Shown here: positions 1-64,000 of the stretch, piece by piece
Layout of the letters: each line of letters starts with the position of its first letter
How positions within the stretch are numbered: position 1 is the first letter of the stretch
Program-made: the position numbers and the translations under genes
The notes under the pieces: model-generated
Database searches by the model: none
What the model was told of the DNA's origin: nothing
The model's input: the letters and a program-made list of their open reading frames with translations, nothing else
IMG/VR virus record: IMGVR_UViG_3300033049_000013
Location: 1 to 64,000 of that record
DNA from: a virus
Reading direction: 5' to 3' (one strand)
Length of the DNA stretch: 64,000 bases

Positions 1-2
1 AG

Positions 3-503
3 GAGACTATGCTAGCAACCGCTACATTGACATCCTATAAGAGTATTATTGCTACTATTGATAAAGACTTAAAACAACTTAATAGTATACATTACAATTT
101 GACTAAGCATGTTAAGGAAATCAGTACTGATTCTATATCATATATAAAGCTAAGTGAAGCTAGAAATAAGATAATAGGAGTAGGCTATAAATTTCTATAT
201 GCTCAAGTATTAATGGGCGATAGTACAGATAATATCAAAGGATTAGAGAAGTGTGGACCAGTTAAAGCTTACTCTATATTAAAGGATGCTACCACTGAAA
301 GAGAATGTAGGAAACTTGCATTACAAGCATTCTTTAGCAAAGAAGAAGAACTCTCTGAGAAACATGATTTAGATTTAACCACATTTGAATTGTGGACTAA
401 TGCTAAAAATAAATTCAGAGAGATGTTAAACCTAGTCTTTATACTTCGCCAGAATATCTACTTAGATACAGTAAAAGTGCAAGTATATATAGACCAATTA
501 TAA
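3..503 (+). CDS. 5'-3' exonuclease (T5 D15/PolI 5'-nuclease-like, H3TH), probably 5'-truncated by the window edge
   Basis: Motifs IATIDKDLKQ and QVLMGDSTDNIKGLEKCGPVKA (helix-3-turn-helix). The frame is open upstream of ATG 9 to the edge, and the N-terminal acidic motifs of the family are missing. Confidence 0.85.
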   Translation, partial: ETMLATATLTSYKSIIATIDKDLKQLNSIHYNLTKHVKEISTDSISYIKLSEARNKIIGVGYKFLYAQVLMGDSTDNIKGLEKCGPVKAYSILKDATTERECRKLALQAFFSKEEELSEKHDLDLTTFELWTNAKNKFREMLNLVFILRQNIYLDTVKVQVYIDQL

Positions 504-509
504 AGTGCT

Positions 510-1079
510 ATGGAGTTCACTAAAACATTCACTTATTTATTTCAGCCATCACTTACTTTATTTCATACCGATATTATTAAAGAAGCTTTCTTAAATACAG
601 ATACTGGTATAAAAGTATTAAATGTATTTTTAGGTGATAAAGGCTTAAATAAATATTCAGAGAAAGATGGAGTCTTTCATATATTGTGTGACTTAAGTCA
701 TCATACTGCCAAAGTACAATTAGAACATATTTCTAAATCTACATTTTTTATAGGTAGCTACATAATTAATAGGTATCCCAAAGTAGGTGTAATACTTTTT
801 AAATCTACTAAAGGGAAAGCGTACAATAATTTCTTACTATCAGACTATAGAAATATGTATTCTATTGATTTACTTGAATCAATGAAAGAAGATTTTAAAA
901 TAGCAGATGGTGAATATACTCAAGCTTTCAATGTTCTGAGTTACGATAAAGAATTACAAAAAAAGTTAGCTGACCGAATTAAGGTAAAGAACCCGTCAGA
1001 GCTAAAACAATTAGCTTCTAAGCTAGTCATTACAGAAGAGATAGTTGATATACTAGAGTATTATACTGATGGCACTTAG
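510..1079 (+). CDS. hypothetical phage protein
   Basis: 189-aa ORF 6 nt after the exonuclease, same strand; no motif recognised. Confidence 0.75.
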   Translation: MEFTKTFTYLFQPSLTLFHTDIIKEAFLNTDTGIKVLNVFLGDKGLNKYSEKDGVFHILCDLSHHTAKVQLEHISKSTFFIGSYIINRYPKVGVILFKSTKGKAYNNFLLSDYRNMYSIDLLESMKEDFKIADGEYTQAFNVLSYDKELQKKLADRIKVKNPSELKQLASKLVITEEIVDILEYYTDGT

Positions 1080-1140
1080 AGGTAAAAAAGATACTCCTAC
1101 GGGAGAATATAAATAACAGCGAGTATTCGCTTTAAAGACT

Positions 1141-1884
1141 TTGTTTTTTATGTTTAGAATAATTAACGAAAATGGATTTGAGTCAAGAGTGGTGGAGACT
1201 GCTCTTGACTATTTTAATCTAACAGGACAGCCTGAGTTTATTCCTGAGCAAGGACATATTCCTACTAGTACAGTAGTTATAAGTAACGGTTTACAGTCAT
1301 TAAAAGATGTTAGGAAAGAAGTTCAAAAAGATGGTAGTAACTTATTAGTATACTATCCTAATACACCTGATAACATTCAGGTATACTTGGATATGGATGG
1401 TGTAGTTAGTAACTTTGAGAAGTTCTTCAAAGGTAAATTTGGTGCTATTAGATTTGATAATATGCTACCTAGTGAACTATGGAAGAATATTGGAACCATG
1501 TTGTTAAAAGGAGAAGGAGTATTTAGTGCATTCGATGCATTAGAGTATCATAAAGAGATGTATAATTTCTTTAGTCAATACAATCCTATTTTCTTATCTA
1601 GTACTGGTTTTTCTAACCATAGAATTGCTAGTAATCAGAAGAGAGAATGGCTAGATAGAAATATCAAGAAGGATGTTCCTGCAATATTTACCACTACTTC
1701 TAAGTTGAAGGCACACTATGCTGTACCAAATAGTATATTAATAGATGATAGACCGCATTCTATTATGCCATGGTTAGGTAATCATGGAGAGGCTATTATG
1801 CATAAAGAGGCATTAGATACAATTATTAAATTTAAAACCCTGTATAGAGATGTCCAAGACAGACAAGAAAGTAGCTACAACTAA
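1141..1884 (+). CDS. HAD-superfamily 5'(3')-deoxyribonucleotidase (NT5C-like) with N-terminal extension; true start possibly ATG 1150
   Basis: HAD motif I YLDMDGVV, FLSS (motif II), K(R)EWL, and motif IV ILIDDR. Confidence 0.85.
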   Translation: MFFMFRIINENGFESRVVETALDYFNLTGQPEFIPEQGHIPTSTVVISNGLQSLKDVRKEVQKDGSNLLVYYPNTPDNIQVYLDMDGVVSNFEKFFKGKFGAIRFDNMLPSELWKNIGTMLLKGEGVFSAFDALEYHKEMYNFFSQYNPIFLSSTGFSNHRIASNQKREWLDRNIKKDVPAIFTTTSKLKAHYAVPNSILIDDRPHSIMPWLGNHGEAIMHKEALDTIIKFKTLYRDVQDRQESSYN

Positions 1885-1993
1885 GCCAGTTACTAAAAAT
1901 AAGACAACTAAGGTACATGTGACTATTGAAGAGCGCTTGAAGCTATTTGATTTAGATTGCTCACAGCATCCTAGTTATTACAAGGTTGATTAA
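1850..1993 (+). CDS. small hypothetical protein, 47 aa (MSKTDKKVATTKPVTKNK...YYKVD); not in the ORF track
   Basis: ATG 1850 to TAA 1991-1993 translated by hand. It fills the gap between the HAD gene and dUTPase, overlapping the former by 35 nt. Confidence 0.5.
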   Translation: MSKTDKKVATTKPVTKNKTTKVHVTIEERLKLFDLDCSQHPSYYKVD

Positions 1994-2006
1994 TTGAATT
2001 GAATTA

Positions 2007-2477
2007 ATGCCAAAAGTAGAAATTGAAATTTTAGCAGGTGGTACTATGCCTACTAAAGCGCACACAGCAGACTCTTGTTACGATGTAGTAGCAACTAGGA
2101 TAGAACATAAACCTACTTGTATTGTATACTACTTGGGAATAAAAGTTAAGATTCCTAGAGGATGGGAAGGTGAGCTAAAATCTAGAAGTTCTATTCGTAA
2201 ATATCATTTACAGCAATGTAATGGTATTGGGACTATGGATGAGAATTATAGAGGAGAATGGGCTATTAGTTTTAATCTATCTCCACCTAACTTTATGTAC
2301 TTTAAACTACATAACTTACCTGACCCTGCCGATACTGACTTTAAGATATATGCAGTAGGCGATAAAGTAGGTCAGATATGCTTTAGGAAGAAAGATAAAT
2401 ATGCTGTAGCACAAGTATCACTGGTACAATCTAATACAGAGCGAGGAGAAGATGGACATGGTTCATCAGGAAAATAA
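2007..2477 (+). CDS. dut: trimeric dUTPase
   Basis: Motifs DSCYDV, KSRSS, GTMDENYRGE, GDKVGQ and ERGEDGHGSSG. Confidence 0.95.
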   Translation: MPKVEIEILAGGTMPTKAHTADSCYDVVATRIEHKPTCIVYYLGIKVKIPRGWEGELKSRSSIRKYHLQQCNGIGTMDENYRGEWAISFNLSPPNFMYFKLHNLPDPADTDFKIYAVGDKVGQICFRKKDKYAVAQVSLVQSNTERGEDGHGSSGK

Positions 2478-2488
2478 TACATAATAAT

Positions 2489-2519
2489 AAGTAGGTAATC
2501 TTAGGGTTATCTACTTTTT
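2489..2519 (+). terminator. probable intrinsic terminator after dut
   Basis: AAGTAGGTAATC-TTAG-GGTTATCTACTT hairpin with G-U pairs, running into a T tract. Confidence 0.65.
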
Positions 2520-2531
2520 AAACTATAAGAT

Positions 2532-3095
2532 ATGTTGAATTTAGGGTATTTGAAGGAAGGGAGTAAGATTAGTGAGCAACAATATTATACCATTAAAGCA
2601 ATTACGGGAAATACTATAACAGTTGTTAATGACTTGGGTAAGACTTTGACAATAGCTAAGGAGATAATCGAGAGAGATTGTTATTCAGCAGATCAGTTTG
2701 ACGATATTGTTCGAGTTACTAGAACGGAATTAGTAAATCATTTCTTAAATATTAAAGGTGAAGTATTCACTGTTAACTATAATAAGCAAGTTAATGCTAC
2801 TAAGACAGTTAAGAATGTATCTGATGCACTTATATTAATGGATAGTTATACTACTAAGAAAGATAAACTTTTTGTAGTTAAGACTCTAAAGAAACAACTA
2901 AAAGATGACCTTAAAGGCGAAGAACGTCTAGCTAAGGCGTATAAGACCAAAGTAGACTTTGAGAAGGGTCGTACTCTAGCTATTGATTTAGGTAAAGAAA
3001 AAGGAGAAGGTACGTATGATGGACGTACAATTCAAATAGACCATAGGAATTTAAATTGGTTTATTTGGAAGGGAACTAAGTATCAAGTGAAATAA
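2532..3095 (+). CDS. hypothetical protein (possible SH3-like beta-barrel C-terminus)
   Basis: 187-aa ORF. FTVNYNK...GEER...R-x-IDHRNLNWFIWKGTKY resembles small phage beta-barrel proteins (weak). Confidence 0.7.
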   Translation: MLNLGYLKEGSKISEQQYYTIKAITGNTITVVNDLGKTLTIAKEIIERDCYSADQFDDIVRVTRTELVNHFLNIKGEVFTVNYNKQVNATKTVKNVSDALILMDSYTTKKDKLFVVKTLKKQLKDDLKGEERLAKAYKTKVDFEKGRTLAIDLGKEKGEGTYDGRTIQIDHRNLNWFIWKGTKYQVK

Positions 3096-3659
3096 ATGAA
3101 TTACACGGTAGAAGAACGTGAATTAATATATAAATGTGCTTATGATTTAAGAGCAGTCGATATTCAACGGCTGCTTTTAGATTGTGGTTATAAGAGAACT
3201 TTAGAATCTATTACTAAAGTAATCAATAGAAAGATAGAAATTGATAAGGAGAAGCGGAGATTGCAGAATAAGATGAGAGCTGATAGAGATATAGTTAAAT
3301 ATAGGGCTAAATCACTCTTAAATGCCGCTAAATCAAGAGCTAGTAAGAAAGGCTTAGAATGTTCCTTAACTTTAGAATGGGTACATAAGAAGCTAAAATA
3401 TGGAGTATGTGCAGCTACAGGTACTCCGTTTGTATTTACACAATATGGTGAATGTAAAGAAACTAAAAAGTGTAATCCTTATGCTCCTTCACTTGATAAA
3501 ATCGACCCTAGTAAAGGATATACCGTAGAAAATACTCAAGTAGTTTTAGCTGCATTTAATAAGTTTAAAAGCGATATGGTGCAACATAAAGTAATTGGTA
3601 TAGCTAAATCTATAGTTAAATATCATATGAGCACAAGGCAGTTTGCAGTAAATGCTTAG
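3096..3659 (+). CDS. HNH/His-Me finger-type endonuclease (free-standing, homing-like)
   Basis: AKSRA..K...L, C-AATG-x-PF, and PSLDKIDPSKGYTVENTQVV...N-x-x-K, typical of phage HNH-like nucleases. Confidence 0.75.
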   Translation: MNYTVEERELIYKCAYDLRAVDIQRLLLDCGYKRTLESITKVINRKIEIDKEKRRLQNKMRADRDIVKYRAKSLLNAAKSRASKKGLECSLTLEWVHKKLKYGVCAATGTPFVFTQYGECKETKKCNPYAPSLDKIDPSKGYTVENTQVVLAAFNKFKSDMVQHKVIGIAKSIVKYHMSTRQFAVNA

Positions 3660-3712
3660 ACAGTATATTGTATATTGGTTGTTATTGATAATAACACAAA
3701 ACAATCATAGCA

Positions 3713-6700
3713 ATGGCATGTCGTGTAGAAAGAAAAGCAAACACAGGTAAAATAGTAAACGTACTAAAGCCCAATGGATTAGTATCAGAAGTTTACAAGA
3801 AATTAAACTTAAAGTATAAGAATGCAGAGGTTGCATTAAGATACTATATGTTAGGATTCACAGAGGATTATATTGATTTCAATGTAAGTCCTAATACTCC
3901 TAGTAATATAAAGTATTTAGCAAAGGAGATAGCAGAGAAATCATCATTAAGGGGTACAGATAATGCTCTATTTATTAATGATGCACAACTTCGTGACATA
4001 GGAAACCAATTAGGAGAAATTCGAATGGATTTATATGTACAGGATATGCTAGGTAATGAATATATAGAACCTCAGTATAGAAATAAGGTAGCAAATCTGT
4101 TGAATCCTTTACTTAAGGAAGTAGAGAGTAGACCTATATTACAAGCATTACTGAATTCAGGTAAAGTAAATGATGTAGAGGCTGCCATTAGATTGGTAGG
4201 AGATCAAAGTGATATATTTAACAAAGTGTTAGAAATAGAACAAGATGTCTTAGAAGTCTTAGAAACTCCAAGCATACTAAGTAAGTATACTGAAATTACA
4301 CAGGATAGAGTAAGTTCAGAAGTTACATTAGATTCAATATTAGGTAGTATTACTAGCTCTATATTTAATCCAAATGGAATTCATGCAGCACTAACTACTG
4401 GATATGTAGCAAATGAATATGAACCTAGTTTCGAAAAACTAGAAAGGTTTATAGATAAGTTACCATCTAATAGTATAACTACTATTCTTCCAAAATTTGT
4501 AACTGAAGCATTAAATAATAAAACAGAAGGAATCAATACTGATGAGTATGCTAGAAGCAGACAATTAGGATTTGATTCTGATATGGCACTTACTACTGCG
4601 TTAGGAGCTAGTCCGATTAAAACAATCGAATCTCCTAGAAGTAGTTTAGTGGAAATAGAGAATGTAAAGAAAAGATTAAAATTATTGTTCGGTAATAATG
4701 TACAAGTTAGTACAGCGTTAGAACAAACACTAGATAACATAGGTCAAGAAGGACTTCCAGGTGGATTCTTTCTAGATAATGTAATCTATTTACATGATGC
4801 AGATGTTGCAGGACATGAGGCTTTTCATAAAGTATTTCATACACTGTTAACAGATAAACAGGCTACAGTGCTTCTTAATGAAGCAAAGAAGAATTTAAAC
4901 TACAGTAAAAAGCAATTGAATAATAAAATTGCCGACTTAATACTACAAGTACCTGCATATAGTGAACTAAGTAGAGAGAGATTAGAAAATCTTGTCTACG
5001 AAGAATATATGGCAGATGAATATCAAGAGTTTTTTACTAACAATAAGACTCCAGAGAATTGGCTTATGTCACTTTTCAATCTTATTAAGAATGTATTTTC
5101 GAGCGTATGGGGTAACCGCACCCAGTTGGAAGCTTTATTCCATAAAATCAACAATCGTGGATTCGCATTTACTAAGCCAAAAAGCAATAAGTACGCTATG
5201 GAACTACCAGTTTTCAAGTTACTTACCATTGGAAAAAGTAAAGATGCTTCAAATAGAACAATTGATATTGTAGCATCAGAATCAGACTCCAATGCACTCA
5301 TTTATGAGATGGCAGGAAGGTTGTATGAAATTATTAATACAACTAAGCCTGAAGGTAGTGTATTGCAAATTGCAGAGGATGAAACAATTACGTTAACTCC
5401 TAGCGATGCACTTAGGAATCCCGAAGAAGCTGTATATAATATTATGCGTGCAAGATCGTATGAATATTCAGAAGAAAACAATATAGACTTATTAGAACAA
5501 TTAGAAGACGAAGAAGAGAAATTAGACAAACTAGTTGGTCAATTAGAGACCAAAGAACAGATGTATAGTCCTAAATTTTCAAGTCAATCTAATATTTCTA
5601 ATGGTGTACTTGTTTGGGAAGAAGTTCAGAAATTGTTCCAAATATTTGGAACTGACTATCTGACAGAGAAGAATGAAGTTGCTGCTGAAAATAAAATGAC
5701 TGCAGAATCACTGGAAATGCAAAATAAAAGCGCTTATGAGTATGACCCTCTTGAATTAAGAGATAAAGACTTAAGAACTTTTATGGGTTTTATACTGTAT
5801 GAAAAAACAGATGAACTTACTGGTAATAAAATAAAGGTAGCTATAGATTCTTCTAGAGTTTATAGTAATTTACTAGTTGCCATGTCATCTAAAGAATTAC
5901 ATGAAACACCCTTTAATACTACACAACAACCTTTCTTGACAACATTAGCTTATTATGCTAAAGATAATGACGAAACTAGAGCTTTCTATAATAAACTTAT
6001 GGAAATTAGTGGAGGAAAGTCTGACCATAACTTAGTTAACTTAGTTAGAAAGAGTTTGGATAACATGAGAATATCATTTACCCAACTATTACAAGATCCT
6101 AATACTGGAAACTTTCAGTTAGTATCTGCTGCAAACATAGATGATGTGGTTGCACAGTTAGATACATGGGATAAAAATTGGAATGATAGCGGATTATCAG
6201 ACAATTATAATAGTAAAGCAAGGAGAAAAGAGAATACAAAAGCATTAAATACTCTATATGAGTTATTAGACCCTACAAAGAATGGAGTAAAGACAATTAT
6301 GTCTTTAGATAATCCTATGATTTTAGATTCTACTACTGGAGATTATGTATTAGATACAAATACTAAGGATAATGTTATTGATAAATTTATTAATGGGTTT
6401 ACAGCAAATAATGGTAGAGAAATCAAATCATTGTTTAAGTTAACAGGTATAGATTTATCAAGAGGATTTATTAGATATAGTATATTGAGAGAATACGATT
6501 TAATTGCTACAAGTAATATAACTGAGTACACGCAACTACAAGATATAATAAGTAATAAGGATTATCAAGGATATAAAGAATTAGCTGAAAGTGAGATTGA
6601 ACATCTTACTAGAAACGATATTCGTGAGATGGTAAGAATATTAGGTAAAAATTATAAGTCTGATGAAGTTGAAGAATATGTAAAAGAAACTACAGGTGTA

Positions 6701-9700
6701 ACTGACTTACGTAACATTCATATTGATACTAGTGAAGTAATAGACCCAGAGTCTGATAAGATTATTTTTGCTGGAGGTATGGTAGGTAGATTAAAAGATT
6801 TGGCTAAGGGTAATGTCTATTTCGATGAGACATTAATTCCTACATCATTTCAAGATTCTACAGGTAATCAAAGGTTTAACTTTGTTAAGAAGTCATTCCT
6901 ATTACTAACTACATTACGTTTACAAAATAAGAATTACAGAAAACAACTACAAGAGAAATATCCACATTTAAAAAACAATATCTTATTTAATACTGATTTC
7001 TTTAGCGAGGATGCTACAGATAAGATATTTGGAAAGGATTTTATTGCCAAGTTAATTGGAGATGTACGTCAACGTAATATGGGTACAGCTACTACAATGG
7101 ATGGTAAGCAAGATGAGCAAGCAGGGACTAATAGAAGTACAACTGAATCAGGAGAGGGTGTAACACCTAAGACCGTTGATTATGGTACATTTATGATTCT
7201 TAACTTAGCAATGTTTGCCAAGAGAAAAACCGTTAGAGTAGCTAATTCAGAAGGACAAAGTGGCTTTACTACATTACAGATTAGTGATTTCTTTACTGGT
7301 CCTAATGAGATTAAACGTACAGATATTGCTGTACCGTTACCTGTAGGTAGAAATAACCTAGAGACAGGCAAAACAATGAGTTATACAACATTAGATGGTG
7401 ACTTTAGTAGAGCTGCTATTGATACTGTATATCAATTGTTTGAAAATGAATTGGACTTAGTTAAAGAAGGAGAGCAAGAAATCAAAGATGGTCTATTAGC
7501 TTATGAGAATTTCTATAGACGTAGACCTGATGCTGAACAATTAGCTAAAAATAGAATTGAGTTAATAGAACTTAAAAGACAAGTTCGATTGTCACAATTA
7601 GAAGGTAATGCTTTAGAAAGAGCATTGCTTAAAATTAATGAATTAGAAAATCAATTTTCAGAAGAACCTACAAGTACACTATATGAAGGATTTCATGTAA
7701 GAACTGATTCTGATGGTAATATTAAAAAGGTAATAGATGATAGCGGAAACGTTACTGATTATCAATTTGGTAGAGCTACTGAGTTATGGAACTTTAAAAA
7801 GTTAGTAGATCCTAATTCAACTTCGTACACTCCTGCACTAGTCAAATACATGACTAGTAGAAAGCGCTTATTAACTCTTGATACTAAGATGTTATTAGGT
7901 GATTCACTTACACCGCAAGAGAGTGCTGATTACAATGCTTTAAAAGCTGCAACTCCATCTGCATTGCCAGTAGAGCTTAGAGCTAAAATTAAAGAAGGAT
8001 TAAGAAAATACCTTGACGAACAGTCAAAGGATTACATAAGTAAATTAGATAAGTATGATGTTATTGATTTATTACCTAACGGTGATGTAGTTAATAATAA
8101 AATACCTGCGTTACCTTACTACTATCCATCAGGAAGTAATACTCCTTTTAGATACTATCAAGATAGTAAGAATAACAAAGACAACTACAAATGGTTTATT
8201 AAAGATTACTTCGTTAATCACTACATCAATGCCTCATCTTATAATGAGATTATGGATAAAGATGCACGTATAGCTAAAGATCCTGTGGATAGAGTTAAAC
8301 GTAATGGTGGTAAAGTAGGTAATGGGGATGGTGCAGGTTCTGGTAAATCTAAATTTGGTGTAGTAAAAGAAGCATTCTTAATTAACAAACTTGGTGTAGA
8401 AAGTGAAAGAGCAGATGCTCAATCTCAACTATCTTTAGAAGGATATGAATTTCTACTAAGACGTTGGGGTAGATTCCCTGATGTTATTAAGCCAATTTTT
8501 AATAAGATTAAATTCGGATTAGAAGAAGTGACGTTTACTGAAGTTGAGAAATTAACTGACTTAAACGTAATACTAAACTCTAAGAAGACTATGTTATATG
8601 ATGGAGAGTTCTATCATAAACTATCTTACTCAATTTTATCTAGACAATATACATCTGTTTTACCTAAAAAGAATAGGAAAGCAGCATTGGAATTAAAAGA
8701 AGAGATTGAGTTAGCAGAAAAGAATGGAGATGATACAACTCAACTATGGCACGAATATGAGTCATTGTGGAGAGCACATCCAGGACATTCAGTATTGCAT
8801 AACTTACGTCGTAACATGTTATTTAATGACATCTATGGTGTAATACCGCAATCAGCTTCTAAGCTTAAAACACCTGTAGCCGCAACAAATGTAAATGGTC
8901 ATTTTGACTTTGGCTACAATATGCACGAATTAGATAATGAATTTTGGAGATTACAGATGGAGACACCATCAGGTAAATCTAAAATTACTTATTTTTCTCA
9001 GGTATTAAACCTGATTGACAACGAAATCGACAAAGCACGTTCTTATAAGATACGTGGAATAGAATATAAAATGTCAGACATTATTCAAGATTACCATAAG
9101 ATGTTAGCCAGGCGTGTAGAAAACTCTATGCAATCAGCTATGGCAGAACTAGGTAAACTAGACGATGATGGCTATTTAAATAAGCTTGATATTGAGAAAT
9201 TTCAAGCTAAATTATACGAGACACTACAGAGTTCAGGGGCAGATGATTCACTATTGAGTTTCTTTAGAGAATCTATTAAGGGTGGTACAGAAATGAAGTA
9301 TGATGCCAACCTACCTGCAATTAGTGCAAAGTTTCAACAGTTATTCTTAGCTCATTTCTCTAAAGGAGTTATGCAAGCTACTACTGTTGGTCGTAAGGTA
9401 TCTTTAATTGCCGATTGGGGTAATGAAGTTATTGTAGGGATTGATGATAATATAATTAAGAGAACTGAGATTGAAAAGAATTACGATACTTATGTAAATG
9501 AGGATGGTAGTTTGAAAGATGGATATACTAAACGTAGATTGAAATGGTCTACTGGTTATGCTACCGATACTGATATTACTGTTAAAGGTAAAACTTTCAC
9601 TAATGTAATAACTAGAGAAAAACTTATTGAGGGATTCCTAGATGATGGCAAAGTAATAGATTTAGTAGCTAAGACAGGTATTAATACCTTAGAGAAAATT

Positions 9701-12700
9701 GAATCACTTTCTGATGATATTTTAGTTAAGATATGGGGAGAATTAGAAGATTATAAATCTATGTCTCTATTTGGTAAATACATTGACTTTAATAAGGTTG
9801 GTGATATTACTGATGAGAATTACGAGATTTATGATATGTCACTCCGTGCAAGACTGCAAGATAACTATGATGATATTGTAGAACTTGTATTAGGTAAAGA
9901 TAACTACATTGATAATGCTGCTAAGTATCGTGAAGTATTTGGAGCAATTGAAGGTAGACTTATAGGTACTCCTGTAGATCAGTCAGTATCAGAAGTATTG
10001 ATGCCAGCTTGGGATGCATTTACTCATGGTGTTTCCGTTGGAGATACTGTGGATATTAATCATCCAGCTTGGGAATCTATTATGACTCAATTTGGTACTC
10101 GTATCCCTACTCAAGATAAGCACTCGATGATAGTATTTAAAGTAGTAGACTTCTTACCTAGTTATATGGGTGATGTTGCTGTACTACCAATGGAGACTAT
10201 ATTGCTATCAGGTGAGGATTTTGATATTGATGCAAAATACATACAGCGCAAATCATACTATCTTACTAAAGAAGGAACGGTTGATAAAATCAATATTCAC
10301 GGTGAGATACACGATGCGAAAAGTGAAGAAGCTAAATACAAAGAAGTTTTAGGAGAAGACAAAGCAGATAAGTTCAATGAAATTGATGCAATCAAGCATC
10401 GTCATTGGAGGGATTTCTTAGTGTACGTTAAGAAAAACAATAGAGCTGTTAAGTATGATTTTAAGAAACTACAAAAAGCAGAATTAGCAACAGAAGAGTA
10501 TCAAACCTTACTTCAAGAAATTGAAATGGCTAGTAACTTAGGTGATAAGCTTTTGTATGCAGAATTAAGTGATAAAAAGAAAGACCGTAGCAACCAATTG
10601 TTGTTACAAGCTATGACTGAGAATAATCTACCTAGCTCTTTCGAAGAATTTGATGTGGATGCCTTATTAAACAATGATGTTGTAAACAACATTATATTGG
10701 ATTATAATATGGCATTGTATCTGAATGCAGGGACAGTTGCTATTTCTTATACTCCAGCTTCTATGACTAAAATTCAAGGTAATAGAGACACTGGTGTTAG
10801 GGGAATTGCTGAATTAGTAAACTACATAACTGGAGATGATTTAAGTAGTTATGAATATAATACTGCTAATGGACAAATGACTGCTAAGGTATCAAATAAA
10901 ACAGGTGATGACTTGATTGGTCCAGCAGCCGTTGCAAACATTGTAAAGGCAGCATTAGCTAAGTCAGGTGTTAACTTACGTATTAAGCCAGGTAGCATTA
11001 AAGCTAGTATTGGTTTTGATAGTACTTATGATTTTAATACATTTGCTAACTATCACTCTAATGATGTAGAGTTAGCATACTCAATTTCAAATGGTAACAT
11101 TAGAAATGTTTCATTGAGACCAAACTCTGATGGTGAGTATACTACCAAACAATACCGTATTATGGATGAATTGTCTACTGTATTATCAGCAATGACTGAT
11201 AATGCTAAACATAATGATGCGGCAAAATTAAACTTTACCTTAGACACTTTAGGTGCGTATTTATATATGGTATCTTTAGGTATGGGGTTGAATAGAGCTG
11301 TACTAGTATCTAAATCACCTGTAATGGTTCATTACAATAAGATTAAAGCTGCTAGTGATACAGCATTAGTAACAGAACAGGATAAAGATAGAAATTCTAA
11401 AAATTCTGAGAAATTAATAGAGGAGGCTTATGAGACTGCTTCTAAATTGATTCTAGAAAGAATCGAACAATTAGAGAAGAAGGATACTAAGAAACAATTA
11501 AACTCTGTTAATTACCGAAACAATGAAAATTTTAAGCACAAAGATTTAGTTGATATAACTCCACAAGATTCAGGTAATCTAAATTTAGATTCTGGATACA
11601 TTGTAGAAGATATGCAACTAGCTAGGTATTTACGAGATACATATGGTATGGATTATACAGATTCGAATTTCGATAAATCTGTAATTGATACTATGACTTA
11701 TGATGAATTAATTCGAACTAGTCTAGCATTAACTAATCAATTAGATGTATTAACTGCATTTACTAGATTGGCACAGCAAGGTAGTTATCTTACTAGTTTA
11801 TCTAGAATACTTAGATTACATCAAGGGCTTAAACCTTCTTTCCATGAACTTCAAGGAATCTATGATTCTTTAGATGATTTTGGTATTGATTTGAGAAAAG
11901 TAGTATCTAATGTAGCGGATTATAATACAGCCAACTACAATGAGTTACAGATGCCTTTTTCTATTAATAAAGTTTTAGATAAAAATATAGATTTAAAAGT
12001 ATTACTAAAATCTTTTGATAAAGTAATGAAGGCTTCTAAGCATCTATTTATTTCTCAATCAAACACATTTGAAAATGTATTTAATACAATCAAACAGTCA
12101 TTGAGAAGGGGATTACAAGGAAGAGATAGAGTACTTAAAAATATCAAAGGACAGATGATGGGTTTCACCATTATTAATTCAATGCGTGAAAAGTATAAAC
12201 GTGAAGGTAGAACTTTCCCGTTTGACAGTGCTATCCTTTATTCACATTCTGGTGATACTATTTACAATCGTCTTCAAAATATCATAAAGATTGCGAAGAA
12301 AAACAATAACAATGAACTAGGAAATAACCTATTCATTAAGGCTTTACGTCGTACACCTAATAAAGCTAGTACAATTGACATGAGTAACTATCTACCTGAC
12401 GAAATTGAATTCGCAGAAGAAGAGTTCTTAGATAATGTATTAATGGAGTTAGATGAATTGACAGTGAATACACGTACTAAAAATACGCCTGAGTTTAACA
12501 ATCGTGTTATCTCAGCGTATAGAGAGTTAATGACTACTTATATTTTTGATGAGAATGGAAAACCATTAGTGAATGATGCAGGTAAATCAGTAGTAACTGA
12601 ATTTGCTGAAGATTTGTTTAATTATTTAATAATTAGAGATGGTCTACAATTTAAGCATGGTTCTTATCTGAAGTATATAGCACCAGAGATGTACCTAGAA

Positions 12701-15700
12701 ATGTCTAATGTATTGAAGGAGCTTACGAAAGCGTTTAAAGATGACCGTTGGGTTTCTACTCGTGAAGAACAAGGTATACGAGATTTATTAGGTATGGATG
12801 AAAAGACATTCAAGAGTCAATTTACTAAGATGTTTGGATTAAATCCGAAGAATCAAGAAATGTTTGGTGAGTTTAATTTTAGTAGACTATGGAGTGTACA
12901 TAAAGATTTTAAAGAAAATATGGGGATTGACGAAAATCCTGGTATTATCAATATGTATGATTCTGATGGTAAGCTATTAGAAGAAAACCATGATTACGAT
13001 TTTCCTGAATTCTTTGAAATTGATTTATCTAATATCAAGTCTTTAGTAGATAATCAATTAGTTACTGCCATTCAAAGCTTATATAACAAGCATGGTATGG
13101 AAGCCATTAAAAAGTACCCAGCATTGGGATTCTTTAAGATGAATGGTCAACCTATTTACTTTAACGAATTGACTAAAGATGAACGTAAGGAATTTGACTT
13201 GAATGAAGGCAAATATGTACAAGAAGCTATAGAGGCTAAGAATACATTAAGGAATGAGATTTTAACTTACGGAGATACACAGGATTCTGGTACGGCAACT
13301 GCAATTGTAGCAGGACAAATAAGCCGTATTTCTAGAAATACTATAAACTACGTCAAGGGTAAGTTATCTTTCCCTAGATTCATTACGCTTACTAATGATA
13401 TTATAGAAGAGGAAGAGAATTATAGAGGCTTTGTAGTAGAACAAACTGTTACTGAGAAGAATCTATTTATGCTTATTAACATTCCTGCGCTACCAATATT
13501 AAAGGATTCTGATGGTAAGGTAATACCAGCACCACCAGAACTTATAGCAGAAAGAGATAGAGGAGTTTACGTAAAAGTTAATCCTATATATACATCTCTT
13601 TATCCTTATTTACATTCAGCAACAGACTTCAAAGAGGTAATGTTGAAGAACGTATTAGATAAAGAAAAACAAGTAAAGAAGAAGTTTGCTAAACTAAGTG
13701 AAATCTTTGCAGGTTCAGCAGAACAAAAATACTTTTCTCAATTGCGAGAGACGATTCTTAATCAAAGATTTGATTACGAATTATACGAAGGTAAGTTCTC
13801 AGCGGTTTCGGCTGCTGAGGCTGCCATTGTACCTATTAAGGATAGAGTAGGTAAACTATTCTCTACTAGTACTGGTACTGCTATGGTTAATGTAATTAGT
13901 CAATTAGAATTCAACAAGCGATTAATAAGTAATGACTTTAGTGGATATAAATTCGGATTGGTTTTATTCGAAGCAGATATAGATAACATAACTAAAGGAA
14001 AACAAAGATTAATAATAATGCCTGATGAACTAAAAAGTCCTACGACTGCAGGGGAATCTGATATTGTTACAATTAAAGGACAAGAATACTTAGTACATAA
14101 TTTAGGTTTAAAAGACTTAGATTCAGTGTTGTTACATTTGCAATCTAAGGGTGAAGGAAGTAAACCTACGGAAATTTTTAACAATGTTATGGATATTAAC
14201 GCTATTAAAGATGGTGTATATGGAGACTTTATACCATTTGATGTTGTGAACGATGAAGTAGATGCTGCTAATTCTAAGGGTAAGAAAGTTGTATTAACTA
14301 TAGAACGTTATCAACATAGTAATTCTATACCTTTTAGTAAACGTCCGTACTATGGAATTCAGAATATTAATGTAGTGGATTTAGATGTCAATATTAGTAA
14401 GACACTAAATAAGTTAAAGAACGTTAATGTAAATATTGCTTCTTTAGAAAGCTTACAAGCAGACTTGGTTATTAATTTCAGTGATAATGAACTAAATCTA
14501 AATGTACCTGTAATAGATGTAAAGGAAGCTAACGAGGAGCAACTAGCTGCTGTTAAAGAGATTTTAACTACTAAAGGTGCATATAACTTAGGTATAGTGA
14601 ATGGTACTCAGGAAAATCTAAATGACTTCATTAAAGAAGCTATTAAGACAAAGAGTGTTAGTATTACTACTGATACTAATTTTCCTTATACTTCTTACTT
14701 AAGTAAACTATTAGGTAATGTAGGATATAAGTTTACTGCTAAAGAGATTCTTAAAGCAACTAAACTAGATATTCCATATACTGATTTATCAGTGGAAATT
14801 ATAGATTTTGTACAGAAGAATTACGAAGAAATAAGAAAAGAGATGCAACGATATAATCTTAAAATAAGAAAAGAACAACAACGAACTCAATTAACTTTTG
14901 ATTTTGGTAGACGTTCTGAGTACATACAGTTAGCATTTAATAATCCGATTCAACAAAACTTCTTTGATGGAAGTTATTTCTTGGAACGTGAAAATGCTGA
15001 TGGTACGAAAATATTTGGTCAATATAAAACCAAATCTCCAGGCGAGACTTCAATCGGTATGGTACAAAAGGGATTACGTACCGAGACTACTAGGAGTAAA
15101 TCTAGTATGAAAATGATTGAAAACTTAGCTGTTGCTCAAGGTATCATTGAGGGAATTGAAGGTACTATTGTATATATGGTAGATGATAATCCAAAATCTC
15201 CTACTAACGGTCAAAATGTATTTGCTAAGATTACTACTAATGAGTATACACCCAATAGAGAAGACTTTGTTAAGTTTGAAGGTTGGGCAGAAGAAGTTTG
15301 GGATTCAAGAGGTAGAGTATTAATTGATAGAGGTTACAAGTCTTTCCAATTTGAAACAATTAATGTTAATAAGAGTGAGATGCCTGTAGTTAATACCAAG
15401 ACATTCGCAATACAACCAACCTCATTAGATTTTACAATGAGTAATGTAGAGAATCATTCAGGTGGAGCATATGGTGCTGATACCTTATGGGATGCTATAG
15501 GTAGAAGACATGGTGTAGAATCACACTATCATTACAGAGATAAGGATAATGTGAAGCTATCTAAAACTTTAAAAGATGCTGGAGTGAAAGCTATGGTATT
15601 AACTGAAGATGAATTAGAACATGCTTACTTCCAAGTAGAGAAACTATTGGGATTAAAATTAACTAAGAGTATAGGTGGTAATTTAAAAGCTAGAAACTAC

Positions 15701-17779
15701 TATCAAGTTGTTAATAGTGACAGTGTACTAGCTATAGCTAACTTAGTGAATGCTAAGAATGTTATGGGAGGTACTAATGTTGCGGTACAATTAGGTATCA
15801 AACTAGGTAAACCTGTCTATGTATTTGATTTAGGTACTCGTAAATGGCATAGATGGAATGGTAATGAATTTGTAGTAACTGAAACTCCTACATTGACACA
15901 ATCATTTGCAGGAATTGGTACTAGAACTGTTCAACCATATAATATTAAGTCAGGAGACCAATGGATATTGAATCCTAAGTATACTGGAGATGAATTAGCT
16001 AATGTAGCTAAACAAGCAATCATAGATGTATATGAGAAAACAGCTAAAGCAACTGATAATGGTACTAAGATTAAAGAGTCAGGAGTGACTACACCTTTCC
16101 CTGGAGTAGAATACATAGCAGAGACTGGATTAACTGTTGAAAAAGCAAATCAATTTATTGATTTAATTGCTCCTCAGATAGAGAACCAAGCTTATGTAGA
16201 GAATGCTTCTCCAACTGCTAACTATATGTTTAGTTTTGGAGCTAGATGGGCAAGGAAAGTACCTGGCATTTGGGAGAAATCATTGCAAGGTGACAAAGTT
16301 AGGGCTGGAGATTTAAGCGAAAGACCTAATAGAATACAGATAAACCAAAAAGAGACTAGAGCATATAGTTACTTTAGTACAGACCAAAATAATAAAGCAT
16401 TACCTCCTATAAGTGATTTAGCTCCTATAATTAGTTATATAGAAGAGAACTTGAAAATCGACTTATCAGACTATGATGCGGCATTAGGTAACTTGTACTT
16501 CAATAATTCGTTTATACATCAACATAGAGATACTACGGAATCTAAATTTGCAGAAGGATATGAAGTAGTGGTTATTAATTTAGGAGCTGATGGTTCTCTA
16601 TATTATGACAATGATTTAAACTCTAGTTACAATAAGTATCAAACGGCTGGTGAATTACCTCTTGGTTTAGGTAGCATTTATTCATTTGGTGCTAAAGGTA
16701 AAAATAGATTCAAATTTCATCATAGAATTAAAGTAGGATTAGATTCTAAAAATCCTCTGAAACCAATTACTTTACCTAACGGTAAAAAGGTTAAGGATTA
16801 TAGAGCCACTATAACATTTAGACGTGTTAAAGATTTAGGACCTAATGACCCTAAATATCCTGCTAGAACTATTAAGCCTAAAGTAGAAAAACCTGTAGTA
16901 ACAGAACCAAACATCAAAGGAGAAGAGATTAGCTCATACTCTGATGGTCTAGGATTCGCTTTAACTAATCCAACATTTGTTAGTCCACGAGGAACTCTAT
17001 GGAGAAGAAACTGGACTGTAAAACAAACCAAGTGGAGAGACTACATGGCAAATGGTATTGAATTCGAAGGTACTCGATATAAAGATGTTGAGAATGCATA
17101 CCAACGAAATAAAGAACAATATGACTTTGGTGATGAGAAGTTTGAGTTAATGATGGAATTGATTCAAATCAAACTTAGGACTTATCCTAAATTGGTTGAT
17201 ATGATTGATGCTAAAGGTGGATTAGATTATATCTTTAATAGTACACATCAACCTACTAAAGGAAATAGTAACTGGGAAACTGGTGGAAACAATGATTTCA
17301 TTAAAGCGCTTGGTGAAGCTTATAGAGATGTATCTAAGAGTAGACTATTAAGTGAGACTAATAAAGATGACTACTTAGCATATGCTGAATCAGTACAGAA
17401 GTTTATAGAGAATCCGAAAGCGATTAGTACTTATACAGGTACTATAAATGAAAGTGACTTAGGAGTATCTGGACGTGTAGCAGACTTAGATTTTGAAGGT
17501 ACTGTTGCTAGTAGTGCAATTAAGCGTATTAGATCTCTTTATGCAGAAGCTGAGAGTGCTCCTAGAAAAACTATTATTATACCATATACTAATAAGCCTA
17601 CTTATTTGGGAGGCTTTTCACTTATTGATATGGCTAGTATGTTTGCTCAGGCAGGTTATCCGCCTAAGAATATTATGTTTAATAGTGGATTTGCAGCAAT
17701 TATTAAAAGTGCATCTAAATCTATTAACTTAATAACAACAGAAGATGACATAGTAAATAGAGGTGATAGTGGTTGTTAA
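3713..17779 (+). CDS. giant virion-packaged DNA-dependent RNA polymerase (crAss-like/phi14:2 gp66 type), polyvalent, 4688 aa
   Basis: RIPTQDKHS (about 10099-10125) and catalytic GEDFDID (10211-10231). Also DRVKR, ADAQ, SASK, RLQ and MTDNAK motifs; N-terminal zincin HEAFH; accessory C-terminal domains. Confidence 0.93.
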   Translation: MACRVERKANTGKIVNVLKPNGLVSEVYKKLNLKYKNAEVALRYYMLGFTEDYIDFNVSPNTPSNIKYLAKEIAEKSSLRGTDNALFINDAQLRDIGNQLGEIRMDLYVQDMLGNEYIEPQYRNKVANLLNPLLKEVESRPILQALLNSGKVNDVEAAIRLVGDQSDIFNKVLEIEQDVLEVLETPSILSKYTEITQDRVSSEVTLDSILGSITSSIFNPNGIHAALTTGYVANEYEPSFEKLERFIDKLPSNSITTILPKFVTEALNNKTEGINTDEYARSRQLGFDSDMALTTALGASPIKTIESPRSSLVEIENVKKRLKLLFGNNVQVSTALEQTLDNIGQEGLPGGFFLDNVIYLHDADVAGHEAFHKVFHTLLTDKQATVLLNEAKKNLNYSKKQLNNKIADLILQVPAYSELSRERLENLVYEEYMADEYQEFFTNNKTPENWLMSLFNLIKNVFSSVWGNRTQLEALFHKINNRGFAFTKPKSNKYAMELPVFKLLTIGKSKDASNRTIDIVASESDSNALIYEMAGRLYEIINTTKPEGSVLQIAEDETITLTPSDALRNPEEAVYNIMRARSYEYSEENNIDLLEQLEDEEEKLDKLVGQLETKEQMYSPKFSSQSNISNGVLVWEEVQKLFQIFGTDYLTEKNEVAAENKMTAESLEMQNKSAYEYDPLELRDKDLRTFMGFILYEKTDELTGNKIKVAIDSSRVYSNLLVAMSSKELHETPFNTTQQPFLTTLAYYAKDNDETRAFYNKLMEISGGKSDHNLVNLVRKSLDNMRISFTQLLQDPNTGNFQLVSAANIDDVVAQLDTWDKNWNDSGLSDNYNSKARRKENTKALNTLYELLDPTKNGVKTIMSLDNPMILDSTTGDYVLDTNTKDNVIDKFINGFTANNGREIKSLFKLTGIDLSRGFIRYSILREYDLIATSNITEYTQLQDIISNKDYQGYKELAESEIEHLTRNDIREMVRILGKNYKSDEVEEYVKETTGVTDLRNIHIDTSEVIDPESDKIIFAGGMVGRLKDLAKGNVYFDETLIPTSFQDSTGNQRFNFVKKSFLLLTTLRLQNKNYRKQLQEKYPHLKNNILFNTDFFSEDATDKIFGKDFIAKLIGDVRQRNMGTATTMDGKQDEQAGTNRSTTESGEGVTPKTVDYGTFMILNLAMFAKRKTVRVANSEGQSGFTTLQISDFFTGPNEIKRTDIAVPLPVGRNNLETGKTMSYTTLDGDFSRAAIDTVYQLFENELDLVKEGEQEIKDGLLAYENFYRRRPDAEQLAKNRIELIELKRQVRLSQLEGNALERALLKINELENQFSEEPTSTLYEGFHVRTDSDGNIKKVIDDSGNVTDYQFGRATELWNFKKLVDPNSTSYTPALVKYMTSRKRLLTLDTKMLLGDSLTPQESADYNALKAATPSALPVELRAKIKEGLRKYLDEQSKDYISKLDKYDVIDLLPNGDVVNNKIPALPYYYPSGSNTPFRYYQDSKNNKDNYKWFIKDYFVNHYINASSYNEIMDKDARIAKDPVDRVKRNGGKVGNGDGAGSGKSKFGVVKEAFLINKLGVESERADAQSQLSLEGYEFLLRRWGRFPDVIKPIFNKIKFGLEEVTFTEVEKLTDLNVILNSKKTMLYDGEFYHKLSYSILSRQYTSVLPKKNRKAALELKEEIELAEKNGDDTTQLWHEYESLWRAHPGHSVLHNLRRNMLFNDIYGVIPQSASKLKTPVAATNVNGHFDFGYNMHELDNEFWRLQMETPSGKSKITYFSQVLNLIDNEIDKARSYKIRGIEYKMSDIIQDYHKMLARRVENSMQSAMAELGKLDDDGYLNKLDIEKFQAKLYETLQSSGADDSLLSFFRESIKGGTEMKYDANLPAISAKFQQLFLAHFSKGVMQATTVGRKVSLIADWGNEVIVGIDDNIIKRTEIEKNYDTYVNEDGSLKDGYTKRRLKWSTGYATDTDITVKGKTFTNVITREKLIEGFLDDGKVIDLVAKTGINTLEKIESLSDDILVKIWGELEDYKSMSLFGKYIDFNKVGDITDENYEIYDMSLRARLQDNYDDIVELVLGKDNYIDNAAKYREVFGAIEGRLIGTPVDQSVSEVLMPAWDAFTHGVSVGDTVDINHPAWESIMTQFGTRIPTQDKHSMIVFKVVDFLPSYMGDVAVLPMETILLSGEDFDIDAKYIQRKSYYLTKEGTVDKINIHGEIHDAKSEEAKYKEVLGEDKADKFNEIDAIKHRHWRDFLVYVKKNNRAVKYDFKKLQKAELATEEYQTLLQEIEMASNLGDKLLYAELSDKKKDRSNQLLLQAMTENNLPSSFEEFDVDALLNNDVVNNIILDYNMALYLNAGTVAISYTPASMTKIQGNRDTGVRGIAELVNYITGDDLSSYEYNTANGQMTAKVSNKTGDDLIGPAAVANIVKAALAKSGVNLRIKPGSIKASIGFDSTYDFNTFANYHSNDVELAYSISNGNIRNVSLRPNSDGEYTTKQYRIMDELSTVLSAMTDNAKHNDAAKLNFTLDTLGAYLYMVSLGMGLNRAVLVSKSPVMVHYNKIKAASDTALVTEQDKDRNSKNSEKLIEEAYETASKLILERIEQLEKKDTKKQLNSVNYRNNENFKHKDLVDITPQDSGNLNLDSGYIVEDMQLARYLRDTYGMDYTDSNFDKSVIDTMTYDELIRTSLALTNQLDVLTAFTRLAQQGSYLTSLSRILRLHQGLKPSFHELQGIYDSLDDFGIDLRKVVSNVADYNTANYNELQMPFSINKVLDKNIDLKVLLKSFDKVMKASKHLFISQSNTFENVFNTIKQSLRRGLQGRDRVLKNIKGQMMGFTIINSMREKYKREGRTFPFDSAILYSHSGDTIYNRLQNIIKIAKKNNNNELGNNLFIKALRRTPNKASTIDMSNYLPDEIEFAEEEFLDNVLMELDELTVNTRTKNTPEFNNRVISAYRELMTTYIFDENGKPLVNDAGKSVVTEFAEDLFNYLIIRDGLQFKHGSYLKYIAPEMYLEMSNVLKELTKAFKDDRWVSTREEQGIRDLLGMDEKTFKSQFTKMFGLNPKNQEMFGEFNFSRLWSVHKDFKENMGIDENPGIINMYDSDGKLLEENHDYDFPEFFEIDLSNIKSLVDNQLVTAIQSLYNKHGMEAIKKYPALGFFKMNGQPIYFNELTKDERKEFDLNEGKYVQEAIEAKNTLRNEILTYGDTQDSGTATAIVAGQISRISRNTINYVKGKLSFPRFITLTNDIIEEEENYRGFVVEQTVTEKNLFMLINIPALPILKDSDGKVIPAPPELIAERDRGVYVKVNPIYTSLYPYLHSATDFKEVMLKNVLDKEKQVKKKFAKLSEIFAGSAEQKYFSQLRETILNQRFDYELYEGKFSAVSAAEAAIVPIKDRVGKLFSTSTGTAMVNVISQLEFNKRLISNDFSGYKFGLVLFEADIDNITKGKQRLIIMPDELKSPTTAGESDIVTIKGQEYLVHNLGLKDLDSVLLHLQSKGEGSKPTEIFNNVMDINAIKDGVYGDFIPFDVVNDEVDAANSKGKKVVLTIERYQHSNSIPFSKRPYYGIQNINVVDLDVNISKTLNKLKNVNVNIASLESLQADLVINFSDNELNLNVPVIDVKEANEEQLAAVKEILTTKGAYNLGIVNGTQENLNDFIKEAIKTKSVSITTDTNFPYTSYLSKLLGNVGYKFTAKEILKATKLDIPYTDLSVEIIDFVQKNYEEIRKEMQRYNLKIRKEQQRTQLTFDFGRRSEYIQLAFNNPIQQNFFDGSYFLERENADGTKIFGQYKTKSPGETSIGMVQKGLRTETTRSKSSMKMIENLAVAQGIIEGIEGTIVYMVDDNPKSPTNGQNVFAKITTNEYTPNREDFVKFEGWAEEVWDSRGRVLIDRGYKSFQFETINVNKSEMPVVNTKTFAIQPTSLDFTMSNVENHSGGAYGADTLWDAIGRRHGVESHYHYRDKDNVKLSKTLKDAGVKAMVLTEDELEHAYFQVEKLLGLKLTKSIGGNLKARNYYQVVNSDSVLAIANLVNAKNVMGGTNVAVQLGIKLGKPVYVFDLGTRKWHRWNGNEFVVTETPTLTQSFAGIGTRTVQPYNIKSGDQWILNPKYTGDELANVAKQAIIDVYEKTAKATDNGTKIKESGVTTPFPGVEYIAETGLTVEKANQFIDLIAPQIENQAYVENASPTANYMFSFGARWARKVPGIWEKSLQGDKVRAGDLSERPNRIQINQKETRAYSYFSTDQNNKALPPISDLAPIISYIEENLKIDLSDYDAALGNLYFNNSFIHQHRDTTESKFAEGYEVVVINLGADGSLYYDNDLNSSYNKYQTAGELPLGLGSIYSFGAKGKNRFKFHHRIKVGLDSKNPLKPITLPNGKKVKDYRATITFRRVKDLGPNDPKYPARTIKPKVEKPVVTEPNIKGEEISSYSDGLGFALTNPTFVSPRGTLWRRNWTVKQTKWRDYMANGIEFEGTRYKDVENAYQRNKEQYDFGDEKFELMMELIQIKLRTYPKLVDMIDAKGGLDYIFNSTHQPTKGNSNWETGGNNDFIKALGEAYRDVSKSRLLSETNKDDYLAYAESVQKFIENPKAISTYTGTINESDLGVSGRVADLDFEGTVASSAIKRIRSLYAEAESAPRKTIIIPYTNKPTYLGGFSLIDMASMFAQAGYPPKNIMFNSGFAAIIKSASKSINLITTEDDIVNRGDSGC
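4750..5160 (+). other. zincin-like metallopeptidase (MPTase) domain within the RNAP
   Basis: GHEAFHKVF (HExxH at 4814-4828) with downstream EEYMAD as third-ligand motif. Boundaries approximate. Confidence 0.8.
14990..15365 (+). other. ASCH/PUA-like domain within the RNAP
   Basis: SIGMVQKGLRTETTRS matches the ASCH G-x-[KR]-T-x-T-x-R motif; later G-TIV, FVKFEGW and FQFE. Boundaries approximate. Confidence 0.55.
15430..16050 (+). other. SLOG-superfamily (YspA/DprA-like) domain within the RNAP
   Basis: HSGGAYGADTLW...ARNYYQVVNSDSVLAI...GGTNVAVQLGIKLGKPVYVFD...FAGIGTR. Boundaries approximate. Confidence 0.8.
16090..16835 (+). other. AlkB-like 2OG-Fe(II) dioxygenase domain within the RNAP
   Basis: GNLY (N-x-Y), HRD (HxD), VVINLGA, distal His in KFHHRI, and terminal RATITFR. 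Boundaries approximate. Confidence 0.85.
16915..17335 (+). other. NADAR (YbiA-like) domain within the RNAP
   Basis: ALTNP...IEFEGTRYKDVENAYQ..K...LMMELIQIKLRTYPKL...W..GGNN...AL. Boundaries approximate. Confidence 0.7.
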
Positions 17780-17789
17780 ATCATATTGC

Positions 17790-17860
17790 CCCTACCTACG
17801 AAAAAATTTTAGTTAGATTAGTGTAATAAAGAGCCGTAGAGTAACAAAACCCTACCTACG
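17790..17860 (+). repeat. 11-bp direct repeat CCCTACCTACG (17790-17800 and 17850-17860)
   Basis: Exact copies 60 bp apart in an AT-rich intergenic region. Confidence 0.85.
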
Positions 17861-17871
17861 GTTCTTTTTTT
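17828..17871 (+). terminator. terminator-like hairpin between RNAP and the 2541-aa gene
   Basis: AAAGAGCCGTAG-(16 nt)-CTACGGTTCTTT running into a 7-T tract. Confidence 0.65.
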
Positions 17872-17908
17872 ATAGTTAACGGAAATATCACTAATAAAAA
17901 ATAAAAAA

Positions 17909-20900
17909 ATGACTTGTAAATTTGCACCCAATGGTGAAAAAAGTAAAGTATACAATGAAATTATAAAGAACTTCAATGGTAAATTAGCTAATGAAGTTTT
18001 TGTAACTACACATACTCCTAAATTTAGACAATGGTTTAGAGATTGGAGACAGATGGCAGATGGATTGGTAATGCAAGATAGTAATAGTTACAAAAGTATC
18101 TTTACTAGAGTTCAAAATAGAATGGATTTAATTACTAATCCAATTACTAATGAGCCTATTGTATTTTATACTAAAGGAGAAGTAGTACCATTACTTGATG
18201 TAGAGATTGATGCACCACTTCAACGACTATTAGATATACTACCTGCTGAATATACTAGTACAGATTCTAGTATAGAAGATAATTATGAAGTAGATAGAGC
18301 TTTTGTAGTAACTGACAAATATGAAATTGGTTCTACTCCTATATTTATAAGAAATAATAACATAGTATTAGGTAACAAGACAGACTTACTTAGATACAAT
18401 AATAGTATAATTAAAGATAAAGAAACTGGTACTTACTTTCTGTATGATACTGGTGATGCTGTATATGCTCAGGATGGTAGTGAAATAGATTTCAATCAAA
18501 CTACAATTAAGGATACCTATGGATTACAGATAGCTAAAAGTGTTAGTAATCAATTAGATAAAGTAAGTATCTCAGCCGACGATATTGAGAATACTTATAT
18601 CTTCGAAGAAGGTTACTTAGCTACTAATTATGCTAATATACAATTAGAGCATACTGTATTTGAAACACTAGCTCCTAGTATAGTAGAAACTATATTTATA
18701 GAGAGTCCATTGAAGTTTGAGAATCTGTATAATGATTTAGTAGAATCAATTGATACCCATGATAGTATAGTAGAAGAGATAAACCAATTATATCCTAATA
18801 AGACACTTAATGACAAGAGGAAAGACATATTAACTAACTCACTAATCTCGTTATTTAAGAACCCAATAAATAATACTGTTACTACGTACAGAATGAACAA
18901 CTTGTATAGAGACTTTACAGGTGAACTTAATCAAGTATTAAGTGGTTTTGATGTTAATGTAACAGAGCAATCTAGTTTTGCTGACTTACTAGCTGATATA
19001 GAAAGTACACCACTAAATACTAATACTACAGAACTAGGTTCTATTGTAGATAATATGATTAACTATGAAGAAGCATTAGGTGCCCCAGTAGTTAGAGACC
19101 CTATGGATCAAGCAGTAGAAGAATTTAGAAATCTTGTAGTATTCGATGATAGCATTATATTAGATGAAGATGGTAATCCAGTAACAAGTCCACATACAGG
19201 TATACCTGAAATTAAGCATGATTATTATGATGCTATTACAGCAGAACATATACTATATTCTGTTAGTGATTTGAAGAAAGAGTTTGATATACTTAAGTTT
19301 GATAAAGTAAGACTGTTTTGGGATAAGATGCAAATAGGTAAGTATGGAGGTTCTCCGACTGCTAAACGAGATGTAGATTACATTTTTAATGTTACGGACG
19401 AAGATGGTAAATTTAATGTTAAGGAAACTCAAGATAAGCGCTTGGCATTCATTAAAGCTGTATTAGCTGGTGATGTTAATAAGTATGCCGAGAGGTATCC
19501 GTTTAGTGGTGAATTGGAGAAGTTGAAAGTTAAGTATCCTATGAGGACAGAGACTATAGGAGATCCTGAGAATGACCAAGGTTATTACGAGGATGCCTCA
19601 GAAGAGGCTTATGTGAATAGATTGAAGTCAATATTCAAAGATACTATTTCAATACCTTGGCATGAGTTTATGTGGGATTTAAGGGACTGGCAAACAAGAA
19701 CTTTTGTAGGTACTAAGTTTCATAGAATGGCAGAAGCTATACTACGTGAGGAACAAGATAGAACCGACGAGTTTAGAGATAAAGATATTGCTATCTTAAA
19801 AGCACTGGATAATATTCCTAATAAAATTAAAGCTTTAAATAAACGTATATTTAAGATAGAAAAAGAGTATCGTGGTGTTATTACTCCAACTGAACGCAGT
19901 ATGTCAGTAGGAGATAAAATAGATGCACTTAGAGTACAATTTGATAAGGTTAAAGCGTATGAAGCTGAGAATAGTAAAGATACTACTACTAATAATGATG
20001 AATCTGGAAGGTTTCAAAAAGGTTATCATTCATATGAAGCAACCTTAGATAATATCGCATCACAATTCTATGGACTAGATAATCAACTACAACTGTATAA
20101 AGATTTAAAAGACCTTAAAGCACACATTAAAAGTAATGGTGGTACTATTAAAGTAGAAGTAAACTTAACTACAGACAAAGTAATAAACCATGAAGGTGAT
20201 AATATTCGTATTGCAGGTCAAGCAGATGTTCTAGTAATATACGAAAACAAAGAGTCTGTAAATCCTGATTTCAGAGGTAAGTTTGAGATTTATGATTTCA
20301 AAACAACTAAGTGGGAAATGGCTGATTCTCCTCTATTGTATTCTAAGTCTACACATGAAGGACATGATACAATAAAAGGTATGTCACCTCAAAAACAAAT
20401 GGGTCATGCTTATCAACAGTTAACCTATGCACGTGCAGTAGAAGTAGAATTAGGATTTGAATTCAAAGATGCTTATATTGTTCCAGTGTATATACCTTAT
20501 GTAAATGCTCGTACATTTAAGATGGTTGGTACTAAGTCTAAACCATTTGGTATTCCCTTTACAGAGCATGGTAAGCTTGAAGGTGATAGTGACTTGGTAG
20601 TGAACATTAGAAGCTTTAAAGGTGCTACAGTAATGGAGCATGGTGTTAAGGTAAGATACCTATCATTTAATGAGTTACAAGAATTAACTAAGCGTAGAAT
20701 ACCTTCAGGTACTACATACGATGGTAAAGAGGCTAAAGCTAATCAAAGTACAGCAGAGACTAAGTTGGAAGAACGTACTAGTAGGAGAAAGAAATCACAA
20801 GTTGATGAACTAATTAGTGACATTGAGAAGTATATACAACGTAGAATTGACGCTATTAAAGTAACCGATAGTAAAGAAAGTAGATCAAAATTAAAAGGAC

Positions 20901-23900
20901 TACAAGCTAAACTAGAGGACTTTGAAGACTTACATAAGCTATGGAGATTTACTACTGATGCTATGGATGATATTTTAGGTAGTAGTTCAGAAGATGGTGA
21001 GATACTAATTAAATCATTGGTAGATGTAGTTAAAGAAGCAGAACTATTATACTATCAAGAGAATACTCCAAAGCAATTAGCTAAGACTATTAAGACGTTA
21101 GATGATGTACGTCTGCATGTACAAAGCTATAAAGAATTATTGAATAGAGCTAAGACAATATTTGATAATGCAACTGGTGAAGAACTAGTAGCTATTAAAT
21201 CACATAAGGATTATAAGCGATTAGATAAGACAATTGCTGCTATTAATGATTTAGAGAATAACTATTTTGATTTAGCTAAAGAGTTGATGGCTGAGAGATT
21301 ATTTAAGTATGCTTCTAAGACTGGACAACAAAGTGTTGACTTACATTTTGCAGCTCAAGAAGATAGATTAAATACCGAAATAGAGAGTTTACAGATTGCT
21401 TTAGAGAATGCTAATTCACCAGAAGAAACTGCTAAGATTACAGCAACTATAGAGAAACGTAAAGCTAGACTAAAGGGTATTAATGTAAAGACTGAAGATT
21501 TAACTATTACTAAGGATTCTATATTAAATCATCTTAATCAACTGCCTTATGACATATCGTACATTCAACGTTATTTACTAGCACCTATTAGTTCTAGTGA
21601 CCATATACTAGCACTATATGCTAAGATGTTGAAGTTTAATATTATGGATGCAGAAATATCTCTACAAAAGAAAGGAGTAGATATGCAAACATTCATTGAT
21701 AACTTCTTAGAAAAATTAGGTAAGAAAAATATAGAGTACGATTCAGAGACATTCTTTGAACCTATATTGGAGACTAGAAATATCTGGGTAACTGTTACCA
21801 ATGAAAACGGAGAACGTGAGAAAGCATTAAGACCGGTAAGCGCTTTAGTAGATGAGTATGGAGTTAGAAAACATACATTAGCTAATGGAGAGTTAGTCGA
21901 ATTAGGATATAAAGAAATTATAAACGACTTTAGATTTAGATTAAATGAATTTAGACGTGATAGTAATTTCGATGAGTATAAGAAGCTTAAGAAGGACTTT
22001 GAATCTTGGATGCGTGATAATATGGAAGATGCCTATGTTAAGGAGTACTACGAATTAGAAAAAGTATGGACTGAGGATAGTATAGGTATTGAAGCTAAGT
22101 TACTTAGAGATGAATTTGATGACCAAATTAATGAAATTAGAAATGATTCAGGTAGTGAATTCGAATTAAATAAAGATGAGAAGCATGAGATTGCTAAACT
22201 TAGGTCTAAGAAAAGAGCTTTAGCTAGTATGTATACTGAATCTGGTAAATTAAAATCACTGGAAGAAATAGCTATTGCTAAGAAAATTCAAAAGTTCAGT
22301 GAACTAAATGTTAAGCTACATGACTTTGACTCTAATTATGACTTGTTTGAACATAAGAAAACCTTATTGATTAAGCATATCCAGGATAAGTATAGAAAGT
22401 TAGGTATAACAATCCCTGCTGAACAGACTCCTGAATACTTTGAATGGCTATCAGAAAATCAAGATACTTATTTAACTGACAAGTTCTATAATCGTTACAA
22501 TAAATTGAAGCTGGAAAGAGACTTACAATTTTATGCTGCGTACCATAAAAACTTAGAGCTGAAGAAGTTCTTAAATTCAAGAGAAGCTGAACGTTCAAAT
22601 GATGTTGACTTTGCCACAAAAGCACAAGAAATATTAAAAGGACAAGGACTTACAGTAGATGATTTACATAAAACAGATGCTCAAAGTATTGAAGTATCTG
22701 AGTTAAATGATAAGATTAATCAATTAATTAAGCCGTATAAGATAGGTAAGTATGTTGATTACTCATTAGTTCCTAAGAGTATATTTGTTAAGATAAAACA
22801 AATACAAAATAAGATACAAAACATTTATGCTGACTCAGACTTTAAATCTTTACCAAAGGAAGAAGCTGACAAGTTACTAAATGCACTAAGTATTAGGAAA
22901 ATATATCAATCTAATTTAGATGATTTCGGTAAGTATGAGCCAACTAACAAGTACTGGAAACACTACTATGAAAATAAAGCTATTGCTGAAGATAAAGGAT
23001 TAGATTTAGAAGATTCAACTTGGTTTAAACGTAATCATATATTTAATCCTAGAACAACACGTAATGAGCCTATTCGTATATGGCAAGAATTATTACATAC
23101 TAAAGCTAGTATATTAGGTACTGAGTCTAATAAGTATAGAGCACAAAAACAAGAAGTATTAAAGTCTTTGATGCTTGAATACCCTGACAGGACTAATTCT
23201 TGGTATAAAGAGAAGCTTAAAAAATCTAAATGGTATACTAAGCACCATGATGTAAGTGGTACTATTAAAAGGAGTTCTAGGTACTTACAAGAAGTAGACC
23301 CTGATAATGTATTTACTAAGGTTAGACCTTCTGCTGCTTATTCTACTTTCAAAGTTAAGGAAAAGTACATTAGAGATACTCAACTTAGTAGAGATGAAAA
23401 TGGCGACTTATTACCTAAGAAAAATAAATGGGTTAATAAGAAGTATAAAGATATTCAGAAAAGCAGTACATGGAAATATGCACATGATAACTTATTAGGA
23501 TTCTTTAAAGATGCACAATCAATTTTACCTCAAGAACATAGAATGGGTAATATACTTCCATTCACTAGAAAAGCTAGTAAAGAGATACTTGCAGGTAAAA
23601 AAGGTATTGTAGAGAAAGCTAAAGCTACTGGTAAATTAATAAAAGAGACCTTATTAATAAGTAATGCATTTGACTTAGAAGATGAAGGAGATAAAACTAT
23701 GTATAACTTATCGTTAGATCATAAGAAAATCCCTATGCCTTTTACTAAATCTAATTATGCAGTACAAGAAGAAGTATCTAAGGATGTTATTTCAGGAGTT
23801 ATGCAATACGTAAAAGCTGCCTATAAACATCAAGCTATAGACGATATGATGTCTGAGACTAGAATGCTAATGTCATTAGTAGACAAACGTGAAGGTCAAG

Positions 23901-25534
23901 ATGGCAAAGGAGTTATACGTAGAGATTCAATGGGTAACAAATTCTTTGATTCTATTGCTAAGAAATTAAATAAAGATAGTGAAGAATTAGTACGAGCTGA
24001 TAAGCAAAGTTTAGCATCAGGATTACTTAAAGATTTTATTGAGATGCAAATATTAGGTGAGATGAATAAGCCTTATGAGATTGCAATTCCTTGGTACGAT
24101 GGTAGTCAAGGTAAACTGAGAGTAGATAAAGTAGTAGACGGCTTTATGCAATACGCTTCTATTACTCAAATTGGTGGACTGAATATGGTTGGTGTACTTA
24201 AAGGTGCAGCTAACTCATTACAAGCTCAATTACAAGTAGCTATAGAGAAATCAGCAGGTAAGTATTTTGATAAGAATTCATGGAGAGATGCAATGAGTTT
24301 CTTTAGAAAATCTAATACTGTAAAAGAAGCTTGGCAAGATTTCGGTAGAGCATTTAATACTACATTGAGTGGTCAGATGCGTTCTATCTATGACCCTATG
24401 CAAGGAGACTTCTTAGACCAATATGGTGCTAAGATAGCTGGTAATAAAATACAACGAATGATGAGTACTAGTACTTGGTTCTTTAATCAATATGCTGGTG
24501 AATTCCAAATAGCTATGGCTTCTATGTATGCACTACAAAATAACTACAAGATTGTAGATGGTGAGGTTTATAATAGAGATGAGTTTATTGAGATGAAACG
24601 AATAGAGGCACTGGATAAGAATGAAGCATTTGGTTTCAGTGAGAAATTGTTTGCAGAGCAGGAATTCAAATCTATTGCTAGTAGTCTAAGGGATGCTTAT
24701 GAACTTAAAGATGGTCATATTTCTATCAAAGAAGGAGTCAATTGGCAAATAGGTTCTAATAGAGATAAAGAAATGAAATCTCGCTTACACGCTATTAATA
24801 AAGCATTACAAGGTAACTATAACTCTTTTGACCAACCGACTATACAACGTAACTGGTTAGGTAGACTTCTTATAATGTATAAGAAATATCTAGTACCAGG
24901 AATGTTAAGAAGATTTGGTGGTATTCGTAGAGATGAAGAGCTTGGTGATTTAACATATGGTTACTATAGAAACTTCTTCAAGTTGATGGTACATGATACA
25001 AAAGCTCTATGGGGTGAGTACTATAACAATGTATTAAAGACAGGATTAACTGCTGGTAAAGCTGGTGGTGATTTTGATAGTAAGTTAAGTGACCTTGAAA
25101 GAGAGAATATACGTAGAGCTGCTAAGGAATTAACTTCATTACTTATGTTATTCATGTTAGTAGCTGTAATGGCTCCAGGAGATGATGAAGATAAGTCTAA
25201 GATTAGTAGTACTAGGTATACAGCATTGTATTTAGCTGAACGATTGAAGAAAGAGGTTTCATCAATGTCACCTAATCCAGTTGGCTTAGTAGCCGATAAC
25301 TGGAAACTATTAAGAAGTCCATCAGCTATTAGTGGATTTGTAGACAGATTCTTAAAATTAATAGTTCAAGTTGGTGACCCAACTGCTACGTATGCTAAAG
25401 ATACTGGAATTGCAGAGAAAGGAGATAATAAATTGTATATTAAAGCAAGAAAATTAATGGGTACATTAGCCTTACCAGGATTTGAACCTACTACTTCAAG
25501 AGAAGCATTCGAAAACTTAAATAGATTTATGTAA
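17909..25534 (+). CDS. giant virion cargo (ejected) protein with PD-(D/E)xK nuclease domain, 2541 aa
   Basis: GTKFH, E, IAGQADVL, IYDFKT and QQLTYA (about 19709-20431). N-terminal APNG-x-x-S...TPKFRQWF..W motif of polyvalent proteins; helical C-terminus with a hydrophobic segment (LTSLLMLFMLVAVM); adjacent to the vRNAP. Confidence 0.8.
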   Translation: MTCKFAPNGEKSKVYNEIIKNFNGKLANEVFVTTHTPKFRQWFRDWRQMADGLVMQDSNSYKSIFTRVQNRMDLITNPITNEPIVFYTKGEVVPLLDVEIDAPLQRLLDILPAEYTSTDSSIEDNYEVDRAFVVTDKYEIGSTPIFIRNNNIVLGNKTDLLRYNNSIIKDKETGTYFLYDTGDAVYAQDGSEIDFNQTTIKDTYGLQIAKSVSNQLDKVSISADDIENTYIFEEGYLATNYANIQLEHTVFETLAPSIVETIFIESPLKFENLYNDLVESIDTHDSIVEEINQLYPNKTLNDKRKDILTNSLISLFKNPINNTVTTYRMNNLYRDFTGELNQVLSGFDVNVTEQSSFADLLADIESTPLNTNTTELGSIVDNMINYEEALGAPVVRDPMDQAVEEFRNLVVFDDSIILDEDGNPVTSPHTGIPEIKHDYYDAITAEHILYSVSDLKKEFDILKFDKVRLFWDKMQIGKYGGSPTAKRDVDYIFNVTDEDGKFNVKETQDKRLAFIKAVLAGDVNKYAERYPFSGELEKLKVKYPMRTETIGDPENDQGYYEDASEEAYVNRLKSIFKDTISIPWHEFMWDLRDWQTRTFVGTKFHRMAEAILREEQDRTDEFRDKDIAILKALDNIPNKIKALNKRIFKIEKEYRGVITPTERSMSVGDKIDALRVQFDKVKAYEAENSKDTTTNNDESGRFQKGYHSYEATLDNIASQFYGLDNQLQLYKDLKDLKAHIKSNGGTIKVEVNLTTDKVINHEGDNIRIAGQADVLVIYENKESVNPDFRGKFEIYDFKTTKWEMADSPLLYSKSTHEGHDTIKGMSPQKQMGHAYQQLTYARAVEVELGFEFKDAYIVPVYIPYVNARTFKMVGTKSKPFGIPFTEHGKLEGDSDLVVNIRSFKGATVMEHGVKVRYLSFNELQELTKRRIPSGTTYDGKEAKANQSTAETKLEERTSRRKKSQVDELISDIEKYIQRRIDAIKVTDSKESRSKLKGLQAKLEDFEDLHKLWRFTTDAMDDILGSSSEDGEILIKSLVDVVKEAELLYYQENTPKQLAKTIKTLDDVRLHVQSYKELLNRAKTIFDNATGEELVAIKSHKDYKRLDKTIAAINDLENNYFDLAKELMAERLFKYASKTGQQSVDLHFAAQEDRLNTEIESLQIALENANSPEETAKITATIEKRKARLKGINVKTEDLTITKDSILNHLNQLPYDISYIQRYLLAPISSSDHILALYAKMLKFNIMDAEISLQKKGVDMQTFIDNFLEKLGKKNIEYDSETFFEPILETRNIWVTVTNENGEREKALRPVSALVDEYGVRKHTLANGELVELGYKEIINDFRFRLNEFRRDSNFDEYKKLKKDFESWMRDNMEDAYVKEYYELEKVWTEDSIGIEAKLLRDEFDDQINEIRNDSGSEFELNKDEKHEIAKLRSKKRALASMYTESGKLKSLEEIAIAKKIQKFSELNVKLHDFDSNYDLFEHKKTLLIKHIQDKYRKLGITIPAEQTPEYFEWLSENQDTYLTDKFYNRYNKLKLERDLQFYAAYHKNLELKKFLNSREAERSNDVDFATKAQEILKGQGLTVDDLHKTDAQSIEVSELNDKINQLIKPYKIGKYVDYSLVPKSIFVKIKQIQNKIQNIYADSDFKSLPKEEADKLLNALSIRKIYQSNLDDFGKYEPTNKYWKHYYENKAIAEDKGLDLEDSTWFKRNHIFNPRTTRNEPIRIWQELLHTKASILGTESNKYRAQKQEVLKSLMLEYPDRTNSWYKEKLKKSKWYTKHHDVSGTIKRSSRYLQEVDPDNVFTKVRPSAAYSTFKVKEKYIRDTQLSRDENGDLLPKKNKWVNKKYKDIQKSSTWKYAHDNLLGFFKDAQSILPQEHRMGNILPFTRKASKEILAGKKGIVEKAKATGKLIKETLLISNAFDLEDEGDKTMYNLSLDHKKIPMPFTKSNYAVQEEVSKDVISGVMQYVKAAYKHQAIDDMMSETRMLMSLVDKREGQDGKGVIRRDSMGNKFFDSIAKKLNKDSEELVRADKQSLASGLLKDFIEMQILGEMNKPYEIAIPWYDGSQGKLRVDKVVDGFMQYASITQIGGLNMVGVLKGAANSLQAQLQVAIEKSAGKYFDKNSWRDAMSFFRKSNTVKEAWQDFGRAFNTTLSGQMRSIYDPMQGDFLDQYGAKIAGNKIQRMMSTSTWFFNQYAGEFQIAMASMYALQNNYKIVDGEVYNRDEFIEMKRIEALDKNEAFGFSEKLFAEQEFKSIASSLRDAYELKDGHISIKEGVNWQIGSNRDKEMKSRLHAINKALQGNYNSFDQPTIQRNWLGRLLIMYKKYLVPGMLRRFGGIRRDEELGDLTYGYYRNFFKLMVHDTKALWGEYYNNVLKTGLTAGKAGGDFDSKLSDLERENIRRAAKELTSLLMLFMLVAVMAPGDDEDKSKISSTRYTALYLAERLKKEVSSMSPNPVGLVADNWKLLRSPSAISGFVDRFLKLIVQVGDPTATYAKDTGIAEKGDNKLYIKARKLMGTLALPGFEPTTSREAFENLNRFM

Positions 25535-25540
25535 ATAATA

Positions 25541-25570
25541 GGGGAAACTTAATCGTTTCCCCATTTTTAT
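25541..25570. terminator. terminator between convergent transcription units (probably bidirectional)
   Basis: GGGGAAAC-TTAATC-GTTTCCCC flanked by A/T tracts, in the 36-bp gap between convergent giant genes. Confidence 0.8.
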
Positions 25571-28500
25571 TTATAATTTATAACATCCACGTGTCAAGTC
25601 AACTAAATCGGCTTGTGTACCACTTCTAAGTAATACAGTAGGAGCACCCAAACTAATATCACCTTTAATACTTGAGATAACCCTTTCAATAATAGGTTTA
25701 ATTTCAGTCTTATTAAGTGATTCTGAGTTACGTTCTAAGAAATCCTTATATTGGTCTACAGTAAAATTAGCAACTAAGAAGTAATCTTTCTTAAACTCTT
25801 TAAGAAACTTATTAACAACAGCATAATCTGCTTTATCATTAAACTTCTTCTTACCTAATACTCCACCATATTTCTTAAGCTCACCATATAAAGTCTTGGC
25901 ATTCTCAATTACAGGAGTTTGATATAACAACTGCATATCTTCTATAGTATCTACAGGTTCTACAGGTTTAATTTCATCTAGATTATTTTCAGTAAATTCT
26001 AGTTCTAATTGTTTCTCAACTTGTTCTTCTACTTCAGTCTTAGTTATCTTAACATCAGCTAATCGTAATCCTTTAATTCCTACGTCAGCTAATACTATAT
26101 CCAGCTTACCAAATATATTACGAACTATCTGTTTATGGTCTTTATTATCCCAATCAGGAGTTCTTAAAGCATCTACAATGTTACTAGGTATAATTTCTCC
26201 AGACCTAACAGCAGTTAATATTTCAACTCTAGTAGCTCTCCATACTCCCAATATACTAGCTAGTGTTGGAGCTGAACCATAGTCTAATATAGTTTTCTTA
26301 CTATTTATTACTGCAAGTACTTCAGCATCAGTATATTCTTTGTCTTTCTTTATAGCTTTCTTTTTAACTTTAGGCTTAGGCTTAACTTTAACTACCTCAT
26401 CGACTGGCTTATCATCCTTAATTTTAGGTTTCTTAATCTCAGGTTCAATTTCAATTTCAGTCTCAGTCTTCGCACTCTTAGCTTGCTCTATAATACTATC
26501 CTTAGTATTAGCTATATCGTCGTTTAAGCCCATAAAAATAGAGTTGTTCTCAAACATACTACTAGTTGTAGGGACTTCCATAAACGGTAAAATAGCTTTA
26601 ATACTAGTTACATTTTCAGGCTTAGGTAAACTAACTCCAATATTACCTTCAGTTAATCCATTCTTTAGTAATGAATTCTTTAATCTAGCACCTGAGTTAA
26701 AATCTAATCCTTTAATAATCTGTATAGCTTTACCAGTATTTTTATCTGCTACTTTCAATATAAGAGAATGAGCGTCTAATTTATTACTTCTAATAGAAGC
26801 AAAGTCTACTTCTAACTGAGTTACAGTAGGTCCAAACTTAGCAGGTACTTTAAAGAATAAACCATCTTTACTATCTAATAGAGTATTGATTTCTTTTCTT
26901 AATGCTCCGATTGATTCTGCATTACTTAAATCAATTTCCTGATTATTAAATACATCAATAATATTAGTAATTTTAGTAGCAAAACTATCTAATTCCTCTT
27001 TATTAGCATTACGTGGCTTTAAAGCAATAGGTCTCACTTTATTATTAAGGTCTTTAACTAACATCCAATAACGATTACGCTTACTACTCAATAAATCTGT
27101 AGTAACAACATCCTCTAAATAGCCTCCTATACTAGGGTCATTTATGTCATCTAAACTATGTCCTAATATAGACGTAGCAGATAGACTATTCTTCTCACTT
27201 GGCGAGTCTTCTAAGTCGTAGTTAAATTTATTATCAACAATAATAATCTTACCGTCAATTAAGAACTTCTCCATCTCAGGTCGTATCTCTTTACCATCAT
27301 AGAAGTATTCATCCATGTTGATTCGCTTATTATTATCGTACTCGAAGTCTATACTACCACCAGATACATTGAAGTTTACTAGTTGTTTTAACATCTCAGG
27401 TTCTAATATTGTCTCTGAGTAACCAACTTTGTTATAAATATCTAAGAACTCTTCAAATAACTTAGCTTGCTTGTTAGAACTATCACCAAATGCTTTTAAA
27501 TCTTCATAAGTTAATGTACCACCATTCTTATCTGAATACAATACATTGAATTCATCTAGTATCTCTTGTTGTTCATCAGATGTAGTAGCTAAATCGTATG
27601 CTTTTAACATAACTCCAGGATGATATACCTTATCAGTAGTCTTATCACCTTTAACTTTATGATAGATGTTAGGATTATTAGGATGCCCTGTGTAATACCA
27701 ATCAGGACTATCAGTAGTACCTAAATTAATCTCCATAGCTATATCTAAGTCCATCCAGTTATGAATACCAATGAAGTCCTCTCCTGATGCAACCTTAACA
27801 GGATTAGCATGAAGTAATCCTTGTTCTAATTTCTTAGATGGGTCATCATTCAATTCATTAGCTAATGCTTTATTAACGTTAACTGAGATGTCTTTCTTCA
27901 ATCTAAATCTAACATGGTCTTCTAATTTAAGTCCTTTGGCTTTCAAGTCCCATAAGAATTTAGTAAGTACTGCCTTAGTATTAATAGCTACTTTACTATC
28001 CAATTCTATATTATATAGTTCTTCAGCAAAGCCTTTAATCATATCTTCAACCTCTGCATCTGTATAAGTAGAGTTACCATTGATGTCATCTTTGGCAAGC
28101 TTATCTATCTTGTTCATTACTATTGCAGGAATCTGTCTATATTTCTTACCAAAGTAATTTTTAACTTCATTCTTAATCTTCTTATCATTAGCTTTAGTCT
28201 CCGAGTACATCAATTCACCATATGCATTACTTAGAATACCTGTTAAGTAATCTTTAGGTAACTTCTGAGTCTTATCATAACGATGAATATACATCTTAGT
28301 TATGTAATCGGGAGTATATAGATTCTCTCTAAATGCTCTATTAGTTGTATTCAAAGCTTGAAAGTCATATATATCATCCTTATTTACTTCAATACGATTC
28401 TTAGCCTCATTAGCAGTCTTAAATGGTATCAATACATAACTATCATCTTCCTCTGATATTACCTCATACAGTGTATCGTACTTAGCTTTACTAACTTTAG

Positions 28501-31500
28501 TTAATTCAACTCCATTCTTAAATTTAATTAGTTGTACTAACTTTCTCTTAATATTAAAGTCACCTTCAGTGTCAGAATCCTTAGCTCCTAATGATTCATT
28601 ATAGTCATTTATATTTGCATTGTAAGCATCAATAAATACCTTATCAAATGTATTCTGAATATTCTGAATCATTACATATTGACGATTATTTAAAGCTACT
28701 TCTTTAACTTCTTCAGCCGTCTTATTATTCTTAAAGAATAGTTCTGTTCTAGGTTTAGATCTAGTAATCTTAGAGAAATTAGTTAAGATAGCACTAACTG
28801 CTCCACTTATACTTTCAACTTCTTGTAATGATGTTACAGCTCCTAATTCTAAAGCATTATCTAATACTAAGTCATTTATAGAGTTCTCTAGAATAGCTAA
28901 TAAATTATTATATTGCTCTTCCGAAAACTTAGAAGCAAAGTTATCTATATTTAGTATATCTATTCCAGTAGCCACATCTTCTAAAAGTAATTTACTTACT
29001 TTATTATTTAATAATGTAATTAGTTTAGACTGCTCAATAGAATCAGTTACTAGTTCATTAATTTGGCGACCTAATGGAGCTAACTCACTGATTTGTAATG
29101 CCTCATCAATATCTTCAATAATTGTCTCAGTTAAAGGAACTTCATTCTCAGTATTTAATAATGCAATACGCTCATCTAATGTAGTAGCTAATTCTTGTAT
29201 TAACTCTGCATTAAGACCCGATGACATAATGTTTCTACGAATAATCTCATCTAAGAAAGTTGGACTAGTAGAAGTCTCTATAAGTCCAATGTACTCTTGA
29301 TTCAAATCTGAGTCTACATTAACTACTAAACCTTCACCTTTTAATCGAAGGAATTTCTCCACAGTCATGTGCTCTATGTTATCATTATTATATGTAGGAT
29401 TTAAAGGATGTTGTAATTCAATTAATCCATCTGGATTAACACCTAATAGCATTAAATCCAATCCTTCTATATTATATCGACCAGGTGTAACATCATTAAC
29501 TCCTGTTACTGTAGGTATAATATATGGTGCATGTTTATCTAGTATGTTTGTTAATTCATCTAACTTAGAGAATCCAGTAACACTAGATATAAATTCTACT
29601 ATCAATCCTTTTAATCTTTCCCATAAACTAATCTCACCTTTCTGTTCACTATCATCTCTACCTACTTTTGATTTAATAGTATGAAGGTATGAAGCAAACT
29701 CTTTTTGAGAGAAAGCTTGAGTTATTAATTCTTCTAATCCATTCCTATCACCTAATACTTCTGTTGCTTTCTTAATGTACTCTAATGCATCATATGCCCC
29801 TGCATACATACGTTCTTCTGTTACATTTTCAGTAGCTTGAGCATTGGCAATTTTACTATCTAAGTCTTTAAGTAAGTTACTTAATACTTCAGGTACAGTT
29901 TTACCATCATTTAAACTAAGTATGAAGCGCTTTAAATCAATTACAAACTGTGTAGACTCCTTAGTCTTATTTGGTATCTCATTACGCAATACTACATGAA
30001 TTGCTTCATGTACTAATAGTTCTTTAAAATAACTCAAACTATGAGGTCTTACAGTATCATTAAGTTGAAATACAATAGTATTACTATCTGGTGTAAAGTA
30101 AGCTGGTGTATTAGGGTCTAATTTAATGTTAGCAGGTATCTTATCTACTATTGAGATCTTAGTACCATATTTAATTAAACTGTCTAATAGAGGGCTATAT
30201 TCATCTACTATAGATAATAGAGAACCCCCATCTTCTGACTTGAATTCTATTAGCTTATCTTTAAATATCTGAGCATCTATAGCACCTGTTTCATCTAATA
30301 GAGATTTAATAACCTCCATAAATTCTACTACTCGTTTTCTTTCTTTGACATTCTTATCTCTAGATAATCTATTAACTACATTATCATCACCTTTTCCGTC
30401 TTTACCTTTATCTTTATCATCTTTATCATCTTTCTTCTCTACGTCTTCTGGCTTAACTTCTTCTTCATCAGACTTAGTTTTAGATAAAGCTGCTTCTGCT
30501 TCCTCAGCTATCTTACCCCAATACTTTGTAGAAGCTGCTATGAAGTTTTTTCTACCCTTAACTGAAGTCATTTCTTTAAATGCATCTTCTGCACTAGTAA
30601 CATCGGCTTGGGCAGTATACACTTGAGCATACTGGTCTTTCAGTTTATCTTGAGTATTAGTACGAATCATATTAATATTATCCGTTAATTGCTTCTTAGC
30701 TACGGCTAATGATTCCTTAGATGCATTCTCTAAGTCTTGTCCTGGTGTTAAGTATGAAGATAATGAATCCTTAATTAATTGACTTTTCTCAGCACCAATT
30801 TGTTTCTCTTGATTCTGATAATTAGATTTTAATCCTGCTAAACGTTCTTTAGTTTTAGCTAACAGTTTACTATCTATTTGAGCTGTAGTAAGTCCTATCT
30901 CTTTTGCTAATGTAGGATTAAGTACTCTAAGAGTCTCTAAGTATTGATGATACTCCTCACCTTCTAAGTCTTCTCCAACTTCTAGCATAGCAATAGATTG
31001 TCTTAAACCTTCTTGCTTTTGTGTCAGTTTAACTGATTGTTCTAATCCAGTTACATTTCCTTGCAACTTATTTACTTCATCATTGATTTCAGACTCATGT
31101 TCCTTTAAAGTCTCTAAATGTTTGTTTAGTTTCTTTCTAGAACTAAGTATATTACCTTTCATCAAGAAAGCAGATTTGGCATACTGATGTGACTCAGCAT
31201 CTCCATAATCAAAACGATTAGAAATATCTTTATAGATTTTATCCATCTCCTTGATGGTATCTATAGCTTCCTGAGCTTTAACAACATAACCATTGTCTGT
31301 AGCATCTTCTGCCAGACCCATTGACTGAGCTTTAGTTGTAGTAGTTTTAGCTAAACTTTGTAATTGTTTTACTTGTTCAGTTAATTTCTCAATTTTAGAT
31401 TCACTAGGATTTTCTGATGCTGCTTCTTCTTGAATTTGAGCTTGTATATTCTCTGCTTCTTTTAATGCTTGTTCAGATATACTAGTCTTATTATTTGTAT

Positions 31501-33271
31501 CTCTAATGTTTTCAAAAGTCGCTGTAAGATTCTTTGAAGTACCATTCTTAAATGCTTGATACATATTCAAATCAAACAATTCCATGCGTTTCTGGTCAGC
31601 TAGAGCTTTCACTCTTTCTGCTGGTAGACTAGCATCATTACGAACTATATTAGTAAGCTCATTCATCTTCTTATCAACAGTCAGTAAATCATCAGCTATC
31701 TGTAACTTAACCCTGTTAAATGCAACCTCTTTATCAATAGCTTCTTTCTTAGCTGAACTGATTCTACCTAATGGACCAGTTTCATCTACTGCTTTACCTT
31801 GAGCATCATATACATAATCTCCAGGTTGTACAATAATCTCCTCACCATTCGGTCCCATTTTCTTCTCTTGTGTATCTCCCCTATATCTAGCTTGTTCCTT
31901 ATACCTTGGAGCGTGTTCCATAACAGCAGTCTGTCCTACACCACCTAACATACCTGAGAAGAAACTAACAGCCCCTTCCTCAGACCATGCTGCACCTATA
32001 GTAGCACCTGCAGATTCTAAGTCAAGGAATTTACCAGCCATACCTCTAGCATCTCTTTTAGCGGCTTCTTCGTCAGTCATACGACCTATTCTATCACCTG
32101 ATGCTTCAGCCCATACGTTAACAAGTTCCTCTACCCCTTCTTGTACAGCTTCAGCAGCATAAGATAACTTATTACTTTGAGGTACATAAGCTAAGTTCTT
32201 AATACGTTCTGCAGCTTCGCCAATTCCCTCTCCTTTGAATTGTTTTAATTGATGCTTTATATTACCTAAGTCATCCAATAATTGTCTGTTAGAACGAAAC
32301 ATAGGAGCGACACTGGATAAATTAAGTACAGTATTTACAACTGTATTCAATCTAGTTGTTTGAGCAGCCGCCTCAGCAGCCCTTTTACGTGCATCTTCAT
32401 CCGACTTACCTCTACTTCTTTGTATCTGATATGTTCTATCAAATACTTGAGCACCTGACATAGCACCCTCAACATAAGCTAATGAACCTGATGTAGCTAT
32501 AGCAGCTCCAGCTCTTGCAGCATTTGCAGAAGTAGCAGTTAACGCATTAGCTAACTTAGCTCCTCTACCAAATATAGCACCAGGAATCACTGCAGTTGCA
32601 GCAAATTCACCAATAGATTCAAATAAACCTTGTCCTAATTGTAACCACCATGTTGGATCTGATATATCGGATGCAGCATTAGGACGTTCTCTATAAATTT
32701 CACCTGCGAAATCAGTCAATCCTTCCCTTGCACCTTCTGCAAATCTAGTTAATGAGTTCTCGTAATCACCATCATCATACAATAATGTACCTAAACGACC
32801 CATATTCTCAATTAATCCTAAACCAATACCACCAACAGTCTGTACAATAGCACTACCTGTTTGTTCCAATAATCCTTGATTCTGTGCTCTTAACTTTCTA
32901 TGGTCTATTCCTTTAGTCGGACCAGTTGCAGAACCTAGGTAAGGTTCAAATTTAGACCAATCATCAATATCAGTATGTCCATATAGTCCACTTCTAGCAT
33001 CTACATCTTTATCTACTTCATCACCTCTAGAAGTATCTAATCCCCTAGTTTTACCCCATTGGTCATAGTTACTTTGAAACAAAATATTATCTTCATTAGG
33101 TACAGCATCACTAAATCCTGATAATCCATATTCTAATAAAGCATCATTAGTTACAGGTTCATACCTAGTAATGTCTTGTGTAGTAGATATAGGAGCTGGG
33201 ACTGGTGTTGGAGCAGTATTAATTCCTCCTCCATTTTGATACTTCTTTCTATTATTGTTCTTATTACTCAT
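25571..33271 (-). CDS. giant virion cargo protein with zincin (MPTase) domain, 2566 aa
   Basis: LVHEAIHVV (29996-30010) plus EELITQAFS. Gly/Ala-rich, membrane-like N-terminal region (EAVQEGVEELVN, FFSGMLGG) typical of crAss ejected proteins; position follows the other cargo genes. Confidence 0.8.
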   Translation of the reverse strand: MSNKNNNRKKYQNGGGINTAPTPVPAPISTTQDITRYEPVTNDALLEYGLSGFSDAVPNEDNILFQSNYDQWGKTRGLDTSRGDEVDKDVDARSGLYGHTDIDDWSKFEPYLGSATGPTKGIDHRKLRAQNQGLLEQTGSAIVQTVGGIGLGLIENMGRLGTLLYDDGDYENSLTRFAEGAREGLTDFAGEIYRERPNAASDISDPTWWLQLGQGLFESIGEFAATAVIPGAIFGRGAKLANALTATSANAARAGAAIATSGSLAYVEGAMSGAQVFDRTYQIQRSRGKSDEDARKRAAEAAAQTTRLNTVVNTVLNLSSVAPMFRSNRQLLDDLGNIKHQLKQFKGEGIGEAAERIKNLAYVPQSNKLSYAAEAVQEGVEELVNVWAEASGDRIGRMTDEEAAKRDARGMAGKFLDLESAGATIGAAWSEEGAVSFFSGMLGGVGQTAVMEHAPRYKEQARYRGDTQEKKMGPNGEEIIVQPGDYVYDAQGKAVDETGPLGRISSAKKEAIDKEVAFNRVKLQIADDLLTVDKKMNELTNIVRNDASLPAERVKALADQKRMELFDLNMYQAFKNGTSKNLTATFENIRDTNNKTSISEQALKEAENIQAQIQEEAASENPSESKIEKLTEQVKQLQSLAKTTTTKAQSMGLAEDATDNGYVVKAQEAIDTIKEMDKIYKDISNRFDYGDAESHQYAKSAFLMKGNILSSRKKLNKHLETLKEHESEINDEVNKLQGNVTGLEQSVKLTQKQEGLRQSIAMLEVGEDLEGEEYHQYLETLRVLNPTLAKEIGLTTAQIDSKLLAKTKERLAGLKSNYQNQEKQIGAEKSQLIKDSLSSYLTPGQDLENASKESLAVAKKQLTDNINMIRTNTQDKLKDQYAQVYTAQADVTSAEDAFKEMTSVKGRKNFIAASTKYWGKIAEEAEAALSKTKSDEEEVKPEDVEKKDDKDDKDKGKDGKGDDNVVNRLSRDKNVKERKRVVEFMEVIKSLLDETGAIDAQIFKDKLIEFKSEDGGSLLSIVDEYSPLLDSLIKYGTKISIVDKIPANIKLDPNTPAYFTPDSNTIVFQLNDTVRPHSLSYFKELLVHEAIHVVLRNEIPNKTKESTQFVIDLKRFILSLNDGKTVPEVLSNLLKDLDSKIANAQATENVTEERMYAGAYDALEYIKKATEVLGDRNGLEELITQAFSQKEFASYLHTIKSKVGRDDSEQKGEISLWERLKGLIVEFISSVTGFSKLDELTNILDKHAPYIIPTVTGVNDVTPGRYNIEGLDLMLLGVNPDGLIELQHPLNPTYNNDNIEHMTVEKFLRLKGEGLVVNVDSDLNQEYIGLIETSTSPTFLDEIIRRNIMSSGLNAELIQELATTLDERIALLNTENEVPLTETIIEDIDEALQISELAPLGRQINELVTDSIEQSKLITLLNNKVSKLLLEDVATGIDILNIDNFASKFSEEQYNNLLAILENSINDLVLDNALELGAVTSLQEVESISGAVSAILTNFSKITRSKPRTELFFKNNKTAEEVKEVALNNRQYVMIQNIQNTFDKVFIDAYNANINDYNESLGAKDSDTEGDFNIKRKLVQLIKFKNGVELTKVSKAKYDTLYEVISEEDDSYVLIPFKTANEAKNRIEVNKDDIYDFQALNTTNRAFRENLYTPDYITKMYIHRYDKTQKLPKDYLTGILSNAYGELMYSETKANDKKIKNEVKNYFGKKYRQIPAIVMNKIDKLAKDDINGNSTYTDAEVEDMIKGFAEELYNIELDSKVAINTKAVLTKFLWDLKAKGLKLEDHVRFRLKKDISVNVNKALANELNDDPSKKLEQGLLHANPVKVASGEDFIGIHNWMDLDIAMEINLGTTDSPDWYYTGHPNNPNIYHKVKGDKTTDKVYHPGVMLKAYDLATTSDEQQEILDEFNVLYSDKNGGTLTYEDLKAFGDSSNKQAKLFEEFLDIYNKVGYSETILEPEMLKQLVNFNVSGGSIDFEYDNNKRINMDEYFYDGKEIRPEMEKFLIDGKIIIVDNKFNYDLEDSPSEKNSLSATSILGHSLDDINDPSIGGYLEDVVTTDLLSSKRNRYWMLVKDLNNKVRPIALKPRNANKEELDSFATKITNIIDVFNNQEIDLSNAESIGALRKEINTLLDSKDGLFFKVPAKFGPTVTQLEVDFASIRSNKLDAHSLILKVADKNTGKAIQIIKGLDFNSGARLKNSLLKNGLTEGNIGVSLPKPENVTSIKAILPFMEVPTTSSMFENNSIFMGLNDDIANTKDSIIEQAKSAKTETEIEIEPEIKKPKIKDDKPVDEVVKVKPKPKVKKKAIKKDKEYTDAEVLAVINSKKTILDYGSAPTLASILGVWRATRVEILTAVRSGEIIPSNIVDALRTPDWDNKDHKQIVRNIFGKLDIVLADVGIKGLRLADVKITKTEVEEQVEKQLELEFTENNLDEIKPVEPVDTIEDMQLLYQTPVIENAKTLYGELKKYGGVLGKKKFNDKADYAVVNKFLKEFKKDYFLVANFTVDQYKDFLERNSESLNKTEIKPIIERVISSIKGDISLGAPTVLLRSGTQADLVDLTRGCYKL

Positions 33272-33272
33272 G

Positions 33273-36200
33273 CTATCTAAATTTATAAGTACTTGTTGTT
33301 ATTTTATAAGGATTTGTTCCTATTAACTCATCAGGATGTGGATTAATTTTTGTCTTGTATTGTCTTCTAGTTTCTCTAATATTAAGAATATCTCCTATTT
33401 GACTATCAGTTAATTTTAATGTCTTAGCAGCTTTTACAATTCTTTCAGGTGCTACATCCTCACCTATATCAATTAATTCAGCAACTTTCATGTGAACAGA
33501 TACATGCCTTTTAACTGGTACTATTCTACCCTTAGCATCTCTTTGTATATTTCCTTTAGAATCTCTAGAAGGGAATGTCAATGCTACATAGTCATTTGGA
33601 ATACCTTTTTCATACAGTTCTTTAGAGATATTACTTAGATGCTTATCTTTTCTAATTAATTCCTCAGCTTCGGCATATGGCATTGTACCTGAATAAGATT
33701 GTAATTTAGGTTGTAATTGCCTTCTACCTCCTATAATTACTTCTTCCATCTCTATAAATCCACCAGGATGTATTATAGGACTCTGATAATTATCAAACGT
33801 AACTGTACTATTATCAATATAATGATACGGGTCTGGATTATAAGCATCCTCAGCTCTATTAATTGTATAATTATAGCTTTGTCTAGTAACAGGATTATGT
33901 TGAGTATACTTACCAACCTTTAATCCTGATTCTGCTAAGTTTTGAAGTTGCATAGAAGTTTGATGTCTTGGGTCTTCTCTCCAATGTTTTAAGAATCCAA
34001 AGTTAACATCTTCAAATCCTACTCTAGTTGTACCTTGTTTAGCAATTTTATCTGTTTTCCTTCCCTTATCATCCAATTCATACACAGTAAATGGTAAAGA
34101 AAAGGCATTCTTATTTTCTTTACCTAATGCACTACCTAATTCATAAGTATATTGCTTACCAGTAGCTGCAGACAATTGCTGCAGGTATTGTGGCATAGTC
34201 TGAGCAGTTAATGTACCATTCTCTCCTGGCAAATACATAGGAAGAGTATTAGTGTTCTGTTGATTCTGAAAGAATTCATTAACTCCTTTCTCTCTACCCT
34301 CTGCTAACCAATATTTACCATCATTAGAATAAATACGATTAGACGATTTACCTGACAGTGGAGTAGCAGTCATAGTACCTAGATAGTGATTCATAGCTTT
34401 GTCATACTTAGACTTAGTAGCTGCTACTGAATTTAATTGTTCTTGTTGTGCATGTAGCTTACCAGGTTTCCAGTTAGTACCAATAGACATAGGTTCAATT
34501 AGATCTAATAGATCTCCAGCATTCTTATCTCCAGCCGCTTCTTTTGCTCGTAATTCGCTTAGAAGAGTTGAGTATGTACCTTTAGTGAATGAACTACCAT
34601 TAATACCATTATCTATGATTGAAGTCTTAAAGTCTTCATAAGTCATATTTGGATTATATTTCTTATTTAATTCATACGCTTGCTTAGATGTACTAACAAA
34701 CTCATTCTGCCATTCTACAGCATTCTCTAAGCCATTTAATTCCTCAACAGTCCATTGATAAGTTGGATTGGCTTTAACAGCATCCCCAGCTTCATTATAA
34801 GCTTGATTATGAATATCCATTAAGTTCTTAGCTCCTTGTGCATTACGTTGAATTTCATGTAAAGCACTTACAGATAAATCAGAATTCTCTGATAATACAA
34901 CTTCATCACCATCTTTATTAGTCATAATGATTTTACCACCTCTATTCTCAAACTTCTGAGCCTGAGCAATATCATCATTTGTAATCTTACTAGCATCTCT
35001 AGCAGAATACATAGCATTATCTCTATCAATTTTATTAGCATACTTTGGAGTACCATCAGGGTTTTTCTCACTCGCAGCAATTTGGGCAAAGAATGATGTC
35101 TCTACTCCACCTTTTTGTTGTAATAGTTGATTCTTCTTATCACCAAATTCAGTTAACGTCTTACCATAAGGAGACTCTACAGTAACTCCTGTATCAAAAC
35201 GCTCCATTACTTCATACTCCTTGTCTCGCTTAAACTCATGGTCTGATATTGCTATTGCAAAGCTATGTTTTATTTTAGCTAATTCAATCTCTTTTGAATG
35301 TGCCCATACAGGATTCTTCATTACCTTCAAATCTTCATCATGATCCATGTGAGCTATCTTACCCGCATAAGGTTCTGCTTCTTTACGAATTATATCAGCT
35401 ATAAATGTATCGAACATCTTAGTAGTTGCTACTTTAATAGGGTCTGCAGAAGCTAGCTTATTATAAGCATTCTGAGATTGTTTAACATCGTTTTCTAATG
35501 CTGACATTAAAGCTCTCTTAGCACGTTCTGTTTGTGGACCAGCTATACCATCAACTTTAATTATAGGTCTTCCTGTACGTTCTTGATATAACTTATTTAT
35601 TGCAGTCTGTAATGCAGAACCATGCAATGTATTTAACTCATTAATAGACCCTTTAAATCCATCTAACTTCTCTTGGGCATTACCTACGAATTGGTCATAG
35701 TATTCCTTAGACGGTTTAGCTCCGCCACGAACTTCTTGGTCATAAGTCCATTCAGCTTCTAATTCACCTGTTTTCTTTAATTCATTTCGTAATGCAGATG
35801 ATGCTTGTTCTAGTAATTCTTTCTCACTAATCCAAGTATCTTTATCTTTCCTCCATTCTAATACACCTGTAGGTGAAGTCCTAGAACTTCCTTGTCCCCA
35901 AGTAGCATTAGATGACTCTTTAGCATTAGCTACGAATTTCTCTAAGAATTCAGGTCTATTAACTGCATCTGTTAAATTGACATCACCCCAAGGATTATAT
36001 TGAGTATGGTCAGTACCAATACCAACATCTCTTGTCTGTGCTAGTTTTCTCTTTAGCTGATACTCTTGTGCTTTAGTAATATCACCATCCTTACGTCTAG
36101 TAGTAACATCTTTATAGTTAGTCATATAACCAGTATGACGATTCTTTATAGCAGTCATTTCTCCATGAATACCAAAATCTTTACCTACCACACCAAATAA

Positions 36201-36494
36201 TTCCTCAGCTTGTGCAGTTGACTTAGTTAAATCTCCATTATAAAGATTCATAATATTATCAATACTCTTTTGATAACCTAGTTGCTTTTCTGTATGACGT
36301 TTTCTATCGTATCCCTCTAAACTAGGAACTTCTGATACCTTAGCTTTCAATTTTTTAAAATCTACTAACTTGGTATCATAGTCCTTTTGTTTTGTGGCTA
36401 AAGCTTGTCCCAATAATTGAATGTTAGGTTTAAAAAAGAAATCCGCACGTGTCTGGTCAGCACCTAAATTTCCTGGTAATATTCTTGTTGCCAT
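33273..36494 (-). CDS. virion cargo protein, 1073 aa, with internal peptidoglycan-binding-like motif
   Basis: Position in the cargo cluster; N-terminus F-x-P...KQKDYD; motif LQTAIN...VDGIAGPQTERA. Confidence 0.7.
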   Translation of the reverse strand: MATRILPGNLGADQTRADFFFKPNIQLLGQALATKQKDYDTKLVDFKKLKAKVSEVPSLEGYDRKRHTEKQLGYQKSIDNIMNLYNGDLTKSTAQAEELFGVVGKDFGIHGEMTAIKNRHTGYMTNYKDVTTRRKDGDITKAQEYQLKRKLAQTRDVGIGTDHTQYNPWGDVNLTDAVNRPEFLEKFVANAKESSNATWGQGSSRTSPTGVLEWRKDKDTWISEKELLEQASSALRNELKKTGELEAEWTYDQEVRGGAKPSKEYYDQFVGNAQEKLDGFKGSINELNTLHGSALQTAINKLYQERTGRPIIKVDGIAGPQTERAKRALMSALENDVKQSQNAYNKLASADPIKVATTKMFDTFIADIIRKEAEPYAGKIAHMDHDEDLKVMKNPVWAHSKEIELAKIKHSFAIAISDHEFKRDKEYEVMERFDTGVTVESPYGKTLTEFGDKKNQLLQQKGGVETSFFAQIAASEKNPDGTPKYANKIDRDNAMYSARDASKITNDDIAQAQKFENRGGKIIMTNKDGDEVVLSENSDLSVSALHEIQRNAQGAKNLMDIHNQAYNEAGDAVKANPTYQWTVEELNGLENAVEWQNEFVSTSKQAYELNKKYNPNMTYEDFKTSIIDNGINGSSFTKGTYSTLLSELRAKEAAGDKNAGDLLDLIEPMSIGTNWKPGKLHAQQEQLNSVAATKSKYDKAMNHYLGTMTATPLSGKSSNRIYSNDGKYWLAEGREKGVNEFFQNQQNTNTLPMYLPGENGTLTAQTMPQYLQQLSAATGKQYTYELGSALGKENKNAFSLPFTVYELDDKGRKTDKIAKQGTTRVGFEDVNFGFLKHWREDPRHQTSMQLQNLAESGLKVGKYTQHNPVTRQSYNYTINRAEDAYNPDPYHYIDNSTVTFDNYQSPIIHPGGFIEMEEVIIGGRRQLQPKLQSYSGTMPYAEAEELIRKDKHLSNISKELYEKGIPNDYVALTFPSRDSKGNIQRDAKGRIVPVKRHVSVHMKVAELIDIGEDVAPERIVKAAKTLKLTDSQIGDILNIRETRRQYKTKINPHPDELIGTNPYKITTSTYKFR

Positions 36495-36518
36495 GTTATT
36501 TTATTATCTTTAAAATGT

Positions 36519-39389
36519 TTATTTTCCCTTGAATTGTATTAATTCGTTTGGATCAACTTGACCTGACATTACCGCTTGATAGGCTGCTGGACCATAGTTT
36601 TTATAAATGTTTTGCATTACTTGCCATTCAAATTGATTTTGTCTAGCATTTCCTAGTTGTCTACCAGTATCTACTATACCTGTACCAAATTGAGTAACAG
36701 CTTTATTTCTAAGTGAATCCCTAGCTAACTCTGCAGCTCTATTTTCACTTCTTGCAGATTCCTCAGCTCTTCTACGGTCTTCACCTCTAGCTACTTGTGT
36801 CTTATCCGCAGCTTCAGCTAATTGAATATCAATAGCTTGTTCTCTCATTGCTAAATCTCTAGATTTATCACTCATAGTAGAATATAAGTTAGCACGTAAA
36901 GCATTCTGTGCCTGTGCATTACCTACTTGATTTTGAATACCTCTAGTAGCTGCTGTATATCCAGCGTGTAATGGTCTCTTATCTAAGTTAGATCTACGAC
37001 TTCTTTGTCTATGTAGTACTTTAGCTAACTCAGGATTATACTTAGCTGATGTATAAGCTGGTGGCTTAAAAGATTCTGCTAAATTATAGATTGCTGGAGT
37101 AAATTCACCAGCTAATTGCAACCATGCATCATCAGTTAATGAACCTAAATTACCTAAAAATCCATCACCACCACGTCCAGTATTACGTCCAGTATTATCT
37201 GGCTTACTATGTCTTCTACGTTTAGATTTAAACTCAGGAGCATCTACAAGAGCTACTTGTTCATCATATAAATCAGCATTATAAATATCTTCAGGAAAAT
37301 ACCCTTTTACATTTAGAGGAGCAATAGCATCACCAGGAGCAGTAACAGGAGAACCATTACCACTAAAACCAGAAGTATTATTACTACTATTAGTTGGAGT
37401 TTGTGTTAATGGATTACTTTGTAGAAAACTACTTATATCTTCTCCATAGCCAATACTACTCATAGGTTGTCCTCTAAAGTCATTTTGACTAAATAAACCT
37501 TGACTTAAATCCATTTCTTCATCCCCTGTGTCACCACCTATTTGATATTGTCTTCTTGAGTATCCTCCGAATTCTCTATTAGGTGTAAGCGATTCATAAA
37601 ATGGAGATGGTAAAAGGTCAATTTCATTATCTTCTATAGAATTAGGATCTATTGGGAAATTATTAGCAGCGCCACTACTTATTGGTGCTGTTTGATTAGG
37701 TGCAACTGGATTAGGAAAAGGCTCAGACATTGGTTCATTAATAGTAGGTGCAACTTGTGAAGTACCTCTACTCTTTACTCTAGGTAAGTTAGCTAACCTA
37801 TCTATTCTATCTAACTCAGCTAAATCCATTCTAGCACGTCTATTACCTTGTCTTGTAGTTACATCAGCAGTTCTATTAGCTTCTTGTGCTGCATTAATAT
37901 TAGCAGCATGTTCAGCTCTATCAGCACTAGTTGTAGCACGTTCTATGCGTCTATTTAACTTCTCAGCAGCAGACTCATTTTTCTTTTGTTGGATTGCTGC
38001 TTTACGTCTAGCACGTTCTTGTGCCAGTCTACCTCCTGTAGGGTCAGTAGTTACATCTGCAGTACCTTGTACAGACGGATGTTGTTTAGTTACTTGTTCG
38101 TTTAATGCTGCTTGCTTTTCAGCAGTAGTTTGATTACTATTACTAGGTGTTTGTTTTCCAGTAAATAAATCATCTGCAACTGAATTTATCTCTACCCATT
38201 GGTCTTTAATGAAAGCAATATCACGTGGATTACTAAATCCTGAAGCTAATCCATCATTTAATTCCTGTGCCTCTAACAGTTGGTCTACTACACTTTGCTT
38301 GGCATTAGCACTATTATCATTATTAGCACCTGGAGTAGTATTAGTTGTAGCATTGGCTTTTGCTGCCTTAGTTGCTGCTTTCTTCTTACCTGATGTAGGA
38401 GTATTGCCAGCTAGTAAATCACCTGCAGCCTTTGCTCCTGCTATATTTGCACTAGTTGCTATATTAGCTAAATTACCTGTACTTGGGTCAACTCCATTAA
38501 AGAATGGTCTTGCATGTGCAGCTTCTACTTGTTGCTGTGCAATCTCTTGAGCAGTTGGTGGACCAAACATTTCTCCATAATTAGGGAAATATTGTGATAA
38601 AATGTTACCATTATCATCATCTAATTCGCCTGGTAATGGTGCATTACGTTCAAAACCTCCTACATAAGCATTAGCTTCCTCTGCTGTACCAGTAGTATAT
38701 TTACTGTACGGATTTACAGCTGGAGGAACAGGAGGATCAGGAGTTACTGTTGTACCTTTGGGTAACATTCCCTCAATCTTTACAGGTTGTCTAGGAGCAG
38801 ACGCATTAGCAGCTAACTCCTCAGTAATAGCTTCAGTAAACCCACTATACCCAGCTTCATTATTATATCTTACAACATCATCATACGTAGCTAAATATTG
38901 ATTGTAAGCTTCTAAATCTTCTGTAGCTAAGTTATCTGGATTAAAGTTAGGATTTTGCTGTACATGATTAAACCACCTATCAAAGTTAGCTCTAGTTTCA
39001 GGGTCATCTGTAACTCCTGGATAAATAACACTCCAGTCTAATACACTGTCAGTAGGTATAGTAGGAGTAGTTGGACCCGACCCAGGTGTTCTTAATCCTA
39101 ATTGTGCTTTTATTCTTTTCTCGTACACGTTTTGTCCTTTAACAGTAAAGTCTCCTCCATTTGCTTTTGCAATTCCTGAGTCTGTAATTCTACCGTCGTC
39201 ATCGAATCCATAGTACATTACATCATCATTCATACCTTTCATAGTCATATTCATTTCATTTCTGCCTCCTCCTGGAAATATCATAGATTCGTAATTGCTG
39301 TCCTTAAGACCAGTACGAGCCATTCTAGAATTCCTTGCAACAGGGGCAGTTCCTCCATCTTGTTTTAAGTCTCTTATGTTAAATCTCAT
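36519..39389 (-). CDS. virion cargo protein, 956 aa, largely low-complexity
   Basis: QxGG tags; small N-terminal TMKG...G..F...VYE domain; C-terminal region LAGEFTPAIYNL followed by helical/coiled-coil segment. Confidence 0.7.
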   Translation of the reverse strand: MRFNIRDLKQDGGTAPVARNSRMARTGLKDSNYESMIFPGGGRNEMNMTMKGMNDDVMYYGFDDDGRITDSGIAKANGGDFTVKGQNVYEKRIKAQLGLRTPGSGPTTPTIPTDSVLDWSVIYPGVTDDPETRANFDRWFNHVQQNPNFNPDNLATEDLEAYNQYLATYDDVVRYNNEAGYSGFTEAITEELAANASAPRQPVKIEGMLPKGTTVTPDPPVPPAVNPYSKYTTGTAEEANAYVGGFERNAPLPGELDDDNGNILSQYFPNYGEMFGPPTAQEIAQQQVEAAHARPFFNGVDPSTGNLANIATSANIAGAKAAGDLLAGNTPTSGKKKAATKAAKANATTNTTPGANNDNSANAKQSVVDQLLEAQELNDGLASGFSNPRDIAFIKDQWVEINSVADDLFTGKQTPSNSNQTTAEKQAALNEQVTKQHPSVQGTADVTTDPTGGRLAQERARRKAAIQQKKNESAAEKLNRRIERATTSADRAEHAANINAAQEANRTADVTTRQGNRRARMDLAELDRIDRLANLPRVKSRGTSQVAPTINEPMSEPFPNPVAPNQTAPISSGAANNFPIDPNSIEDNEIDLLPSPFYESLTPNREFGGYSRRQYQIGGDTGDEEMDLSQGLFSQNDFRGQPMSSIGYGEDISSFLQSNPLTQTPTNSSNNTSGFSGNGSPVTAPGDAIAPLNVKGYFPEDIYNADLYDEQVALVDAPEFKSKRRRHSKPDNTGRNTGRGGDGFLGNLGSLTDDAWLQLAGEFTPAIYNLAESFKPPAYTSAKYNPELAKVLHRQRSRRSNLDKRPLHAGYTAATRGIQNQVGNAQAQNALRANLYSTMSDKSRDLAMREQAIDIQLAEAADKTQVARGEDRRRAEESARSENRAAELARDSLRNKAVTQFGTGIVDTGRQLGNARQNQFEWQVMQNIYKNYGPAAYQAVMSGQVDPNELIQFKGK

Positions 39390-39424
39390 TTTAAATTTTT
39401 TTTACAATAGTCAACTTAATACTA

Positions 39425-39452
39425 AGGCTTATAAGAGTAATCCTATAAGCCT
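39425..39452 (-). terminator. hairpin, possible terminator or processing site
   Basis: AGGCTTATA...TATAAGCCT inverted repeat in the intergenic region; no strong U tract. Confidence 0.5.
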
Positions 39453-39479
39453 ATAATATTATTATAAAGTATTGTTCTT

Positions 39480-41033
39480 TTAGTATAAATCAAAATCTCC
39501 TGTCATAGAATCATAGTTAGACACTCGTCCTTGTACAGTTCTACCTCCTTTCTCAAATTTTACAAATTGACCAGGATTAACACCTTGAATTACAATTTCG
39601 TCTTGATATTTAAAGTCAGGAAAACCTCTATCATTTCTACCACCATGCATGAATTGAGCCACCTCATCTTCAGGAGACATCATACTCATATCATCCATTG
39701 GTGCTTCGAGTTGTTCTTGTGGTTGACCTTGTTGTTGACCTTGTTGAGGTTCACTACCTAAATCTTGATTAGGGTCAGAATTTTGTTCAATTAATTGTCC
39801 TAAGACTTGACCTATCTTACCTGTATGTAAGTTATTTAATGGAGTATTTTTAATTTCCTCCATAGAAATACCTTGTTGAAGTAATTCTTTTTCAAATCCT
39901 TCAGAGAAAATATCAGTAGGATTACCTTGTAGCTGTTCAGGACTTAAAGGCTTTAATGCATTAGGTATCATTTCCATTACTTGTTGAGCAACTTGTGCTC
40001 CTATATTCATAGAATCATTACCTACAGAATCTACCTCTTGCATATCTTGAGGTGTTGTCTCAGGTAATTGCATTGCTTGCTCTTCTTGTAATGCTGGATT
40101 CATTTCTGCTTCCATCATACCACCTTCTTGATAAGAACGTCTTGAGTAAGGACTCATGTCTTCACCTATGTTATTCTCTACATTGTAAGTATGTCTATCC
40201 TTGGGAGATAATCTACTAGGGTCTTGATAAGAATTACCACCTAATTGCATAACAATATTATCTTGATATTTGAAATCAGGGAATCCACGGTCATTAATAC
40301 CACCTCCATATGCCCTATTTCGTCTAGGCATAAATCCACCATTACGTTGAATAGGTACACCATTTTGAGGTGGTGACGGTTGATTTAAATCTGGTTGAGC
40401 TGGCATCTCAGCAGGTTGTTGTGAAGCTGCTAATTGAGGTAATTCTAAATTAGCCACAGCTTGCTGGTCATTACCTGCTAAAGTTTCAGCTTCATTAGGA
40501 TTTTCTTGCATAATAAAATCCATTACAGAACCAAACTCTCTACCTTTTTTCTTTAATAGGTCGTGTAATCCCTTCATAAACCTACCTTCATTTTGTCTCT
40601 GTTCCATCATAGACAATTCTTCTTCTAACATTGCTTTAGCTTTAGGGTCGTTTAAATATCTATCTCTAGGATTGTTTTCGGCTTTACTGAAATATTTCAT
40701 ATAAGGTTTCATATCATCTGCCTGTGATTTACCATATTTCTTTCCCGCAGGAAATCCTTTTTCGGTAATCTTAGCAGAAGCTATATATACGGATTCATCA
40801 GTCTTCATAGGTATACCCTCAGTACCACCTGCGTTTTTTTGACCATGCCTAGCACCATTAGCTAGAAAGCCTTTAGAAGAGACTTTACTAGCACTAGCAC
40901 CACCAAACATAGACACATCGCTTGGGTTACCAACAACGACTTCACCACCTTCAATTTCAACATCTACAGCATCACCACCGTCTTCTTTAAAAGTAAGAGG
41001 ATAGGGACTATTACGTCCCCCCTCTTTTAATAC
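39480..41033 (-). CDS. cargo protein C-terminal segment (-1 frame; includes track ORF 39480..40916), probably expressed as a 932-aa fusion with the upstream ORF
   Basis: The frame is open from the slippery site (VLKEGGRNSPYPLTFKEDGGDAVDVEIEGGEVVVGNP...) with no ATG/GTG/TTG before GTG 40916. EIEGGEV...G..H...GG..GIP resembles a motif I recall from crAss cargo proteins. Confidence 0.75.
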   Translation of the reverse strand, partial: VLKEGGRNSPYPLTFKEDGGDAVDVEIEGGEVVVGNPSDVSMFGGASASKVSSKGFLANGARHGQKNAGGTEGIPMKTDESVYIASAKITEKGFPAGKKYGKSQADDMKPYMKYFSKAENNPRDRYLNDPKAKAMLEEELSMMEQRQNEGRFMKGLHDLLKKKGREFGSVMDFIMQENPNEAETLAGNDQQAVANLELPQLAASQQPAEMPAQPDLNQPSPPQNGVPIQRNGGFMPRRNRAYGGGINDRGFPDFKYQDNIVMQLGGNSYQDPSRLSPKDRHTYNVENNIGEDMSPYSRRSYQEGGMMEAEMNPALQEEQAMQLPETTPQDMQEVDSVGNDSMNIGAQVAQQVMEMIPNALKPLSPEQLQGNPTDIFSEGFEKELLQQGISMEEIKNTPLNNLHTGKIGQVLGQLIEQNSDPNQDLGSEPQQGQQQGQPQEQLEAPMDDMSMMSPEDEVAQFMHGGRNDRGFPDFKYQDEIVIQGVNPGQFVKFEKGGRTVQGRVSNYDSMTGDFDLY

Positions 41034-41039
41034 TTTTTT
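40995..41039 (-). promoter_or_regulatory. programmed -1 ribosomal frameshift signal
   Basis: Heptamer A-AAA-AAG (41039-41033) in the correct phase, a 6-nt spacer containing the 0-frame stop, then hairpin AAGAGG-G-GGGAC-GTAATA-GTCCC-TAT-CCTCTT (41026-40995). Confidence 0.8.
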
Positions 41040-42277
41040 CCGTATCGACCGCCCATTTCGTACATTCTATTTCTATTTGTAGCACGTCCTCCCATTCTAT
41101 AAGAAGGCATCATACCCATTCCATCATCCATCATTCCACTAGAATAAGGACGAGTCATTCCACCCATTTGCATTCTGTCGTAATCTCTACCATAAGGGTC
41201 ATTTCCTCTCATGTATTGATTAGTCATTCCGCCCATAGCGTATCTTGAACTCTGAGGCATATTGTTAAGGTCTCTACCTCTTTTATCAATACCTCTGTTA
41301 TTAAAACGATTAGGAGCATCCATTCGCATGTCCATCATACGTTGTCTTTGCTCTGGAGTCATAAGAGACTCTCTATACTCTTGCGGATTAGGCGATGCTT
41401 CGAATCCTCTAGTTAAATCACTATCGTCTTGCATCATCTGTGCTCTTTCAGCCTCAGCTTGCATCATTGCCATTTTCTCTGCTTTTTCTCTAGCCATACG
41501 TCTAGATACTCTACCCATGCCTGTTCCGCCACCATCTTGGTACATTGAACGACCACCATAATTTCTCATCATGCCTTTTAAATAAGTTTTATGTTCAGGA
41601 TTCCACCATGTCTGAGGATGTCCCATTCCATTTTGTTTCATACTGTTCATTTTAGTTAAATTTGAATCATAGTTATTACTATGTCTATAGTTATTTCCAT
41701 TAGTACGCATTCCATCTGCAGCTACTAACGGATTTAGGGAAGTACCTAAACTTCCAACATTCTCTGCTTTCTGACCTTCAGCTACTTGTTCTTGTTGTTG
41801 AGCAGCTTGTTGTCTATTAGCAATAATAGAACTAGCAGCACCTGCAACAGCACCAAGTGGTCCAGCAGTTGCAAAACCTTCCCCAGCACCACTTAAAGTA
41901 CTACCAAGCATATTTTGCCCACTACTAGCTCCTTTAGTATCATCTTGTATTGCAGAACCTACTATACCTGTAGCAAGTCCAGCAGCTTTTCCAGTAATCT
42001 GTCCAGCTCTTTTATAATTAAAAGGTTTACCCTCTGAATCTAATTCAATTTCAGGATCATTATTCATGTAGTCATCTCCTGGTTCACTAACTCCAGTTTC
42101 TCCACCAATCTGTCTTCGTTTTCTAGTAGTTTCCATTAATAGATTAATTTCACTAGGACGCATGTTACGAAAACCTTCATAAGATAAATTAGTAATTGCT
42201 CCTCGTTTTTTAAGCGAATCGTACAGTCCTCTTCTTCTATCAATTGTACCACCTTGTTGATACTTAAATCTTGTCAT
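41027..42277 (-). CDS. cargo protein 1-like (N-terminal part), Met/Gly-rich, 416 aa
   Basis: Directly after the muzzle gene; Gly/Ala-rich hydrophobic hairpin (GAGEGFATAGPLGAVAGAASS); about 8 x-x-x-GG tags. Confidence 0.75.
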   Translation of the reverse strand: MTRFKYQQGGTIDRRRGLYDSLKKRGAITNLSYEGFRNMRPSEINLLMETTRKRRQIGGETGVSEPGDDYMNNDPEIELDSEGKPFNYKRAGQITGKAAGLATGIVGSAIQDDTKGASSGQNMLGSTLSGAGEGFATAGPLGAVAGAASSIIANRQQAAQQQEQVAEGQKAENVGSLGTSLNPLVAADGMRTNGNNYRHSNNYDSNLTKMNSMKQNGMGHPQTWWNPEHKTYLKGMMRNYGGRSMYQDGGGTGMGRVSRRMAREKAEKMAMMQAEAERAQMMQDDSDLTRGFEASPNPQEYRESLMTPEQRQRMMDMRMDAPNRFNNRGIDKRGRDLNNMPQSSRYAMGGMTNQYMRGNDPYGRDYDRMQMGGMTRPYSSGMMDDGMGMMPSYRMGGRATNRNRMYEMGGRYGKKY

Positions 42278-42289
42278 GTTAAATGTATT

Positions 42290-45200
42290 TTATCTTATAG
42301 ATAAGTTAGTTAAGAACGTCATTATCTCTGTTTTGATTTTATAGTCTGCATCAGTATTATTAAAAAATAATCTAACTGCTACATATTTATCTCTAAATCT
42401 AGCCTGCTTATAAATAGACTTTGTACCATCCACACTTAGCGGATTTATAACTCTATCTAAGTAACCTTGTCCTTCTGTATTAAAGGAAGTTTGTAAATTA
42501 CTCCAGTTAGAAGTAAAGAAAGGAATACTACCATTTGTTACTTCATCCCTAAATCTATTAAATCTCCAGTAATTTTCTGTCCTATCTATTAAAGTTTGTG
42601 TTAGAGGTAACGTAATATTTTGATAACTGTTAGGTATTTTAACTATAAGGTTTCTTAAATTAGAACATTGTTTACCATTATACACGTAAAACCTATCAAA
42701 AGTAACATCTTCCACTCTATAAGAGTAGTCGGAGTCAGCCTCGTATATATAACTATCTGTTACAAATTGTGTACTATAATAAACCTTTTCTGTAGCAGGT
42801 GATTGGTCTAAACTAATATCTATAATGTGGTCATACTTTACACCATAGTAGGTTTGAAAGTTTCTTTCTATATGTTTCCAGACTACTGTATTATTATCAG
42901 TTCTATTTATAAAACTGTAGAAGTTAGTATTGTCATGGTACATATAATTTGGTTGATAGCTATGGAAGCTTACCCAAAAATTACCATCTAATGAATAACT
43001 CATAGTCCAACTTTTATTCTCAAACCATGCAGTGTCATTCATACCTATTTCTACAAATTCTGAACCATTCCAGTAATGCCATGCGATGTAATCAAATTCA
43101 TCGAATATTGCATATAGAGTATTAACTACTCCGCTTACTGGTAAAGTACCTAAATAGCCTCCAAATAATATAGTATTATTATCATCATCTGTTGCACGAA
43201 TTAAATAATCCTTTTTATGTAATACAATTCTATTCATTCTAGCATCATAAACAGCTTGGAATCCTACAGAGTTATCTGTGGAAGTACCACGTACTGTATA
43301 TTCAATACCAGCAGTTAGCATATAAAATTGATTAATAAATTCTAAAGATAAATTTGAGTGAAACCATTGTTCCATTCCTAGTTTAGATACTTCATTTAAT
43401 CCTTTACCAAATAAGAATATTCTACCACCAGCTTCATCTACATAGAATGTACCGTATTGCGTCCCTACGACAGTGTATTGACTACCTGAACCTCCATATC
43501 CATATTGTACAGAAACAAGTCTCTGCGGTGGAATAGAACCTATTTGTCCTGTTCCTATGAAAATAGTGGCTGCATTACTATCTAATTGTTGAGGTCTAGT
43601 CTGTACTGAAAATAATGCTTTCTCAGTATGTACATATAATTGATCTTTTTCTAAGAACATTGCAGTAATAGGACCAGATTCACTAGGAATAGGAAATTTA
43701 TTATTAGGCAATATTATTTTAAAATTATCAGCAATATCTTGAGCTTGTCCAGGAATTGAGTAGTAGATACTATTCGGTTCTCTTCCACTACAATCATCAC
43801 AGTAATTATAATTATCTGATACAGGGAAACTAGGAGTCTCATTATTTTGTTTACCAAAGTCTTTATTGTAATCATACTTAAATTCTCTGTAACCAAAGTT
43901 TGCTTCACTTACTTCTGTAGTATTAGTTAGCTCCACATCAGACCATAAAGTATCTTTATTGAAAGTTGAGCCACTTCTACCTACATTAAGATGGGTAAAC
44001 CTATCAAAATATTTAGGAGCATATTCAGATTCTGGTACTGCTGAATGTGCTAAAGAACTATTAATATTATCCGACTCTACAAAACCTTCCATAGATGATG
44101 CATTTGATTTCATATTATTAAGGTAATCACCATCACCTGAGATTTTAGACCATGTTTTAACATTTCTTACTTTAGTAATAAAAGTATCTCCACCTTTAAT
44201 AAGTTCATCATTAAATATAGCAGTACGAGGTATAAAACAAGTGTTCAATCGTAAGTATGTAATATTCTCTAAAAACCCAAACACATCTGTATTATTTTTT
44301 ATAGACACATAGAAGTTAGATACACTATGTCCTCTTAAGGCATCTTGTGCATCATCTACACTAGATTTTTTATATCCGTAAATAATATCACTTACTTGAC
44401 TTAATGCAGGATTCATTACCATAGGAAAAGGTAATTTAGTTTGATAGAAACTAGCTACTTGCCCAAATGAATCTGTAGTTAATTGTGTAGGGATTGAAAA
44501 CTGTGCAGCCCCACCAATTGAATGCCAGGGTACAATTGCTGCTCCCCTAATTTCTCTTTGAAATCCTAAGTATGCTAAATCTGTAGGTATTAATGTAGTG
44601 CTAGAACCTGGTGAATTTGAATAAAGATTCTGAGCTACAGCAACATGATTGAAATCACAATGCGTATAGCTGTCGTAATAATTAGTTCTACCTAATAGTA
44701 AATCACCTAATTCTAACTCTACTTGTTGCACAACAAATAATTCACGTTCTCCTGAATTTGCAGTTAAGTTAGATGGATGATAACTCATTACAGGACATTC
44801 TATTTTAATGAAATCTCCTGACGGTACACTTAAATCAAAGACGGTTGAAGGTGAAACGTACTCCACAAAATTACTTTCTGTCCCATGGAAGTGGTCATTG
44901 TCTGATGCAGAAAATCCTATGTCTGGTCTAAAATCTGGATTACTACTGTATCCATAACCATCATAAGTAGGTAATGAACTAGTAAAAGATATGTCTGCTC
45001 TAATGCCATCACTAATTGTATAAGAATCTTCACGTATCCTACCTACTGGAGGTACACCTGGAAGTCCTGGTAATAGAGCAAAATCATAAGTAAAGAATCC
45101 TGTAAGTAAATTAAATTTTATTTCTGGAAACCATATACGTGCATATCCACCTGCATTAGCTAAAGCAAAAGCCCTAGTATAAAATGTAGGTACATAGTTA

Positions 45201-47584
45201 TTTCTCCACATGTATCCTTTATCTATAATGGTCTTATTTTCAGGAGTTCGTTTACCATACACAATATAATGCCCACGTATGCTATTTCTTAATTTTGTAG
45301 GCATATTAGCATACACCTCAGTCATATCGACTATTAGACCTATCTTATTTAAAGCTATTCGCCTAAATACATTTGGATCTACAGTAGAAGGTATATTGTT
45401 AGTTGTTACCCAATCTCTTGTAGTTAATCCCATTTGATTTTCTTGATAGCCATAAACACCTGCATCTCCTCCACAATCAGGTATTCTATGATGTCTTATT
45501 GGTTGTCCTACTAAATTAGCTCCACCAATACTAGTAGCATCAAATACTGGTACTCCACTACAATCTTTATTAGTAGTGTATATATTATTAGAATGTTCAT
45601 AATATCCCATATAACCTTCTATAGTAGTATCCGTATTAGTACCCGTGGTTACAAAAGTATTATGTACTTTCCATCTAGGTATTGCTGTACAATCTAGAAA
45701 ATCAAAACTACTTTCATTTAGGAATAAACCAACATTTCCACCAGCAACATATACATCAACTCTACTACCTCCTGTTATTTCATGGTAAGAAACACCAACA
45801 GTATTACCTGATGTAGACACTCCATCTGAATCATAATAGAATATCTGTAAACACATAATGTTTTTAGAAACATCGTTATATGAAAAACCTAATGTATTAT
45901 CAGCAGTAGTTAAGAATTTGAAGGTTGTATCTACAAAATAAGAATCTCCTCCTCCTAGTATAGTAATACGAACGAGTGCTCTATCATTTGTGTCCAGAGC
46001 AAGTGTAAATTCACCTGTACTACCTGTAAGTAAACTAACTGTGAATGTAGTACTAAATTTAGCAGAAGTTTCATTTACTTCAGTACACGCTAATGTATCT
46101 AATAAATGAGTTACATTACTATAACCTACTCTAGTATCTTCATCTCCACTTTGTATTTCTGCATCAGGAGTAATTGTTAACGGTCGGTCATCCCATCTAT
46201 TTACTAATGGTAAGTTACCTCGTGAGATGTGTATATTCCTGCTATTCAAGTTAGCAATAGGAGTTAAGTCATTACCATCGAAGTCTTCATTTAAAGGTCT
46301 ACCAGGCGTATGTACTGCTGGCAATTCTGTACCATTATTAAGAACAAACACTGTACCTAGAGATATAATCTCATCTCTCATATGTGTTTTACCATCAAAA
46401 ATTATAACACTATTTCTATCTGCAAATTCTTGACCTACATTAGGAGATTTACTATTAACAACATAGTCTTTATACATTCTCCATTTAGTCTTAGCTCTCA
46501 AGTTAGTTCTTTGTAGTACTGCTAAGTCTTCATTTAAATTAGCTACATTTCCTAATAATAATCTATTATCAATAATTTCGTGTGCTCTTACACCAGTAAA
46601 TGGTATTATTGGCACAGTTACTTCAGATAAACTAGATATAGTATGACTAGTACTATCAAATCCTAAATAAGTATACTCGGCAGTACCAATGTTATTATCT
46701 ACAACAATAGGTATACTATCCAATATAAATACTTCGTCAATATTGCTTGTACCTTGTATAGCAGATAATACAGCTAGTTGTACAAATCTAAATGTAGGAT
46801 CTAAATCAGTTAAATTCAATTTAATACTTTTGTTAGTAATAGTATCTATTGATTCTCCATCCGCAATATTACTGTTTGTAGATTCTGTGTATACAAATAT
46901 AGGGTAACTAGCAGGAGACCAGTTAGTCCCATTACGTTGACTATCTAAGTACCTCATTACGAATTGATGGCTACCACTAGGTATAGAACCTCCAGCATCT
47001 CTTACTACTTCTAACTTTAAACATCCAGGATTAAAAGATAAGAAGTGATTAAATTTATCACAATTCCAAGCTGTTAAATAGTTAGTACCTAGATTGGCAG
47101 TATCTATTGTAAATAATGGATTTCCATTACTATCCAATGCTAAGTAACTATCTAAGTTATCTAAGTTAAGCGCTTTGTACGAAGTTATACCATCAGTGAA
47201 ATAAACTATTCGCTCACATCCTCCTACAATTCTAGCTCTAGTAGTTAATTGTCTATGGCTTTTAAATCCAATACAATTAGTTTTAACGGATACTGCAAAA
47301 TCACAATTCATAGGGTCATGAATACCTATAATAGAATCTGTATCATTTGTAAAAAATAGTACAAACTTATTATCAGGTAGTATTTGTGCTCCGATTAACG
47401 TATAGTTATCTTCACTGTAATTGATACATATTTCATTACCTACTTCATTAGTTATAGATGAAGCATCTCCATCCCAAGAACCAAATAAAGCATTTAATGC
47501 AAAATTCCATGTACCTTTAGGTTGTTGCTTAGGACTCGCTTGTGTGAACATTCCTTTTACTAAAGGAGTCGATTCTTTTTTCAT
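42290..47584 (-). CDS. tail muzzle / tail stabilisation protein (P22 gp10-like, crAss type), 1764 aa
   Basis: Beta-rich. N-terminal KGM...P...P.GT..FALNA; YFTDG; RLLLGN; GGDTFI; SWTMSYS...WVSFHSYQP; RFRDKY. Synteny after ring protein and IHF. Confidence 0.85.
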   Translation of the reverse strand: MKKESTPLVKGMFTQASPKQQPKGTWNFALNALFGSWDGDASSITNEVGNEICINYSEDNYTLIGAQILPDNKFVLFFTNDTDSIIGIHDPMNCDFAVSVKTNCIGFKSHRQLTTRARIVGGCERIVYFTDGITSYKALNLDNLDSYLALDSNGNPLFTIDTANLGTNYLTAWNCDKFNHFLSFNPGCLKLEVVRDAGGSIPSGSHQFVMRYLDSQRNGTNWSPASYPIFVYTESTNSNIADGESIDTITNKSIKLNLTDLDPTFRFVQLAVLSAIQGTSNIDEVFILDSIPIVVDNNIGTAEYTYLGFDSTSHTISSLSEVTVPIIPFTGVRAHEIIDNRLLLGNVANLNEDLAVLQRTNLRAKTKWRMYKDYVVNSKSPNVGQEFADRNSVIIFDGKTHMRDEIISLGTVFVLNNGTELPAVHTPGRPLNEDFDGNDLTPIANLNSRNIHISRGNLPLVNRWDDRPLTITPDAEIQSGDEDTRVGYSNVTHLLDTLACTEVNETSAKFSTTFTVSLLTGSTGEFTLALDTNDRALVRITILGGGDSYFVDTTFKFLTTADNTLGFSYNDVSKNIMCLQIFYYDSDGVSTSGNTVGVSYHEITGGSRVDVYVAGGNVGLFLNESSFDFLDCTAIPRWKVHNTFVTTGTNTDTTIEGYMGYYEHSNNIYTTNKDCSGVPVFDATSIGGANLVGQPIRHHRIPDCGGDAGVYGYQENQMGLTTRDWVTTNNIPSTVDPNVFRRIALNKIGLIVDMTEVYANMPTKLRNSIRGHYIVYGKRTPENKTIIDKGYMWRNNYVPTFYTRAFALANAGGYARIWFPEIKFNLLTGFFTYDFALLPGLPGVPPVGRIREDSYTISDGIRADISFTSSLPTYDGYGYSSNPDFRPDIGFSASDNDHFHGTESNFVEYVSPSTVFDLSVPSGDFIKIECPVMSYHPSNLTANSGERELFVVQQVELELGDLLLGRTNYYDSYTHCDFNHVAVAQNLYSNSPGSSTTLIPTDLAYLGFQREIRGAAIVPWHSIGGAAQFSIPTQLTTDSFGQVASFYQTKLPFPMVMNPALSQVSDIIYGYKKSSVDDAQDALRGHSVSNFYVSIKNNTDVFGFLENITYLRLNTCFIPRTAIFNDELIKGGDTFITKVRNVKTWSKISGDGDYLNNMKSNASSMEGFVESDNINSSLAHSAVPESEYAPKYFDRFTHLNVGRSGSTFNKDTLWSDVELTNTTEVSEANFGYREFKYDYNKDFGKQNNETPSFPVSDNYNYCDDCSGREPNSIYYSIPGQAQDIADNFKIILPNNKFPIPSESGPITAMFLEKDQLYVHTEKALFSVQTRPQQLDSNAATIFIGTGQIGSIPPQRLVSVQYGYGGSGSQYTVVGTQYGTFYVDEAGGRIFLFGKGLNEVSKLGMEQWFHSNLSLEFINQFYMLTAGIEYTVRGTSTDNSVGFQAVYDARMNRIVLHKKDYLIRATDDDNNTILFGGYLGTLPVSGVVNTLYAIFDEFDYIAWHYWNGSEFVEIGMNDTAWFENKSWTMSYSLDGNFWVSFHSYQPNYMYHDNTNFYSFINRTDNNTVVWKHIERNFQTYYGVKYDHIIDISLDQSPATEKVYYSTQFVTDSYIYEADSDYSYRVEDVTFDRFYVYNGKQCSNLRNLIVKIPNSYQNITLPLTQTLIDRTENYWRFNRFRDEVTNGSIPFFTSNWSNLQTSFNTEGQGYLDRVINPLSVDGTKSIYKQARFRDKYVAVRLFFNNTDADYKIKTEIMTFLTNLSIR

Positions 47585-47598
47585 ATTTATTTATCTAT

Positions 47599-48636
47599 TT
47601 AATATCTGCTTCCTGTATGTGGTCTAGGATAATTATAATTTTGGAATGAATTATATCGTGTTGGATTATTAAAGTGCATAGTTTCAGTGTTATTCAATGC
47701 ACCCATTGCAGTAGCAAATGGTGAATCTTCTTTTATAAATTTATTCATGTTACGAATATTTTGACTTTGTATTAAGTCAGGCATCATTAATGCCGCACTA
47801 GCTTTAGGTCCCAATAATTCAAATTCATGTGAAAATTGTTGATACTTTTGTTGAGCACCTGACACATTCCCTGTATTATATTTCCATTTCCAATACTTTT
47901 TAAGTACAGCAGCTTCAAGTGCATCACTTACATACTCATAGTCGGCATATAAGAACTCACCTTCATCATTAGTAGGAATGCCTGTATATGCCATACATAA
48001 CTGTCCTCGTTCAAATGTTGTAACCACACATCCATTTTGTATACTAAATGCAGGTTCACAATTTCTATAAACTTGACTAGGCGCACCTAATAATACACTA
48101 TTATGGAATACATTAGAAGCTAATCTTAACGGTTTCCAATCTGTACTGGAACTAAAATCACTAGGATAGTATAACTGATCTTCTGTTAAATTTTTATCTA
48201 GTTTTCCTTTAATTACACCTATATCACTACCACTATTAATCTTTACATTAGTTCTAGTTATCTCGGTAGTAACCGTAGTCTTAGTTATAGTATCTGTAGT
48301 CTTACCTGTACTAAGATCCTTAGAAGTCTCAAATTCTACGTTCTGGTTACTAAAAGGATTAGTTCTAGGTCTATTACCCATATCAGAATCAAACTCCCTG
48401 TAAAGTACCATTTCTAGACGATAAAGACCATCAGGTAGAGGCGCTTTATTATTGAATACTTCTTTGTAGTCTATACCCACTTCATATATCTCTCTTGGTG
48501 CAATAGATTCATAAGCTTGGTATGCCCATTCTTCTAACTTATCTACACTCATAGAGTCTTTAGGTAAGTACTCTATAACTCTAGCAGCTATTGCCTTTAA
48601 TGGGGCAGTTCTTACATTTTTTAAATAGTTACTCAT
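47599..48636 (-). CDS. tail ring / tail tubular protein (P22 gp4-like)
   Basis: EW..QA, LP..L, T.FE.G...AY..IP...EG motifs; position between IHF-like and muzzle genes as in crAss-like phages. Confidence 0.75.
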   Translation of the reverse strand: MSNYLKNVRTAPLKAIAARVIEYLPKDSMSVDKLEEWAYQAYESIAPREIYEVGIDYKEVFNNKAPLPDGLYRLEMVLYREFDSDMGNRPRTNPFSNQNVEFETSKDLSTGKTTDTITKTTVTTEITRTNVKINSGSDIGVIKGKLDKNLTEDQLYYPSDFSSSTDWKPLRLASNVFHNSVLLGAPSQVYRNCEPAFSIQNGCVVTTFERGQLCMAYTGIPTNDEGEFLYADYEYVSDALEAAVLKKYWKWKYNTGNVSGAQQKYQQFSHEFELLGPKASAALMMPDLIQSQNIRNMNKFIKEDSPFATAMGALNNTETMHFNNPTRYNSFQNYNYPRPHTGSRY

Positions 48637-49154
48637 TATTTATTTTTTAAATAAGGATTAAATATACTATACATCCTAAATCCTTTTTCTTTAAAGAATG
48701 GTATCAATGATACTTTAGGATTATTTTTATTATAACTATTAGGTCTAATATTAGGTCTAGTCATTTTAAAATAGAATTTCATCTTATTCCTAAAATTAGC
48801 TTTCTTTCTAGACCAATAGACCTTTGGTACAAAACCTCTAGTTACTCTATTAGTATGATATACTGTTTTTTTATTATCAGGATTATCTTTATTGTGTTTA
48901 CCATAAGTTATCTTAGTTTGATTATAATCTATTTGCTTATTTTTTTGCAAATATTTAACTATTCTAAGCATACCTAATCTATTTGGTAAGTCAATTCCTT
49001 GTCCTGTAGTAATTAATTCGTAAGACAGTTCTTCTCCTATACTTTTAATTACTTTATTATATTCTTTTTTGGTTAAGTAAAGTTTATGTTCCCTACTATA
49101 CTTATCTCTATAACTCGAATAAGATTCTAAAACGCTAATTCTTCTTTCTTCCAT
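48636..49154 (-). CDS. IHF/HU-like DNA-binding protein (crAss type)
   Basis: Basic protein with LITTG..IDLPNRLGMLRIVK and ID...T...H.N...G...W; conserved crAss position. Confidence 0.75.
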   Translation of the reverse strand: MEERRISVLESYSSYRDKYSREHKLYLTKKEYNKVIKSIGEELSYELITTGQGIDLPNRLGMLRIVKYLQKNKQIDYNQTKITYGKHNKDNPDNKKTVYHTNRVTRGFVPKVYWSRKKANFRNKMKFYFKMTRPNIRPNSYNKNNPKVSLIPFFKEKGFRMYSIFNPYLKNK

Positions 49155-49157
49155 GTA

Positions 49158-49850
49158 TTAAAAGGTTTGATTAGGTGGAGTACTTCCTGCATTATTACTT
49201 CTATCTTCAGGCATTTGGTCGGTACGCAGTAGTAGTTTAAATACCTCCTCTCTAATTAGCATCCTCTCTGATACTCTAGTACCAAATGATGCATCAATTA
49301 CTCCAGTACAATTATTTGCAGAACAAGCACTAGCCATTTCAGCAGCTACAGGGTCTAAGAATATCCCCTTTATTTTAATTGCTCGTAGTCTTTGTTGTGG
49401 TATATTAAATACACCAAACTTATTCTTCATCCTAATGTAGTAATAGTTATTCTTACCTGTCTTTCTAAACTTCCTTAATCTATGTTTTGCTTCAGTAACA
49501 GGAGCAATTTCTCTACCATCAATAGTAGATACTCTAATTATTTCCGTATTACCATCAAACATACCACCAGGAATATCTTTACATGTCTTCAATATCTCAC
49601 ATCCTGCAGGAATATCTAAACAATCATCACACTCATGGTAACTATCTGTACATAATGTAAGACAGATAGTTTGATAAATATCATCAGGAAATTCTTTATT
49701 CTTCTCTAGTCTACGTTCCATTATTAAGCCTCTAGCTTCTAATAGTGCCATGTAGATTTGCTCATCAGTAAAGTTAGAATCATCACTTACTTCACGTAAA
49801 TTCTGTCTAACGAAATCAATATGACTTCTTACTAAATCGTATTTACTCAT
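49158..49850 (-). CDS. tail ring protein (crAss structural protein)
   Basis: SDDSNFTDEQI...R, YQTICL.L and I.GIFLDP motifs; synteny upstream of the IHF-like gene. Confidence 0.7.
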   Translation of the reverse strand: MSKYDLVRSHIDFVRQNLREVSDDSNFTDEQIYMALLEARGLIMERRLEKNKEFPDDIYQTICLTLCTDSYHECDDCLDIPAGCEILKTCKDIPGGMFDGNTEIIRVSTIDGREIAPVTEAKHRLRKFRKTGKNNYYYIRMKNKFGVFNIPQQRLRAIKIKGIFLDPVAAEMASACSANNCTGVIDASFGTRVSERMLIREEVFKLLLRTDQMPEDRSNNAGSTPPNQTF

Positions 49851-49873
49851 TCGTATAGTTTTATATTATAAAG

Positions 49874-49906
49874 AAAGGTATTAAGGTTCTTTACCCTAAT
49901 ACCTTT
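49874..49906 (-). terminator. probable intrinsic terminator after holin
   Basis: AAAGGTATTA...TAATACCTTT inverted repeat with T-rich flanks. Confidence 0.6.
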
Positions 49907-49947
49907 TGTTTTACTTCAATATACAATAAAGCTAAGTAGCTTGTATA

Positions 49948-50511
49948 TTATTTTTCATTTTTAGAATCACTGTTTTTTGTAGTATTACAATGTTTTGATT
50001 TTTCTATTTTAGTTATAATTTTATTTTCTAATATCTTAGTTATAATATCCAAGAAAGTAAATAGTCTTGGTTTATTACCAAATCGCCTTTCTAAATTCTC
50101 ACCAATTGAATGCCATTCCCAAAGGAATATTAACGAGAATATCAGAATTCTGATATTAGAAATTAACCATGTACTTAATGTGTATCCGTTGTCTTCTAAT
50201 TGTCCCTGTAGTAGGGCTGCAAAGCAAAGAAACATAAAGTATGATATAAACTTGTGTACACTTCTTAATCCTTTAGCAGAGGTCAATTTAGAGCCTTCAT
50301 ACTTAGATGCAATAATGCCTGTTATAAAATCGAATAGAAGTAGTAACGATAAGAAAGTCAATATACCCATACTAAAGCCTAAAAACTTAATATTCATCAT
50401 ATCTGACATACTATTTATAAAAGGAGCAAGTGTAAACCCAAATAGTAATATTGCTTTGTTACCAAATACATGGTTTACTACATCACTAAAATATAGTATA
50501 GTTAATTTCAT
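49948..50511 (-). CDS. holin (phage holin 4_1 / toxin-secretion family)
   Basis: Several TM segments; DFITGIIAS...S.KG...K and E..SIGENL motifs. Confidence 0.8.
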   Translation of the reverse strand: MKLTILYFSDVVNHVFGNKAILLFGFTLAPFINSMSDMMNIKFLGFSMGILTFLSLLLLFDFITGIIASKYEGSKLTSAKGLRSVHKFISYFMFLCFAALLQGQLEDNGYTLSTWLISNIRILIFSLIFLWEWHSIGENLERRFGNKPRLFTFLDIITKILENKIITKIEKSKHCNTTKNSDSKNEK

Positions 50512-50981
50512 TTTCTAATAGCATCTTTTATTAAGAATATAAATGAAAAGATAAGTCCTAATCCTGCTAAGACTGCATCGAATATAAAAAAGTTACCTCC
50601 TAAGTCGAATATTAAATGTAAAATGTTTAATACATTCAATAAAATTAATGTTCCTATACTTACTTTTGAGTATACACAGAAATTGTGATGCAAAGCGTAG
50701 AATAAGAAAAATAGGCTAGTAATAAGTGAACCTCCAACTGTTAATCCAAATAGGTTATGAATACTTCTATATGTAGTTGCACCATAGAAATATACTAAAC
50801 CAGAAGAGATTAAAGAAAAAAGCAACATGATAAAAGGAGTAGCCATTACGCATGTAGCAGCTAATTTTTTATACTTGCTTGTACTTGAAACTGTTCCATC
50901 AGGTTTAGCAAGCCTTGATGATTTAGGTTTCGAAGGTTTTGTTGGTACTGGTTTAAGTGTACCTGTTGCTGGTATTGACAT
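50508..50981 (-). CDS. membrane protein (about 4 TM), coupled to holin
   Basis: Basic Pro/Ser/Lys N-terminal tail followed by four hydrophobic segments; ATGA overlap with holin. Confidence 0.7.
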   Translation of the reverse strand: MSIPATGTLKPVPTKPSKPKSSRLAKPDGTVSSTSKYKKLAATCVMATPFIMLLFSLISSGLVYFYGATTYRSIHNLFGLTVGGSLITSLFFLFYALHHNFCVYSKVSIGTLILLNVLNILHLIFDLGGNFFIFDAVLAGLGLIFSFIFLIKDAIRK

Positions 50982-50993
50982 ATTTTATTCAAT

Positions 50994-51470
50994 TTATGAT
51001 AATTTAATAGATCTTTCTTCTAAGTCACCTCCTAGAGATGTAAAGGTAGTAGTTGTTGTTGTTAAGTTAAATGAAACTGTTGCTCCAATTACTGCATTTG
51101 CAGCTATATAAATAGGAGTTGTTCCAATAGGTGCGTTACCTTGATTAGCTATAATTAATATGTCTGATATAGGAATAGTTGTTGCACCTGCAACTCCCGA
51201 TGCAAAGTTTACAGAAATATGTAATTTAGTATATCCTAGTTCTACATATTCTAATAACGTATTTCCTAGTATACTAGCACTACTGTCTCCATCAGCAATA
51301 GTATCTGAACTATCATCTTGAGCACCTACTATCATTGGTAATAATAATTCTTTAAAATAAAGATTTCTTACAAATGTATGTATTGCTACTGGATTTGCAT
51401 ATTTTAATATTGAATCTTTTTTTCCAGAAGGTAATGTCCTTCCTGATACAAATAATTTTAATCTTGCCAT
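50994..51470 (-). CDS. putative virion fibre/decoration protein
   Basis: N-terminus paralogous to 55640..55906 (KL..SG...N...IHTFV); located in the structural module. Confidence 0.55.
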   Translation of the reverse strand: MARLKLFVSGRTLPSGKKDSILKYANPVAIHTFVRNLYFKELLLPMIVGAQDDSSDTIADGDSSASILGNTLLEYVELGYTKLHISVNFASGVAGATTIPISDILIIANQGNAPIGTTPIYIAANAVIGATVSFNLTTTTTTFTSLGGDLEERSIKLS

Positions 51471-51510
51471 TAGTTAATTGTTTATTGTTTATGTTTATTT
51501 TTTAGTATAC

Positions 51511-52791
51511 CTATGGTACATCATTTACAATATCTGCACTTGTCATGTTAACCATTGTAAAATCAATACTACCAACACTATCTAATAAAGTAGGATAAGT
51601 GTCATCATCGCCCATTCTCCACCAATTATCAGGAGAGCTTAGAAGTGTAGTTAAATTAAATGGTATACCTGAATTGTATATACTTGAAACATTAGTAGTT
51701 TCATCAGATGCCCATAAAGCAACTTCATCAACTAAACAGTTGTTACGTAAATAATCACTTGATGTTCCATTCCTTCCTAATCTAAAATACTCGTCTTTGA
51801 TACTTCCAGCCCATCCATCGTTATTATGATCTGTATTCAGACTTTGACTAACTCCATTAATAAATATGTCAAATCTACTATAATAATCATTTAAATCATT
51901 CTGATCTTGACCTGTAGTTCCTCCATCATAAGTAACTATGATTTGATTCCAAACTCCTTGTACTATTCCATTATTAGGTGTTTCAAATTCTAAATAGTTA
52001 TTATTAGTACCATATCTCAGTCTTATATGTTTATCACCCCCACTACCATCATACCATAATTGTACACGACCTTCATTGCTTTGATCAGATCCACCGAACA
52101 TTAGTATAGTTTGTTCACTATTACCAGAGGTTCCAGCTTTAAACCATAAAGCTATAGTCCAAGCATCTGATACACCTGTACCATTTGAAGGTCTGTAAAG
52201 TGGATTTGATGTATTAGCAGTAGCATCACAGTAGTCGTTATTATTAAATTTAACTGACTTTGTATTTGCAAAAGGTGGATTACTTACTGTTAATGTAAGT
52301 GTTTCTGAATCTTGACCATTATAGTTAATTGCAATCATAGTTATGATATAAGTCCCTGCTATTAATGAAGCACCTCCAATTAGTTTTCTAACATTACCTT
52401 CTACAGTAGTTACGCCTGATGGTAAATTAACCCATTCATAACCTACTCCATGAGTAGCTACTAGTTCATAGTTTAAAATTCCTCCTTGTACTAAATTAAC
52501 AGTGGTAATACTAGTGATTACAGGTAATTCTGTAGTACCTGTACCAGAACTTTGGAAAATACTATTTAATTCGTTAACTACTTCAACATCATTAACCCCA
52601 TAAGGATTATTATTTTCATCCACAAATTCTGAGTACAGAACATTAGATACTAAGCTAATTCCTTTAGATAAGTCTATTACATCAATATTAGGAAATAGAT
52701 TTATAGCTTGTAACGAGTTTAGAAATTGAACTCCATTACTATCTTCTATATAGATAGCATTAGCATTGGAATCTTTATATATTTTTATCAT
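51511..52791 (-). CDS. fibre/receptor-binding protein with Ig-like and LamG/concanavalin-A-like domains
   Basis: PVITS...NLPSGV...GTY.IT..A.N..G (Ig-like repeat); WTIALWFK, WNQIIVTYDG, IFINGV, VDEVALW and WWRMGD (LamG). Confidence 0.8.
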   Translation of the reverse strand: MIKIYKDSNANAIYIEDSNGVQFLNSLQAINLFPNIDVIDLSKGISLVSNVLYSEFVDENNNPYGVNDVEVVNELNSIFQSSGTGTTELPVITSITTVNLVQGGILNYELVATHGVGYEWVNLPSGVTTVEGNVRKLIGGASLIAGTYIITMIAINYNGQDSETLTLTVSNPPFANTKSVKFNNNDYCDATANTSNPLYRPSNGTGVSDAWTIALWFKAGTSGNSEQTILMFGGSDQSNEGRVQLWYDGSGGDKHIRLRYGTNNNYLEFETPNNGIVQGVWNQIIVTYDGGTTGQDQNDLNDYYSRFDIFINGVSQSLNTDHNNDGWAGSIKDEYFRLGRNGTSSDYLRNNCLVDEVALWASDETTNVSSIYNSGIPFNLTTLLSSPDNWWRMGDDDTYPTLLDSVGSIDFTMVNMTSADIVNDVP

Positions 52792-52798
52792 ATTTTAA

Positions 52799-53323
52799 TT
52801 ATCTTTTAATTACTTGAACTACACTTCCAAAATTAGTAACAGTACCATTAGTGGATAATCTTAACTGTAGTATTCCTGAATTAGCTTGAGTATTAACATC
52901 TCCTAAGTATATATAATCTACACCTAATGTAAATCTATATGCTATACCACTTCCTGAATCTAATCTATCTACTCTTTTCATTAATTCATATGACCCTATA
53001 CCTGTACCTAACGAGTATCTTAATTCAAGTAATGCATTGTTTGTATTTGGAGTTACTTCGTAATCATTTCGTATTACTACTGCATCACCTACCTTTAATT
53101 CTGTAAAATCAAAATAGCCTGTAGATACATCTATCAACTCAGTTACTCCATCTGGAGGAAACAATTTATTAGTCTCTGTTCCAAGTCCATTATTAGTAAG
53201 TTCTGTCCATACATCAGTAGTTAAGCTAATAGCTGCCAATGTATTATGGTAATTAATAAATCCTGACTTATCTTTTTGCCTGTCTAACCCCATTTTTATT
53301 AGGGGATTATATTTTAAGCTCAT
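52799..53323 (-). CDS. putative fibre/structural protein
   Basis: Beta-rich 174-aa ORF in the fibre cluster. Confidence 0.55.
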   Translation of the reverse strand: MSLKYNPLIKMGLDRQKDKSGFINYHNTLAAISLTTDVWTELTNNGLGTETNKLFPPDGVTELIDVSTGYFDFTELKVGDAVVIRNDYEVTPNTNNALLELRYSLGTGIGSYELMKRVDRLDSGSGIAYRFTLGVDYIYLGDVNTQANSGILQLRLSTNGTVTNFGSVVQVIKR

Positions 53324-53341
53324 TATTTTATTTTTTTGTTG

Positions 53342-54091
53342 TTATGAAATTATAATTAGCCCATCAAATTCCGTACCTATTGAACTAGTTAGAGTGATGT
53401 CACCATTTGTAGCTACAACAATAGATTCTAATGTCTGAAATACGCCAGGAGTTAATGCTGTTTTAGGAGATCCAACTGCTCCTGAATATACAGAAATTTG
53501 CAAGTTGCTACCCATACCATGGGTTGATGCAAGTATAGTAATTTCTTCTGAGACAAAATCAGTACTTAAAAATGTTTCTGAATATTTCTTATTTACATAT
53601 TCAACTTCTCCTGTTGAAGAACGTACCAATGAAAGTAATTGACCATTAATAGCAGTAGTAGCTGTTACATTAGCTGTTACGATTTCAACACCACTTGGTG
53701 ATGTTAGTGTAGGTACTATATTAATTGAGCTGTTACTACTTGAATTACCTAACACAATAGCACCTGATCCAGTTACACTGAAATTAGTACACTCAAAATC
53801 TATATCATTAGTTACTCCAATACCAAATCCGCTGATTGCTTCTATCACTCCTATATACAGGTTTCTAGTCTGTCCAGCTACACCATCTATGGTAGTATTT
53901 TCTTGAGTTAATATTCCACCTAGTGTTACTGCATTTGCAGCTTCAGTTAATCCATTGGAAAATGTATATGTAGTACCAGTAGTAAGTATTCTTGAATCTA
54001 TATACTTTCTCAAGTTAAAGCTATTGTCAAATTTAATTACACTTTTACCTCCAGACACACGTGTTTTATTATCAAAAAATATATTTGTCAT
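53342..54091 (-). CDS. putative fibre protein
   Basis: NGLT.....V.LGG.L and ITILASTHGMG motifs, typical of Bacteroidota phage fibres; Thr/Ser/Gly-rich. Confidence 0.6.
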   Translation of the reverse strand: MTNIFFDNKTRVSGGKSVIKFDNSFNLRKYIDSRILTTGTTYTFSNGLTEAANAVTLGGILTQENTTIDGVAGQTRNLYIGVIEAISGFGIGVTNDIDFECTNFSVTGSGAIVLGNSSSNSSINIVPTLTSPSGVEIVTANVTATTAINGQLLSLVRSSTGEVEYVNKKYSETFLSTDFVSEEITILASTHGMGSNLQISVYSGAVGSPKTALTPGVFQTLESIVVATNGDITLTSSIGTEFDGLIIIS

Positions 54092-54104
54092 TATTATTAT
54101 TTTA

Positions 54105-55622
54105 TTATGTTGTTATTATATTTAATATATTATCGTTAATATCGTAAGTTAAAGTTTGTGTAATATATGTTAACGTAGCATTTCTAAATCTTATAGTTTC
54201 TATATTACTAGTATTACCACTTGGATTACCTGCTACAATACCTGTGTAATAAGTAAATAACTTTTCATTTCCTTTAAGAAATTCCCAATTAGCATACTGT
54301 TCAAGTAGAAAAGATCTTCTTAATTGTTCTACAGTTTTATCTGTACTAGAAGCAACAGACTCGTCAACTACAGTAGGAATAAATACAGCAGCTTTCCATG
54401 TTCTAAGAGTAATAACACCATCATGTATAATTATACTGTCTACAATTTCAGTAGGTAAAGTATGAGTTCCAGGAATTAATTTAAAATTATTTGCACTTAA
54501 TACCATCATTTTTAAAGCAGATATATGGTTATTCCATAAAGTTGCTAATTCAGTCATATTATTTACAATAATAGGAATTATAGATTGAGTATCTATTACA
54601 GTAAGCGCCATAACTCCTAACTGTGTTACATTAAAAGGAAAAATAGGTGTAATACCTGATTCTATATCTGCAAATTTAACTACAGCAGCTTCTTGATTAC
54701 TAAGGAAGTTAGTTGTAGCACGAGCCTCATCAATTTGAGTTAACTGATTAGTTTTAGTACTTACTTTATTATCAATATCAGTTAATATGGTGCTTAATTT
54801 CTGTTCAGTAGCTTTATTTGAATCTCTTATAAATAGACCAATTAAAGTATATGGCAAGTCTAACACATCTAAGTATGTAGTAGAGGTAAGTAAGTTATTC
54901 TCATACCTATCAACTCTAGTAATTAAATCTGTCAATGCGTAATTTAAAGGTGTAGTACCAAGAGTAGTTACTCTATAATTTGCAGGAAACCCACTAATAA
55001 TGTTATTAAATTGTATATGTATACGTAAAGAATCATAAGTTAATCCTGTAGTATCAAAACTTAATTGTATAATTTGAGTATTAACACCTCCACCAAAGGG
55101 AGTACTTATAACCGAAGTTAAAAAAGAAGGCACACCTGCTGTTACACTGCTTAATGTAAATACACTTCCATTAGTTCCAGGAGTAGGCGCTATACTTTCA
55201 TATACTAAAAATATATTAACAATTCCTGTTGTAGGATACCCAGACACTATAGGAATTAATATAGCATAGTTTTGGTTACTTTCTAAGTAACTAAAACTAC
55301 TACTAGTTATAGTAGTTATAACTGGAGCTGTTCCTCCACCAATTCCTAATGAATCTGAAGTAATAGTACCAAGTATTAATGTTGTTAGTATATCAGTATC
55401 AATACCTAGTGATTCTATTAATTCAAAATCAACTTTATCAATTATCTCCTGTAATTTTATAATACTTACATCTTGTTTAGCTTCTGTTGAGAAGCCAACT
55501 ATAGCACTTCCGCCAGTAGTTATTAAAGTAGTTCTAATTCTCCTTAATTCATGTACTACTGTCTTAAAGTTTACTGAATTAGGATAAGTAGCAGCTCCAG
55601 GATTTGTTGTTCTTATAGCCAT
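54105..55622 (-). CDS. putative tail fibre/structural protein, 505 aa
   Basis: Thr/Ile-rich ORF in the fibre cluster; C-terminal TLTYD..DNI..I motif. Confidence 0.55.
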   Translation of the reverse strand: MAIRTTNPGAATYPNSVNFKTVVHELRRIRTTLITTGGSAIVGFSTEAKQDVSIIKLQEIIDKVDFELIESLGIDTDILTTLILGTITSDSLGIGGGTAPVITTITSSSFSYLESNQNYAILIPIVSGYPTTGIVNIFLVYESIAPTPGTNGSVFTLSSVTAGVPSFLTSVISTPFGGGVNTQIIQLSFDTTGLTYDSLRIHIQFNNIISGFPANYRVTTLGTTPLNYALTDLITRVDRYENNLLTSTTYLDVLDLPYTLIGLFIRDSNKATEQKLSTILTDIDNKVSTKTNQLTQIDEARATTNFLSNQEAAVVKFADIESGITPIFPFNVTQLGVMALTVIDTQSIIPIIVNNMTELATLWNNHISALKMMVLSANNFKLIPGTHTLPTEIVDSIIIHDGVITLRTWKAAVFIPTVVDESVASSTDKTVEQLRRSFLLEQYANWEFLKGNEKLFTYYTGIVAGNPSGNTSNIETIRFRNATLTYITQTLTYDINDNILNIITT

Positions 55623-55639
55623 TATTTATTATTTATTTT

Positions 55640-55906
55640 TTAGTTTTTAGTCATTAAAACTCCTGCTGCTGTTTTATATAATTGACCTGTAGTCAAGCCA
55701 CCTACACCTGCTGCAGTATCATCTGCATACACTGGTAGAGCCGCTGCATATATTGGTAGATAAGCATCTGTACGTATTGGAAAGTCAATATCTAAATATC
55801 TCTTAACGAACGTATGAATTTCAATTCCATTATCTACTTGTCCAATAACAGGTTTTCCTTTTGTTACTGTTAATTTTCCGCTTAATGTTAATTTTGGTAA
55901 AGCCAT
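55640..55906 (-). CDS. small fibre/decoration protein
   Basis: C-terminal LPVYADDTAAGVGGLTTGQLYKT, a motif common at phage fibre ends; N-terminus shared with 50994..51470. Confidence 0.6.
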   Translation of the reverse strand: MALPKLTLSGKLTVTKGKPVIGQVDNGIEIHTFVKRYLDIDFPIRTDAYLPIYAAALPVYADDTAAGVGGLTTGQLYKTAAGVLMTKN

Positions 55907-55918
55907 TATTTAATTTTT

Positions 55919-56182
55919 TTATTTACATGTAGCGCAATTTCTACAATTTCTGTTTTTACGTCTACTTAATGCCATTATATAAGCATCTATTTTTTGAATT
56001 AAATCGACTGGAATTAAATCATTACAGTCGTTTGTTGTTTCTAGTGATTCTTGTACTGCTATGTATTGTTGTAACTTTCTTATTTCTAATCGAAGTTCAG
56101 CAAGTTCACAATCTAATCCCCACATTATTTTGGCGGAGAATAAAATGCTGTACTCTACTAGTTTACATTTTAGTTCTTCCAT
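55919..56182 (-). CDS. small Cys-rich structural protein (tail hub B-like by synteny)
   Basis: 87 aa, helical, ends CRNCATCK; follows the putative tail hub A gene. Confidence 0.5.
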   Translation of the reverse strand: MEELKCKLVEYSILFSAKIMWGLDCELAELRLEIRKLQQYIAVQESLETTNDCNDLIPVDLIQKIDAYIMALSRRKNRNCRNCATCK

Positions 56183-56185
56183 AAT

Positions 56186-57781
56186 TTAATATTTATTTTG
56201 ACTAACACACCCACATCTGTTTTCACCTGATATAACATTGTTTTGAAAAATAGCACAATCACATTCATCTAGTAAGGTCTCTAAGTAAGCATATAAGTCA
56301 CATAGATTAGTACAGGGAATATTAAGACAACTATTAAATTGTATTAATGCATCGTATAATACTTGTACCATAGGGTCACAACCATGAGCTAATGCGCTGA
56401 TTACTAAACAACGAGTCTCACAATCTACAAAAGTACAGCCAGTAATAAACGAATTACTAATGTCACTATTACTTAATGTAACTTGATAGACACCATCAAA
56501 GAATTTATCCGAACTATAAATAGATGAACTAATGTTAATAACTGTATTATTGACATTTTCAACTACAGTAATTCCATCAGGAAAAGGAGGAAATCCTAAA
56601 CTAGTAGTAACAACTACTACATCTAATACATTACCTAGTCCTACATTAGGACTTATAGTATAATTAATAGTGTAAACATCACCGTTAATTGTAGTAATTA
56701 ATATTGTTTTGTTCTCTACTATAACGGGGAAACCAGAACCTAAAGGATTCTCAATCAAAAACATCACATTTATAGTTAATGTATTTGGACTATTAGAAGT
56801 ATATAATGTAGAACCACTATTATAATCAGATGTATATTGAATACTCTGTACTAATGTGGCATCTATTCCTGTTATAAGAATATCTATAGTAGCAGTATTA
56901 TAATTGTTACCGTTGATATTAACTATCTCAGGTAAAGATTGTTCTGTACCATTAATACCATCCGCAACTAAATTATATCTAGGTGCTAATTCAAAGTTCA
57001 TTGTATTATTACAACAATTCTGTTCGATTTCTAAACCTATAAATTCAGTAGTTGGTTCAGGAGCTACTCTACCTGTTAATTGCTCTATGTAATCTTTAGA
57101 TTCCGAGCTAACAGTTAGTACAGTACAATCACTATTAGTTGTTACAATAACATCCTTTGGATTTTCTATAACTGGAGTAAGTGTAACCTCAGTATAAAGC
57201 TCATCAATAGCAATAGAATTAACTGTATCAGTTATACTCAATCTAGAAGTAATTATATCAGTAGTAGCAAATTGATTCTCGAATATAGATAAATCTGTAT
57301 TAGTATCATCATAAGATGTATTATTTGTATAATCTATTTGGTATGTATTAAAGAATACTGTACCGCTATATAAGGCTGCTCCTACTATCGTAGTTTGATT
57401 ATTATCAGGTAGATAAGTAACTAAGCCATTTGGTAATACATAAGCCGTTACACCTAAAAATATAACGTTGGTATTTACACCATCGTTTATTATTAGTATA
57501 GATGTTTTAGCTGTTCTATTTAATGAATCAGTTGTAGTTAACTCTACTCTAGCTCTATAAGTTGCTACAGTAGTAAATCCAATAGTAAACTCTTGTGTGT
57601 CAGAAGCTCCTCCTATTACAGCTACACTAGAACCTGATAGTATAGTGTGAGTCCATGTCCAGCCAGTTACTGTAATTCCTTCTGATACGTCCGAAGACTC
57701 TATAAAAGAAAAGTTAGTAATAACAGGTACTATACCCGTAGAATCAGTACTACCAGTAAAAATAATTTTTGGTATAAGCAT
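56186..57781 (-). CDS. tail hub A-like structural protein with PKD/Ig-like N-terminal domains
   Basis: S...ITVTGWTWT (PKD-like); F.DGVY.V followed by Cys-rich helical C-terminus (...RCGC); synteny. Confidence 0.55.
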   Translation of the reverse strand: MLIPKIIFTGSTDSTGIVPVITNFSFIESSDVSEGITVTGWTWTHTILSGSSVAVIGGASDTQEFTIGFTTVATYRARVELTTTDSLNRTAKTSILIINDGVNTNVIFLGVTAYVLPNGLVTYLPDNNQTTIVGAALYSGTVFFNTYQIDYTNNTSYDDTNTDLSIFENQFATTDIITSRLSITDTVNSIAIDELYTEVTLTPVIENPKDVIVTTNSDCTVLTVSSESKDYIEQLTGRVAPEPTTEFIGLEIEQNCCNNTMNFELAPRYNLVADGINGTEQSLPEIVNINGNNYNTATIDILITGIDATLVQSIQYTSDYNSGSTLYTSNSPNTLTINVMFLIENPLGSGFPVIVENKTILITTINGDVYTINYTISPNVGLGNVLDVVVVTTSLGFPPFPDGITVVENVNNTVINISSSIYSSDKFFDGVYQVTLSNSDISNSFITGCTFVDCETRCLVISALAHGCDPMVQVLYDALIQFNSCLNIPCTNLCDLYAYLETLLDECDCAIFQNNVISGENRCGCVSQNKY

Positions 57782-57795
57782 ATTGATTTAATATT

Positions 57796-57833
57796 AAAAA
57801 GCGGTGATGATTTTACACCACCAACCGCTTTTT
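57796..57833 (-). terminator. intrinsic terminator (bidirectional-looking)
   Basis: AAAAAGCGGT...ACCGCTTTTT inverted repeat downstream of the 464-aa gene. Confidence 0.75.
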
Positions 57834-57867
57834 ATTAATTTATATATTATTTTACTTTTAACTAATC

Positions 57868-59262
57868 TTACAGTGCAAGGTTAGTATGAGGATATGTAGT
57901 ACTATTCATCCAGTTGTTAATAGTAGTTTGAGCATACGCTTTTTGAGCATTTGCTACACCAGTAAATAACGCAAAACCAGTTGTAGTAAAGTTAGCAATT
58001 GGAATTACTGTACGTTGTGGAGAAATAGAAGGTAATCCACTAGACGCTGTTCTTTGTTCGCATGAGTCAATGAAGTAAACATCATAGATTGCTCCAGGTG
58101 TTAATTCTGTACCATACTCTACAAAGTATTGTTGCCATGGTTTATTACCGATATAAGCACGGTGTCCTGCAGTATCTCTGTAGTATTGTAGAATCTCATC
58201 GTAGTATCCTGAACCTTCGTTAGGAGTAACAATATGGTCTGTGAAAGTTGAAGAACTGAATCCAGCCTCTAAACCAACTTGTATACGACTTTTGTTTTGA
58301 TAAGCTTCTTCATAAGTAGCTTCTGTCGGATCTAATGCTATAAATAGTAATCTATCTACAGTAGAAGTTGCCACACCTGCTACACGTCCACCCGCAATTA
58401 AACGAGTAGCTACTCCTGTATTAGCAGTTGTAGCTAATGCATAAGGTATGATTTGTGAAGTACTAGGAATGTTACCAAATGAAACATCTATAATCTTAGT
58501 GAATGTTTCTTTCAAGTCAGCATCAATTACAAGACGAATTGGTTGACCTACATCAGAAAAACCAATTATGATGCTATCTCCTGGATTTAAAGCAGCAGCA
58601 GTAGCCAAAGTAATTACATTTGTATTTGTTAAACTAGCTGTTGCAGCAGAATCAATACAAATTACTACACTTTCCATTTGTCCTTGCTGGTTATAATCAG
58701 CAGCTAAGTTATGTAGTAAATGATCTCTTTGTTGTGCATCAATAGTATATTGTGTAGATAATGTATAATCAGGTGTTGTAAAACGTCCTTGTTTATAAGG
58801 AGTATTATTACCATTATATAAATCTACTTTCCAACCACGAAGTCCTGAATTCATAATGTATTCAGTTTCATCGTTGATTGGTACAATCCCAGGACCTGAA
58901 CCTTCACCAATCATCCATGAACTATTACGTTTCACTTCAGCAGCTCTACCCGTAGATCTAAGGAAACAGTTTGCAAAAATATCAGGTGACTCTTCAAAAA
59001 CTCTAGGAGTTAATGGAGTTCTGATATTTGAATCATCTCTACGTTGAATGAATTTAATGAAATCTTGTGTACTTGAAGATACAGCTGCAGGGTCAAGCGC
59101 TGTTGGGTTCCCTGAATTTACTGTACCAGTATAAACTCCAAATCCACCAACAACTAAGTTGATTGCATCTGTAGTTAAGTCATACAGTCTATCTCCAGCT
59201 GTAGGTGTAGCTGTATTAGGGCGAGGAATAATAAAATTCTCTACTCTTGTTTTTATAGCCAT
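57868..59262 (-). CDS. structural protein (auxiliary capsid protein-like by synteny)
   Basis: Third gene after MCP, followed by a terminator; C-terminal EGSG..., YDVYFI pattern. Confidence 0.6.
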   Translation of the reverse strand: MAIKTRVENFIIPRPNTATPTAGDRLYDLTTDAINLVVGGFGVYTGTVNSGNPTALDPAAVSSSTQDFIKFIQRRDDSNIRTPLTPRVFEESPDIFANCFLRSTGRAAEVKRNSSWMIGEGSGPGIVPINDETEYIMNSGLRGWKVDLYNGNNTPYKQGRFTTPDYTLSTQYTIDAQQRDHLLHNLAADYNQQGQMESVVICIDSAATASLTNTNVITLATAAALNPGDSIIIGFSDVGQPIRLVIDADLKETFTKIIDVSFGNIPSTSQIIPYALATTANTGVATRLIAGGRVAGVATSTVDRLLFIALDPTEATYEEAYQNKSRIQVGLEAGFSSSTFTDHIVTPNEGSGYYDEILQYYRDTAGHRAYIGNKPWQQYFVEYGTELTPGAIYDVYFIDSCEQRTASSGLPSISPQRTVIPIANFTTTGFALFTGVANAQKAYAQTTINNWMNSTTYPHTNLAL

Positions 59263-59304
59263 TTTTTTATTTTGTTAAATTTTTTCTAAAAAGTGTTGAA
59301 AAAA

Positions 59305-60072
59305 CTATTTGTCATTATTGACTACGGCTTGAGATGATTGAAATCCGAATTGGTCTTGTATGTCTTTAGCAGCATACATGACAGCGTATTCTAAAATTTC
59401 ATCATGGAAGTCGCTATGAATGTCACAATGAACAATTGAAGAAAAAGAAGGTGCTTGGGTAATTTTATCATCTATGTGGATGTAAGTACCCAAGCACACT
59501 CTATCTGGTATCTTAATGTAACTTAAGTGTACTGCAGTTACATTAAATTGTTGTTCTCCTTTAAAATTAGTTGTATCGAAATAGATACTAAATAAATCTT
59601 GATTTACGTTAGTAGTTAGTGTACTTTTTCCAAAAGTTGCATGAACTCTTCTCCATTCGAAGTTAGGTTCATTAAACGTATTTTTTCTATCGTCTACTTG
59701 CCAACTCTTATAATCTATGGTTTCAATACATTCATCCTTTTTTATAGTAGTTCTAGCAGATGTAAGAAATAGATATGGAAATGCTAAGTCTTTTAATCTA
59801 ACTTCATATATACCATTACCTGAGTTCATAGGAACTAAAGCTGGTTGTACAGGATATTTTACATGTAAACTCATTAAATTACTGATTCTTTCCTGATTGG
59901 TCTCAAATCCTGTTTTCTTAGGATTATCTGTACCATAACGAGCTTTTACAAACTTCTTGATAGCCCTATTTATATAAGCATCTATCTCGTTGTCATAAAA
60001 ATCAGGTCTATCTTGCGAAGCTACACGGTCAATTCTTAATTCAAATTCAAAGTGCATTTCATCTATCAGCAT
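59305..60072 (-). CDS. head-tail ring/adaptor protein (crAss gene 74-like)
   Basis: EMH..F...D...S...P.F...EID..IN.A; GFE..QER...L..L; Y.K.P; H.EI...AV. Confidence 0.75.
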   Translation of the reverse strand: MLIDEMHFEFELRIDRVASQDRPDFYDNEIDAYINRAIKKFVKARYGTDNPKKTGFETNQERISNLMSLHVKYPVQPALVPMNSGNGIYEVRLKDLAFPYLFLTSARTTIKKDECIETIDYKSWQVDDRKNTFNEPNFEWRRVHATFGKSTLTTNVNQDLFSIYFDTTNFKGEQQFNVTAVHLSYIKIPDRVCLGTYIHIDDKITQAPSFSSIVHCDIHSDFHDEILEYAVMYAAKDIQDQFGFQSSQAVVNNDK

Positions 60073-60092
60073 AATAGTTTATTTTAGTTTAT

Positions 60093-61181
60093 CTAGAATC
60101 TAGTTTTTTCACGGTATTGACCTCTTAGTTGTTCTACTTCCTCTTGGTATGCAGGTTCAACTAAAAATTGGCGAACAAATTGGTCTTTTGATTTCCATTC
60201 CCATGCTTCTTTCTTTCCACCATCGCCTGCTGGTTGTGACCAGTAAACTTTGTTATTACGTGAAGTTAAGATACCTGGGATAGATATTAAATCAAACAAT
60301 TCAACATATCCTTCAAATATTTCTCTTGAAACAGGATCTTTCCACAATTCATATACACTCATAAATTGCTCATAATTATCATCGCTAGCTTCTACATAGT
60401 TATTAATAGTAGCATAAGCATCTGATGGAGCAGCAGATAGTGCATGTAAGTCAATTGCTTTACAGAAGTCTATAATAGTTCTATCATTAAGAGACATAAC
60501 CTCTTCAATTCTAGCACCAAATTTATTCTTCTTACGGATGTCAGAAGCTTCTCTTGTTGAACGTTCTTGCTCATCTACAATGTAGTGAGTAGCATCAGGA
60601 TTGTACGATAACTCATCAAATGAATTAGCAACCATTTTATGTGACTTTAGCATGTAGTAGTTAGCTTCATGTATAGGATTATTTAAGTCAAAATAAGTAA
60701 CCCCGTCATTTAATGATACTCTTGATTCAGAACGTTGGTAGAAAGGAGCTTCACTAACTGCCTTAGAGGCAATAGTATCAGACACTTGTCCTGTATAGAA
60801 ACCTCGTTCTTTACCGTGTTTATATTCTAGTAGTTCTTGTCTACGTATTTTTTTATTTTTAAGTACTGCTTCCCATCCTGATCTGTGGATTTCTAACTCT
60901 CTGTACGGATTGTCTACAATTTCATCTAAACCTGTTACTAAACCATTACGTCCTAAAGGCGCACAATATTCAACTATTGTTCCTGGCAAACGTGATAAGT
61001 TTCTAGGTTCTTTCTGTTTTGTATGGTATTTCTTTTTACCATTAGACAAGGTACTGAATTTAGGTTTACCACCAGCTACGTTAAGTACTTCCATTCTTAC
61101 TTTAACTGAGCATTTTTTATTTGGATTAGGTTCCACCTTAATTACATTAGGGCTTGTACTTGCATTAATTATCTTTGGCAT
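60093..61181 (-). CDS. conserved crAss protein downstream of MCP (gene 75-like)
   Basis: TGLDE..NPY, L.DG...FDL.NP and VANS...A.HYI.D..E motifs; synteny. Confidence 0.7.
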   Translation of the reverse strand: MPKIINASTSPNVIKVEPNPNKKCSVKVRMEVLNVAGGKPKFSTLSNGKKKYHTKQKEPRNLSRLPGTIVEYCAPLGRNGLVTGLDEIVDNPYRELEIHRSGWEAVLKNKKIRRQELLEYKHGKERGFYTGQVSDTIASKAVSEAPFYQRSESRVSLNDGVTYFDLNNPIHEANYYMLKSHKMVANSFDELSYNPDATHYIVDEQERSTREASDIRKKNKFGARIEEVMSLNDRTIIDFCKAIDLHALSAAPSDAYATINNYVEASDDNYEQFMSVYELWKDPVSREIFEGYVELFDLISIPGILTSRNNKVYWSQPAGDGGKKEAWEWKSKDQFVRQFLVEPAYQEEVEQLRGQYREKTRF

Positions 61182-61222
61182 ATTTCTTATTATTTATATT
61201 TTCCGAGTTAATAATTTAAAAT

Positions 61223-61258
61223 GGTGGGATGATTACCTTTGGAGTATTTCATCCCACC
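61223..61258 (-). terminator. intrinsic terminator downstream of major capsid gene
   Basis: GGTGGGATGA...TCATCCCACC inverted repeat, followed on the - strand by ATTTT. Confidence 0.75.
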
Positions 61259-61294
61259 TAATATTATTAGTACAACATCTTAATTAGTTAGTTA

Positions 61295-62872
61295 TTAGTC
61301 AATGTTCAAGAATATAGCACCACATCTAGAAACATCGGCGATCATAAGACCTGCAGATTTCTCTTTGATTAGTTTATATCCTGATATTCCCCCTGCAAGT
61401 CCGTATCCACCATCAGTAATAGGTAGTCCTGATTTAGGATCCCATTTACCTCTATGTGAAATTTCGTAATCACAGTATTGTTCTTTAACCATACAAATGT
61501 TAGGGTCACTCATTCCAGTAGCTTGTTGCTTAGTAGTTCCAAAATCTAGAATATCTGCTCTCCATGAATCAATCGTATAGTTAGTGAAAACTGGATGCAT
61601 TTTAGGCTGGAAGAAACGATTATCGTATGATGGGTTAATCATTACTGATACATCCACGATGAATCCTTTATAACTAGCGAAATATGCACCGTAATCCATA
61701 TGATGATAGTCACTTCCTGAACGAATGAAATGTGTATCCAATGTTAAGAAAGTAGACGAATCCGCTTTTACCATTGCATCAAACATTTCTGCAAATTTGA
61801 TACCACAAGATAATACAATTTTTGCATCACCTCTATTTCTTTTATCTTTTAGAATAGCTGTAAACCAGTCATTCAATTGAGATAATGTCATGTTACCATT
61901 ATGTTGTAGTACGTTAGCTGACTCTAATTGCTCACGTAATCCTGAACCAGTAGTAATAGTAAATCCTTCACGAGACTCAATATGAGAAGAACGACGACCT
62001 AATACTAAAGCATCTTCTACATCAGAATAAATTCTGTTATGCATTTCTGCCTCAGCCATAGACATAAAGTTAGTCCATCTTACAGGATTACCTTGCTCAT
62101 CTTGACTCATAAATGGAATACGTAATTGATTAACGTATTGTCCTAAGTTTTCATCACCATATTTTCCTTCATCTGCAACATTCTTAGCTTTACGAGCAGC
62201 TCTATCAGACAATTCAAATTTAACAGCGAATTGACCTAATTGACCTTCTGACTCAAAGATAGTAGCAAATTGGAAACCACCGAAGTCTTGGTTAGACTCG
62301 TTTGCAACCATACTAGAAACTTTACAGAACTCCATGTTTTCGTCAAGTAATTCTGGTGGGAAGAATTCAGCAGGATTATCAGTTACCAATTTTACACGGT
62401 AACGGTATCCGTTTGCACCTTCAATAGCAGGCTCTTCATCCATAACATATAGACGGTATCTGTTATCTTCTCCTTGAATAACATCAGGTAGTTGGAACCA
62501 TGGTTTATCTACTACGATTTCAAATGATTGTAAATTCAATCCTGGTCTAGGGTCGGTATTTACTTTCTTAACTACTCTTAATTTTTGGTACATATCACCT
62601 GATAATCTCCAACGGTAAATATGATTTGTTAGTAACTTCATGTTACCTTTAGCTTCAGTCATCCCTACAAGAGGTTTATCATGATAGATGTCTGTTGCCG
62701 AGAATATTCTCGCATAACCCATATTGATATTATGGGGTTGGTCGATACCGAAAGCTGCATGCAAATGTTGAGATTGCACTTCACCATATACTCCTAATCC
62801 TTGAGTAATACGAGTTGGCTTACGTCCGAATGATACTTGAGAATTTTTAAAATTAGTACCTTGTCCGTTCAT
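61295..62872 (-). CDS. major capsid protein (crAss-like, HK97 fold)
   Basis: 525 aa; YRW.L, G..Y.VKL, TGSGLREQL, G.YF..Y and NP.YD motifs; followed by a strong hairpin and ring genes. Confidence 0.85.
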   Translation of the reverse strand: MNGQGTNFKNSQVSFGRKPTRITQGLGVYGEVQSQHLHAAFGIDQPHNINMGYARIFSATDIYHDKPLVGMTEAKGNMKLLTNHIYRWRLSGDMYQKLRVVKKVNTDPRPGLNLQSFEIVVDKPWFQLPDVIQGEDNRYRLYVMDEEPAIEGANGYRYRVKLVTDNPAEFFPPELLDENMEFCKVSSMVANESNQDFGGFQFATIFESEGQLGQFAVKFELSDRAARKAKNVADEGKYGDENLGQYVNQLRIPFMSQDEQGNPVRWTNFMSMAEAEMHNRIYSDVEDALVLGRRSSHIESREGFTITTGSGLREQLESANVLQHNGNMTLSQLNDWFTAILKDKRNRGDAKIVLSCGIKFAEMFDAMVKADSSTFLTLDTHFIRSGSDYHHMDYGAYFASYKGFIVDVSVMINPSYDNRFFQPKMHPVFTNYTIDSWRADILDFGTTKQQATGMSDPNICMVKEQYCDYEISHRGKWDPKSGLPITDGGYGLAGGISGYKLIKEKSAGLMIADVSRCGAIFLNID

Positions 62873-62914
62873 TATTTAATTTGTTTGTATTTTTTTGTAA
62901 TATTTTTGGTTGTA

Positions 62915-64000
62915 TTAAAACCAACCTTTCTTAACATCAACTACTCTAGGTTTCTTAGTTGTATTTGGATTGACAACATTATTTCTATTTCTAGTACCCT
63001 TAGAGTTGTTACTCTTGCTTTCTAATCTCTGTACTATCTTAGATAATGTATTCTGTGAAAGTTGTTCAGGTTGTTCTGAACCTCCTACAAAATTACCTAA
63101 GTCCAAATCAAATTTAGATGTAAAATCTAAGAATTGTTGAAATAGTTCAGGATTATTTAATATAATTTCTTGTTTATATTGCCATAGTGGAACATATGAA
63201 CCATCTTCTAATTGAATAGGAACAGCTTCATCTACTATAGCTACTTTCTTAGCTGGTGACCAATCACGGCTATCTAGTAAATTACGAAATTCATTATCCC
63301 ATAGTTCTTGTTCTATTGAATCTTGCTCTGCTAGATATTGCTCTTCTTGCATTAACTGCATTACTCTAGCTTCTTCTACATCGGCTTCTTTATTAGCTCG
63401 TTCTACAAAGAACCTTTTAGCTAACTCAGCTTCTTCTTTTAACTTTAGATCCTCAGATAGTTTTTTAATCTCAGTAGGTATATTAGATATAATCTTTCTA
63501 TCTCTACTATCTGCTTGATTTAAACCATCACTATAGTATAGTCGTACTATAGCTTTCTGAGCCTTCTCTGAACCTGTATTATAAGTAGAGAAATCAAATA
63601 CCTTTTTAAGGGTAGTTTGCATCTTAGGTAAATCAGCAAAGCTTGAACCATAATATCCGTAATCAAGTAGTCTACTCATTAACGGGTCATGGGCAACTTG
63701 CGCTCTAACATAATCTAACGCTTCGTTTCTTTGCTGGTCTAGAGTCTCCATCTTATACATTTCCAATGTATTTACATCTAACTTAGAGTAGTCAACATTC
63801 TCAGGTAAACGTATAAAATCAAAATCTTCTAGTGTTTTGAATGCCAAAATATAAGGGTCTTCAGCGGCTTGTGGGTTATTATCTACTAATTGTTGTTGTG
63901 ACCCTGGTGCTTGCTGCTGGTTATATTGATTCGAACCTTGTTGTGGCGTTTGTGTTCCACTGTCTCGGACAGGAGCTAAAAGACTCGTATCTTGTCCAAC
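62915..64000 (-). CDS. acidic protein upstream of MCP (scaffold-like, crAss gene 77-like); 5'-truncated by the window edge
   Basis: The frame stays open for 51 codons upstream of the track start 63847 to the edge (Q/P-rich); acidic and helical; position before MCP. Confidence 0.65.
   Translation of the reverse strand, partial: VGQDTSLLAPVRDSGTQTPQQGSNQYNQQQAPGSQQQLVDNNPQAAEDPYILAFKTLEDFDFIRLPENVDYSKLDVNTLEMYKMETLDQQRNEALDYVRAQVAHDPLMSRLLDYGYYGSSFADLPKMQTTLKKVFDFSTYNTGSEKAQKAIVRLYYSDGLNQADSRDRKIISNIPTEIKKLSEDLKLKEEAELAKRFFVERANKEADVEEARVMQLMQEEQYLAEQDSIEQELWDNEFRNLLDSRDWSPAKKVAIVDEAVPIQLEDGSYVPLWQYKQEIILNNPELFQQFLDFTSKFDLDLGNFVGGSEQPEQLSQNTLSKIVQRLESKSNNSKGTRNRNNVVNPNTTKKPRVVDVKKGWF

Follow-up and report, generated by a model that had tools for sequence, protein, structure and literature searches.

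Terminal cysteines of giant phage cargo proteins as candidate end-to-end disulfide junctions in a crAss-type virion module

Three giant cargo proteins encoded in a stretch of 64,000 nucleotides of viral DNA (positions 1 to 64,000 of IMG/VR virus record IMGVR_UViG_3300033049_000013, hereafter the window) carry cysteines only at the ends by which they could be joined to one another. From their sequences, and by analogy with a phage structure solved by others, we consider it probable that junction disulfides join the 2566-aa protein, the putative virion RNA polymerase (RNAP) of 4688 aa and the 2541-aa protein, in that order, as a linear chain. Podophages such as the N4-like phages and the crassviruses, the latter more abundant in the human gut than any other phages, push proteins of 250-500 kDa, a whole RNA polymerase among them, through a channel of 3-5 nm; a chain of this kind would bear on how, and in which order, they do so.

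The cargo module and its four cysteines

An exact count on the translations of the seven cargo ORFs gave 4 cysteines in 12,718 aa, all of them no more than 4 residues from a terminus and all encoded by TGT (Table 1). In the remainder of the 87,216-bp genome, the ORFs hold 128 cysteines in 14,321 aa (0.89%). At this background rate 113.7 cysteines are expected in the seven cargo ORFs, and the Poisson probability of finding four or fewer is 3e-43; the chance of all four falling so close to a terminus is 3.8e-10. Within the cargo genes, TGT and TGC occur 4 times in frame, as against 181 and 671 times in the other two frames, so that the depletion acts on the protein and a bias in base composition can be ruled out as its cause.

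A sequence-only reading of the window had found by eye four cysteines in the giant cargo proteins. The count agrees and extends this to all seven ORFs, and the individual placements stood as well: one residue near the C-terminus of the 2566-aa protein, one at each end of the RNAP, which is alone in this respect, one at position 3 of the 2541-aa protein and none in the four smaller cargo proteins. The muzzle, ring and hub proteins had been described as cysteine-rich, which also stood: the muzzle has 17 cysteines, a 230-aa protein 8, a 531-aa protein 14 and the ring protein 3. For Cys3 of the 4688-aa protein, an in-frame stop lies 8 codons upstream, and the translation as printed has a TAA at a distance of four codons; a longer N-terminus is therefore impossible.

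Table 1. Positions in the window of the cargo genes, their cysteine codons and neighbouring features.
Feature	Position	Strand	Remarks
Putative virion RNAP, 4688 aa	3713..17779	+	Proposed middle link; position of crAss001 gp50 and phi14:2 vRNAP; Cys only at Cys3 (MAC...) and Cys4688 (last residue)
Cys3 TGT codon, 4688-aa protein	3719..3721	+	
DFDID motif, 4688-aa protein	10217..10231	+	aa 2169-2173; crAss-type RNAP metal-binding motif
Cys4688 TGT codon	17774..17776	+	Followed directly by the TAA stop; would bond with Cys3 of the 2541-aa protein
2541-aa protein	17909..25534	+	Proposed last link; gp49-family member; single Cys3 (MTC...), C-terminus without Cys
Cys3 TGT codon, 2541-aa protein	17915..17917	+	
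2566-aa cargo protein	25571..33271	-	Proposed first link; position of crAss001 gp47; single Cys2563 (L-3), tail ...TRGCYKL, N-terminus without Cys
Cys2563 TGT codon	25583..25585	-	Would bond with Cys3 of the 4688-aa protein
Cargo protein, 1073 aa	33273..36494	-	0 Cys
Cargo protein, 956 aa	36519..39389	-	0 Cys
Cargo ORF, 478 aa	39480..40916	-	0 Cys
Cargo ORF, 416 aa	41027..42277	-	0 Cys
Muzzle protein, 1764 aa	42290..47584	-	17 Cys; the cargo genes start from here
Tail ring protein 1, 345 aa	47599..48636	-	3 Cys; Pfam CrAss_Ring_1 PF24228, E 1.5e-25
ORF of 505 aa	54105-55622		Guessed major capsid protein

Judged by profile matches, the window contains a crAss-type virion module, in which a crAss_MUZ muzzle adjoins a ring protein and is followed by the cargo genes. 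The muzzle matches Pfam crAss_MUZ PF25731 (E 3.9e-37, 128 bits against a cutoff of 27) and phrog_15100 (E 1.7e-99). Its N-terminus matches only phages of the FpV4 group and phi17:2/phi4:1, at 26-28% identity, and by this protein the nearest cultured relatives are the FpV4 group and phi17:2, both outside Crassvirales. As in crAss001 and phi14:2, a series of three proteins follows the muzzle and small cysteine-free cargo genes, and the convergent gene arrangement matches crAss001; the proteins of the window are about twice as long as their counterparts in those two phages. The 505-aa ORF gave no tblastn match among 50,697 phage records, and family searches with the 1073-aa and 956-aa proteins gave none either.

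The identification of the 4688-aa protein as an RNAP, made in the sequence-only reading, is supported by its catalytic-type motif DFDID. No other D.D.D match occurs in the protein's 4688 aa, and the local context of the motif, G-x-DFD[IV]D-x-x-Y, is common to the 4688-aa protein (aa 2169), the phi14:2 vRNAP (aa 1361) and crAss001 gp50 (aa 1483). Sequence searches did not detect a polymerase: phmmer found nothing among PDB sequences at E<=1 and no match among phi14:2 and crAss001 proteins, and Pfam and PHROGs matched accessory domains alone. Neither the 4688-aa nor the 2566-aa protein has detectable overall sequence similarity to its positional counterpart, crAss001 gp50 and gp47 respectively. 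The 2541-aa protein belongs to the gp49 family on the sequence of a conserved C-terminal domain of about 650 residues (aa 1833-2514 against crAss001 gp49 aa 694-1319, phmmer E 1.8e-18), and it shows the cysteine pattern of that family, with Cys3 present and a C-terminal cysteine absent. A search of IMG/VR for related loci with the 2541-aa family alignment A1 returned nothing, as did one with P0140.

Terminal cysteines in related phages

The terminal cysteines are kept in homologues of the window's proteins, in cultured phages and in four Crassvirales families, which answers in its favour a refuting check proposed with the first reading. In P0002 and P0003, homologues of the 2541-aa protein with 41% and 38% identity, Cys3 is the only cysteine, and a third homologue, P0004, has Cys3 and one further cysteine. 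P0007, a homologue of the 2566-aa protein (40% identity, 3886 aa), has a single cysteine at L-2 in the same TRGC context. Nine giants whose similarity to the 4688-aa protein is limited to accessory domains or parts of the core (P0009-P0017) each carry a cysteine at L or L-2; in five, Cys3 or Cys4 is present as well. Among these homologues the terminal cysteines are thus retained while the remaining sequence has diverged.

In cultured phages the cysteines of the three proteins follow the same layout, C-terminal in the first, at both ends in the second and N-terminal in the third. It is found in gene order in phi17:2 (gp39, gp38, gp36), in phi14:2 with zero other cysteines (1797-aa protein, 2180-aa vRNAP of PDB 6VR4, 1421-aa protein), in crAss001 (gp47, gp50, gp49), in DAC15 and across the four Crassvirales families. 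The order 2566, 4688, 2541, obtained in the sequence-only reading by flipping the + strand block, is how the genes really run, co-linearly, in phi14:2, phi17:2 and locus L067. Where genes are fused and the series has two links, a single cysteine pair lies at the sole junction (FpV4 gp32/gp33, crAss002, cr11_1, cr127_1 and four Suoliviridae). Such a loss of a junction pair on fusion is also expected if cysteine is simply tolerated at termini only. Across all lineages examined, cysteine is absent from the outer ends of the series (N-terminus of its first protein, C-terminus of its last).

Larger surveys gave the same picture. In Steigviridae loci, 273 of the 274 distinct cysteine-poor ORFs of at least 1000 aa fall into class N, C or N+C. 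A profile of the gp49 C-terminal domain (alignment A6) was run against 1.84 bn representatives and recovered 4,722; among the standalone gp49-family representatives, 118 of 125 have a cysteine at residues 2-7 and none of the 125 has one among its final 10 residues. Of the seven exceptions, four resemble start-calling errors and three stay exceptions. The survey also returned three proteins of 4488-5199 aa with zero cysteines, whose length alone suggests that they are all-in-one fusions. The cysteine is invariant at the termini in alignments A3-A5, of which A4 covers the gp50 C-termini and A5 the gp49 N-termini.

Restriction of cysteine to the ends, as first described for the cargo of the window, is not universal: it fails in IAS virus, which has many internal cysteines, and in locus L122, which has 37 and 17. 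Both nonetheless keep the terminal cysteines, and the case of L122 argues that these are selected independently of the purge. Some cysteines fall outside the chain scheme, namely FpV4 gp30 Cys5, FpV4 gp33 Cys1461 and crAss001 gp45 Cys390/398. The gp55/gp56 junction of IAS virus is ambiguous, with a cysteine at L-3 of gp55 and an N-terminus of gp56 that lacks one.

Precedent and competing explanations

In the proposed chain, Cys2563 of the 2566-aa protein would bond with Cys3 of the RNAP, and Cys4688 of the RNAP with Cys3 of the gp49-like protein. The bonds would most likely be disulfides formed after the particle has left the reducing cytoplasm, giving a single unbranched thread of about 9,800 residues. 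The remaining cysteines would have been purged because ejected proteins have to be unfolded, at least in part, when they cross the portal and the tail channel. A cross-link anywhere but at a terminus would give a branched or looped chain unable to thread, while an end-to-end link stays linear. The link may serve equimolar co-packaging, sequential ejection in which one protein draws the following one into the channel, or both, or it may instead staple a static internal core; it would be reduced once delivered into the host cytoplasm. For the many crassviruses of the gut, an anoxic environment, spontaneous oxidation of thiols is less certain.

A junction of this kind has been seen by cryo-electron microscopy in the cyanopodophage A4 (Anabaena phage A-4L), where a disulfide links gp27 Cys1715 to gp26 Cys5 and the C-terminal helix of gp27 is inserted into gp26 (PMC12002296). 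In the A-4L genome the two genes are adjacent, gp27 (1717 aa) has a single cysteine at L-2 and gp26 (1114 aa) a single Cys5; in the window the donors lie at L-3 and L-0 and both acceptors at residue 3. The two systems share consecutive, co-oriented ejection-protein genes with a C-terminal cysteine upstream and an N-terminal one downstream, and A4 gp26 begins with MSKHC as crAss001 gp50 begins with MSKRC. The other A-4L ejection proteins have no cysteine or two closely spaced ones. Unlike the chain proposed for the window, that of A4 would have one link and not two, and no polymerase. The bond was described as stabilising a static pentameric core; the A4 paper shows no role in a chain or in ordered ejection and does not generalise a terminal-cysteine rule (PMC12002296). 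Phmmer and a small profile detected no sequence similarity between A4 gp26-gp29 and crAss-type cargo, and a model of the gp49 N-terminus (400 residues, one partner) was unmatched to A4 gp26 (PDB 9K3A) by Foldseek and VIA, so that the precedent is best taken as one of analogy and not of homology.

Well-studied ejection proteins of other phages resemble those of the window in being nearly or fully cysteine-free and in having to pass a narrow channel. N4 has no cysteine in the 3500 aa of its gp50 vRNAP, nor in gp51 and gp52; T7 has none in gp15 and gp16 and a lone Cys2 in gp14. They differ in lacking terminal cysteine pairs, and the purge is therefore general, with junction pairs as an addition in crAss-like phages and A4. 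A literature search on cysteine or disulfides with crAss cargo, ejection proteins or the pre-ejectosome returned two papers and no others, the one on A4 and the atlas of crAss001, and we found no paper describing a terminal-cysteine chain for crAss-like phages. The main text of the atlas does not contain the word cysteine, mentions disulfides for the tail only and resolves none of gp47, gp49 and gp50 (PMC10172136).

An AlphaFold2 model of the crAss001 gp49 N-terminus (pLDDT 88.7) predicts residues 1-4 to be disordered (pLDDT below 50) and places Cys5 at the tip of the fold, where it would be accessible for an intermolecular bond. Foldseek found nothing significant for this model in the PDB (best E 0.03), and its best VIA match lies in the phi14:2 polymerase, at the N-terminus (Z 6.8, 71 residues, rmsd 3.2 Å). 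The predicted fold thus hints at an N-terminal module common to both acceptor proteins, for which homology is not claimed; profile-profile comparison of the gp50 and gp49 N-termini gave nothing (probability 0.13). For the 2541-aa protein of the window, the N-terminal model (A7) had a pLDDT of 36.9, too low for use.

The terminal cysteines could instead bond the cysteine-rich portal, ring, hub or muzzle, by disulfide or metal, and so fix the cargo ends in the particle. Tail and muzzle proteins are indeed rich in cysteine, those of the crAss001 tail form disulfides in virions, which speaks for the chain as well, and the crAss001 muzzle binds a 14-residue stretch of unassigned cargo (PMC10172136). 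Such anchoring does not predict the strict restriction to facing ends, the equal numbers of N- and C-terminal cysteines, or the total absence of cysteine from proteins of the length of an all-in-one fusion. A covalent tie to the shell would also hamper ejection outside a reducing compartment, and none of the termini has a conserved second ligand (His or Cys) close by. We regard it as unlikely.

Slightly less likely still is a different pairing of the same residues, in which the polymerase closes on itself (Cys3-Cys4688) and the C-end of the 2566-aa protein meets the N-end of the 2541-aa protein, or in which like ends pair, including homodimers. Counting cysteines cannot tell the N-to-C chain from these alternatives, which the counts alone fit in three-link phages, and the presumed packaging of each protein in several copies, estimated at about 6 in crAss001, would allow homodimers. 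Two-link phages, however, leave one heterotypic option, the C-end of the first protein to the N-end of the second, and in A4, the only solved case, a C-terminal cysteine is bonded to Cys5 of the protein encoded next. If the 4688-aa polymerase closed into a ring, it would be forced through as a hairpin, and pairing of like ends leaves the cysteine-free N-end of the first protein and C-end of the last unaccounted for.

The cysteines might also not bridge at all and be a packaging or processing signal, a site of acylation, a redox sensor acting after injection, or neutral survivors, which we hold to be quite improbable. Termini are often disordered, as are the first four residues of the gp49 model, and the basic N-terminal contexts MAKKC, MSKRC and MACK can be read as a signal. 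The N- and C-terminal contexts have just the thiol in common, which favours thiol chemistry; lipobox and signal peptide are absent, and the facing-ends rule is left without a reason. Neutral survival is excluded by the presence of the cysteine in those 118 of 125 proteins, which share under 50% identity with one another, its invariance in alignments A3-A5 and its retention in distant families. A nucleotide-level junction signal fails on the 2566/4688 and crAss001 gp47/gp50 pairs, which lie on opposite strands, split inteins on the absence of intein fragments, and a lipoprotein signal on the lack of signal peptide and lipobox. The sequence-only reading had offered terminal disulfides or metal bridges as the link. 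Its disulfide version gains from the conserved cysteines, their confinement to facing ends and the A4 precedent; bridging by metal has no support, because no conserved His or second Cys adjoins any of the termini.

Consequences for cargo ejection

The end-to-end disulfide chain invites a wider proposal, which we put forward tentatively and consider rather doubtful: that the giant cargo proteins of crAss-like phages and of their relatives among Flavobacteriia phages, including the virion RNAP, are packaged and injected as a disulfide-linked, unbranched train of 6,000-10,000 residues, in which gene order is physical order. Each link would pull the next through the tail, and the reducing cytoplasm of the host would act as the release switch that frees the polymerase for transcription. 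Repeated gene fusions and fissions would be tolerated, since either coupling, peptide bond or terminal disulfide, could take the place of the other.

The terminal-cysteine rule has a practical use: it corrects the start codons of giant cargo genes (crAss002 gp33, P0114 and P0122), and on phage contigs that lack annotation it helps to pick out cargo genes. If true, a conserved end-to-end coupling would give ejection a concrete physical basis. It would account for the extreme avoidance of cysteine in ejected proteins, for the free fusion and splitting of cargo genes, and for the joint occurrence of the three RNAP-associated proteins in virions.

Cysteines at the ends of the giant cargo proteins

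Every ORF of at least 150 aa in the window was translated and its cysteines were counted. The seven cargo ORFs that follow the muzzle gene hold 4 cysteines in a total of 12,718 aa, all encoded by TGT (see table); the cargo ORFs of 1073, 956, 478 and 416 aa have none. The sequence-only reading had noticed by eye that cargo cysteines occur only at protein ends, and the exact count bore it out in every detail. Elsewhere in the 87,216-bp genome, the other ORFs set a background of 0.89% (128 in 14,321 aa), which predicts about 114 cysteines in the cargo set against the 4 seen (Poisson P(<=4) = 3e-43). The probability that all four would lie at most four residues from a terminus is about 4e-10. Since TGT or TGC occurs 181 times in one of the other frames of these genes and 671 times in the second, as against 4 in frame, cysteine is avoided at the protein level and not through base composition. 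Structural neighbours are normal or rich in cysteine, with 17 in the muzzle, 8 in a 230-aa protein and 14 in a 531-aa protein.

Features of the cargo region in the window
Feature	Position	Strand	Detail
4688-aa protein	3713-17779	+	Cys3 and Cys4688 (last residue)
DprA-like and AlkB-like region, aa 3912-4370 of 4688-aa protein	15446-16822		DprA-like phrog_768, E 1.9e-10; AlkB-like 2OG-Fe(II) oxygenase PF13532, below cutoff
Two copies of CCCTACCTACG	17780-17908		gap between putative polymerase and 2541-aa gene
2541-aa protein	17909-25534	+	Cys3
Hydrophobic segment, aa 2404-2422 of 2541-aa protein	25118-25174		19 residues, mean Kyte-Doolittle 1.8
Hairpin GGGGAAAC/GTTTCCCC	25535-25570		perfect, A/T runs on both sides; 36-nt gap between convergent 2541-aa and 2566-aa genes
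2566-aa protein	25571-33271	-	Cys2563, three residues before the end

Pfam identifies the 1764-aa product as a crassvirus muzzle protein (PF25731, E 3.9e-37) and the 345-aa one as tail ring protein 1 (PF24228). Among cultured phages, the muzzle is closest to those of the 88-kb Flavobacterium phage FpV4 group and of Cellulophaga phages phi17:2 and phi4:1, with which it shares 26-28% identity. A 505-aa ORF, guessed to be a possible capsid protein, had zero matches in the phage collection; because of this and of the distant muzzle kin, the source is a crAss-like phage but not demonstrably a member of the Crassvirales. The 2541-aa protein is homologous over its last 680 residues to crAss001 gp49 (phmmer E 1.8e-18). 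The RNA polymerase label given to the 4688-aa protein in the sequence-only reading is favoured by position and motif but not by homology searches, which returned no polymerase match in Pfam, PHROGs or PDB sequences. Its single DFDID motif (residue 2169) stands in the context G-x-DFD[IV]D-x-x-Y, common to the catalytic motif region of the phi14:2 virion RNA polymerase (residue 1361; PDB 6VR4) and to crAss001 gp50 (residue 1483).

The C-terminal quarter of the 4688-aa protein carries DprA-like and AlkB-like domains, and it is these that most of its database 'homologues' have in common with it. The domains recur, differently ordered and placed, in giant cysteine-poor proteins that are otherwise unrelated (P0009-P0015), so that injected accessory enzyme modules seem to have been shuffled among giant cargo proteins. 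The hydrophobic segment of the 2541-aa protein, the only strong one in the seven cargo proteins, belongs to the conserved C-terminal domain of the gp49 type and might insert into a membrane. The hairpin between the convergent genes is probably a bidirectional terminator. The second CCCTACCTACG copy forms part of a CCGTAG...CTACGG hairpin with a T run behind it, and the two giant genes of crAss002 are separated by a comparable CGTAG/CTACG hairpin and T run (L114 9100-9270); the polymerase and 2541-aa links may be transcribed separately.

Facing ends, their conservation and their exceptions

Giant cargo proteins that follow one another as products of separate genes have one cysteine on each facing end; the outer ends of the series are always without one, and where cargo genes are fused the junction pair is missing. 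A DNA-level junction signal is ruled out: in both the window and crAss001, the codons for the first pair, formed by the C-terminus of the 2566-aa protein (or gp47) and the N-terminus of the 4688-aa protein (or gp50), lie on opposite strands and are separated by more than 10 kb.

The sequence-only reading had made its chain of giant proteins depend on terminal cysteines being kept in orthologues, and they are kept, both in homologues of the window proteins and in cultured phages. For the 2541-aa protein, two homologues at 41% and 38% identity have no cysteine but Cys3, and a third (24%) has Cys3 and one other. The only homologue found for the 2566-aa protein has a single cysteine two residues before the last (L-2), within the same TRGC context. 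Nine giants of 3314-5584 aa with partial similarity to the 4688-aa protein hold 1-4 cysteines each, with one at the last residue (L) or L-2 in all nine and Cys3 or Cys4 as well in five.

Among cultured phages, FpV4 gp32 (4287 aa) has a single cysteine at L-1 and the next product, gp33, begins MAC. In phi17:2, gp39 (1957 aa) ends in its single cysteine, Cys4 and Cys516 are those of gp38 (517 aa), and gp36 (1914 aa) has only Cys3; the three cargo proteins upstream of this series are cysteine-free. The co-linear genes of phi14:2 encode a 1797-aa protein whose single cysteine is its last residue, the 2180-aa polymerase with only Cys3 and Cys2179, and a 1421-aa protein with only Cys3. crAss001 has a single cysteine at L-2 in gp47, Cys5, Cys2404 (L-8) and one internal cysteine in gp50, a single Cys5 in gp49 and none in gp46; DAC15 follows the layout of the crAss001 and phi14:2 series. 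Two-link versions consist of a fused giant and a single protein after it. They were seen in crAss002 and cr11_1 (Intestiviridae), in cr127_1 (Crevaviridae) and in four Suoliviridae, in every case with one C-terminal cysteine opposite one Cys3-5. Among IMG/VR relatives of crAss001, 273 of 274 distinct cysteine-poor ORFs of at least 1000 aa bear cysteine at the N-terminus, the C-terminus or both, and at one locus (L067) the three link genes are co-linear in the order predicted.

A survey not selected on cysteine used a profile of the gp49-family C-terminal domain (alignment A6) against 1.84 billion representative proteins and matched 4,722. Among the best 149 matches, 125 are standalone proteins of 1150-2600 aa; a cysteine lies at residues 2-7 in 118 of these and in the last ten residues in none. 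Gene-calling errors seem to account for four of the seven exceptions: from Met8, P0114 reads MSNFC, the contig version of P0122 (L122 9935) is 22 residues longer and begins MAQSC, and P0067 and P0110 are cut off inside the conserved N-terminal motif. P0112, P0140 and P0153 stand as exceptions. Seven longer proteins, apparently fusions, retain the N-terminal cysteine. Three gp49-domain proteins (P0117, P0124 and P0125; 4488-5199 aa) have zero cysteines, and their length suggests that the whole series may be fused into one polypeptide. The terminal-cysteine rule also exposes likely start-codon errors, in P0114, P0122 and crAss002 gp33 (L114 9270-22007), which begins MSC from Met33.

In an IMG/VR crassvirus (L122), two upstream giants (352-9933 and 14000-23824) contain 37 and 17 internal cysteines, yet have cysteines at L-1 and L-4, so that the terminal residues are held independently of the general purge. 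These giants offer a natural case that could reveal what relaxes the purge. The rule does not account for FpV4 gp30 Cys5, FpV4 gp33 Cys1461 and crAss001 gp45 Cys390/398. In IAS virus (L116 11019-20001), the annotation splits the gp50 equivalent into gp55 and gp56, two ORFs with an 11-nt overlap, in a record that contains an ambiguous base. Besides Cys5, gp55 has a cysteine at L-3, and gp56 lacks an N-terminal one, which is ambiguous between a sequencing frameshift and a rule-breaking junction.

A bonded precedent and the competing readings

Cryo-EM of cyanopodophage A4 revealed a disulfide between gp27 Cys1715 and gp26 Cys5, with the C-terminal helix of gp27 received in a cleft of gp26 (PMC12002296). 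In the A-4L genome the two genes are adjacent; gp27 (1717 aa) has a single cysteine at L-2 and gp26 (1114 aa) a single Cys5 (MSKHC), while gp29 is cysteine-free and gp28 has two cysteines three residues apart. The signature is that of the window proteins, and A4 shows that such a pair can bond. The precedent is an analogy, because no sequence similarity was found between the A4 proteins and crAss-type cargo and an AF2 model of the crAss001 gp49 N-terminus (pLDDT 88.7) did not match A4 gp26. The model leaves residues 1-4 disordered and places Cys5 at the fold tip, making an intermolecular bond sterically plausible. In a structural comparison, aa 6-81 of the model (m0afc9ad51976) matched best to the phi14:2 polymerase at its N-terminus (6VR4 chain B, residues 2-96; VIA Z 6.8, rmsd 3.2 A over 71 residues, 22% identity). 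Hhalign found no match between the gp50 and gp49 N-terminal alignments; the model hints at a small N-terminal module common to both N-terminal-Cys proteins.

We think it reasonably probable that two disulfides join the 2566-, 4688- and 2541-aa proteins, in this order, into a single unbranched thread. The sequences themselves show the pattern, how well it is kept and its polarity; bond formation in this phage, and its purpose, are inferred. Terminal cysteines could also serve disulfide pairing by another scheme, anchoring to metals or to cysteine-rich shell proteins, or a function other than bridging; all three are weaker since none predicts the facing-ends rule. The thread, if formed, could allow equimolar co-packaging or sequential threading of linked cargo, or could, like the A4 bond as described, act as a static staple of an internal core. 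The sequence-only reading went further, to a full train with reductive release, which we find doubtful.

Cysteine avoidance in ejected proteins

Ejected proteins in general avoid cysteine. The N4 virion RNA polymerase gp50 (3500 aa; L124 14524-25026), N4 gp51 and gp52, and T7 gp15 and gp16 (L123 2326-8552) have zero cysteines, and T7 gp14 has only Cys2; the N4 DNA polymerase and primase have 1.1-1.4%. The N4 and crAss001 papers argue that ejected proteins must traverse the channel at least partly unfolded, and none of the papers searched gives cysteine absence as a general property of ejection proteins. The junction pairs come on top of this avoidance.

The main text of the crAss001 structural atlas does not mention cysteine and discusses disulfides for the tail only, and full-text literature searches found no paper on terminal cysteines in crAss-type cargo. 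The A4 paper describes a single bond in a single phage and draws no rule (PMC12002296). What would be new here, as read from sequence, is a series of several links, the virion polymerase among them, kept across the Crassvirales and their Flavobacteriia-phage relatives.

Follow-up and report, generated by a model that had tools for sequence, protein, structure and literature searches.

The window described here comprises 64,000 nucleotides (positions 1 to 64,000 of the IMG/VR virus record IMGVR_UViG_3300033049_000013). Its plus strand carries a single open reading frame for a giant protein in which a zincin-type motif, an RNA polymerase (RNAP), an ASCH-like domain, a SLOG domain, an AlkB-type oxygenase, a NADAR domain, and a small conserved domain occur together (Table 1). 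Several biochemically disparate domains are thus found in one phage polypeptide, which makes the giant protein polyvalent. The original prediction had placed a run of five domains behind the polymerase, between nucleotides 14990 and 17779. These coordinates are correct; by the open reading frame list and the translation, they correspond to residues 3760-4688 of one unbroken 4,688-aa frame (3713-17779, +). Every motif quoted in that prediction was found in the giant protein at the mapped residues. In alignments of relatives most of the quoted residues show little or no variation, and the tail motifs are therefore not due to chance.

Table 1. Location of the giant protein and its features in the window
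Feature	Residues	Nucleotides	Strand	Basis
Giant zincin-RNAP-enzyme-array protein (P0001)		3713..17779	+	single ORF, 4,688 aa, stop-free translation
Conserved N-terminal region with zincin-type motif		4700..5332	+	motif and its conservation only
RNA polymerase catalytic region	about 2062-2312	9896..10648	+	tblastn homology and DFDID
ASCH-like (PUA-like beta-barrel) domain	3768-3884	15014..15364	+	predicted fold and relatives' Pfam matches
SLOG-superfamily domain (predicted)	about 3910-4095	15440..15997	+	sequence evidence only
AlkB-type 2OG-Fe(II) oxygenase with conserved N-terminal extension	about 4128-4375	16094..16837	+	PF13532 and catalytic residues
Trimmed phage-type NADAR domain (predicted)	4399-4549	16907..17359	+	predicted fold and profile-profile comparison
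Poorly conserved linker	about 4550-4595	17360..17497	+	low pLDDT, covered by no relatives
Small conserved domain, former macro-like stretch	about 4596-4675	17498..17737	+	conservation among relatives

The N-terminal region and the polymerase core

The zincin-type motif of the N-terminal region is HEAFH (residues 368-372, nt 4814-4828). HExxH is kept in 18 of 19 related stretches, and a comparison of the N-terminal region with Pfam matched no model. The polymerase region is centered on the catalytic motif DFDID (residues 2169-2173, nt 10217-10231). In tblastn searches this region matched 93 phage records annotated as RNAP catalytic subunit, all crAss-type, with E-values down to 3e-10 and identities of 27-36%; the matches include Carjivirus communis gp44 (“RNAP catalytic subunit”) and crAss002. 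Similarity to the crAss-type subunits is confined to about 250 residues flanking DFDID. A 600-aa polymerase query retrieved 94 relatives by BLASTP, and D[FY]DxD is kept in all but one of these related giant proteins with a polymerase region (93/94); a short DxDxD query (phmmer) retrieved no relatives. The motif and the tblastn matches to annotated subunits together bear out the crAss-type identity first proposed for the polymerase. A two-barrel RNAP core (two double-psi beta-barrels, as in gp66, PDB 6VR4) is an assumption based on the motif and on the homologous annotated genes; the fold is only assumed because a phmmer comparison of the whole giant protein with PDB sequences (E ≤ 0.1) matched no solved structure, gp66 of Cellulophaga phage phi14:2 included.

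The domains of the C-terminal tail

The C-terminal ~900 residues probably form an array of independent small domains. When single-sequence pieces of this tail were compared with Pfam and NCBIfam, only AlkB and a weak cpYpsA match were obtained, and the domain assignments draw in addition on alignments of relatives, profiles, and structure models.

The ASCH-like domain begins the array. The ASCH family signature is GxKxxExR; in this protein (GLRTETTR, residues 3787-3794) and in all 44 relatives the motif is instead GxRTxTTR, with Arg for Lys and without Glu at the family position, and a separate invariant EGW lies downstream. Invariant positions are G3787, R3789, T3790, T3792/T3793, R3794, T3841, E3856, G3857, and W3858. 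An AlphaFold model of the domain (alignment of 44 sequences) has a pLDDT of 84.6. The best eight Foldseek matches of this model are all ASCH-type (probability 0.93-0.99), and the best seven VIA-align matches are all ASCH, the first being Escherichia coli YqfB (PDB 9KYF; Z 8.8, rmsd 2.8 Å, 89 of 102 residues aligned, identity 12%). Recovery of the fold by both programs upholds the ASCH-like call. The Pfam ASCH profile (PF04266) did not match this protein's own domain and matched 7 of 17 relatives below the cut-off (best E 2.6e-4). As a stand-alone query, the ASCH-like piece found no short homologues and, among giant proteins, only one (P0121). By its PDB title YqfB is an ASCH-domain ac4C amidohydrolase; the fold that the model shares with it does not show a shared reaction.

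The next domain is assigned to the SLOG superfamily from its motifs and profile matches. It contains NHSGGAYGAD (3914-3923), RN (3994-3995), GGT (4019-4021), and KPV (4033-4035, extended as KPVYVFD), with FAGIGTR as a further SLOG stretch. Thirty columns of the SLOG alignment are invariant, as is the loop motif SGGAxGxD. The region matches PHROG 768 (“DprA-like”) at E 1.9e-10, and the domain and its family members converge on weak matches to DprA, cpYpsA, LDcluster4, and Nuc_deoxyrib_tr, none at the Pfam cut-off; the PHROG match and the weak matches to several SLOG families agree with the SLOG domain first proposed. Neither the SLOG piece (phmmer) nor the SLOG profile gave a significant match among PDB sequences.

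The AlkB-type domain carries NxY (4260-4262), HRD (4271-4273), H4337, and RATITFR (4364-4370), so that the key residues N4260, Y4262, H4271, D4273, H4337, R4364, and R4370 complete the pattern NxY, HxD...H, and R. The Fe(II) triad (H4271, D4273, H4337) is at least 90% conserved across 51 relatives. R4370 is conserved, and the position of R4364 is mostly Thr in relatives (RxxxxxR). PF13532 matches the region at E 5e-7 with 30.6 bits against a cut-off of 31.2 (0.6 bit short), and across the homologous stretch of a relative (P0043) the same profile scores 80.1 bits. Comparison of the AlkB piece with PDB sequences by phmmer gave nothing significant. The residues and the PF13532 match support an AlkB domain.

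Residues 4399-4549 are predicted to adopt a YbiA-like fold, that of a trimmed phage-type NADAR without the central insert of canonical members. The motifs YKDVENAYQ (4456-4464) and LMMELIQIK (4479-4487) lie here, with the key residues E4460, K4467, H4512, W4521, and E4522. The AlphaFold model has a pLDDT mostly above 90. VIA-align, run against 48,161 chains, ranked YbiA first (Z 9.3, 2.5 Å, 120 residues aligned), followed by a Phytophthora NADAR (Z 9.2, 2.4 Å, 116 aligned) and a Geobacter NADAR (Z 5.9); the next match has Z 4.1. Profile-profile comparison (hhalign) with the canonical NADARs of relatives gave 92.4% and E 5e-7, and the NADAR call holds on these two comparisons. Across 36 sequences, E4460, K4467 (spacing +7), and H4512 vary little or not at all. 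By motif and alignment, the E4460/K4467 spacing equals that of E36/K43 in AdfN-T4 and E43/K50 in PnNADAR, and H4512 falls at the E125-equivalent position, where phage NADARs carry His. Placement of the catalytic residues had been named beforehand as a test, and those of both AlkB and NADAR lie at the expected positions. The Pfam NADAR profile (PF08719) did not match this sequence and matched 1 of 14 relatives at E 0.019; Foldseek returned nothing for the model at E ≤ 0.001, with YbiA at rank 23, and the matches in the BFVD viral library were all weak, several of the matched entries being labelled NADAR. Profiles of the ASCH-like, NADAR-like, and small domains found nothing among PDB sequences, or spurious designed helical repeats.

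Behind the NADAR domain and the linker lies a small domain of roughly 75 aa with the conserved sequence IRSLY...YLGGFS...PPKNIMFN. It is present in 14 giant proteins and 8 viral loci, at internal sites adjoining SLOG, NADAR, or AlkB, and it matched nothing in Pfam or among PDB sequences. When 1.8 billion representatives were searched with the C-terminal 159 aa, four matches came up, three of them repeat-protein artefacts and one real (P0124, 91 aa). A macro-like fifth domain had been proposed for residues of about 4540-4688. A macro domain is not supported there: the Macro HMM (PF01661) had no match at E ≤ 1 across the whole 87-kb record (the positive controls did match), the stretch has no Pfam or PDB sequence match, and its AlphaFold model is mostly helical with a pLDDT below 50. 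Of the five domains first proposed for the tail, the ASCH-like, SLOG, AlkB, and NADAR domains therefore stand by fold, profile, or both, with the ASCH-like and NADAR folds recovered in structure searches, and the macro-like end is not supported.

Distribution and shuffling of the modules

Parts of the tail are shared by 208 giant proteins, and the modules are found in more than 40 orders within more than 100 metagenomic giant proteins. A survey of C-terminal variation, as originally suggested, found the modules shuffled, gained, and lost among related phages; many relatives are without AlkB or without NADAR. SLOG is the commonest module (102/119), is joined to SF1 helicases in relatives, and occurs, as the same SLOG family, within a virion RNAP of the unrelated N4 type, that of Klebsiella phage Pylas. 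With profiles built from sub-alignments, the NADAR-like domain was found at 45 IMG/VR viral loci and the ASCH-like one at 109, in most cases no more than a few kb from the polymerase motif; the single protein as query found no related viral loci. The exact build of modules is unique to this protein, but its kind is common. On balance, the array appears to be a slot that is filled with different modules in related phages.

A D[FY]DxD polymerase region is present in 94 of the 119 module-carrying relatives, no DxDxD region was detected in the other 25, and in some relatives the modules lie N-terminal to the polymerase region. The modules are therefore not strictly tied to the polymerase chain.

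Proposed function and comparison with known systems

Taken together, it is likely, if short of firmly so, that the giant protein is a polyvalent virion-cargo polymerase of a Bacteroidota crAss-type phage, equipped with an exchangeable kit for de-modification or counter-defence. By analogy with its homologues, the protein is probably packed in the phage particle: it would enter the capsid and then be ejected with the DNA, and it may stay whole or be cut by its zincin domain. From the domain identities and conserved residues, we infer enzyme activities that would be exerted by the tail in the first minutes of infection on the phage single-stranded template or the first transcripts. AlkB would clear methyl lesions by oxidation, and NADAR would hydrolyze ADP-ribose that is linked to bases as in DarT1-type modification. 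The ASCH-like domain may bind a modified base or deacylate it, and SLOG may bind or process an ADP-ribose-type nucleotide. This idea of injected repair or anti-defence, raised in the original prediction, is consistent with published work on virion-cargo crAss RNAP, ssDNA-transcribing gp66, and DNA-acting phage NADARs.

It is also conceivable, but rather improbable, that the tail mainly destroys small-molecule immune signals or toxic ADP-ribose derivatives (cADPR-type, ADPr-phosphates) instead of repairing nucleic acids. In that case SLOG would be the part that binds the signal or cleaves it, and the N-glycosidic bond of the signal would be processed by NADAR, along the lines suggested for the SLOG-Macro-NADAR fusions of DNA viruses. 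Most SLOG domains of viruses are YpsA-like; they frequently lie beside NADAR and Macro or are fused to them, and a role against diffusible ADPr-derived signals has been predicted for them (PMC9503650); in the giant protein SLOG and NADAR share one chain, and SLOG is the module seen in most relatives. AlkB and ASCH, however, are not known to act on such signals and suggest nucleic-acid substrates, and for phage NADARs activity on ADP-ribosylated DNA has been demonstrated (PMC11825919). The signal-destruction and nucleic-acid readings are compatible, not exclusive.

Somewhat less probable still is a housekeeping role in transcription, such as repair of spontaneous alkyl damage to a template exposed as a single strand, together with processing of RNA ends or caps, regardless of host immunity. 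Polymerases of the gp66 type prefer ssDNA, where m1A and m3C lesions arise, and AlkB in the replicase polyproteins of plant RNA viruses repairs methylated RNA (PMC2553587). NADAR also has a non-defence role as a riboflavin-intermediate N-glycosidase, and ASCH has one in YqfB, judged by the amidohydrolase title. The fast shuffling, gain, and loss of modules nevertheless form a conflict-gene pattern, and many relatives do without AlkB or NADAR. That the C-terminal domains are inactive, decayed passengers or packing ballast is very improbable, since despite weak or absent Pfam matches, a NADAR without the central insert, and a non-canonical ASCH motif, the AlkB metal and 2OG contacts, NADAR E/K/H/W, and ASCH R-T-TT-R...EGW are invariant or nearly so at 20-60% identity, and the ASCH-like and NADAR models fold with high confidence.

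A bolder extension of the counter-defence reading, which we put forward tentatively and consider doubtful, is that the kit evolves fast and was joined in separate events to virion RNAPs of two unrelated kinds, the crAss two-barrel type here and the N4 type in Pylas. Three unnamed families would then belong to the kit: a mini-NADAR of the His type, an ASCH-like domain with GxRTxTTR...EGW, and the “LNGY” domain of roughly 75 aa. If this is true, their substrates could expose host defences that chemically mark incoming phage ssDNA in new ways, for example by base acylation that the ASCH-like domain reverses.

Few known viruses are as abundant as the crAss-type phages, yet to our knowledge little has been explained of how they get through the first minutes inside a host cell. 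If a pre-packed polymerase erases ADP-ribose and methyl marks, counter-defence would precede phage gene expression and would take place on the single-stranded template. The varying module content would in that case be a readable record of the host defences that the phages have met. As defined families, the ASCH-like, mini-NADAR, and small domains lend themselves to experiments on each domain in isolation. The combination of domains had been thought possibly undescribed. No paper was found in the literature that describes this ASCH-SLOG-AlkB-NADAR build on a crAss-type polymerase; the general principle (polyvalent injected proteins and fused crAss RNAP polyproteins) is published, and therefore only the particular build is undescribed. 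What endures of the original interpretation is thus the four domains and the crAss-type polymerase, and what does not is the macro-like domain and the strict tie to the polymerase chain.

The polyvalent proteins of phages and conjugative elements described by Iyer, Burroughs, Anand, de Souza, and Aravind in 2017 (PMC5512222) are predicted to enter the cell together with the DNA and to work at the very start of infection. Like these, the giant protein combines unrelated enzymatic domains, a zincin-type peptidase motif, and a probable virion RNAP on one polypeptide. The 2017 polyvalents center on the N4-type (T7-like) virion RNAP, ART, MuF, and lysozymes, whereas here a crAss two-barrel RNAP, as assumed above, is joined to predicted de-modification enzymes; the text of PMC5512222 makes no mention of NADAR, AlkB, SLOG, or ASCH.

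The RNAP proteins of crAss-type phages are virion cargo, and phi14:2 gp66 transcribes ssDNA (10.1101/2020.03.07.982082, PMC10172136). The giant protein resembles gp65-gp66-gp67 of Cellulophaga phage phi14:2 and gp47/gp49/gp50 of crAss001, in which DFDxD and a zincin-type partner occur and are fused in some phages. As with the phi14:2 and crAss001 proteins, its gene lies in a transcription block made up of several giant genes. In contrast to gp66, which has 2,180 aa and for which no enzyme tail is reported, the protein described here has 4,688 aa and five extra domains.

Counterparts of the individual tail enzymes are known in other viruses. The phage NADAR AdfN of T4 (gp30.3) strips DarT1 ADP-ribose from phage DNA and counters DarTG1 (PMC11825919). 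With AdfN and the NADAR structures 2B3W, 8BAU, and 8BAT (PMC11543638), the modeled domain shares the fold (Z 9.3, 9.2, and 5.9), the conserved Glu and Lys at a distance of seven residues, and, in common with phage NADARs, a His in place of E125. NADARs of the AdfN type are free proteins of 15-20 kDa, whereas the present one is a domain of a giant protein, without the central insert and Pfam NADAR-negative. SLOG and NADAR in one viral protein recall the SLOG/Macro/NADAR fusions of DNA viruses (Iyer et al. 2022, PMC9503650), a study that calls these viral domains typically standalone and mentions neither AlkB nor crAss phages; the giant protein has no macro match. For the ASCH-like domain, YqfB is the best structural match, and the two differ in motif, GxRTxTTR here versus the GxKxxExR of ASCH. 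An AlkB oxidative demethylase inside a polymerase polyprotein is found in the replicases of plant RNA viruses (van den Born et al. 2008, PMC2553587). Those AlkB domains belong to RNA viruses, act on RNA substrates, and are not virion-delivered, whereas the one described here belongs to a dsDNA phage and is joined to a DNA-dependent RNAP.

Identity and genome setting of the polymerase

The source record is 87,216 bases long, with a G+C content of ~32% and an estimated completeness of ~62% (CheckV). The run of enzyme domains originally predicted for the tail of a virion RNA polymerase, at 14990-17779, corresponds to residues 3760-4688 of an uninterrupted open reading frame (ORF). Two motifs stand out in the encoded giant protein, HEAFH (residues 368-372) and DFDID (residues 2169-2173). 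Residues 1500-3300, used as a tblastn query against 50,697 phage records, matched 93, crAss-type without exception. The matches span ~residues 2062-2312 (27-36% identity, E down to 3e-10) and coincide with genes annotated as the RNA polymerase catalytic subunit (e.g., Carjivirus communis gp44, crAss002). Together with DFDID, these matches support the predicted identity as a crAss-type virion RNA polymerase. The polymerase region is present in 94 of 119 related giant proteins, 93 of which retain D[FY]DxD; of 19 related stretches from the N-terminus, 18 retain HExxH. A phmmer search of all PDB sequences with the whole giant protein gave no match; homology to gp66 of Cellulophaga phage phi14:2, a virion RNA polymerase of solved structure, is therefore drawn indirectly, from the motif and from annotated genes of crAss phages.

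Coordinates of the giant protein, its tail domains and neighbouring genes
Feature	Position (nt)	Residues	Strand	Basis or size
Giant protein ORF	3713-17779		+	uninterrupted reading frame, 4,688 residues
ASCH-like domain		3768-3884		predicted fold
SLOG domain	15440-15997	~3910-4095	+	PHROG 768 "DprA-like", E 1.9e-10
AlkB domain		~4128-4375		PF13532, E 5e-7
NADAR domain		4399-4549		AlphaFold fold and profile-profile comparison
Small conserved domain (~75 aa)	17498-17737	~4596-4675	+	local profile searches
Second giant ORF	17909-25534		+	2,541 aa
Third giant ORF	25571-33271		-	2,566 aa
Major capsid protein	61295-62872		-	PHROG 11589, E 1.2e-38

The polymerase ORF and its two giant neighbours match the layout of crAss-like phages, which have a "transcription block of several large multidomain proteins" (PMC7886860). 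The two neighbours, the first of which has no PHROG match, are probably the remainder of a crAss-type giant virion protein block. The capsid protein is ~21% identical to the capsids of ~88-kb Flavobacterium psychrophilum phages (FpV4, Fpv1-3); this level of similarity suggests a distant lineage of crAss-like phages whose host is of Flavobacteriia type.

Domains of the tail

Residues ~3560-3760 (~14390-14990), directly upstream of the ASCH-like domain, match no family and have no counterpart in the 119 giant proteins; they could be a linker specific to this lineage or a further domain that escaped recognition. For the ASCH-like domain, direct searches of Pfam and of PDB sequences return nothing; an iterated local search finds it in 25 relatives, and two IMG/VR scans find it at 109 viral loci. 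Pfam ASCH is matched by 7 of 17 members, all under the cut-off (best E 2.6e-4). The AlphaFold model, built from 44 sequences, has a pLDDT of 84.6, and the top eight Foldseek rows in the PDB are all ASCH-type (EF3133, L. crispatus ASCH domain, PH0355, YqfB; probability 0.93-0.99 for the best seven and 0.66 for the eighth, E 5e-3 to 0.18). The top seven VIA-align matches among 48,161 chains are likewise ASCH proteins, led by E. coli YqfB (Z 8.8, rmsd 2.8 A, 89 aligned). The ASCH fold assignment is sound and agrees with the original prediction. The signature invariant in the family (GxRTxTTR plus EGW) differs from the textbook ASCH motif, so the domain is named "ASCH-like".

The PHROG match argues for the predicted SLOG domain, as do its quoted motifs, each invariant in an alignment of SLOG-domain relatives. 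All tblastn matches in 75 phage records fall on this domain, often annotated as DprA-like, and family members weakly match DprA, cpYpsA and LDcluster4 models.

The AlkB stretch scores 30.6 bits against PF13532, just under the cut-off of 31.2, and the homologous stretch of the related giant protein P0043 scores 80 bits. N4260, Y4262, H4271, D4273, H4337 and R4370 are conserved across 51 relatives, which supports the AlkB call. HMMER alignment to a rice homologue offered HQH as the metal-binding pair; the distance from NxY and the conservation pattern favour HRD, as originally proposed.

Pfam and PDB profile searches are without match for the NADAR domain, whose family is represented in 21 of the giant proteins and at 45 viral loci. 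It lacks the central insert of canonical members, and hhalign compares it with the canonical NADAR domains of relatives at 92.4% (E 5e-7). AlphaFold pLDDT is mostly above 90, and the top three VIA-align matches are the NADARs YbiA (Z 9.3, 2.5 A, 120), Phytophthora NADAR with ADP-ribose (Z 9.2, 2.4 A, 116) and Geobacter NADAR (Z 5.9), followed by a chain at Z 4.1; the call stands on these comparisons. The seven-residue spacing of E4460 and K4467 equals that of E36/K43 in the T4 phage NADAR AdfN (PMC11825919) and E43/K50 in PnNADAR (PMC11543638). H4512, within the invariant STHQPT motif, agrees with the His that replaces E125 in phage NADARs (PMC11825919, PMC11543638).

The macro-like end of the prediction is not detectable at residues 4550-4688: the Macro HMM has no match in the whole record (controls positive), Pfam and PDB sequence searches of these residues are negative, and their AlphaFold model is low-confidence and mostly helical. 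Searched against 1.8 billion representatives, this end has one real relative. It contains the small domain (...LY..A..NP.KEF.V.Y....NLNGY...EMA.MF....IP.NI.F...F), which is shared by 14 giant proteins and 8 viral loci, in every case internal to an enzyme array and adjoining SLOG, NADAR or AlkB.

Distribution of the modules

Parts of the same tail occur in 208 giant proteins of 2.6-6 thousand residues. The best 119 of the 208 show more than 40 architectures: SLOG is present in 102 of them, 47 have AlkB, 21 have the NADAR-like domain, and ~25 others have a canonical NADAR. Module order varies, modules lie either N-terminal or C-terminal to the polymerase motif, and the DxDxD region is undetected in 25 of the 119. 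The exact build (zincin, RNA polymerase, ASCH, SLOG, AlkB, NADAR, small domain) occurs in 1 of 121. Additional domains include SF1 (RecD/Pif1-like) helicases, ART-PolyVal, lytic transglycosylase, amidase and DUF7831; P0007, P0009, P0027 and P0043 are among the many relatives joining such domains to shared modules. A RecD/Pif1-like helicase could supply the single-stranded template preferred by these polymerases. ASCH-like and SLOG domains also lie a few kb apart in a gut crAss-like phage (IMGVR_UViG_2974731583_000001, equal in length, at 98,667 bp, to uncultured phage cr272_1 from pig faeces), so the modules are not confined to environmental phages.

Proposed function and precedents

Homologues of the giant protein are packed into virions (10.1101/2020.03.07.982082, PMC10172136). 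Translocation into the host cell is demonstrated for phi14:2 gp66 alone (10.1101/2020.03.07.982082); protein ejection by the crAss-like phage crAss001 is a model that its paper terms hypothetical (PMC10172136). The domains of known chemistry would reverse base modifications, AlkB removing methyl lesions and NADAR base-linked ADP-ribose. Both damages concern single-stranded nucleic acid, gp66-type polymerases transcribe ssDNA (10.1101/2020.03.07.982082), and a phage NADAR clears DarT1 marks from phage DNA (PMC11825919), which together suggest a kit that cleans template or transcripts. The most economical reading is that this kit is pre-loaded on the virion polymerase, would clean the template or first transcripts ahead of phage gene expression, and has modules that phages exchange; its delivery, processing, activity and substrates are what we infer. 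Alternatively, SLOG and NADAR may degrade ADP-ribose-derived immune signals, a reading taken from a survey of viral NAD/ADPr proteins (PMC9503650) and compatible with the cleaning kit.

The original prediction allowed that the combination may be undescribed. No relevant paper emerged from full-text literature searches for crAss-like or virion RNA polymerases combined with AlkB, NADAR or 2OG-Fe, and neither the polyvalent-protein paper (PMC5512222) nor the NAD/ADPr survey (PMC9503650) mentions such a payload on crAss-type polymerases. Novelty does not extend to polyvalent injected proteins (PMC5512222) or fused crAss RNA polymerase polyproteins (10.1101/2020.03.07.982082), both already published. 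A gene product called "RNA polymerase" in Alteromonas phage vB_AemP_PT15-A5 also contains a match to the SLOG domain. In Klebsiella phage Pylas (NC_049444.1, Schitoviridae), a SLOG domain of the same family (9001-9579; 36% identity, E 5e-23) forms ~residues 974-1166 of gp65, a 3,819-aa virion RNA polymerase of the N4 type, which is unrelated to the crAss type; two unrelated virion polymerases thus carry the domain.

Follow-up and report, generated by a model that had tools for sequence, protein, structure and literature searches.

A probable programmed −1 ribosomal frameshift in the two-frame gene of a C1-type cargo protein in a marine crAss-like phage

Background

In the −1 frameshift cassette of E. 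coli dnaX, the heptamer A_AAA_AAG, a spacer of ~6 nt and a stem-loop of about 11–12 bp provide two isoforms, tau and gamma. In E. coli the high shiftiness of A_AAA_AAG depends on a single tRNA-Lys(UUU). Members of the IS3 family employ A_AAA_AAG or A_AAA_AAA, together with a stem-loop or pseudoknot, to fuse two overlapping frames (orfA/orfAB). Among tailed phages, lambda (tail assembly chaperone gpG/gpGT) and T7 (gene 10A/10B) synthesize an abundant short protein in the 0 frame and, by a −1 shift near its end, a C-terminally extended fusion at a fixed ratio. The reading frame may also change during mRNA synthesis, and productive bacterial slippage sites usually need runs of about 8–9 or more A/T. 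The crAss-like phages possess unusual RNA polymerases.

Cargo protein C1 of the crAss-like phage PhicrAss001, gp45, was described as a single protein of 90.8 kDa, with no mention of frameshifting (PMC10172136). In this study we present a computational analysis of a two-frame locus (positions 39480–42277, minus strand) in the 87-kb genome of a marine crAss-like phage, an uncultured virus represented by metagenomic sequence only, and we compare it with these systems. Coordinates refer to the analysed window, a stretch of 64,000 nucleotides (IMG/VR record IMGVR_UViG_3300033049_000013, positions 1 to 64,000), and all features listed below are located on the minus strand.

Results

The upstream reading frame, ORF1 (41027..42277), is the 0 frame and predicted short form, a protein of 416 aa (46.2 kDa, pI 9.7), the gene of which ends with the codons GGA AAA AAG TAT TAA. 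The heptamer A_AAA_AAG (41033..41039) stands there in the X_XXY_YYZ phase, one codon before the 0-frame TAA (41029-41027). The −1 frame is closed upstream by a TAG (41067..41069), the 5' limit of a 13-codon stretch where both frames are open and can be joined, and A_AAA_AAG is the only slippery motif within this stretch. From the TAG down to 39480 the −1 frame is free of stop codons, and its earliest canonical start is GTG at 40916, with ATG following at 40910. ORF2 as mechanically called (39480..40916) begins with this GTG and supplies the last 478 codons of the long form, while gene callers place the start at the ATG, giving database protein P0002 of 476 aa. The conceptual fusion of both frames has 415 + 517 = 932 aa (103 kDa).

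The heptamer is followed by a 6-nt spacer, TAT TAA (41027..41032), including the 0-frame stop, and then directly by a candidate stimulatory hairpin (40995..41026). It comprises 12 bp, a bulge of 2 nt and a loop of 6 nt, and is rich in G+C against a genomic GC content of 32.7%. Its stem core pairs GGG (4% of Gly codons) with CCC (3% of Pro codons). The hairpin folds with −18.2 kcal/mol in a window of 40 nt and with −24.5 kcal/mol in an 86-nt context (z = −3.5), where none of 200 shuffled sequences folded as well. The genome contains 86 in-phase X_XXY_YYZ heptamers in 27,040 codons, with in-phase A_AAA_AAG present in 3 copies. After the other 85 heptamers no hairpin is stronger than −8.7 kcal/mol, so the one past 41039 has more than twice the stability of the runner-up. 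The pairing of heptamer and hairpin is thus unique in the 87-kb genome, and the arrangement exceeds chance expectation. Among distinct hairpin loci of both strands, scored genome-wide in 40-nt windows, this hairpin ranks about 9th, and several other top-ranked loci that were checked sit between ORFs. A preliminary description of the locus had reported the in-phase heptamer at the end of ORF1, the −1 frame lacking ATG, GTG or TTG before 40916 and closed just upstream by TAG, and the GC-rich hairpin 6 nt past the heptamer; we found each of them exactly where it had been placed.

When compared with dnaX, the heptamer is identical, the spacer and the stem are similar, and in both cases two isoforms of different size would come from one gene. 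In dnaX, however, the shift leads to an immediate stop and a short product, whereas here it would lead to the long one. The Shine-Dalgarno-like enhancer of dnaX is matched here only by GGGCGG at −15 to −10 of the heptamer, a weak match to GGAGG that may or may not matter in the presumed Bacteroidota host. The locus differs from dnaX also in gene and organism and in the translation system of its host, presumably of Bacteroidota type. The tRNA-Lys(UUU) dependence known from E. coli is a point against high shiftiness in another host, and the 87-kb record encodes no tRNA. The IS3-family cassettes share with this locus the type of heptamer, the downstream structure and the fusion of two frames, but they belong to transposases, and the frame overlap here amounts to just 13 codons. 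A search of positions 40850-41150 against Rfam gave no family at E <= 10. An intrinsic terminator on the coding strand was considered and rejected, as the terminator scan made no call for the hairpin there; its only call for this palindrome was on the + strand, which bears no gene here. An intron, an intein and stop-codon reassignment were also dismissed, since the stop codon is a TAA, the two frames are offset by a single base and nothing is inserted relative to the fused homologues.

The frame change falls inside a homopolymer, and one A added by RNA polymerase in some transcripts would give mRNA with exactly the fused, continuous ORF and no need for a ribosomal shift; the unusual polymerases of crAss-like phages also speak for such transcriptional slippage. 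The run is only A6, shorter than such sites usually require, and slippage of the polymerase would leave unexplained a hairpin made of rare codons at the canonical 6-nt ribosomal spacing. We therefore hold this explanation to be very improbable.

Between the heptamer and the first canonical start lies a −1-frame linker of 39 codons (40917..41033), carrying VEIEGGE at 40961..40941. It aligns with internal residues of the homologues P0003, P0005, P0004 and the ORF of the relative L002, with invariant columns, and VEIEGGE with its flanks, located upstream of any ATG, GTG or TTG, is invariant among homologues. In the AlphaFold model, −1-frame residues 11–43 form the first beta-strands of a domain with pLDDT >90 (88–97 for residues 11–40), and the strands predicted within the linker are E14-16, E25-27 and E32-34. 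Because of the invariant VEIEGGE and the high-pLDDT fold, alignment and model both indicate that the 39 startless codons are coding. The earlier observation that these codons encode an EIEGGEV motif was borne out, as VEIEGGE proved family-invariant and part of the high-pLDDT fold. Non-canonical initiation was also looked at and set aside: near-cognate codons occur in the −1 frame only as an ATA before the heptamer and an ATT inside VEIEGGE.

Three distant homologues, P0003 (553 aa), P0005 (1109 aa) and the L002 ORF (598 aa), hold ORF1-like and ORF2-like parts in a single frame, namely an ORF1-like N-terminus with a hydrophobic region, the VEIEGGE core and an ORF2-type C-terminus. The N-terminus of ORF1 (MTRFKYQQGG) and its residues 94-183 have colinear counterparts in the N-terminal regions of P0003 (E 3e-8), P0005 and the L002 ORF, the last of which is situated directly 3' of a muzzle gene, in the same order as here. 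Of 38 family representatives, 32 have the VEIEGGE core at least 240 residues away from the N-terminus, and most family members also have the conserved C-terminal beta-hairpin motif (…KFEKGGRTVQGRVSNYDSMTGDFDLY; 39483..39584 in the window), seen in the alignments at the C-termini and modelled with pLDDT 84–94. This colinearity with single-ORF homologues at the same post-muzzle position indicates that ORF1 and ORF2 are the halves of one ancestral gene. The fused relative L002 served as a negative control, and upstream of its VEIE motif there was neither an in-phase A_AAA_AAG nor a comparable hairpin.

Forms devoid of the N-terminal part (the window, P0004, P0013, P0029 and P0042, from five different data sources) constitute one clade (SH-aLRT 97), which is explained by one change of state, with path lengths inside it of up to about 1.5–1.7 substitutions per site. 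By this tree the split state is monophyletic, old and retained across a deep clade. A stand-alone ORF1-like protein, P0096 (440 aa), comes from a JGI contig of a different metagenome; it surfaced only by profile search, as a word-based homology search with ORF1 returned ORF1 alone. The N-terminal half of ORF1 is 31% identical to P0096, and the C-termini read ...RYGKKY* in ORF1 and ...YYGKKC* in P0096. Alignment of the 30 C-terminal residues gives a score of 44, where shuffles reach 23.5 +/- 4.8 (0 of 500 as high), whereas the ~190 residues before this tail are no more similar than shuffles. Among 103 collected proteins the G-K-K-x C-terminus occurs in these two only. Conservation of the shift site in split relatives is suggested by this one protein tail. 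Searches of INPHARED phages (blastn and tblastn) gave no match, scans of IMG/VR with ORF1, ORF2ext, P0004, P0096, P0013 and the alignments A1, A4 and A5 gave no relative, nor did scans of GTDB genomes, and the scan of JGI metagenomes recovered only the fused relative L002.

Homopolymers are hot spots of indels, and one extra A would restore a single ORF here. The split might be a plain lesion, either a mistake of assembly or sequencing or the recent loss of 1 nt (A7 to A6), which broke C1. Breaks of the error type do occur in the family, as P0057, from a metagenome contig, loses its frame within the conserved core. An independent Logan assembly of run X1 contains a contig of 172,581 bp (word depth 22) that shows no differences over 39400-42400 and reproduces A6; this run probably derives from the sample that also gave the IMG/VR record, and it is represented by contigs only, in which minority variants are invisible. 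A further run, X2, covers only 41318-41506, and no RNA run was listed for the stretch. The result of the second assembler is joined by a split common to a deep clade from five data sources and by the same ...GKK-x-stop end in P0096, so that the assemblies and the comparison of relatives show the split to be more than an isolated error; a random indel would, moreover, not bring a singular hairpin 6 nt downstream. A plain lesion is accordingly hardly credible to us.

The clade-wide split would also be expected from stable gene fission, in which two genes are translated independently and the hairpin acts as an inter-cistronic terminator or RNA-processing element. ORF2 would then start at GTG 40916, at ATG 40910 or at a non-canonical codon before VEIEGGE, an ATG of the P0004 type having been lost recently. 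P0004 and P0013, the closest ORF2-like relatives, are indeed called from an ATG nine residues before VEIE, beginning with M-[E/A]-DGG, and independent initiation of the downstream half may thus be possible in some members of the clade. These two are not sisters in the tree, so the ATG is not a shared feature of the clade, and P0029 and P0042 are, like the window's ORF2, called only downstream of VEIEGGE. In the window, the −1 frame offers no ATG, GTG or TTG between the upstream TAG and 40916, and initiation at 40916 or 40910 would remove the invariant VEIEGGE together with three strands of a domain of pLDDT >90. The persistence of VEIEGGE intact after long divergence of the clade implies that selection acts on this motif, which must therefore be translated. 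As for the hairpin, its position directly past a stop codon agrees with fission, strong hairpins of this genome being commonly intergenic, but it has a tail of 4 U only and received no terminator call on the coding strand. Fission would also need two coincidences, an in-phase A_AAA_AAG, as rare as it is here, one codon before the stop, and the ...YGKK-x-stop tail of P0096. Altogether we regard fission as unlikely, and we retain the frameshift as the preferred explanation.

The identity of the encoded protein follows from its neighbourhood and predicted fold. Synteny is fixed by the muzzle gene (42290..47584; 1764 aa), which matches PF25731 crAss_MUZ (E 3.9e-37) and phrog_15100, virion structural protein (E 1.7e-99), and ORF1 begins 12 nt past it. 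In PhicrAss001 the muzzle protein is presumably gp44, with the gp44/gp45 order taken by us from gp numbering. A C1-type portal-binding domain is predicted at 40554..40895 (−1-frame residues 47-160, long-form residues 462-575), and its top PDB match is 7qog_M, the portal-bound domain of PhicrAss001 gp45 (residues 425-552). In an unbiased search of 48,161 chains this was the sole match with Z >= 5 (Z 5.4, rmsd 2.9 Å, 95/126 residues aligned), and a second look gave Z 6.0 at the same rmsd of 2.9 Å and the same 95/126; the Z-score is middling and identity to gp45 in the structural match is 17-20%. Foldseek against PDB returned nothing at E <= 1e-3 (gp45 at E = 2.6), and a profile search of PDB sequences returned nothing at E <= 1, hence no match to gp45 at the sequence level. 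In Pfam and PHROGs there was no family for ORF2 and a marginal PHROG match for ORF1 only.

A Gly/Ala-rich hydrophobic segment of ORF1 (41819..41875, residues 135-153) is a candidate membrane-insertion helix by hydropathy, having the top Kyte-Doolittle 19-mer mean of ORF1 (1.44). In gp45 a transmembrane helix was predicted at residues 136-158 (PMC10172136). The conceptual long form and gp45 (chain M of 7QOG) share a hydrophobic segment near 135-155, a portal-bound domain (predicted here) near residues 425-575, a size of about 90-100 kDa and a gene directly after that of the muzzle; they differ in that the gene here is divided between two frames. The earlier naming of both ORFs as virion cargo is upheld by synteny and the structural match to PhicrAss001 gp45, and the assignment of ORF1 and ORF2 together as the orthologue of Crassvirales cargo protein C1 is supported.

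Discussion

The locus is in our judgement quite likely a programmed −1 ribosomal frameshift, as the preliminary description had proposed, and all in-silico tests run here agree with this reading. A short form of 46 kDa and a full-length form of 103 kDa are probably made from one mRNA. Slippage on the ribosome, its efficiency and the use of both isoforms we infer. In the mechanism that we propose, an ancestral single-ORF C1 would have turned into a two-frame gene in this phage lineage. Ribosomes translating ORF1 would normally stop at the TAA at 41029-41027 and release the basic protein of 416 aa, which bears the hydrophobic segment and the tag at its N-terminus. Some of the ribosomes would pause at the 12-bp hairpin 6 nt downstream and, with Lys-tRNAs on AAA-AAG, would slip back by one base on A_AAA_AAG. 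Those that shifted would read 517 codons of the −1 frame, giving full-length C1 of 932 aa and 103 kDa, with both the portal-binding domain and the beta-hairpin at the C-terminus. The short form might act as additional cargo for the tail or the membrane, and the long one might extend from the tail through the portal into the capsid.

The lambda gpG/gpGT and T7 10A/10B systems resemble this locus in being genes of virion morphogenesis with a short form in the 0 frame. They concern a chaperone or a capsid protein, whereas here the product would be an ejected cargo protein, and the cassette of the crAss-like phage has a strong hairpin. The long form would, in contrast to theirs, be the ancestral full-length protein with single-ORF homologues and no add-on extension.

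A broader reading is that C1 has been recoded in the whole marine crAss-like clade, a conserved dnaX-like −1 frameshift metering two isoforms; we consider this about as plausible as not, with the balance slightly against it. In such a case the basic short form, with its membrane-insertion segment, could load the tail barrel or form a channel, and the full-length form would thread from tail through portal to capsid. In the literature searched we found no report of frameshifting in Crassvirales, in line with the earlier statement that no description from crAss-like phages was known. As a mechanism, recoding of this kind would be nothing unusual, but for this gene it is so far unreported.

Conclusions

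Should the clade-wide reading hold, Crassvirales would have their first described case of programmed recoding. To our knowledge it would be the first case also among the ejection or cargo proteins of phages, and recoding during translation would become tied to ejectosome stoichiometry. Annotation pipelines see here two hypothetical proteins and cut off the invariant start of the portal-binding domain, while recognition of the frameshift restores a full-length C1 orthologue. The locus would also present a case of a single ORF that became frameshift-dependent and persisted so through deep divergence, which is of use to surveys of recoding and to gene calling in Crassvirales. For the biology of these phages, it predicts a shorter isoform of the protein thought to leave the crassvirus first in infection. 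In PhicrAss001, gp45 has been observed in the tail barrel as well as in the capsid, and a metered pair of short and long forms would therefore offer a testable handle on the partitioning of cargo between them.

Results

Every gene of the block described here lies on the minus strand, namely the muzzle-protein gene (47584-42290; PF25731, E 3.9e-37), ORF1 of 416 aa (42277-41027), starting 12 nt after it, and ORF2, a 478-aa ORF called from GTG 40916 in the -1 frame. ORF1 ends with GGA AAA AAG TAT TAA, and its codons GGA AAA AAG confirm that the slippery heptamer A_AAA_AAG (41039-41033, minus) stands in X_XXY_YYZ phase, as claimed before. On the 5' side the -1 frame is shut by a TAG (41069-41067, minus), after which it stays open for 528 codons, as far as 39480, with no ATG, GTG or TTG ahead of GTG 40916 and ATG 40910. 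Because the -1 frame is bounded by this TAG and ORF1 by its TAA, a junction between the frames is confined to a window of 13 codons, in which A_AAA_AAG is the sole slippery sequence. Re-checking of the sequence showed all coordinates and counts of the preliminary description to be right, among them the 39 codons without a start and the fusion length of 932 aa. We regard -1 ribosomal frameshifting as the likely nature of this junction: translation in the 0 frame would give the short product, and a -1 shift at the heptamer the long trans-frame fusion.

The hairpin reported earlier (41026-40995, minus) begins 6 nt past the heptamer and was confirmed by folding, which gave 12 bp, a bulge of 2 nt and a loop of 6 nt: in its 86-nt context it reached -24.5 kcal/mol (z = -3.5), with none of 200 shuffles equally stable. 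The source record is an 87,216-bp IMG/VR contig of 32.7% GC; counting over 54 non-overlapping ORFs (27,040 codons) gave 86 in-phase X_XXY_YYZ heptamers, three of them A_AAA_AAG. The 40 nt 3' of the site at 41039 fold with -18.2 kcal/mol, the next best value after other in-phase heptamers being -8.7. Among distinct loci, taken from all 40-nt windows of both strands, the hairpin is about ninth in strength, and several other strong loci, of those checked, sit between ORFs and are terminator-like. At the core of the stem a GGG codon, used for 4% of Gly, is paired with CCC, used for 3% of Pro; this pairing of rare codons suggests selection on the stem at the RNA level. Transcriptional slippage on the A6 run, although possible in principle, is a very unlikely origin of the joined frame, since it would not need the hairpin, and it usually requires runs longer than A6.

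Rfam held no frameshift element matching the site, and no clear SD-like enhancer was present 5' of the heptamer. How slippery AAG is depends on the tRNA-Lys set of the host; the 87-kb record contains no tRNA genes. The inner stem of the same palindrome was flagged in a terminator scan at 41004-41019 (+), followed by CCCTCTTTTA. The + strand of this block has no ORF of at least 150 aa, and shorter mechanical ORFs overlap 41004-41019.

The startless linker is coding, and ORF1 and ORF2 are one gene. Searching with the -1-frame translation retrieved a 553-aa protein (P0003) which covers both the linker (…DVEIEGGE…) and the start of ORF2 (E 1e-24), and the N-terminal part of which is matched by ORF1 residues 94-183 (E 3e-8). 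A further homologue of 1109 aa (P0005) reads in one frame through an N-terminal region like that of ORF1, the VEIEGGE core and the C-terminal motif of ORF2, and in the metagenome contig L002 the C-terminus of a muzzle gene is directly followed by a 598-aa ORF with the same three parts. VEIEGGE and its neighbours form invariant columns in the family alignment, and in the window they lie 5' of every start codon. AlphaFold2 (43-46-row alignment) gave pLDDT of about 88-98 for -1-frame residues 11-185, with predicted strands at 14-16, 25-27 (V-E-I), 32-34 and 40-43, so that a start at 40916 or 40910 would behead a folded domain. The invariant motif and this model bear out the coding linker of the preliminary description.

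A profile search of 1.84 billion representatives yielded 94 family members. The conserved core is 240-740 residues from the N-terminus in 32 of the 38 well-scoring ones, and within 16-71 residues in the window, P0004, P0013, P0029, P0042 and the fragment P0030. On a tree built on the core region the window groups with P0004, P0013, P0029 and P0042 in one clade (SH-aLRT 97), with within-clade paths of up to about 1.5-1.7 substitutions per site, and one state change accounts for the distribution of split forms. As this deep clade comes from several assembly sources (IMG/VR, NCBI, ENA, JGI and Logan), the split is old and maintained, not produced by this assembly and not a recent lesion. A plain lesion or error is thus a most improbable explanation, given the split state across the whole clade. 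In keeping with this, the Logan assembly of run X1 holds a 172,581-bp contig (word depth 22) identical over 39400-42400, with no difference, probably from the same sample as the record and, as a contig, hiding minority variants. The family member P0057, from a JGI contig of 2,244 nt, loses the frame within the conserved core behind ...GGADASH, its end reading ...TSPWLKVHNMDR; this has the look of a common error-type frameshift of metagenome assemblies and is a useful contrast to the studied site.

The profile search also found a stand-alone ORF1-like protein of 440 aa (P0096) on a 4.2-kb JGI contig. Its N-terminal half is 31% identical to ORF1 (E 5e-19), the middle ~190 residues resemble ORF1 at the level of shuffled sequences, and the last 30 residues score 44 against 23.5 +/- 4.8, with 0 of 500 shuffles as high. 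The two proteins end ...YYGKKC* and ...RYGKKY*, the only G-K-K-x endings among 103 stored proteins, so that the diverged P0096 terminates at the same place as ORF1; in ORF1 this Gly-Lys-Lys is what A_AAA_AAG encodes. We infer that the Tyr-to-Cys difference (UAU to UGU) would leave the -1-frame residue unchanged, GUA and GUG both being Val. On the recurrence of heptamer and stem in relatives, the evidence is at the protein level, P0096 keeping GKK-x-stop. In the fused relative L002, no A_AAA_AAG in phase and no hairpin of similar kind precede the VEIE motif.

The main rival to frameshifting is a stable gene fission with ORF2 initiating on its own, as could be read from P0004 and P0013, both called from an ATG nine residues ahead of VEIE. 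These two are, however, not sisters on the core-region tree, the window, P0029 and P0042 are without that ATG, and in the window the invariant motif is preceded by no start codon whatever. Under fission, moreover, three features would have to be coincidental, namely the heptamer, the hairpin and the tail of P0096, and we consider this reading unlikely.

In an unbiased structural comparison with 48,161 PDB chains the only one with Z of at least 5 was 7qog_M, the portal-bound domain (residues 425-552) of the PhicrAss001 cargo protein C1 (gp45), with Z 5.4, rmsd 2.9 A, 95/126 residues aligned and 20% identity; a second look at the Foldseek list gave Z 6.0, Foldseek's own E-value being 2.6. The modelled match has a middling Z, yet is top-ranked, spans the whole resolved domain and fits the synteny. 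Pfam, PHROGs and PDB profile searches gave no sequence-level link to gp45. The match and the position after the muzzle gene support the cargo label given previously. The virion protein gp45 (90.8 kDa) has a TM helix predicted at residues 136-158, one helix bound in the tail barrel and the portal-bound domain inside the capsid (PMC10172136). In the predicted long form (932 aa, 103.1 kDa) hydrophobicity would peak at 135-153, with the C1-like domain at 462-575, and the fusion thereby recreates the C1 architecture.

A C-terminal motif of ~30 aa, (Y/F)(V/I)KF-x-x-GG(R/K)-x-x-x-G-x-(V/I)-x-x-(Y/F)(D/N)-x-x-TG-x-F-x-L, closes ORF2 (39483-39584, minus) and most family members; L002 has copies at 3570-3657 and 5360-5442 (+), its next gene (593 aa, otherwise unrelated) also closing with it. 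Its model is a beta-hairpin of high confidence that weakly matches an SH3-like fold (8jvz_A, Z 2.6), and cargo proteins could share it as a signal for packaging or portal docking. The first ~15 residues of ORF1 (42277-42240), of a 956-aa ORF (39389-39340) and of a 2566-aa ORF (33271-33220), all minus, include an N-terminal tag, [K/R]-[Y/F]-[Q/K]-x-GG, which most C1-family homologues carry as well (e.g. MNNLYQEGG, MEKLYTIGG, M..KFKYQSGG); it could be a targeting or cleavage signal. Motifs of the x-x-GG type recur along ORF1 and ORF2.

Three giant ORFs, of 4688 aa (3713-17779, +), 2541 aa (17909-25534, +) and 2566 aa (25571-33271, minus), presumably encode virion RNA-polymerase-type cargo proteins; the two on the + strand converge on the cargo block. 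CheckV estimated the 87,216-bp record as 62% complete, and, judging by the length of the X1 contig, the genome may be about double that size, which would be large for a crAss-like phage. Run X2, a 2017 subsurface metagenome of a different study, gave a 189-nt contig 100% identical to 41318-41506 of ORF1 and no other piece of the region, which may reflect occurrence of the same phage in a second habitat or carry-over from one data set to another.

Discussion

The E. coli dnaX signal has the same heptamer, also with a stem-loop after about 6 nt, and lambda G/GT, T7 10A/10B and IS3 orfAB yield a short product in the 0 frame and, by the shift, a long trans-frame fusion, as predicted here. In line with the preliminary description, which knew of no such case in crAss-like phages, full-text searches retrieved no account of programmed frameshifting for Crassvirales or for phage ejection proteins, and the PhicrAss001 atlas does not mention frameshifting (PMC10172136). 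The recoding signal predicted at the junction is thus of a known type, and the gene that carries it is a new setting for it. What we infer is how efficient the shift is and what the two isoforms do; ORF1 by itself (46.2 kDa, pI 9.7) would amount to no more than the N-terminal part of C1, directed to the tail or membrane.
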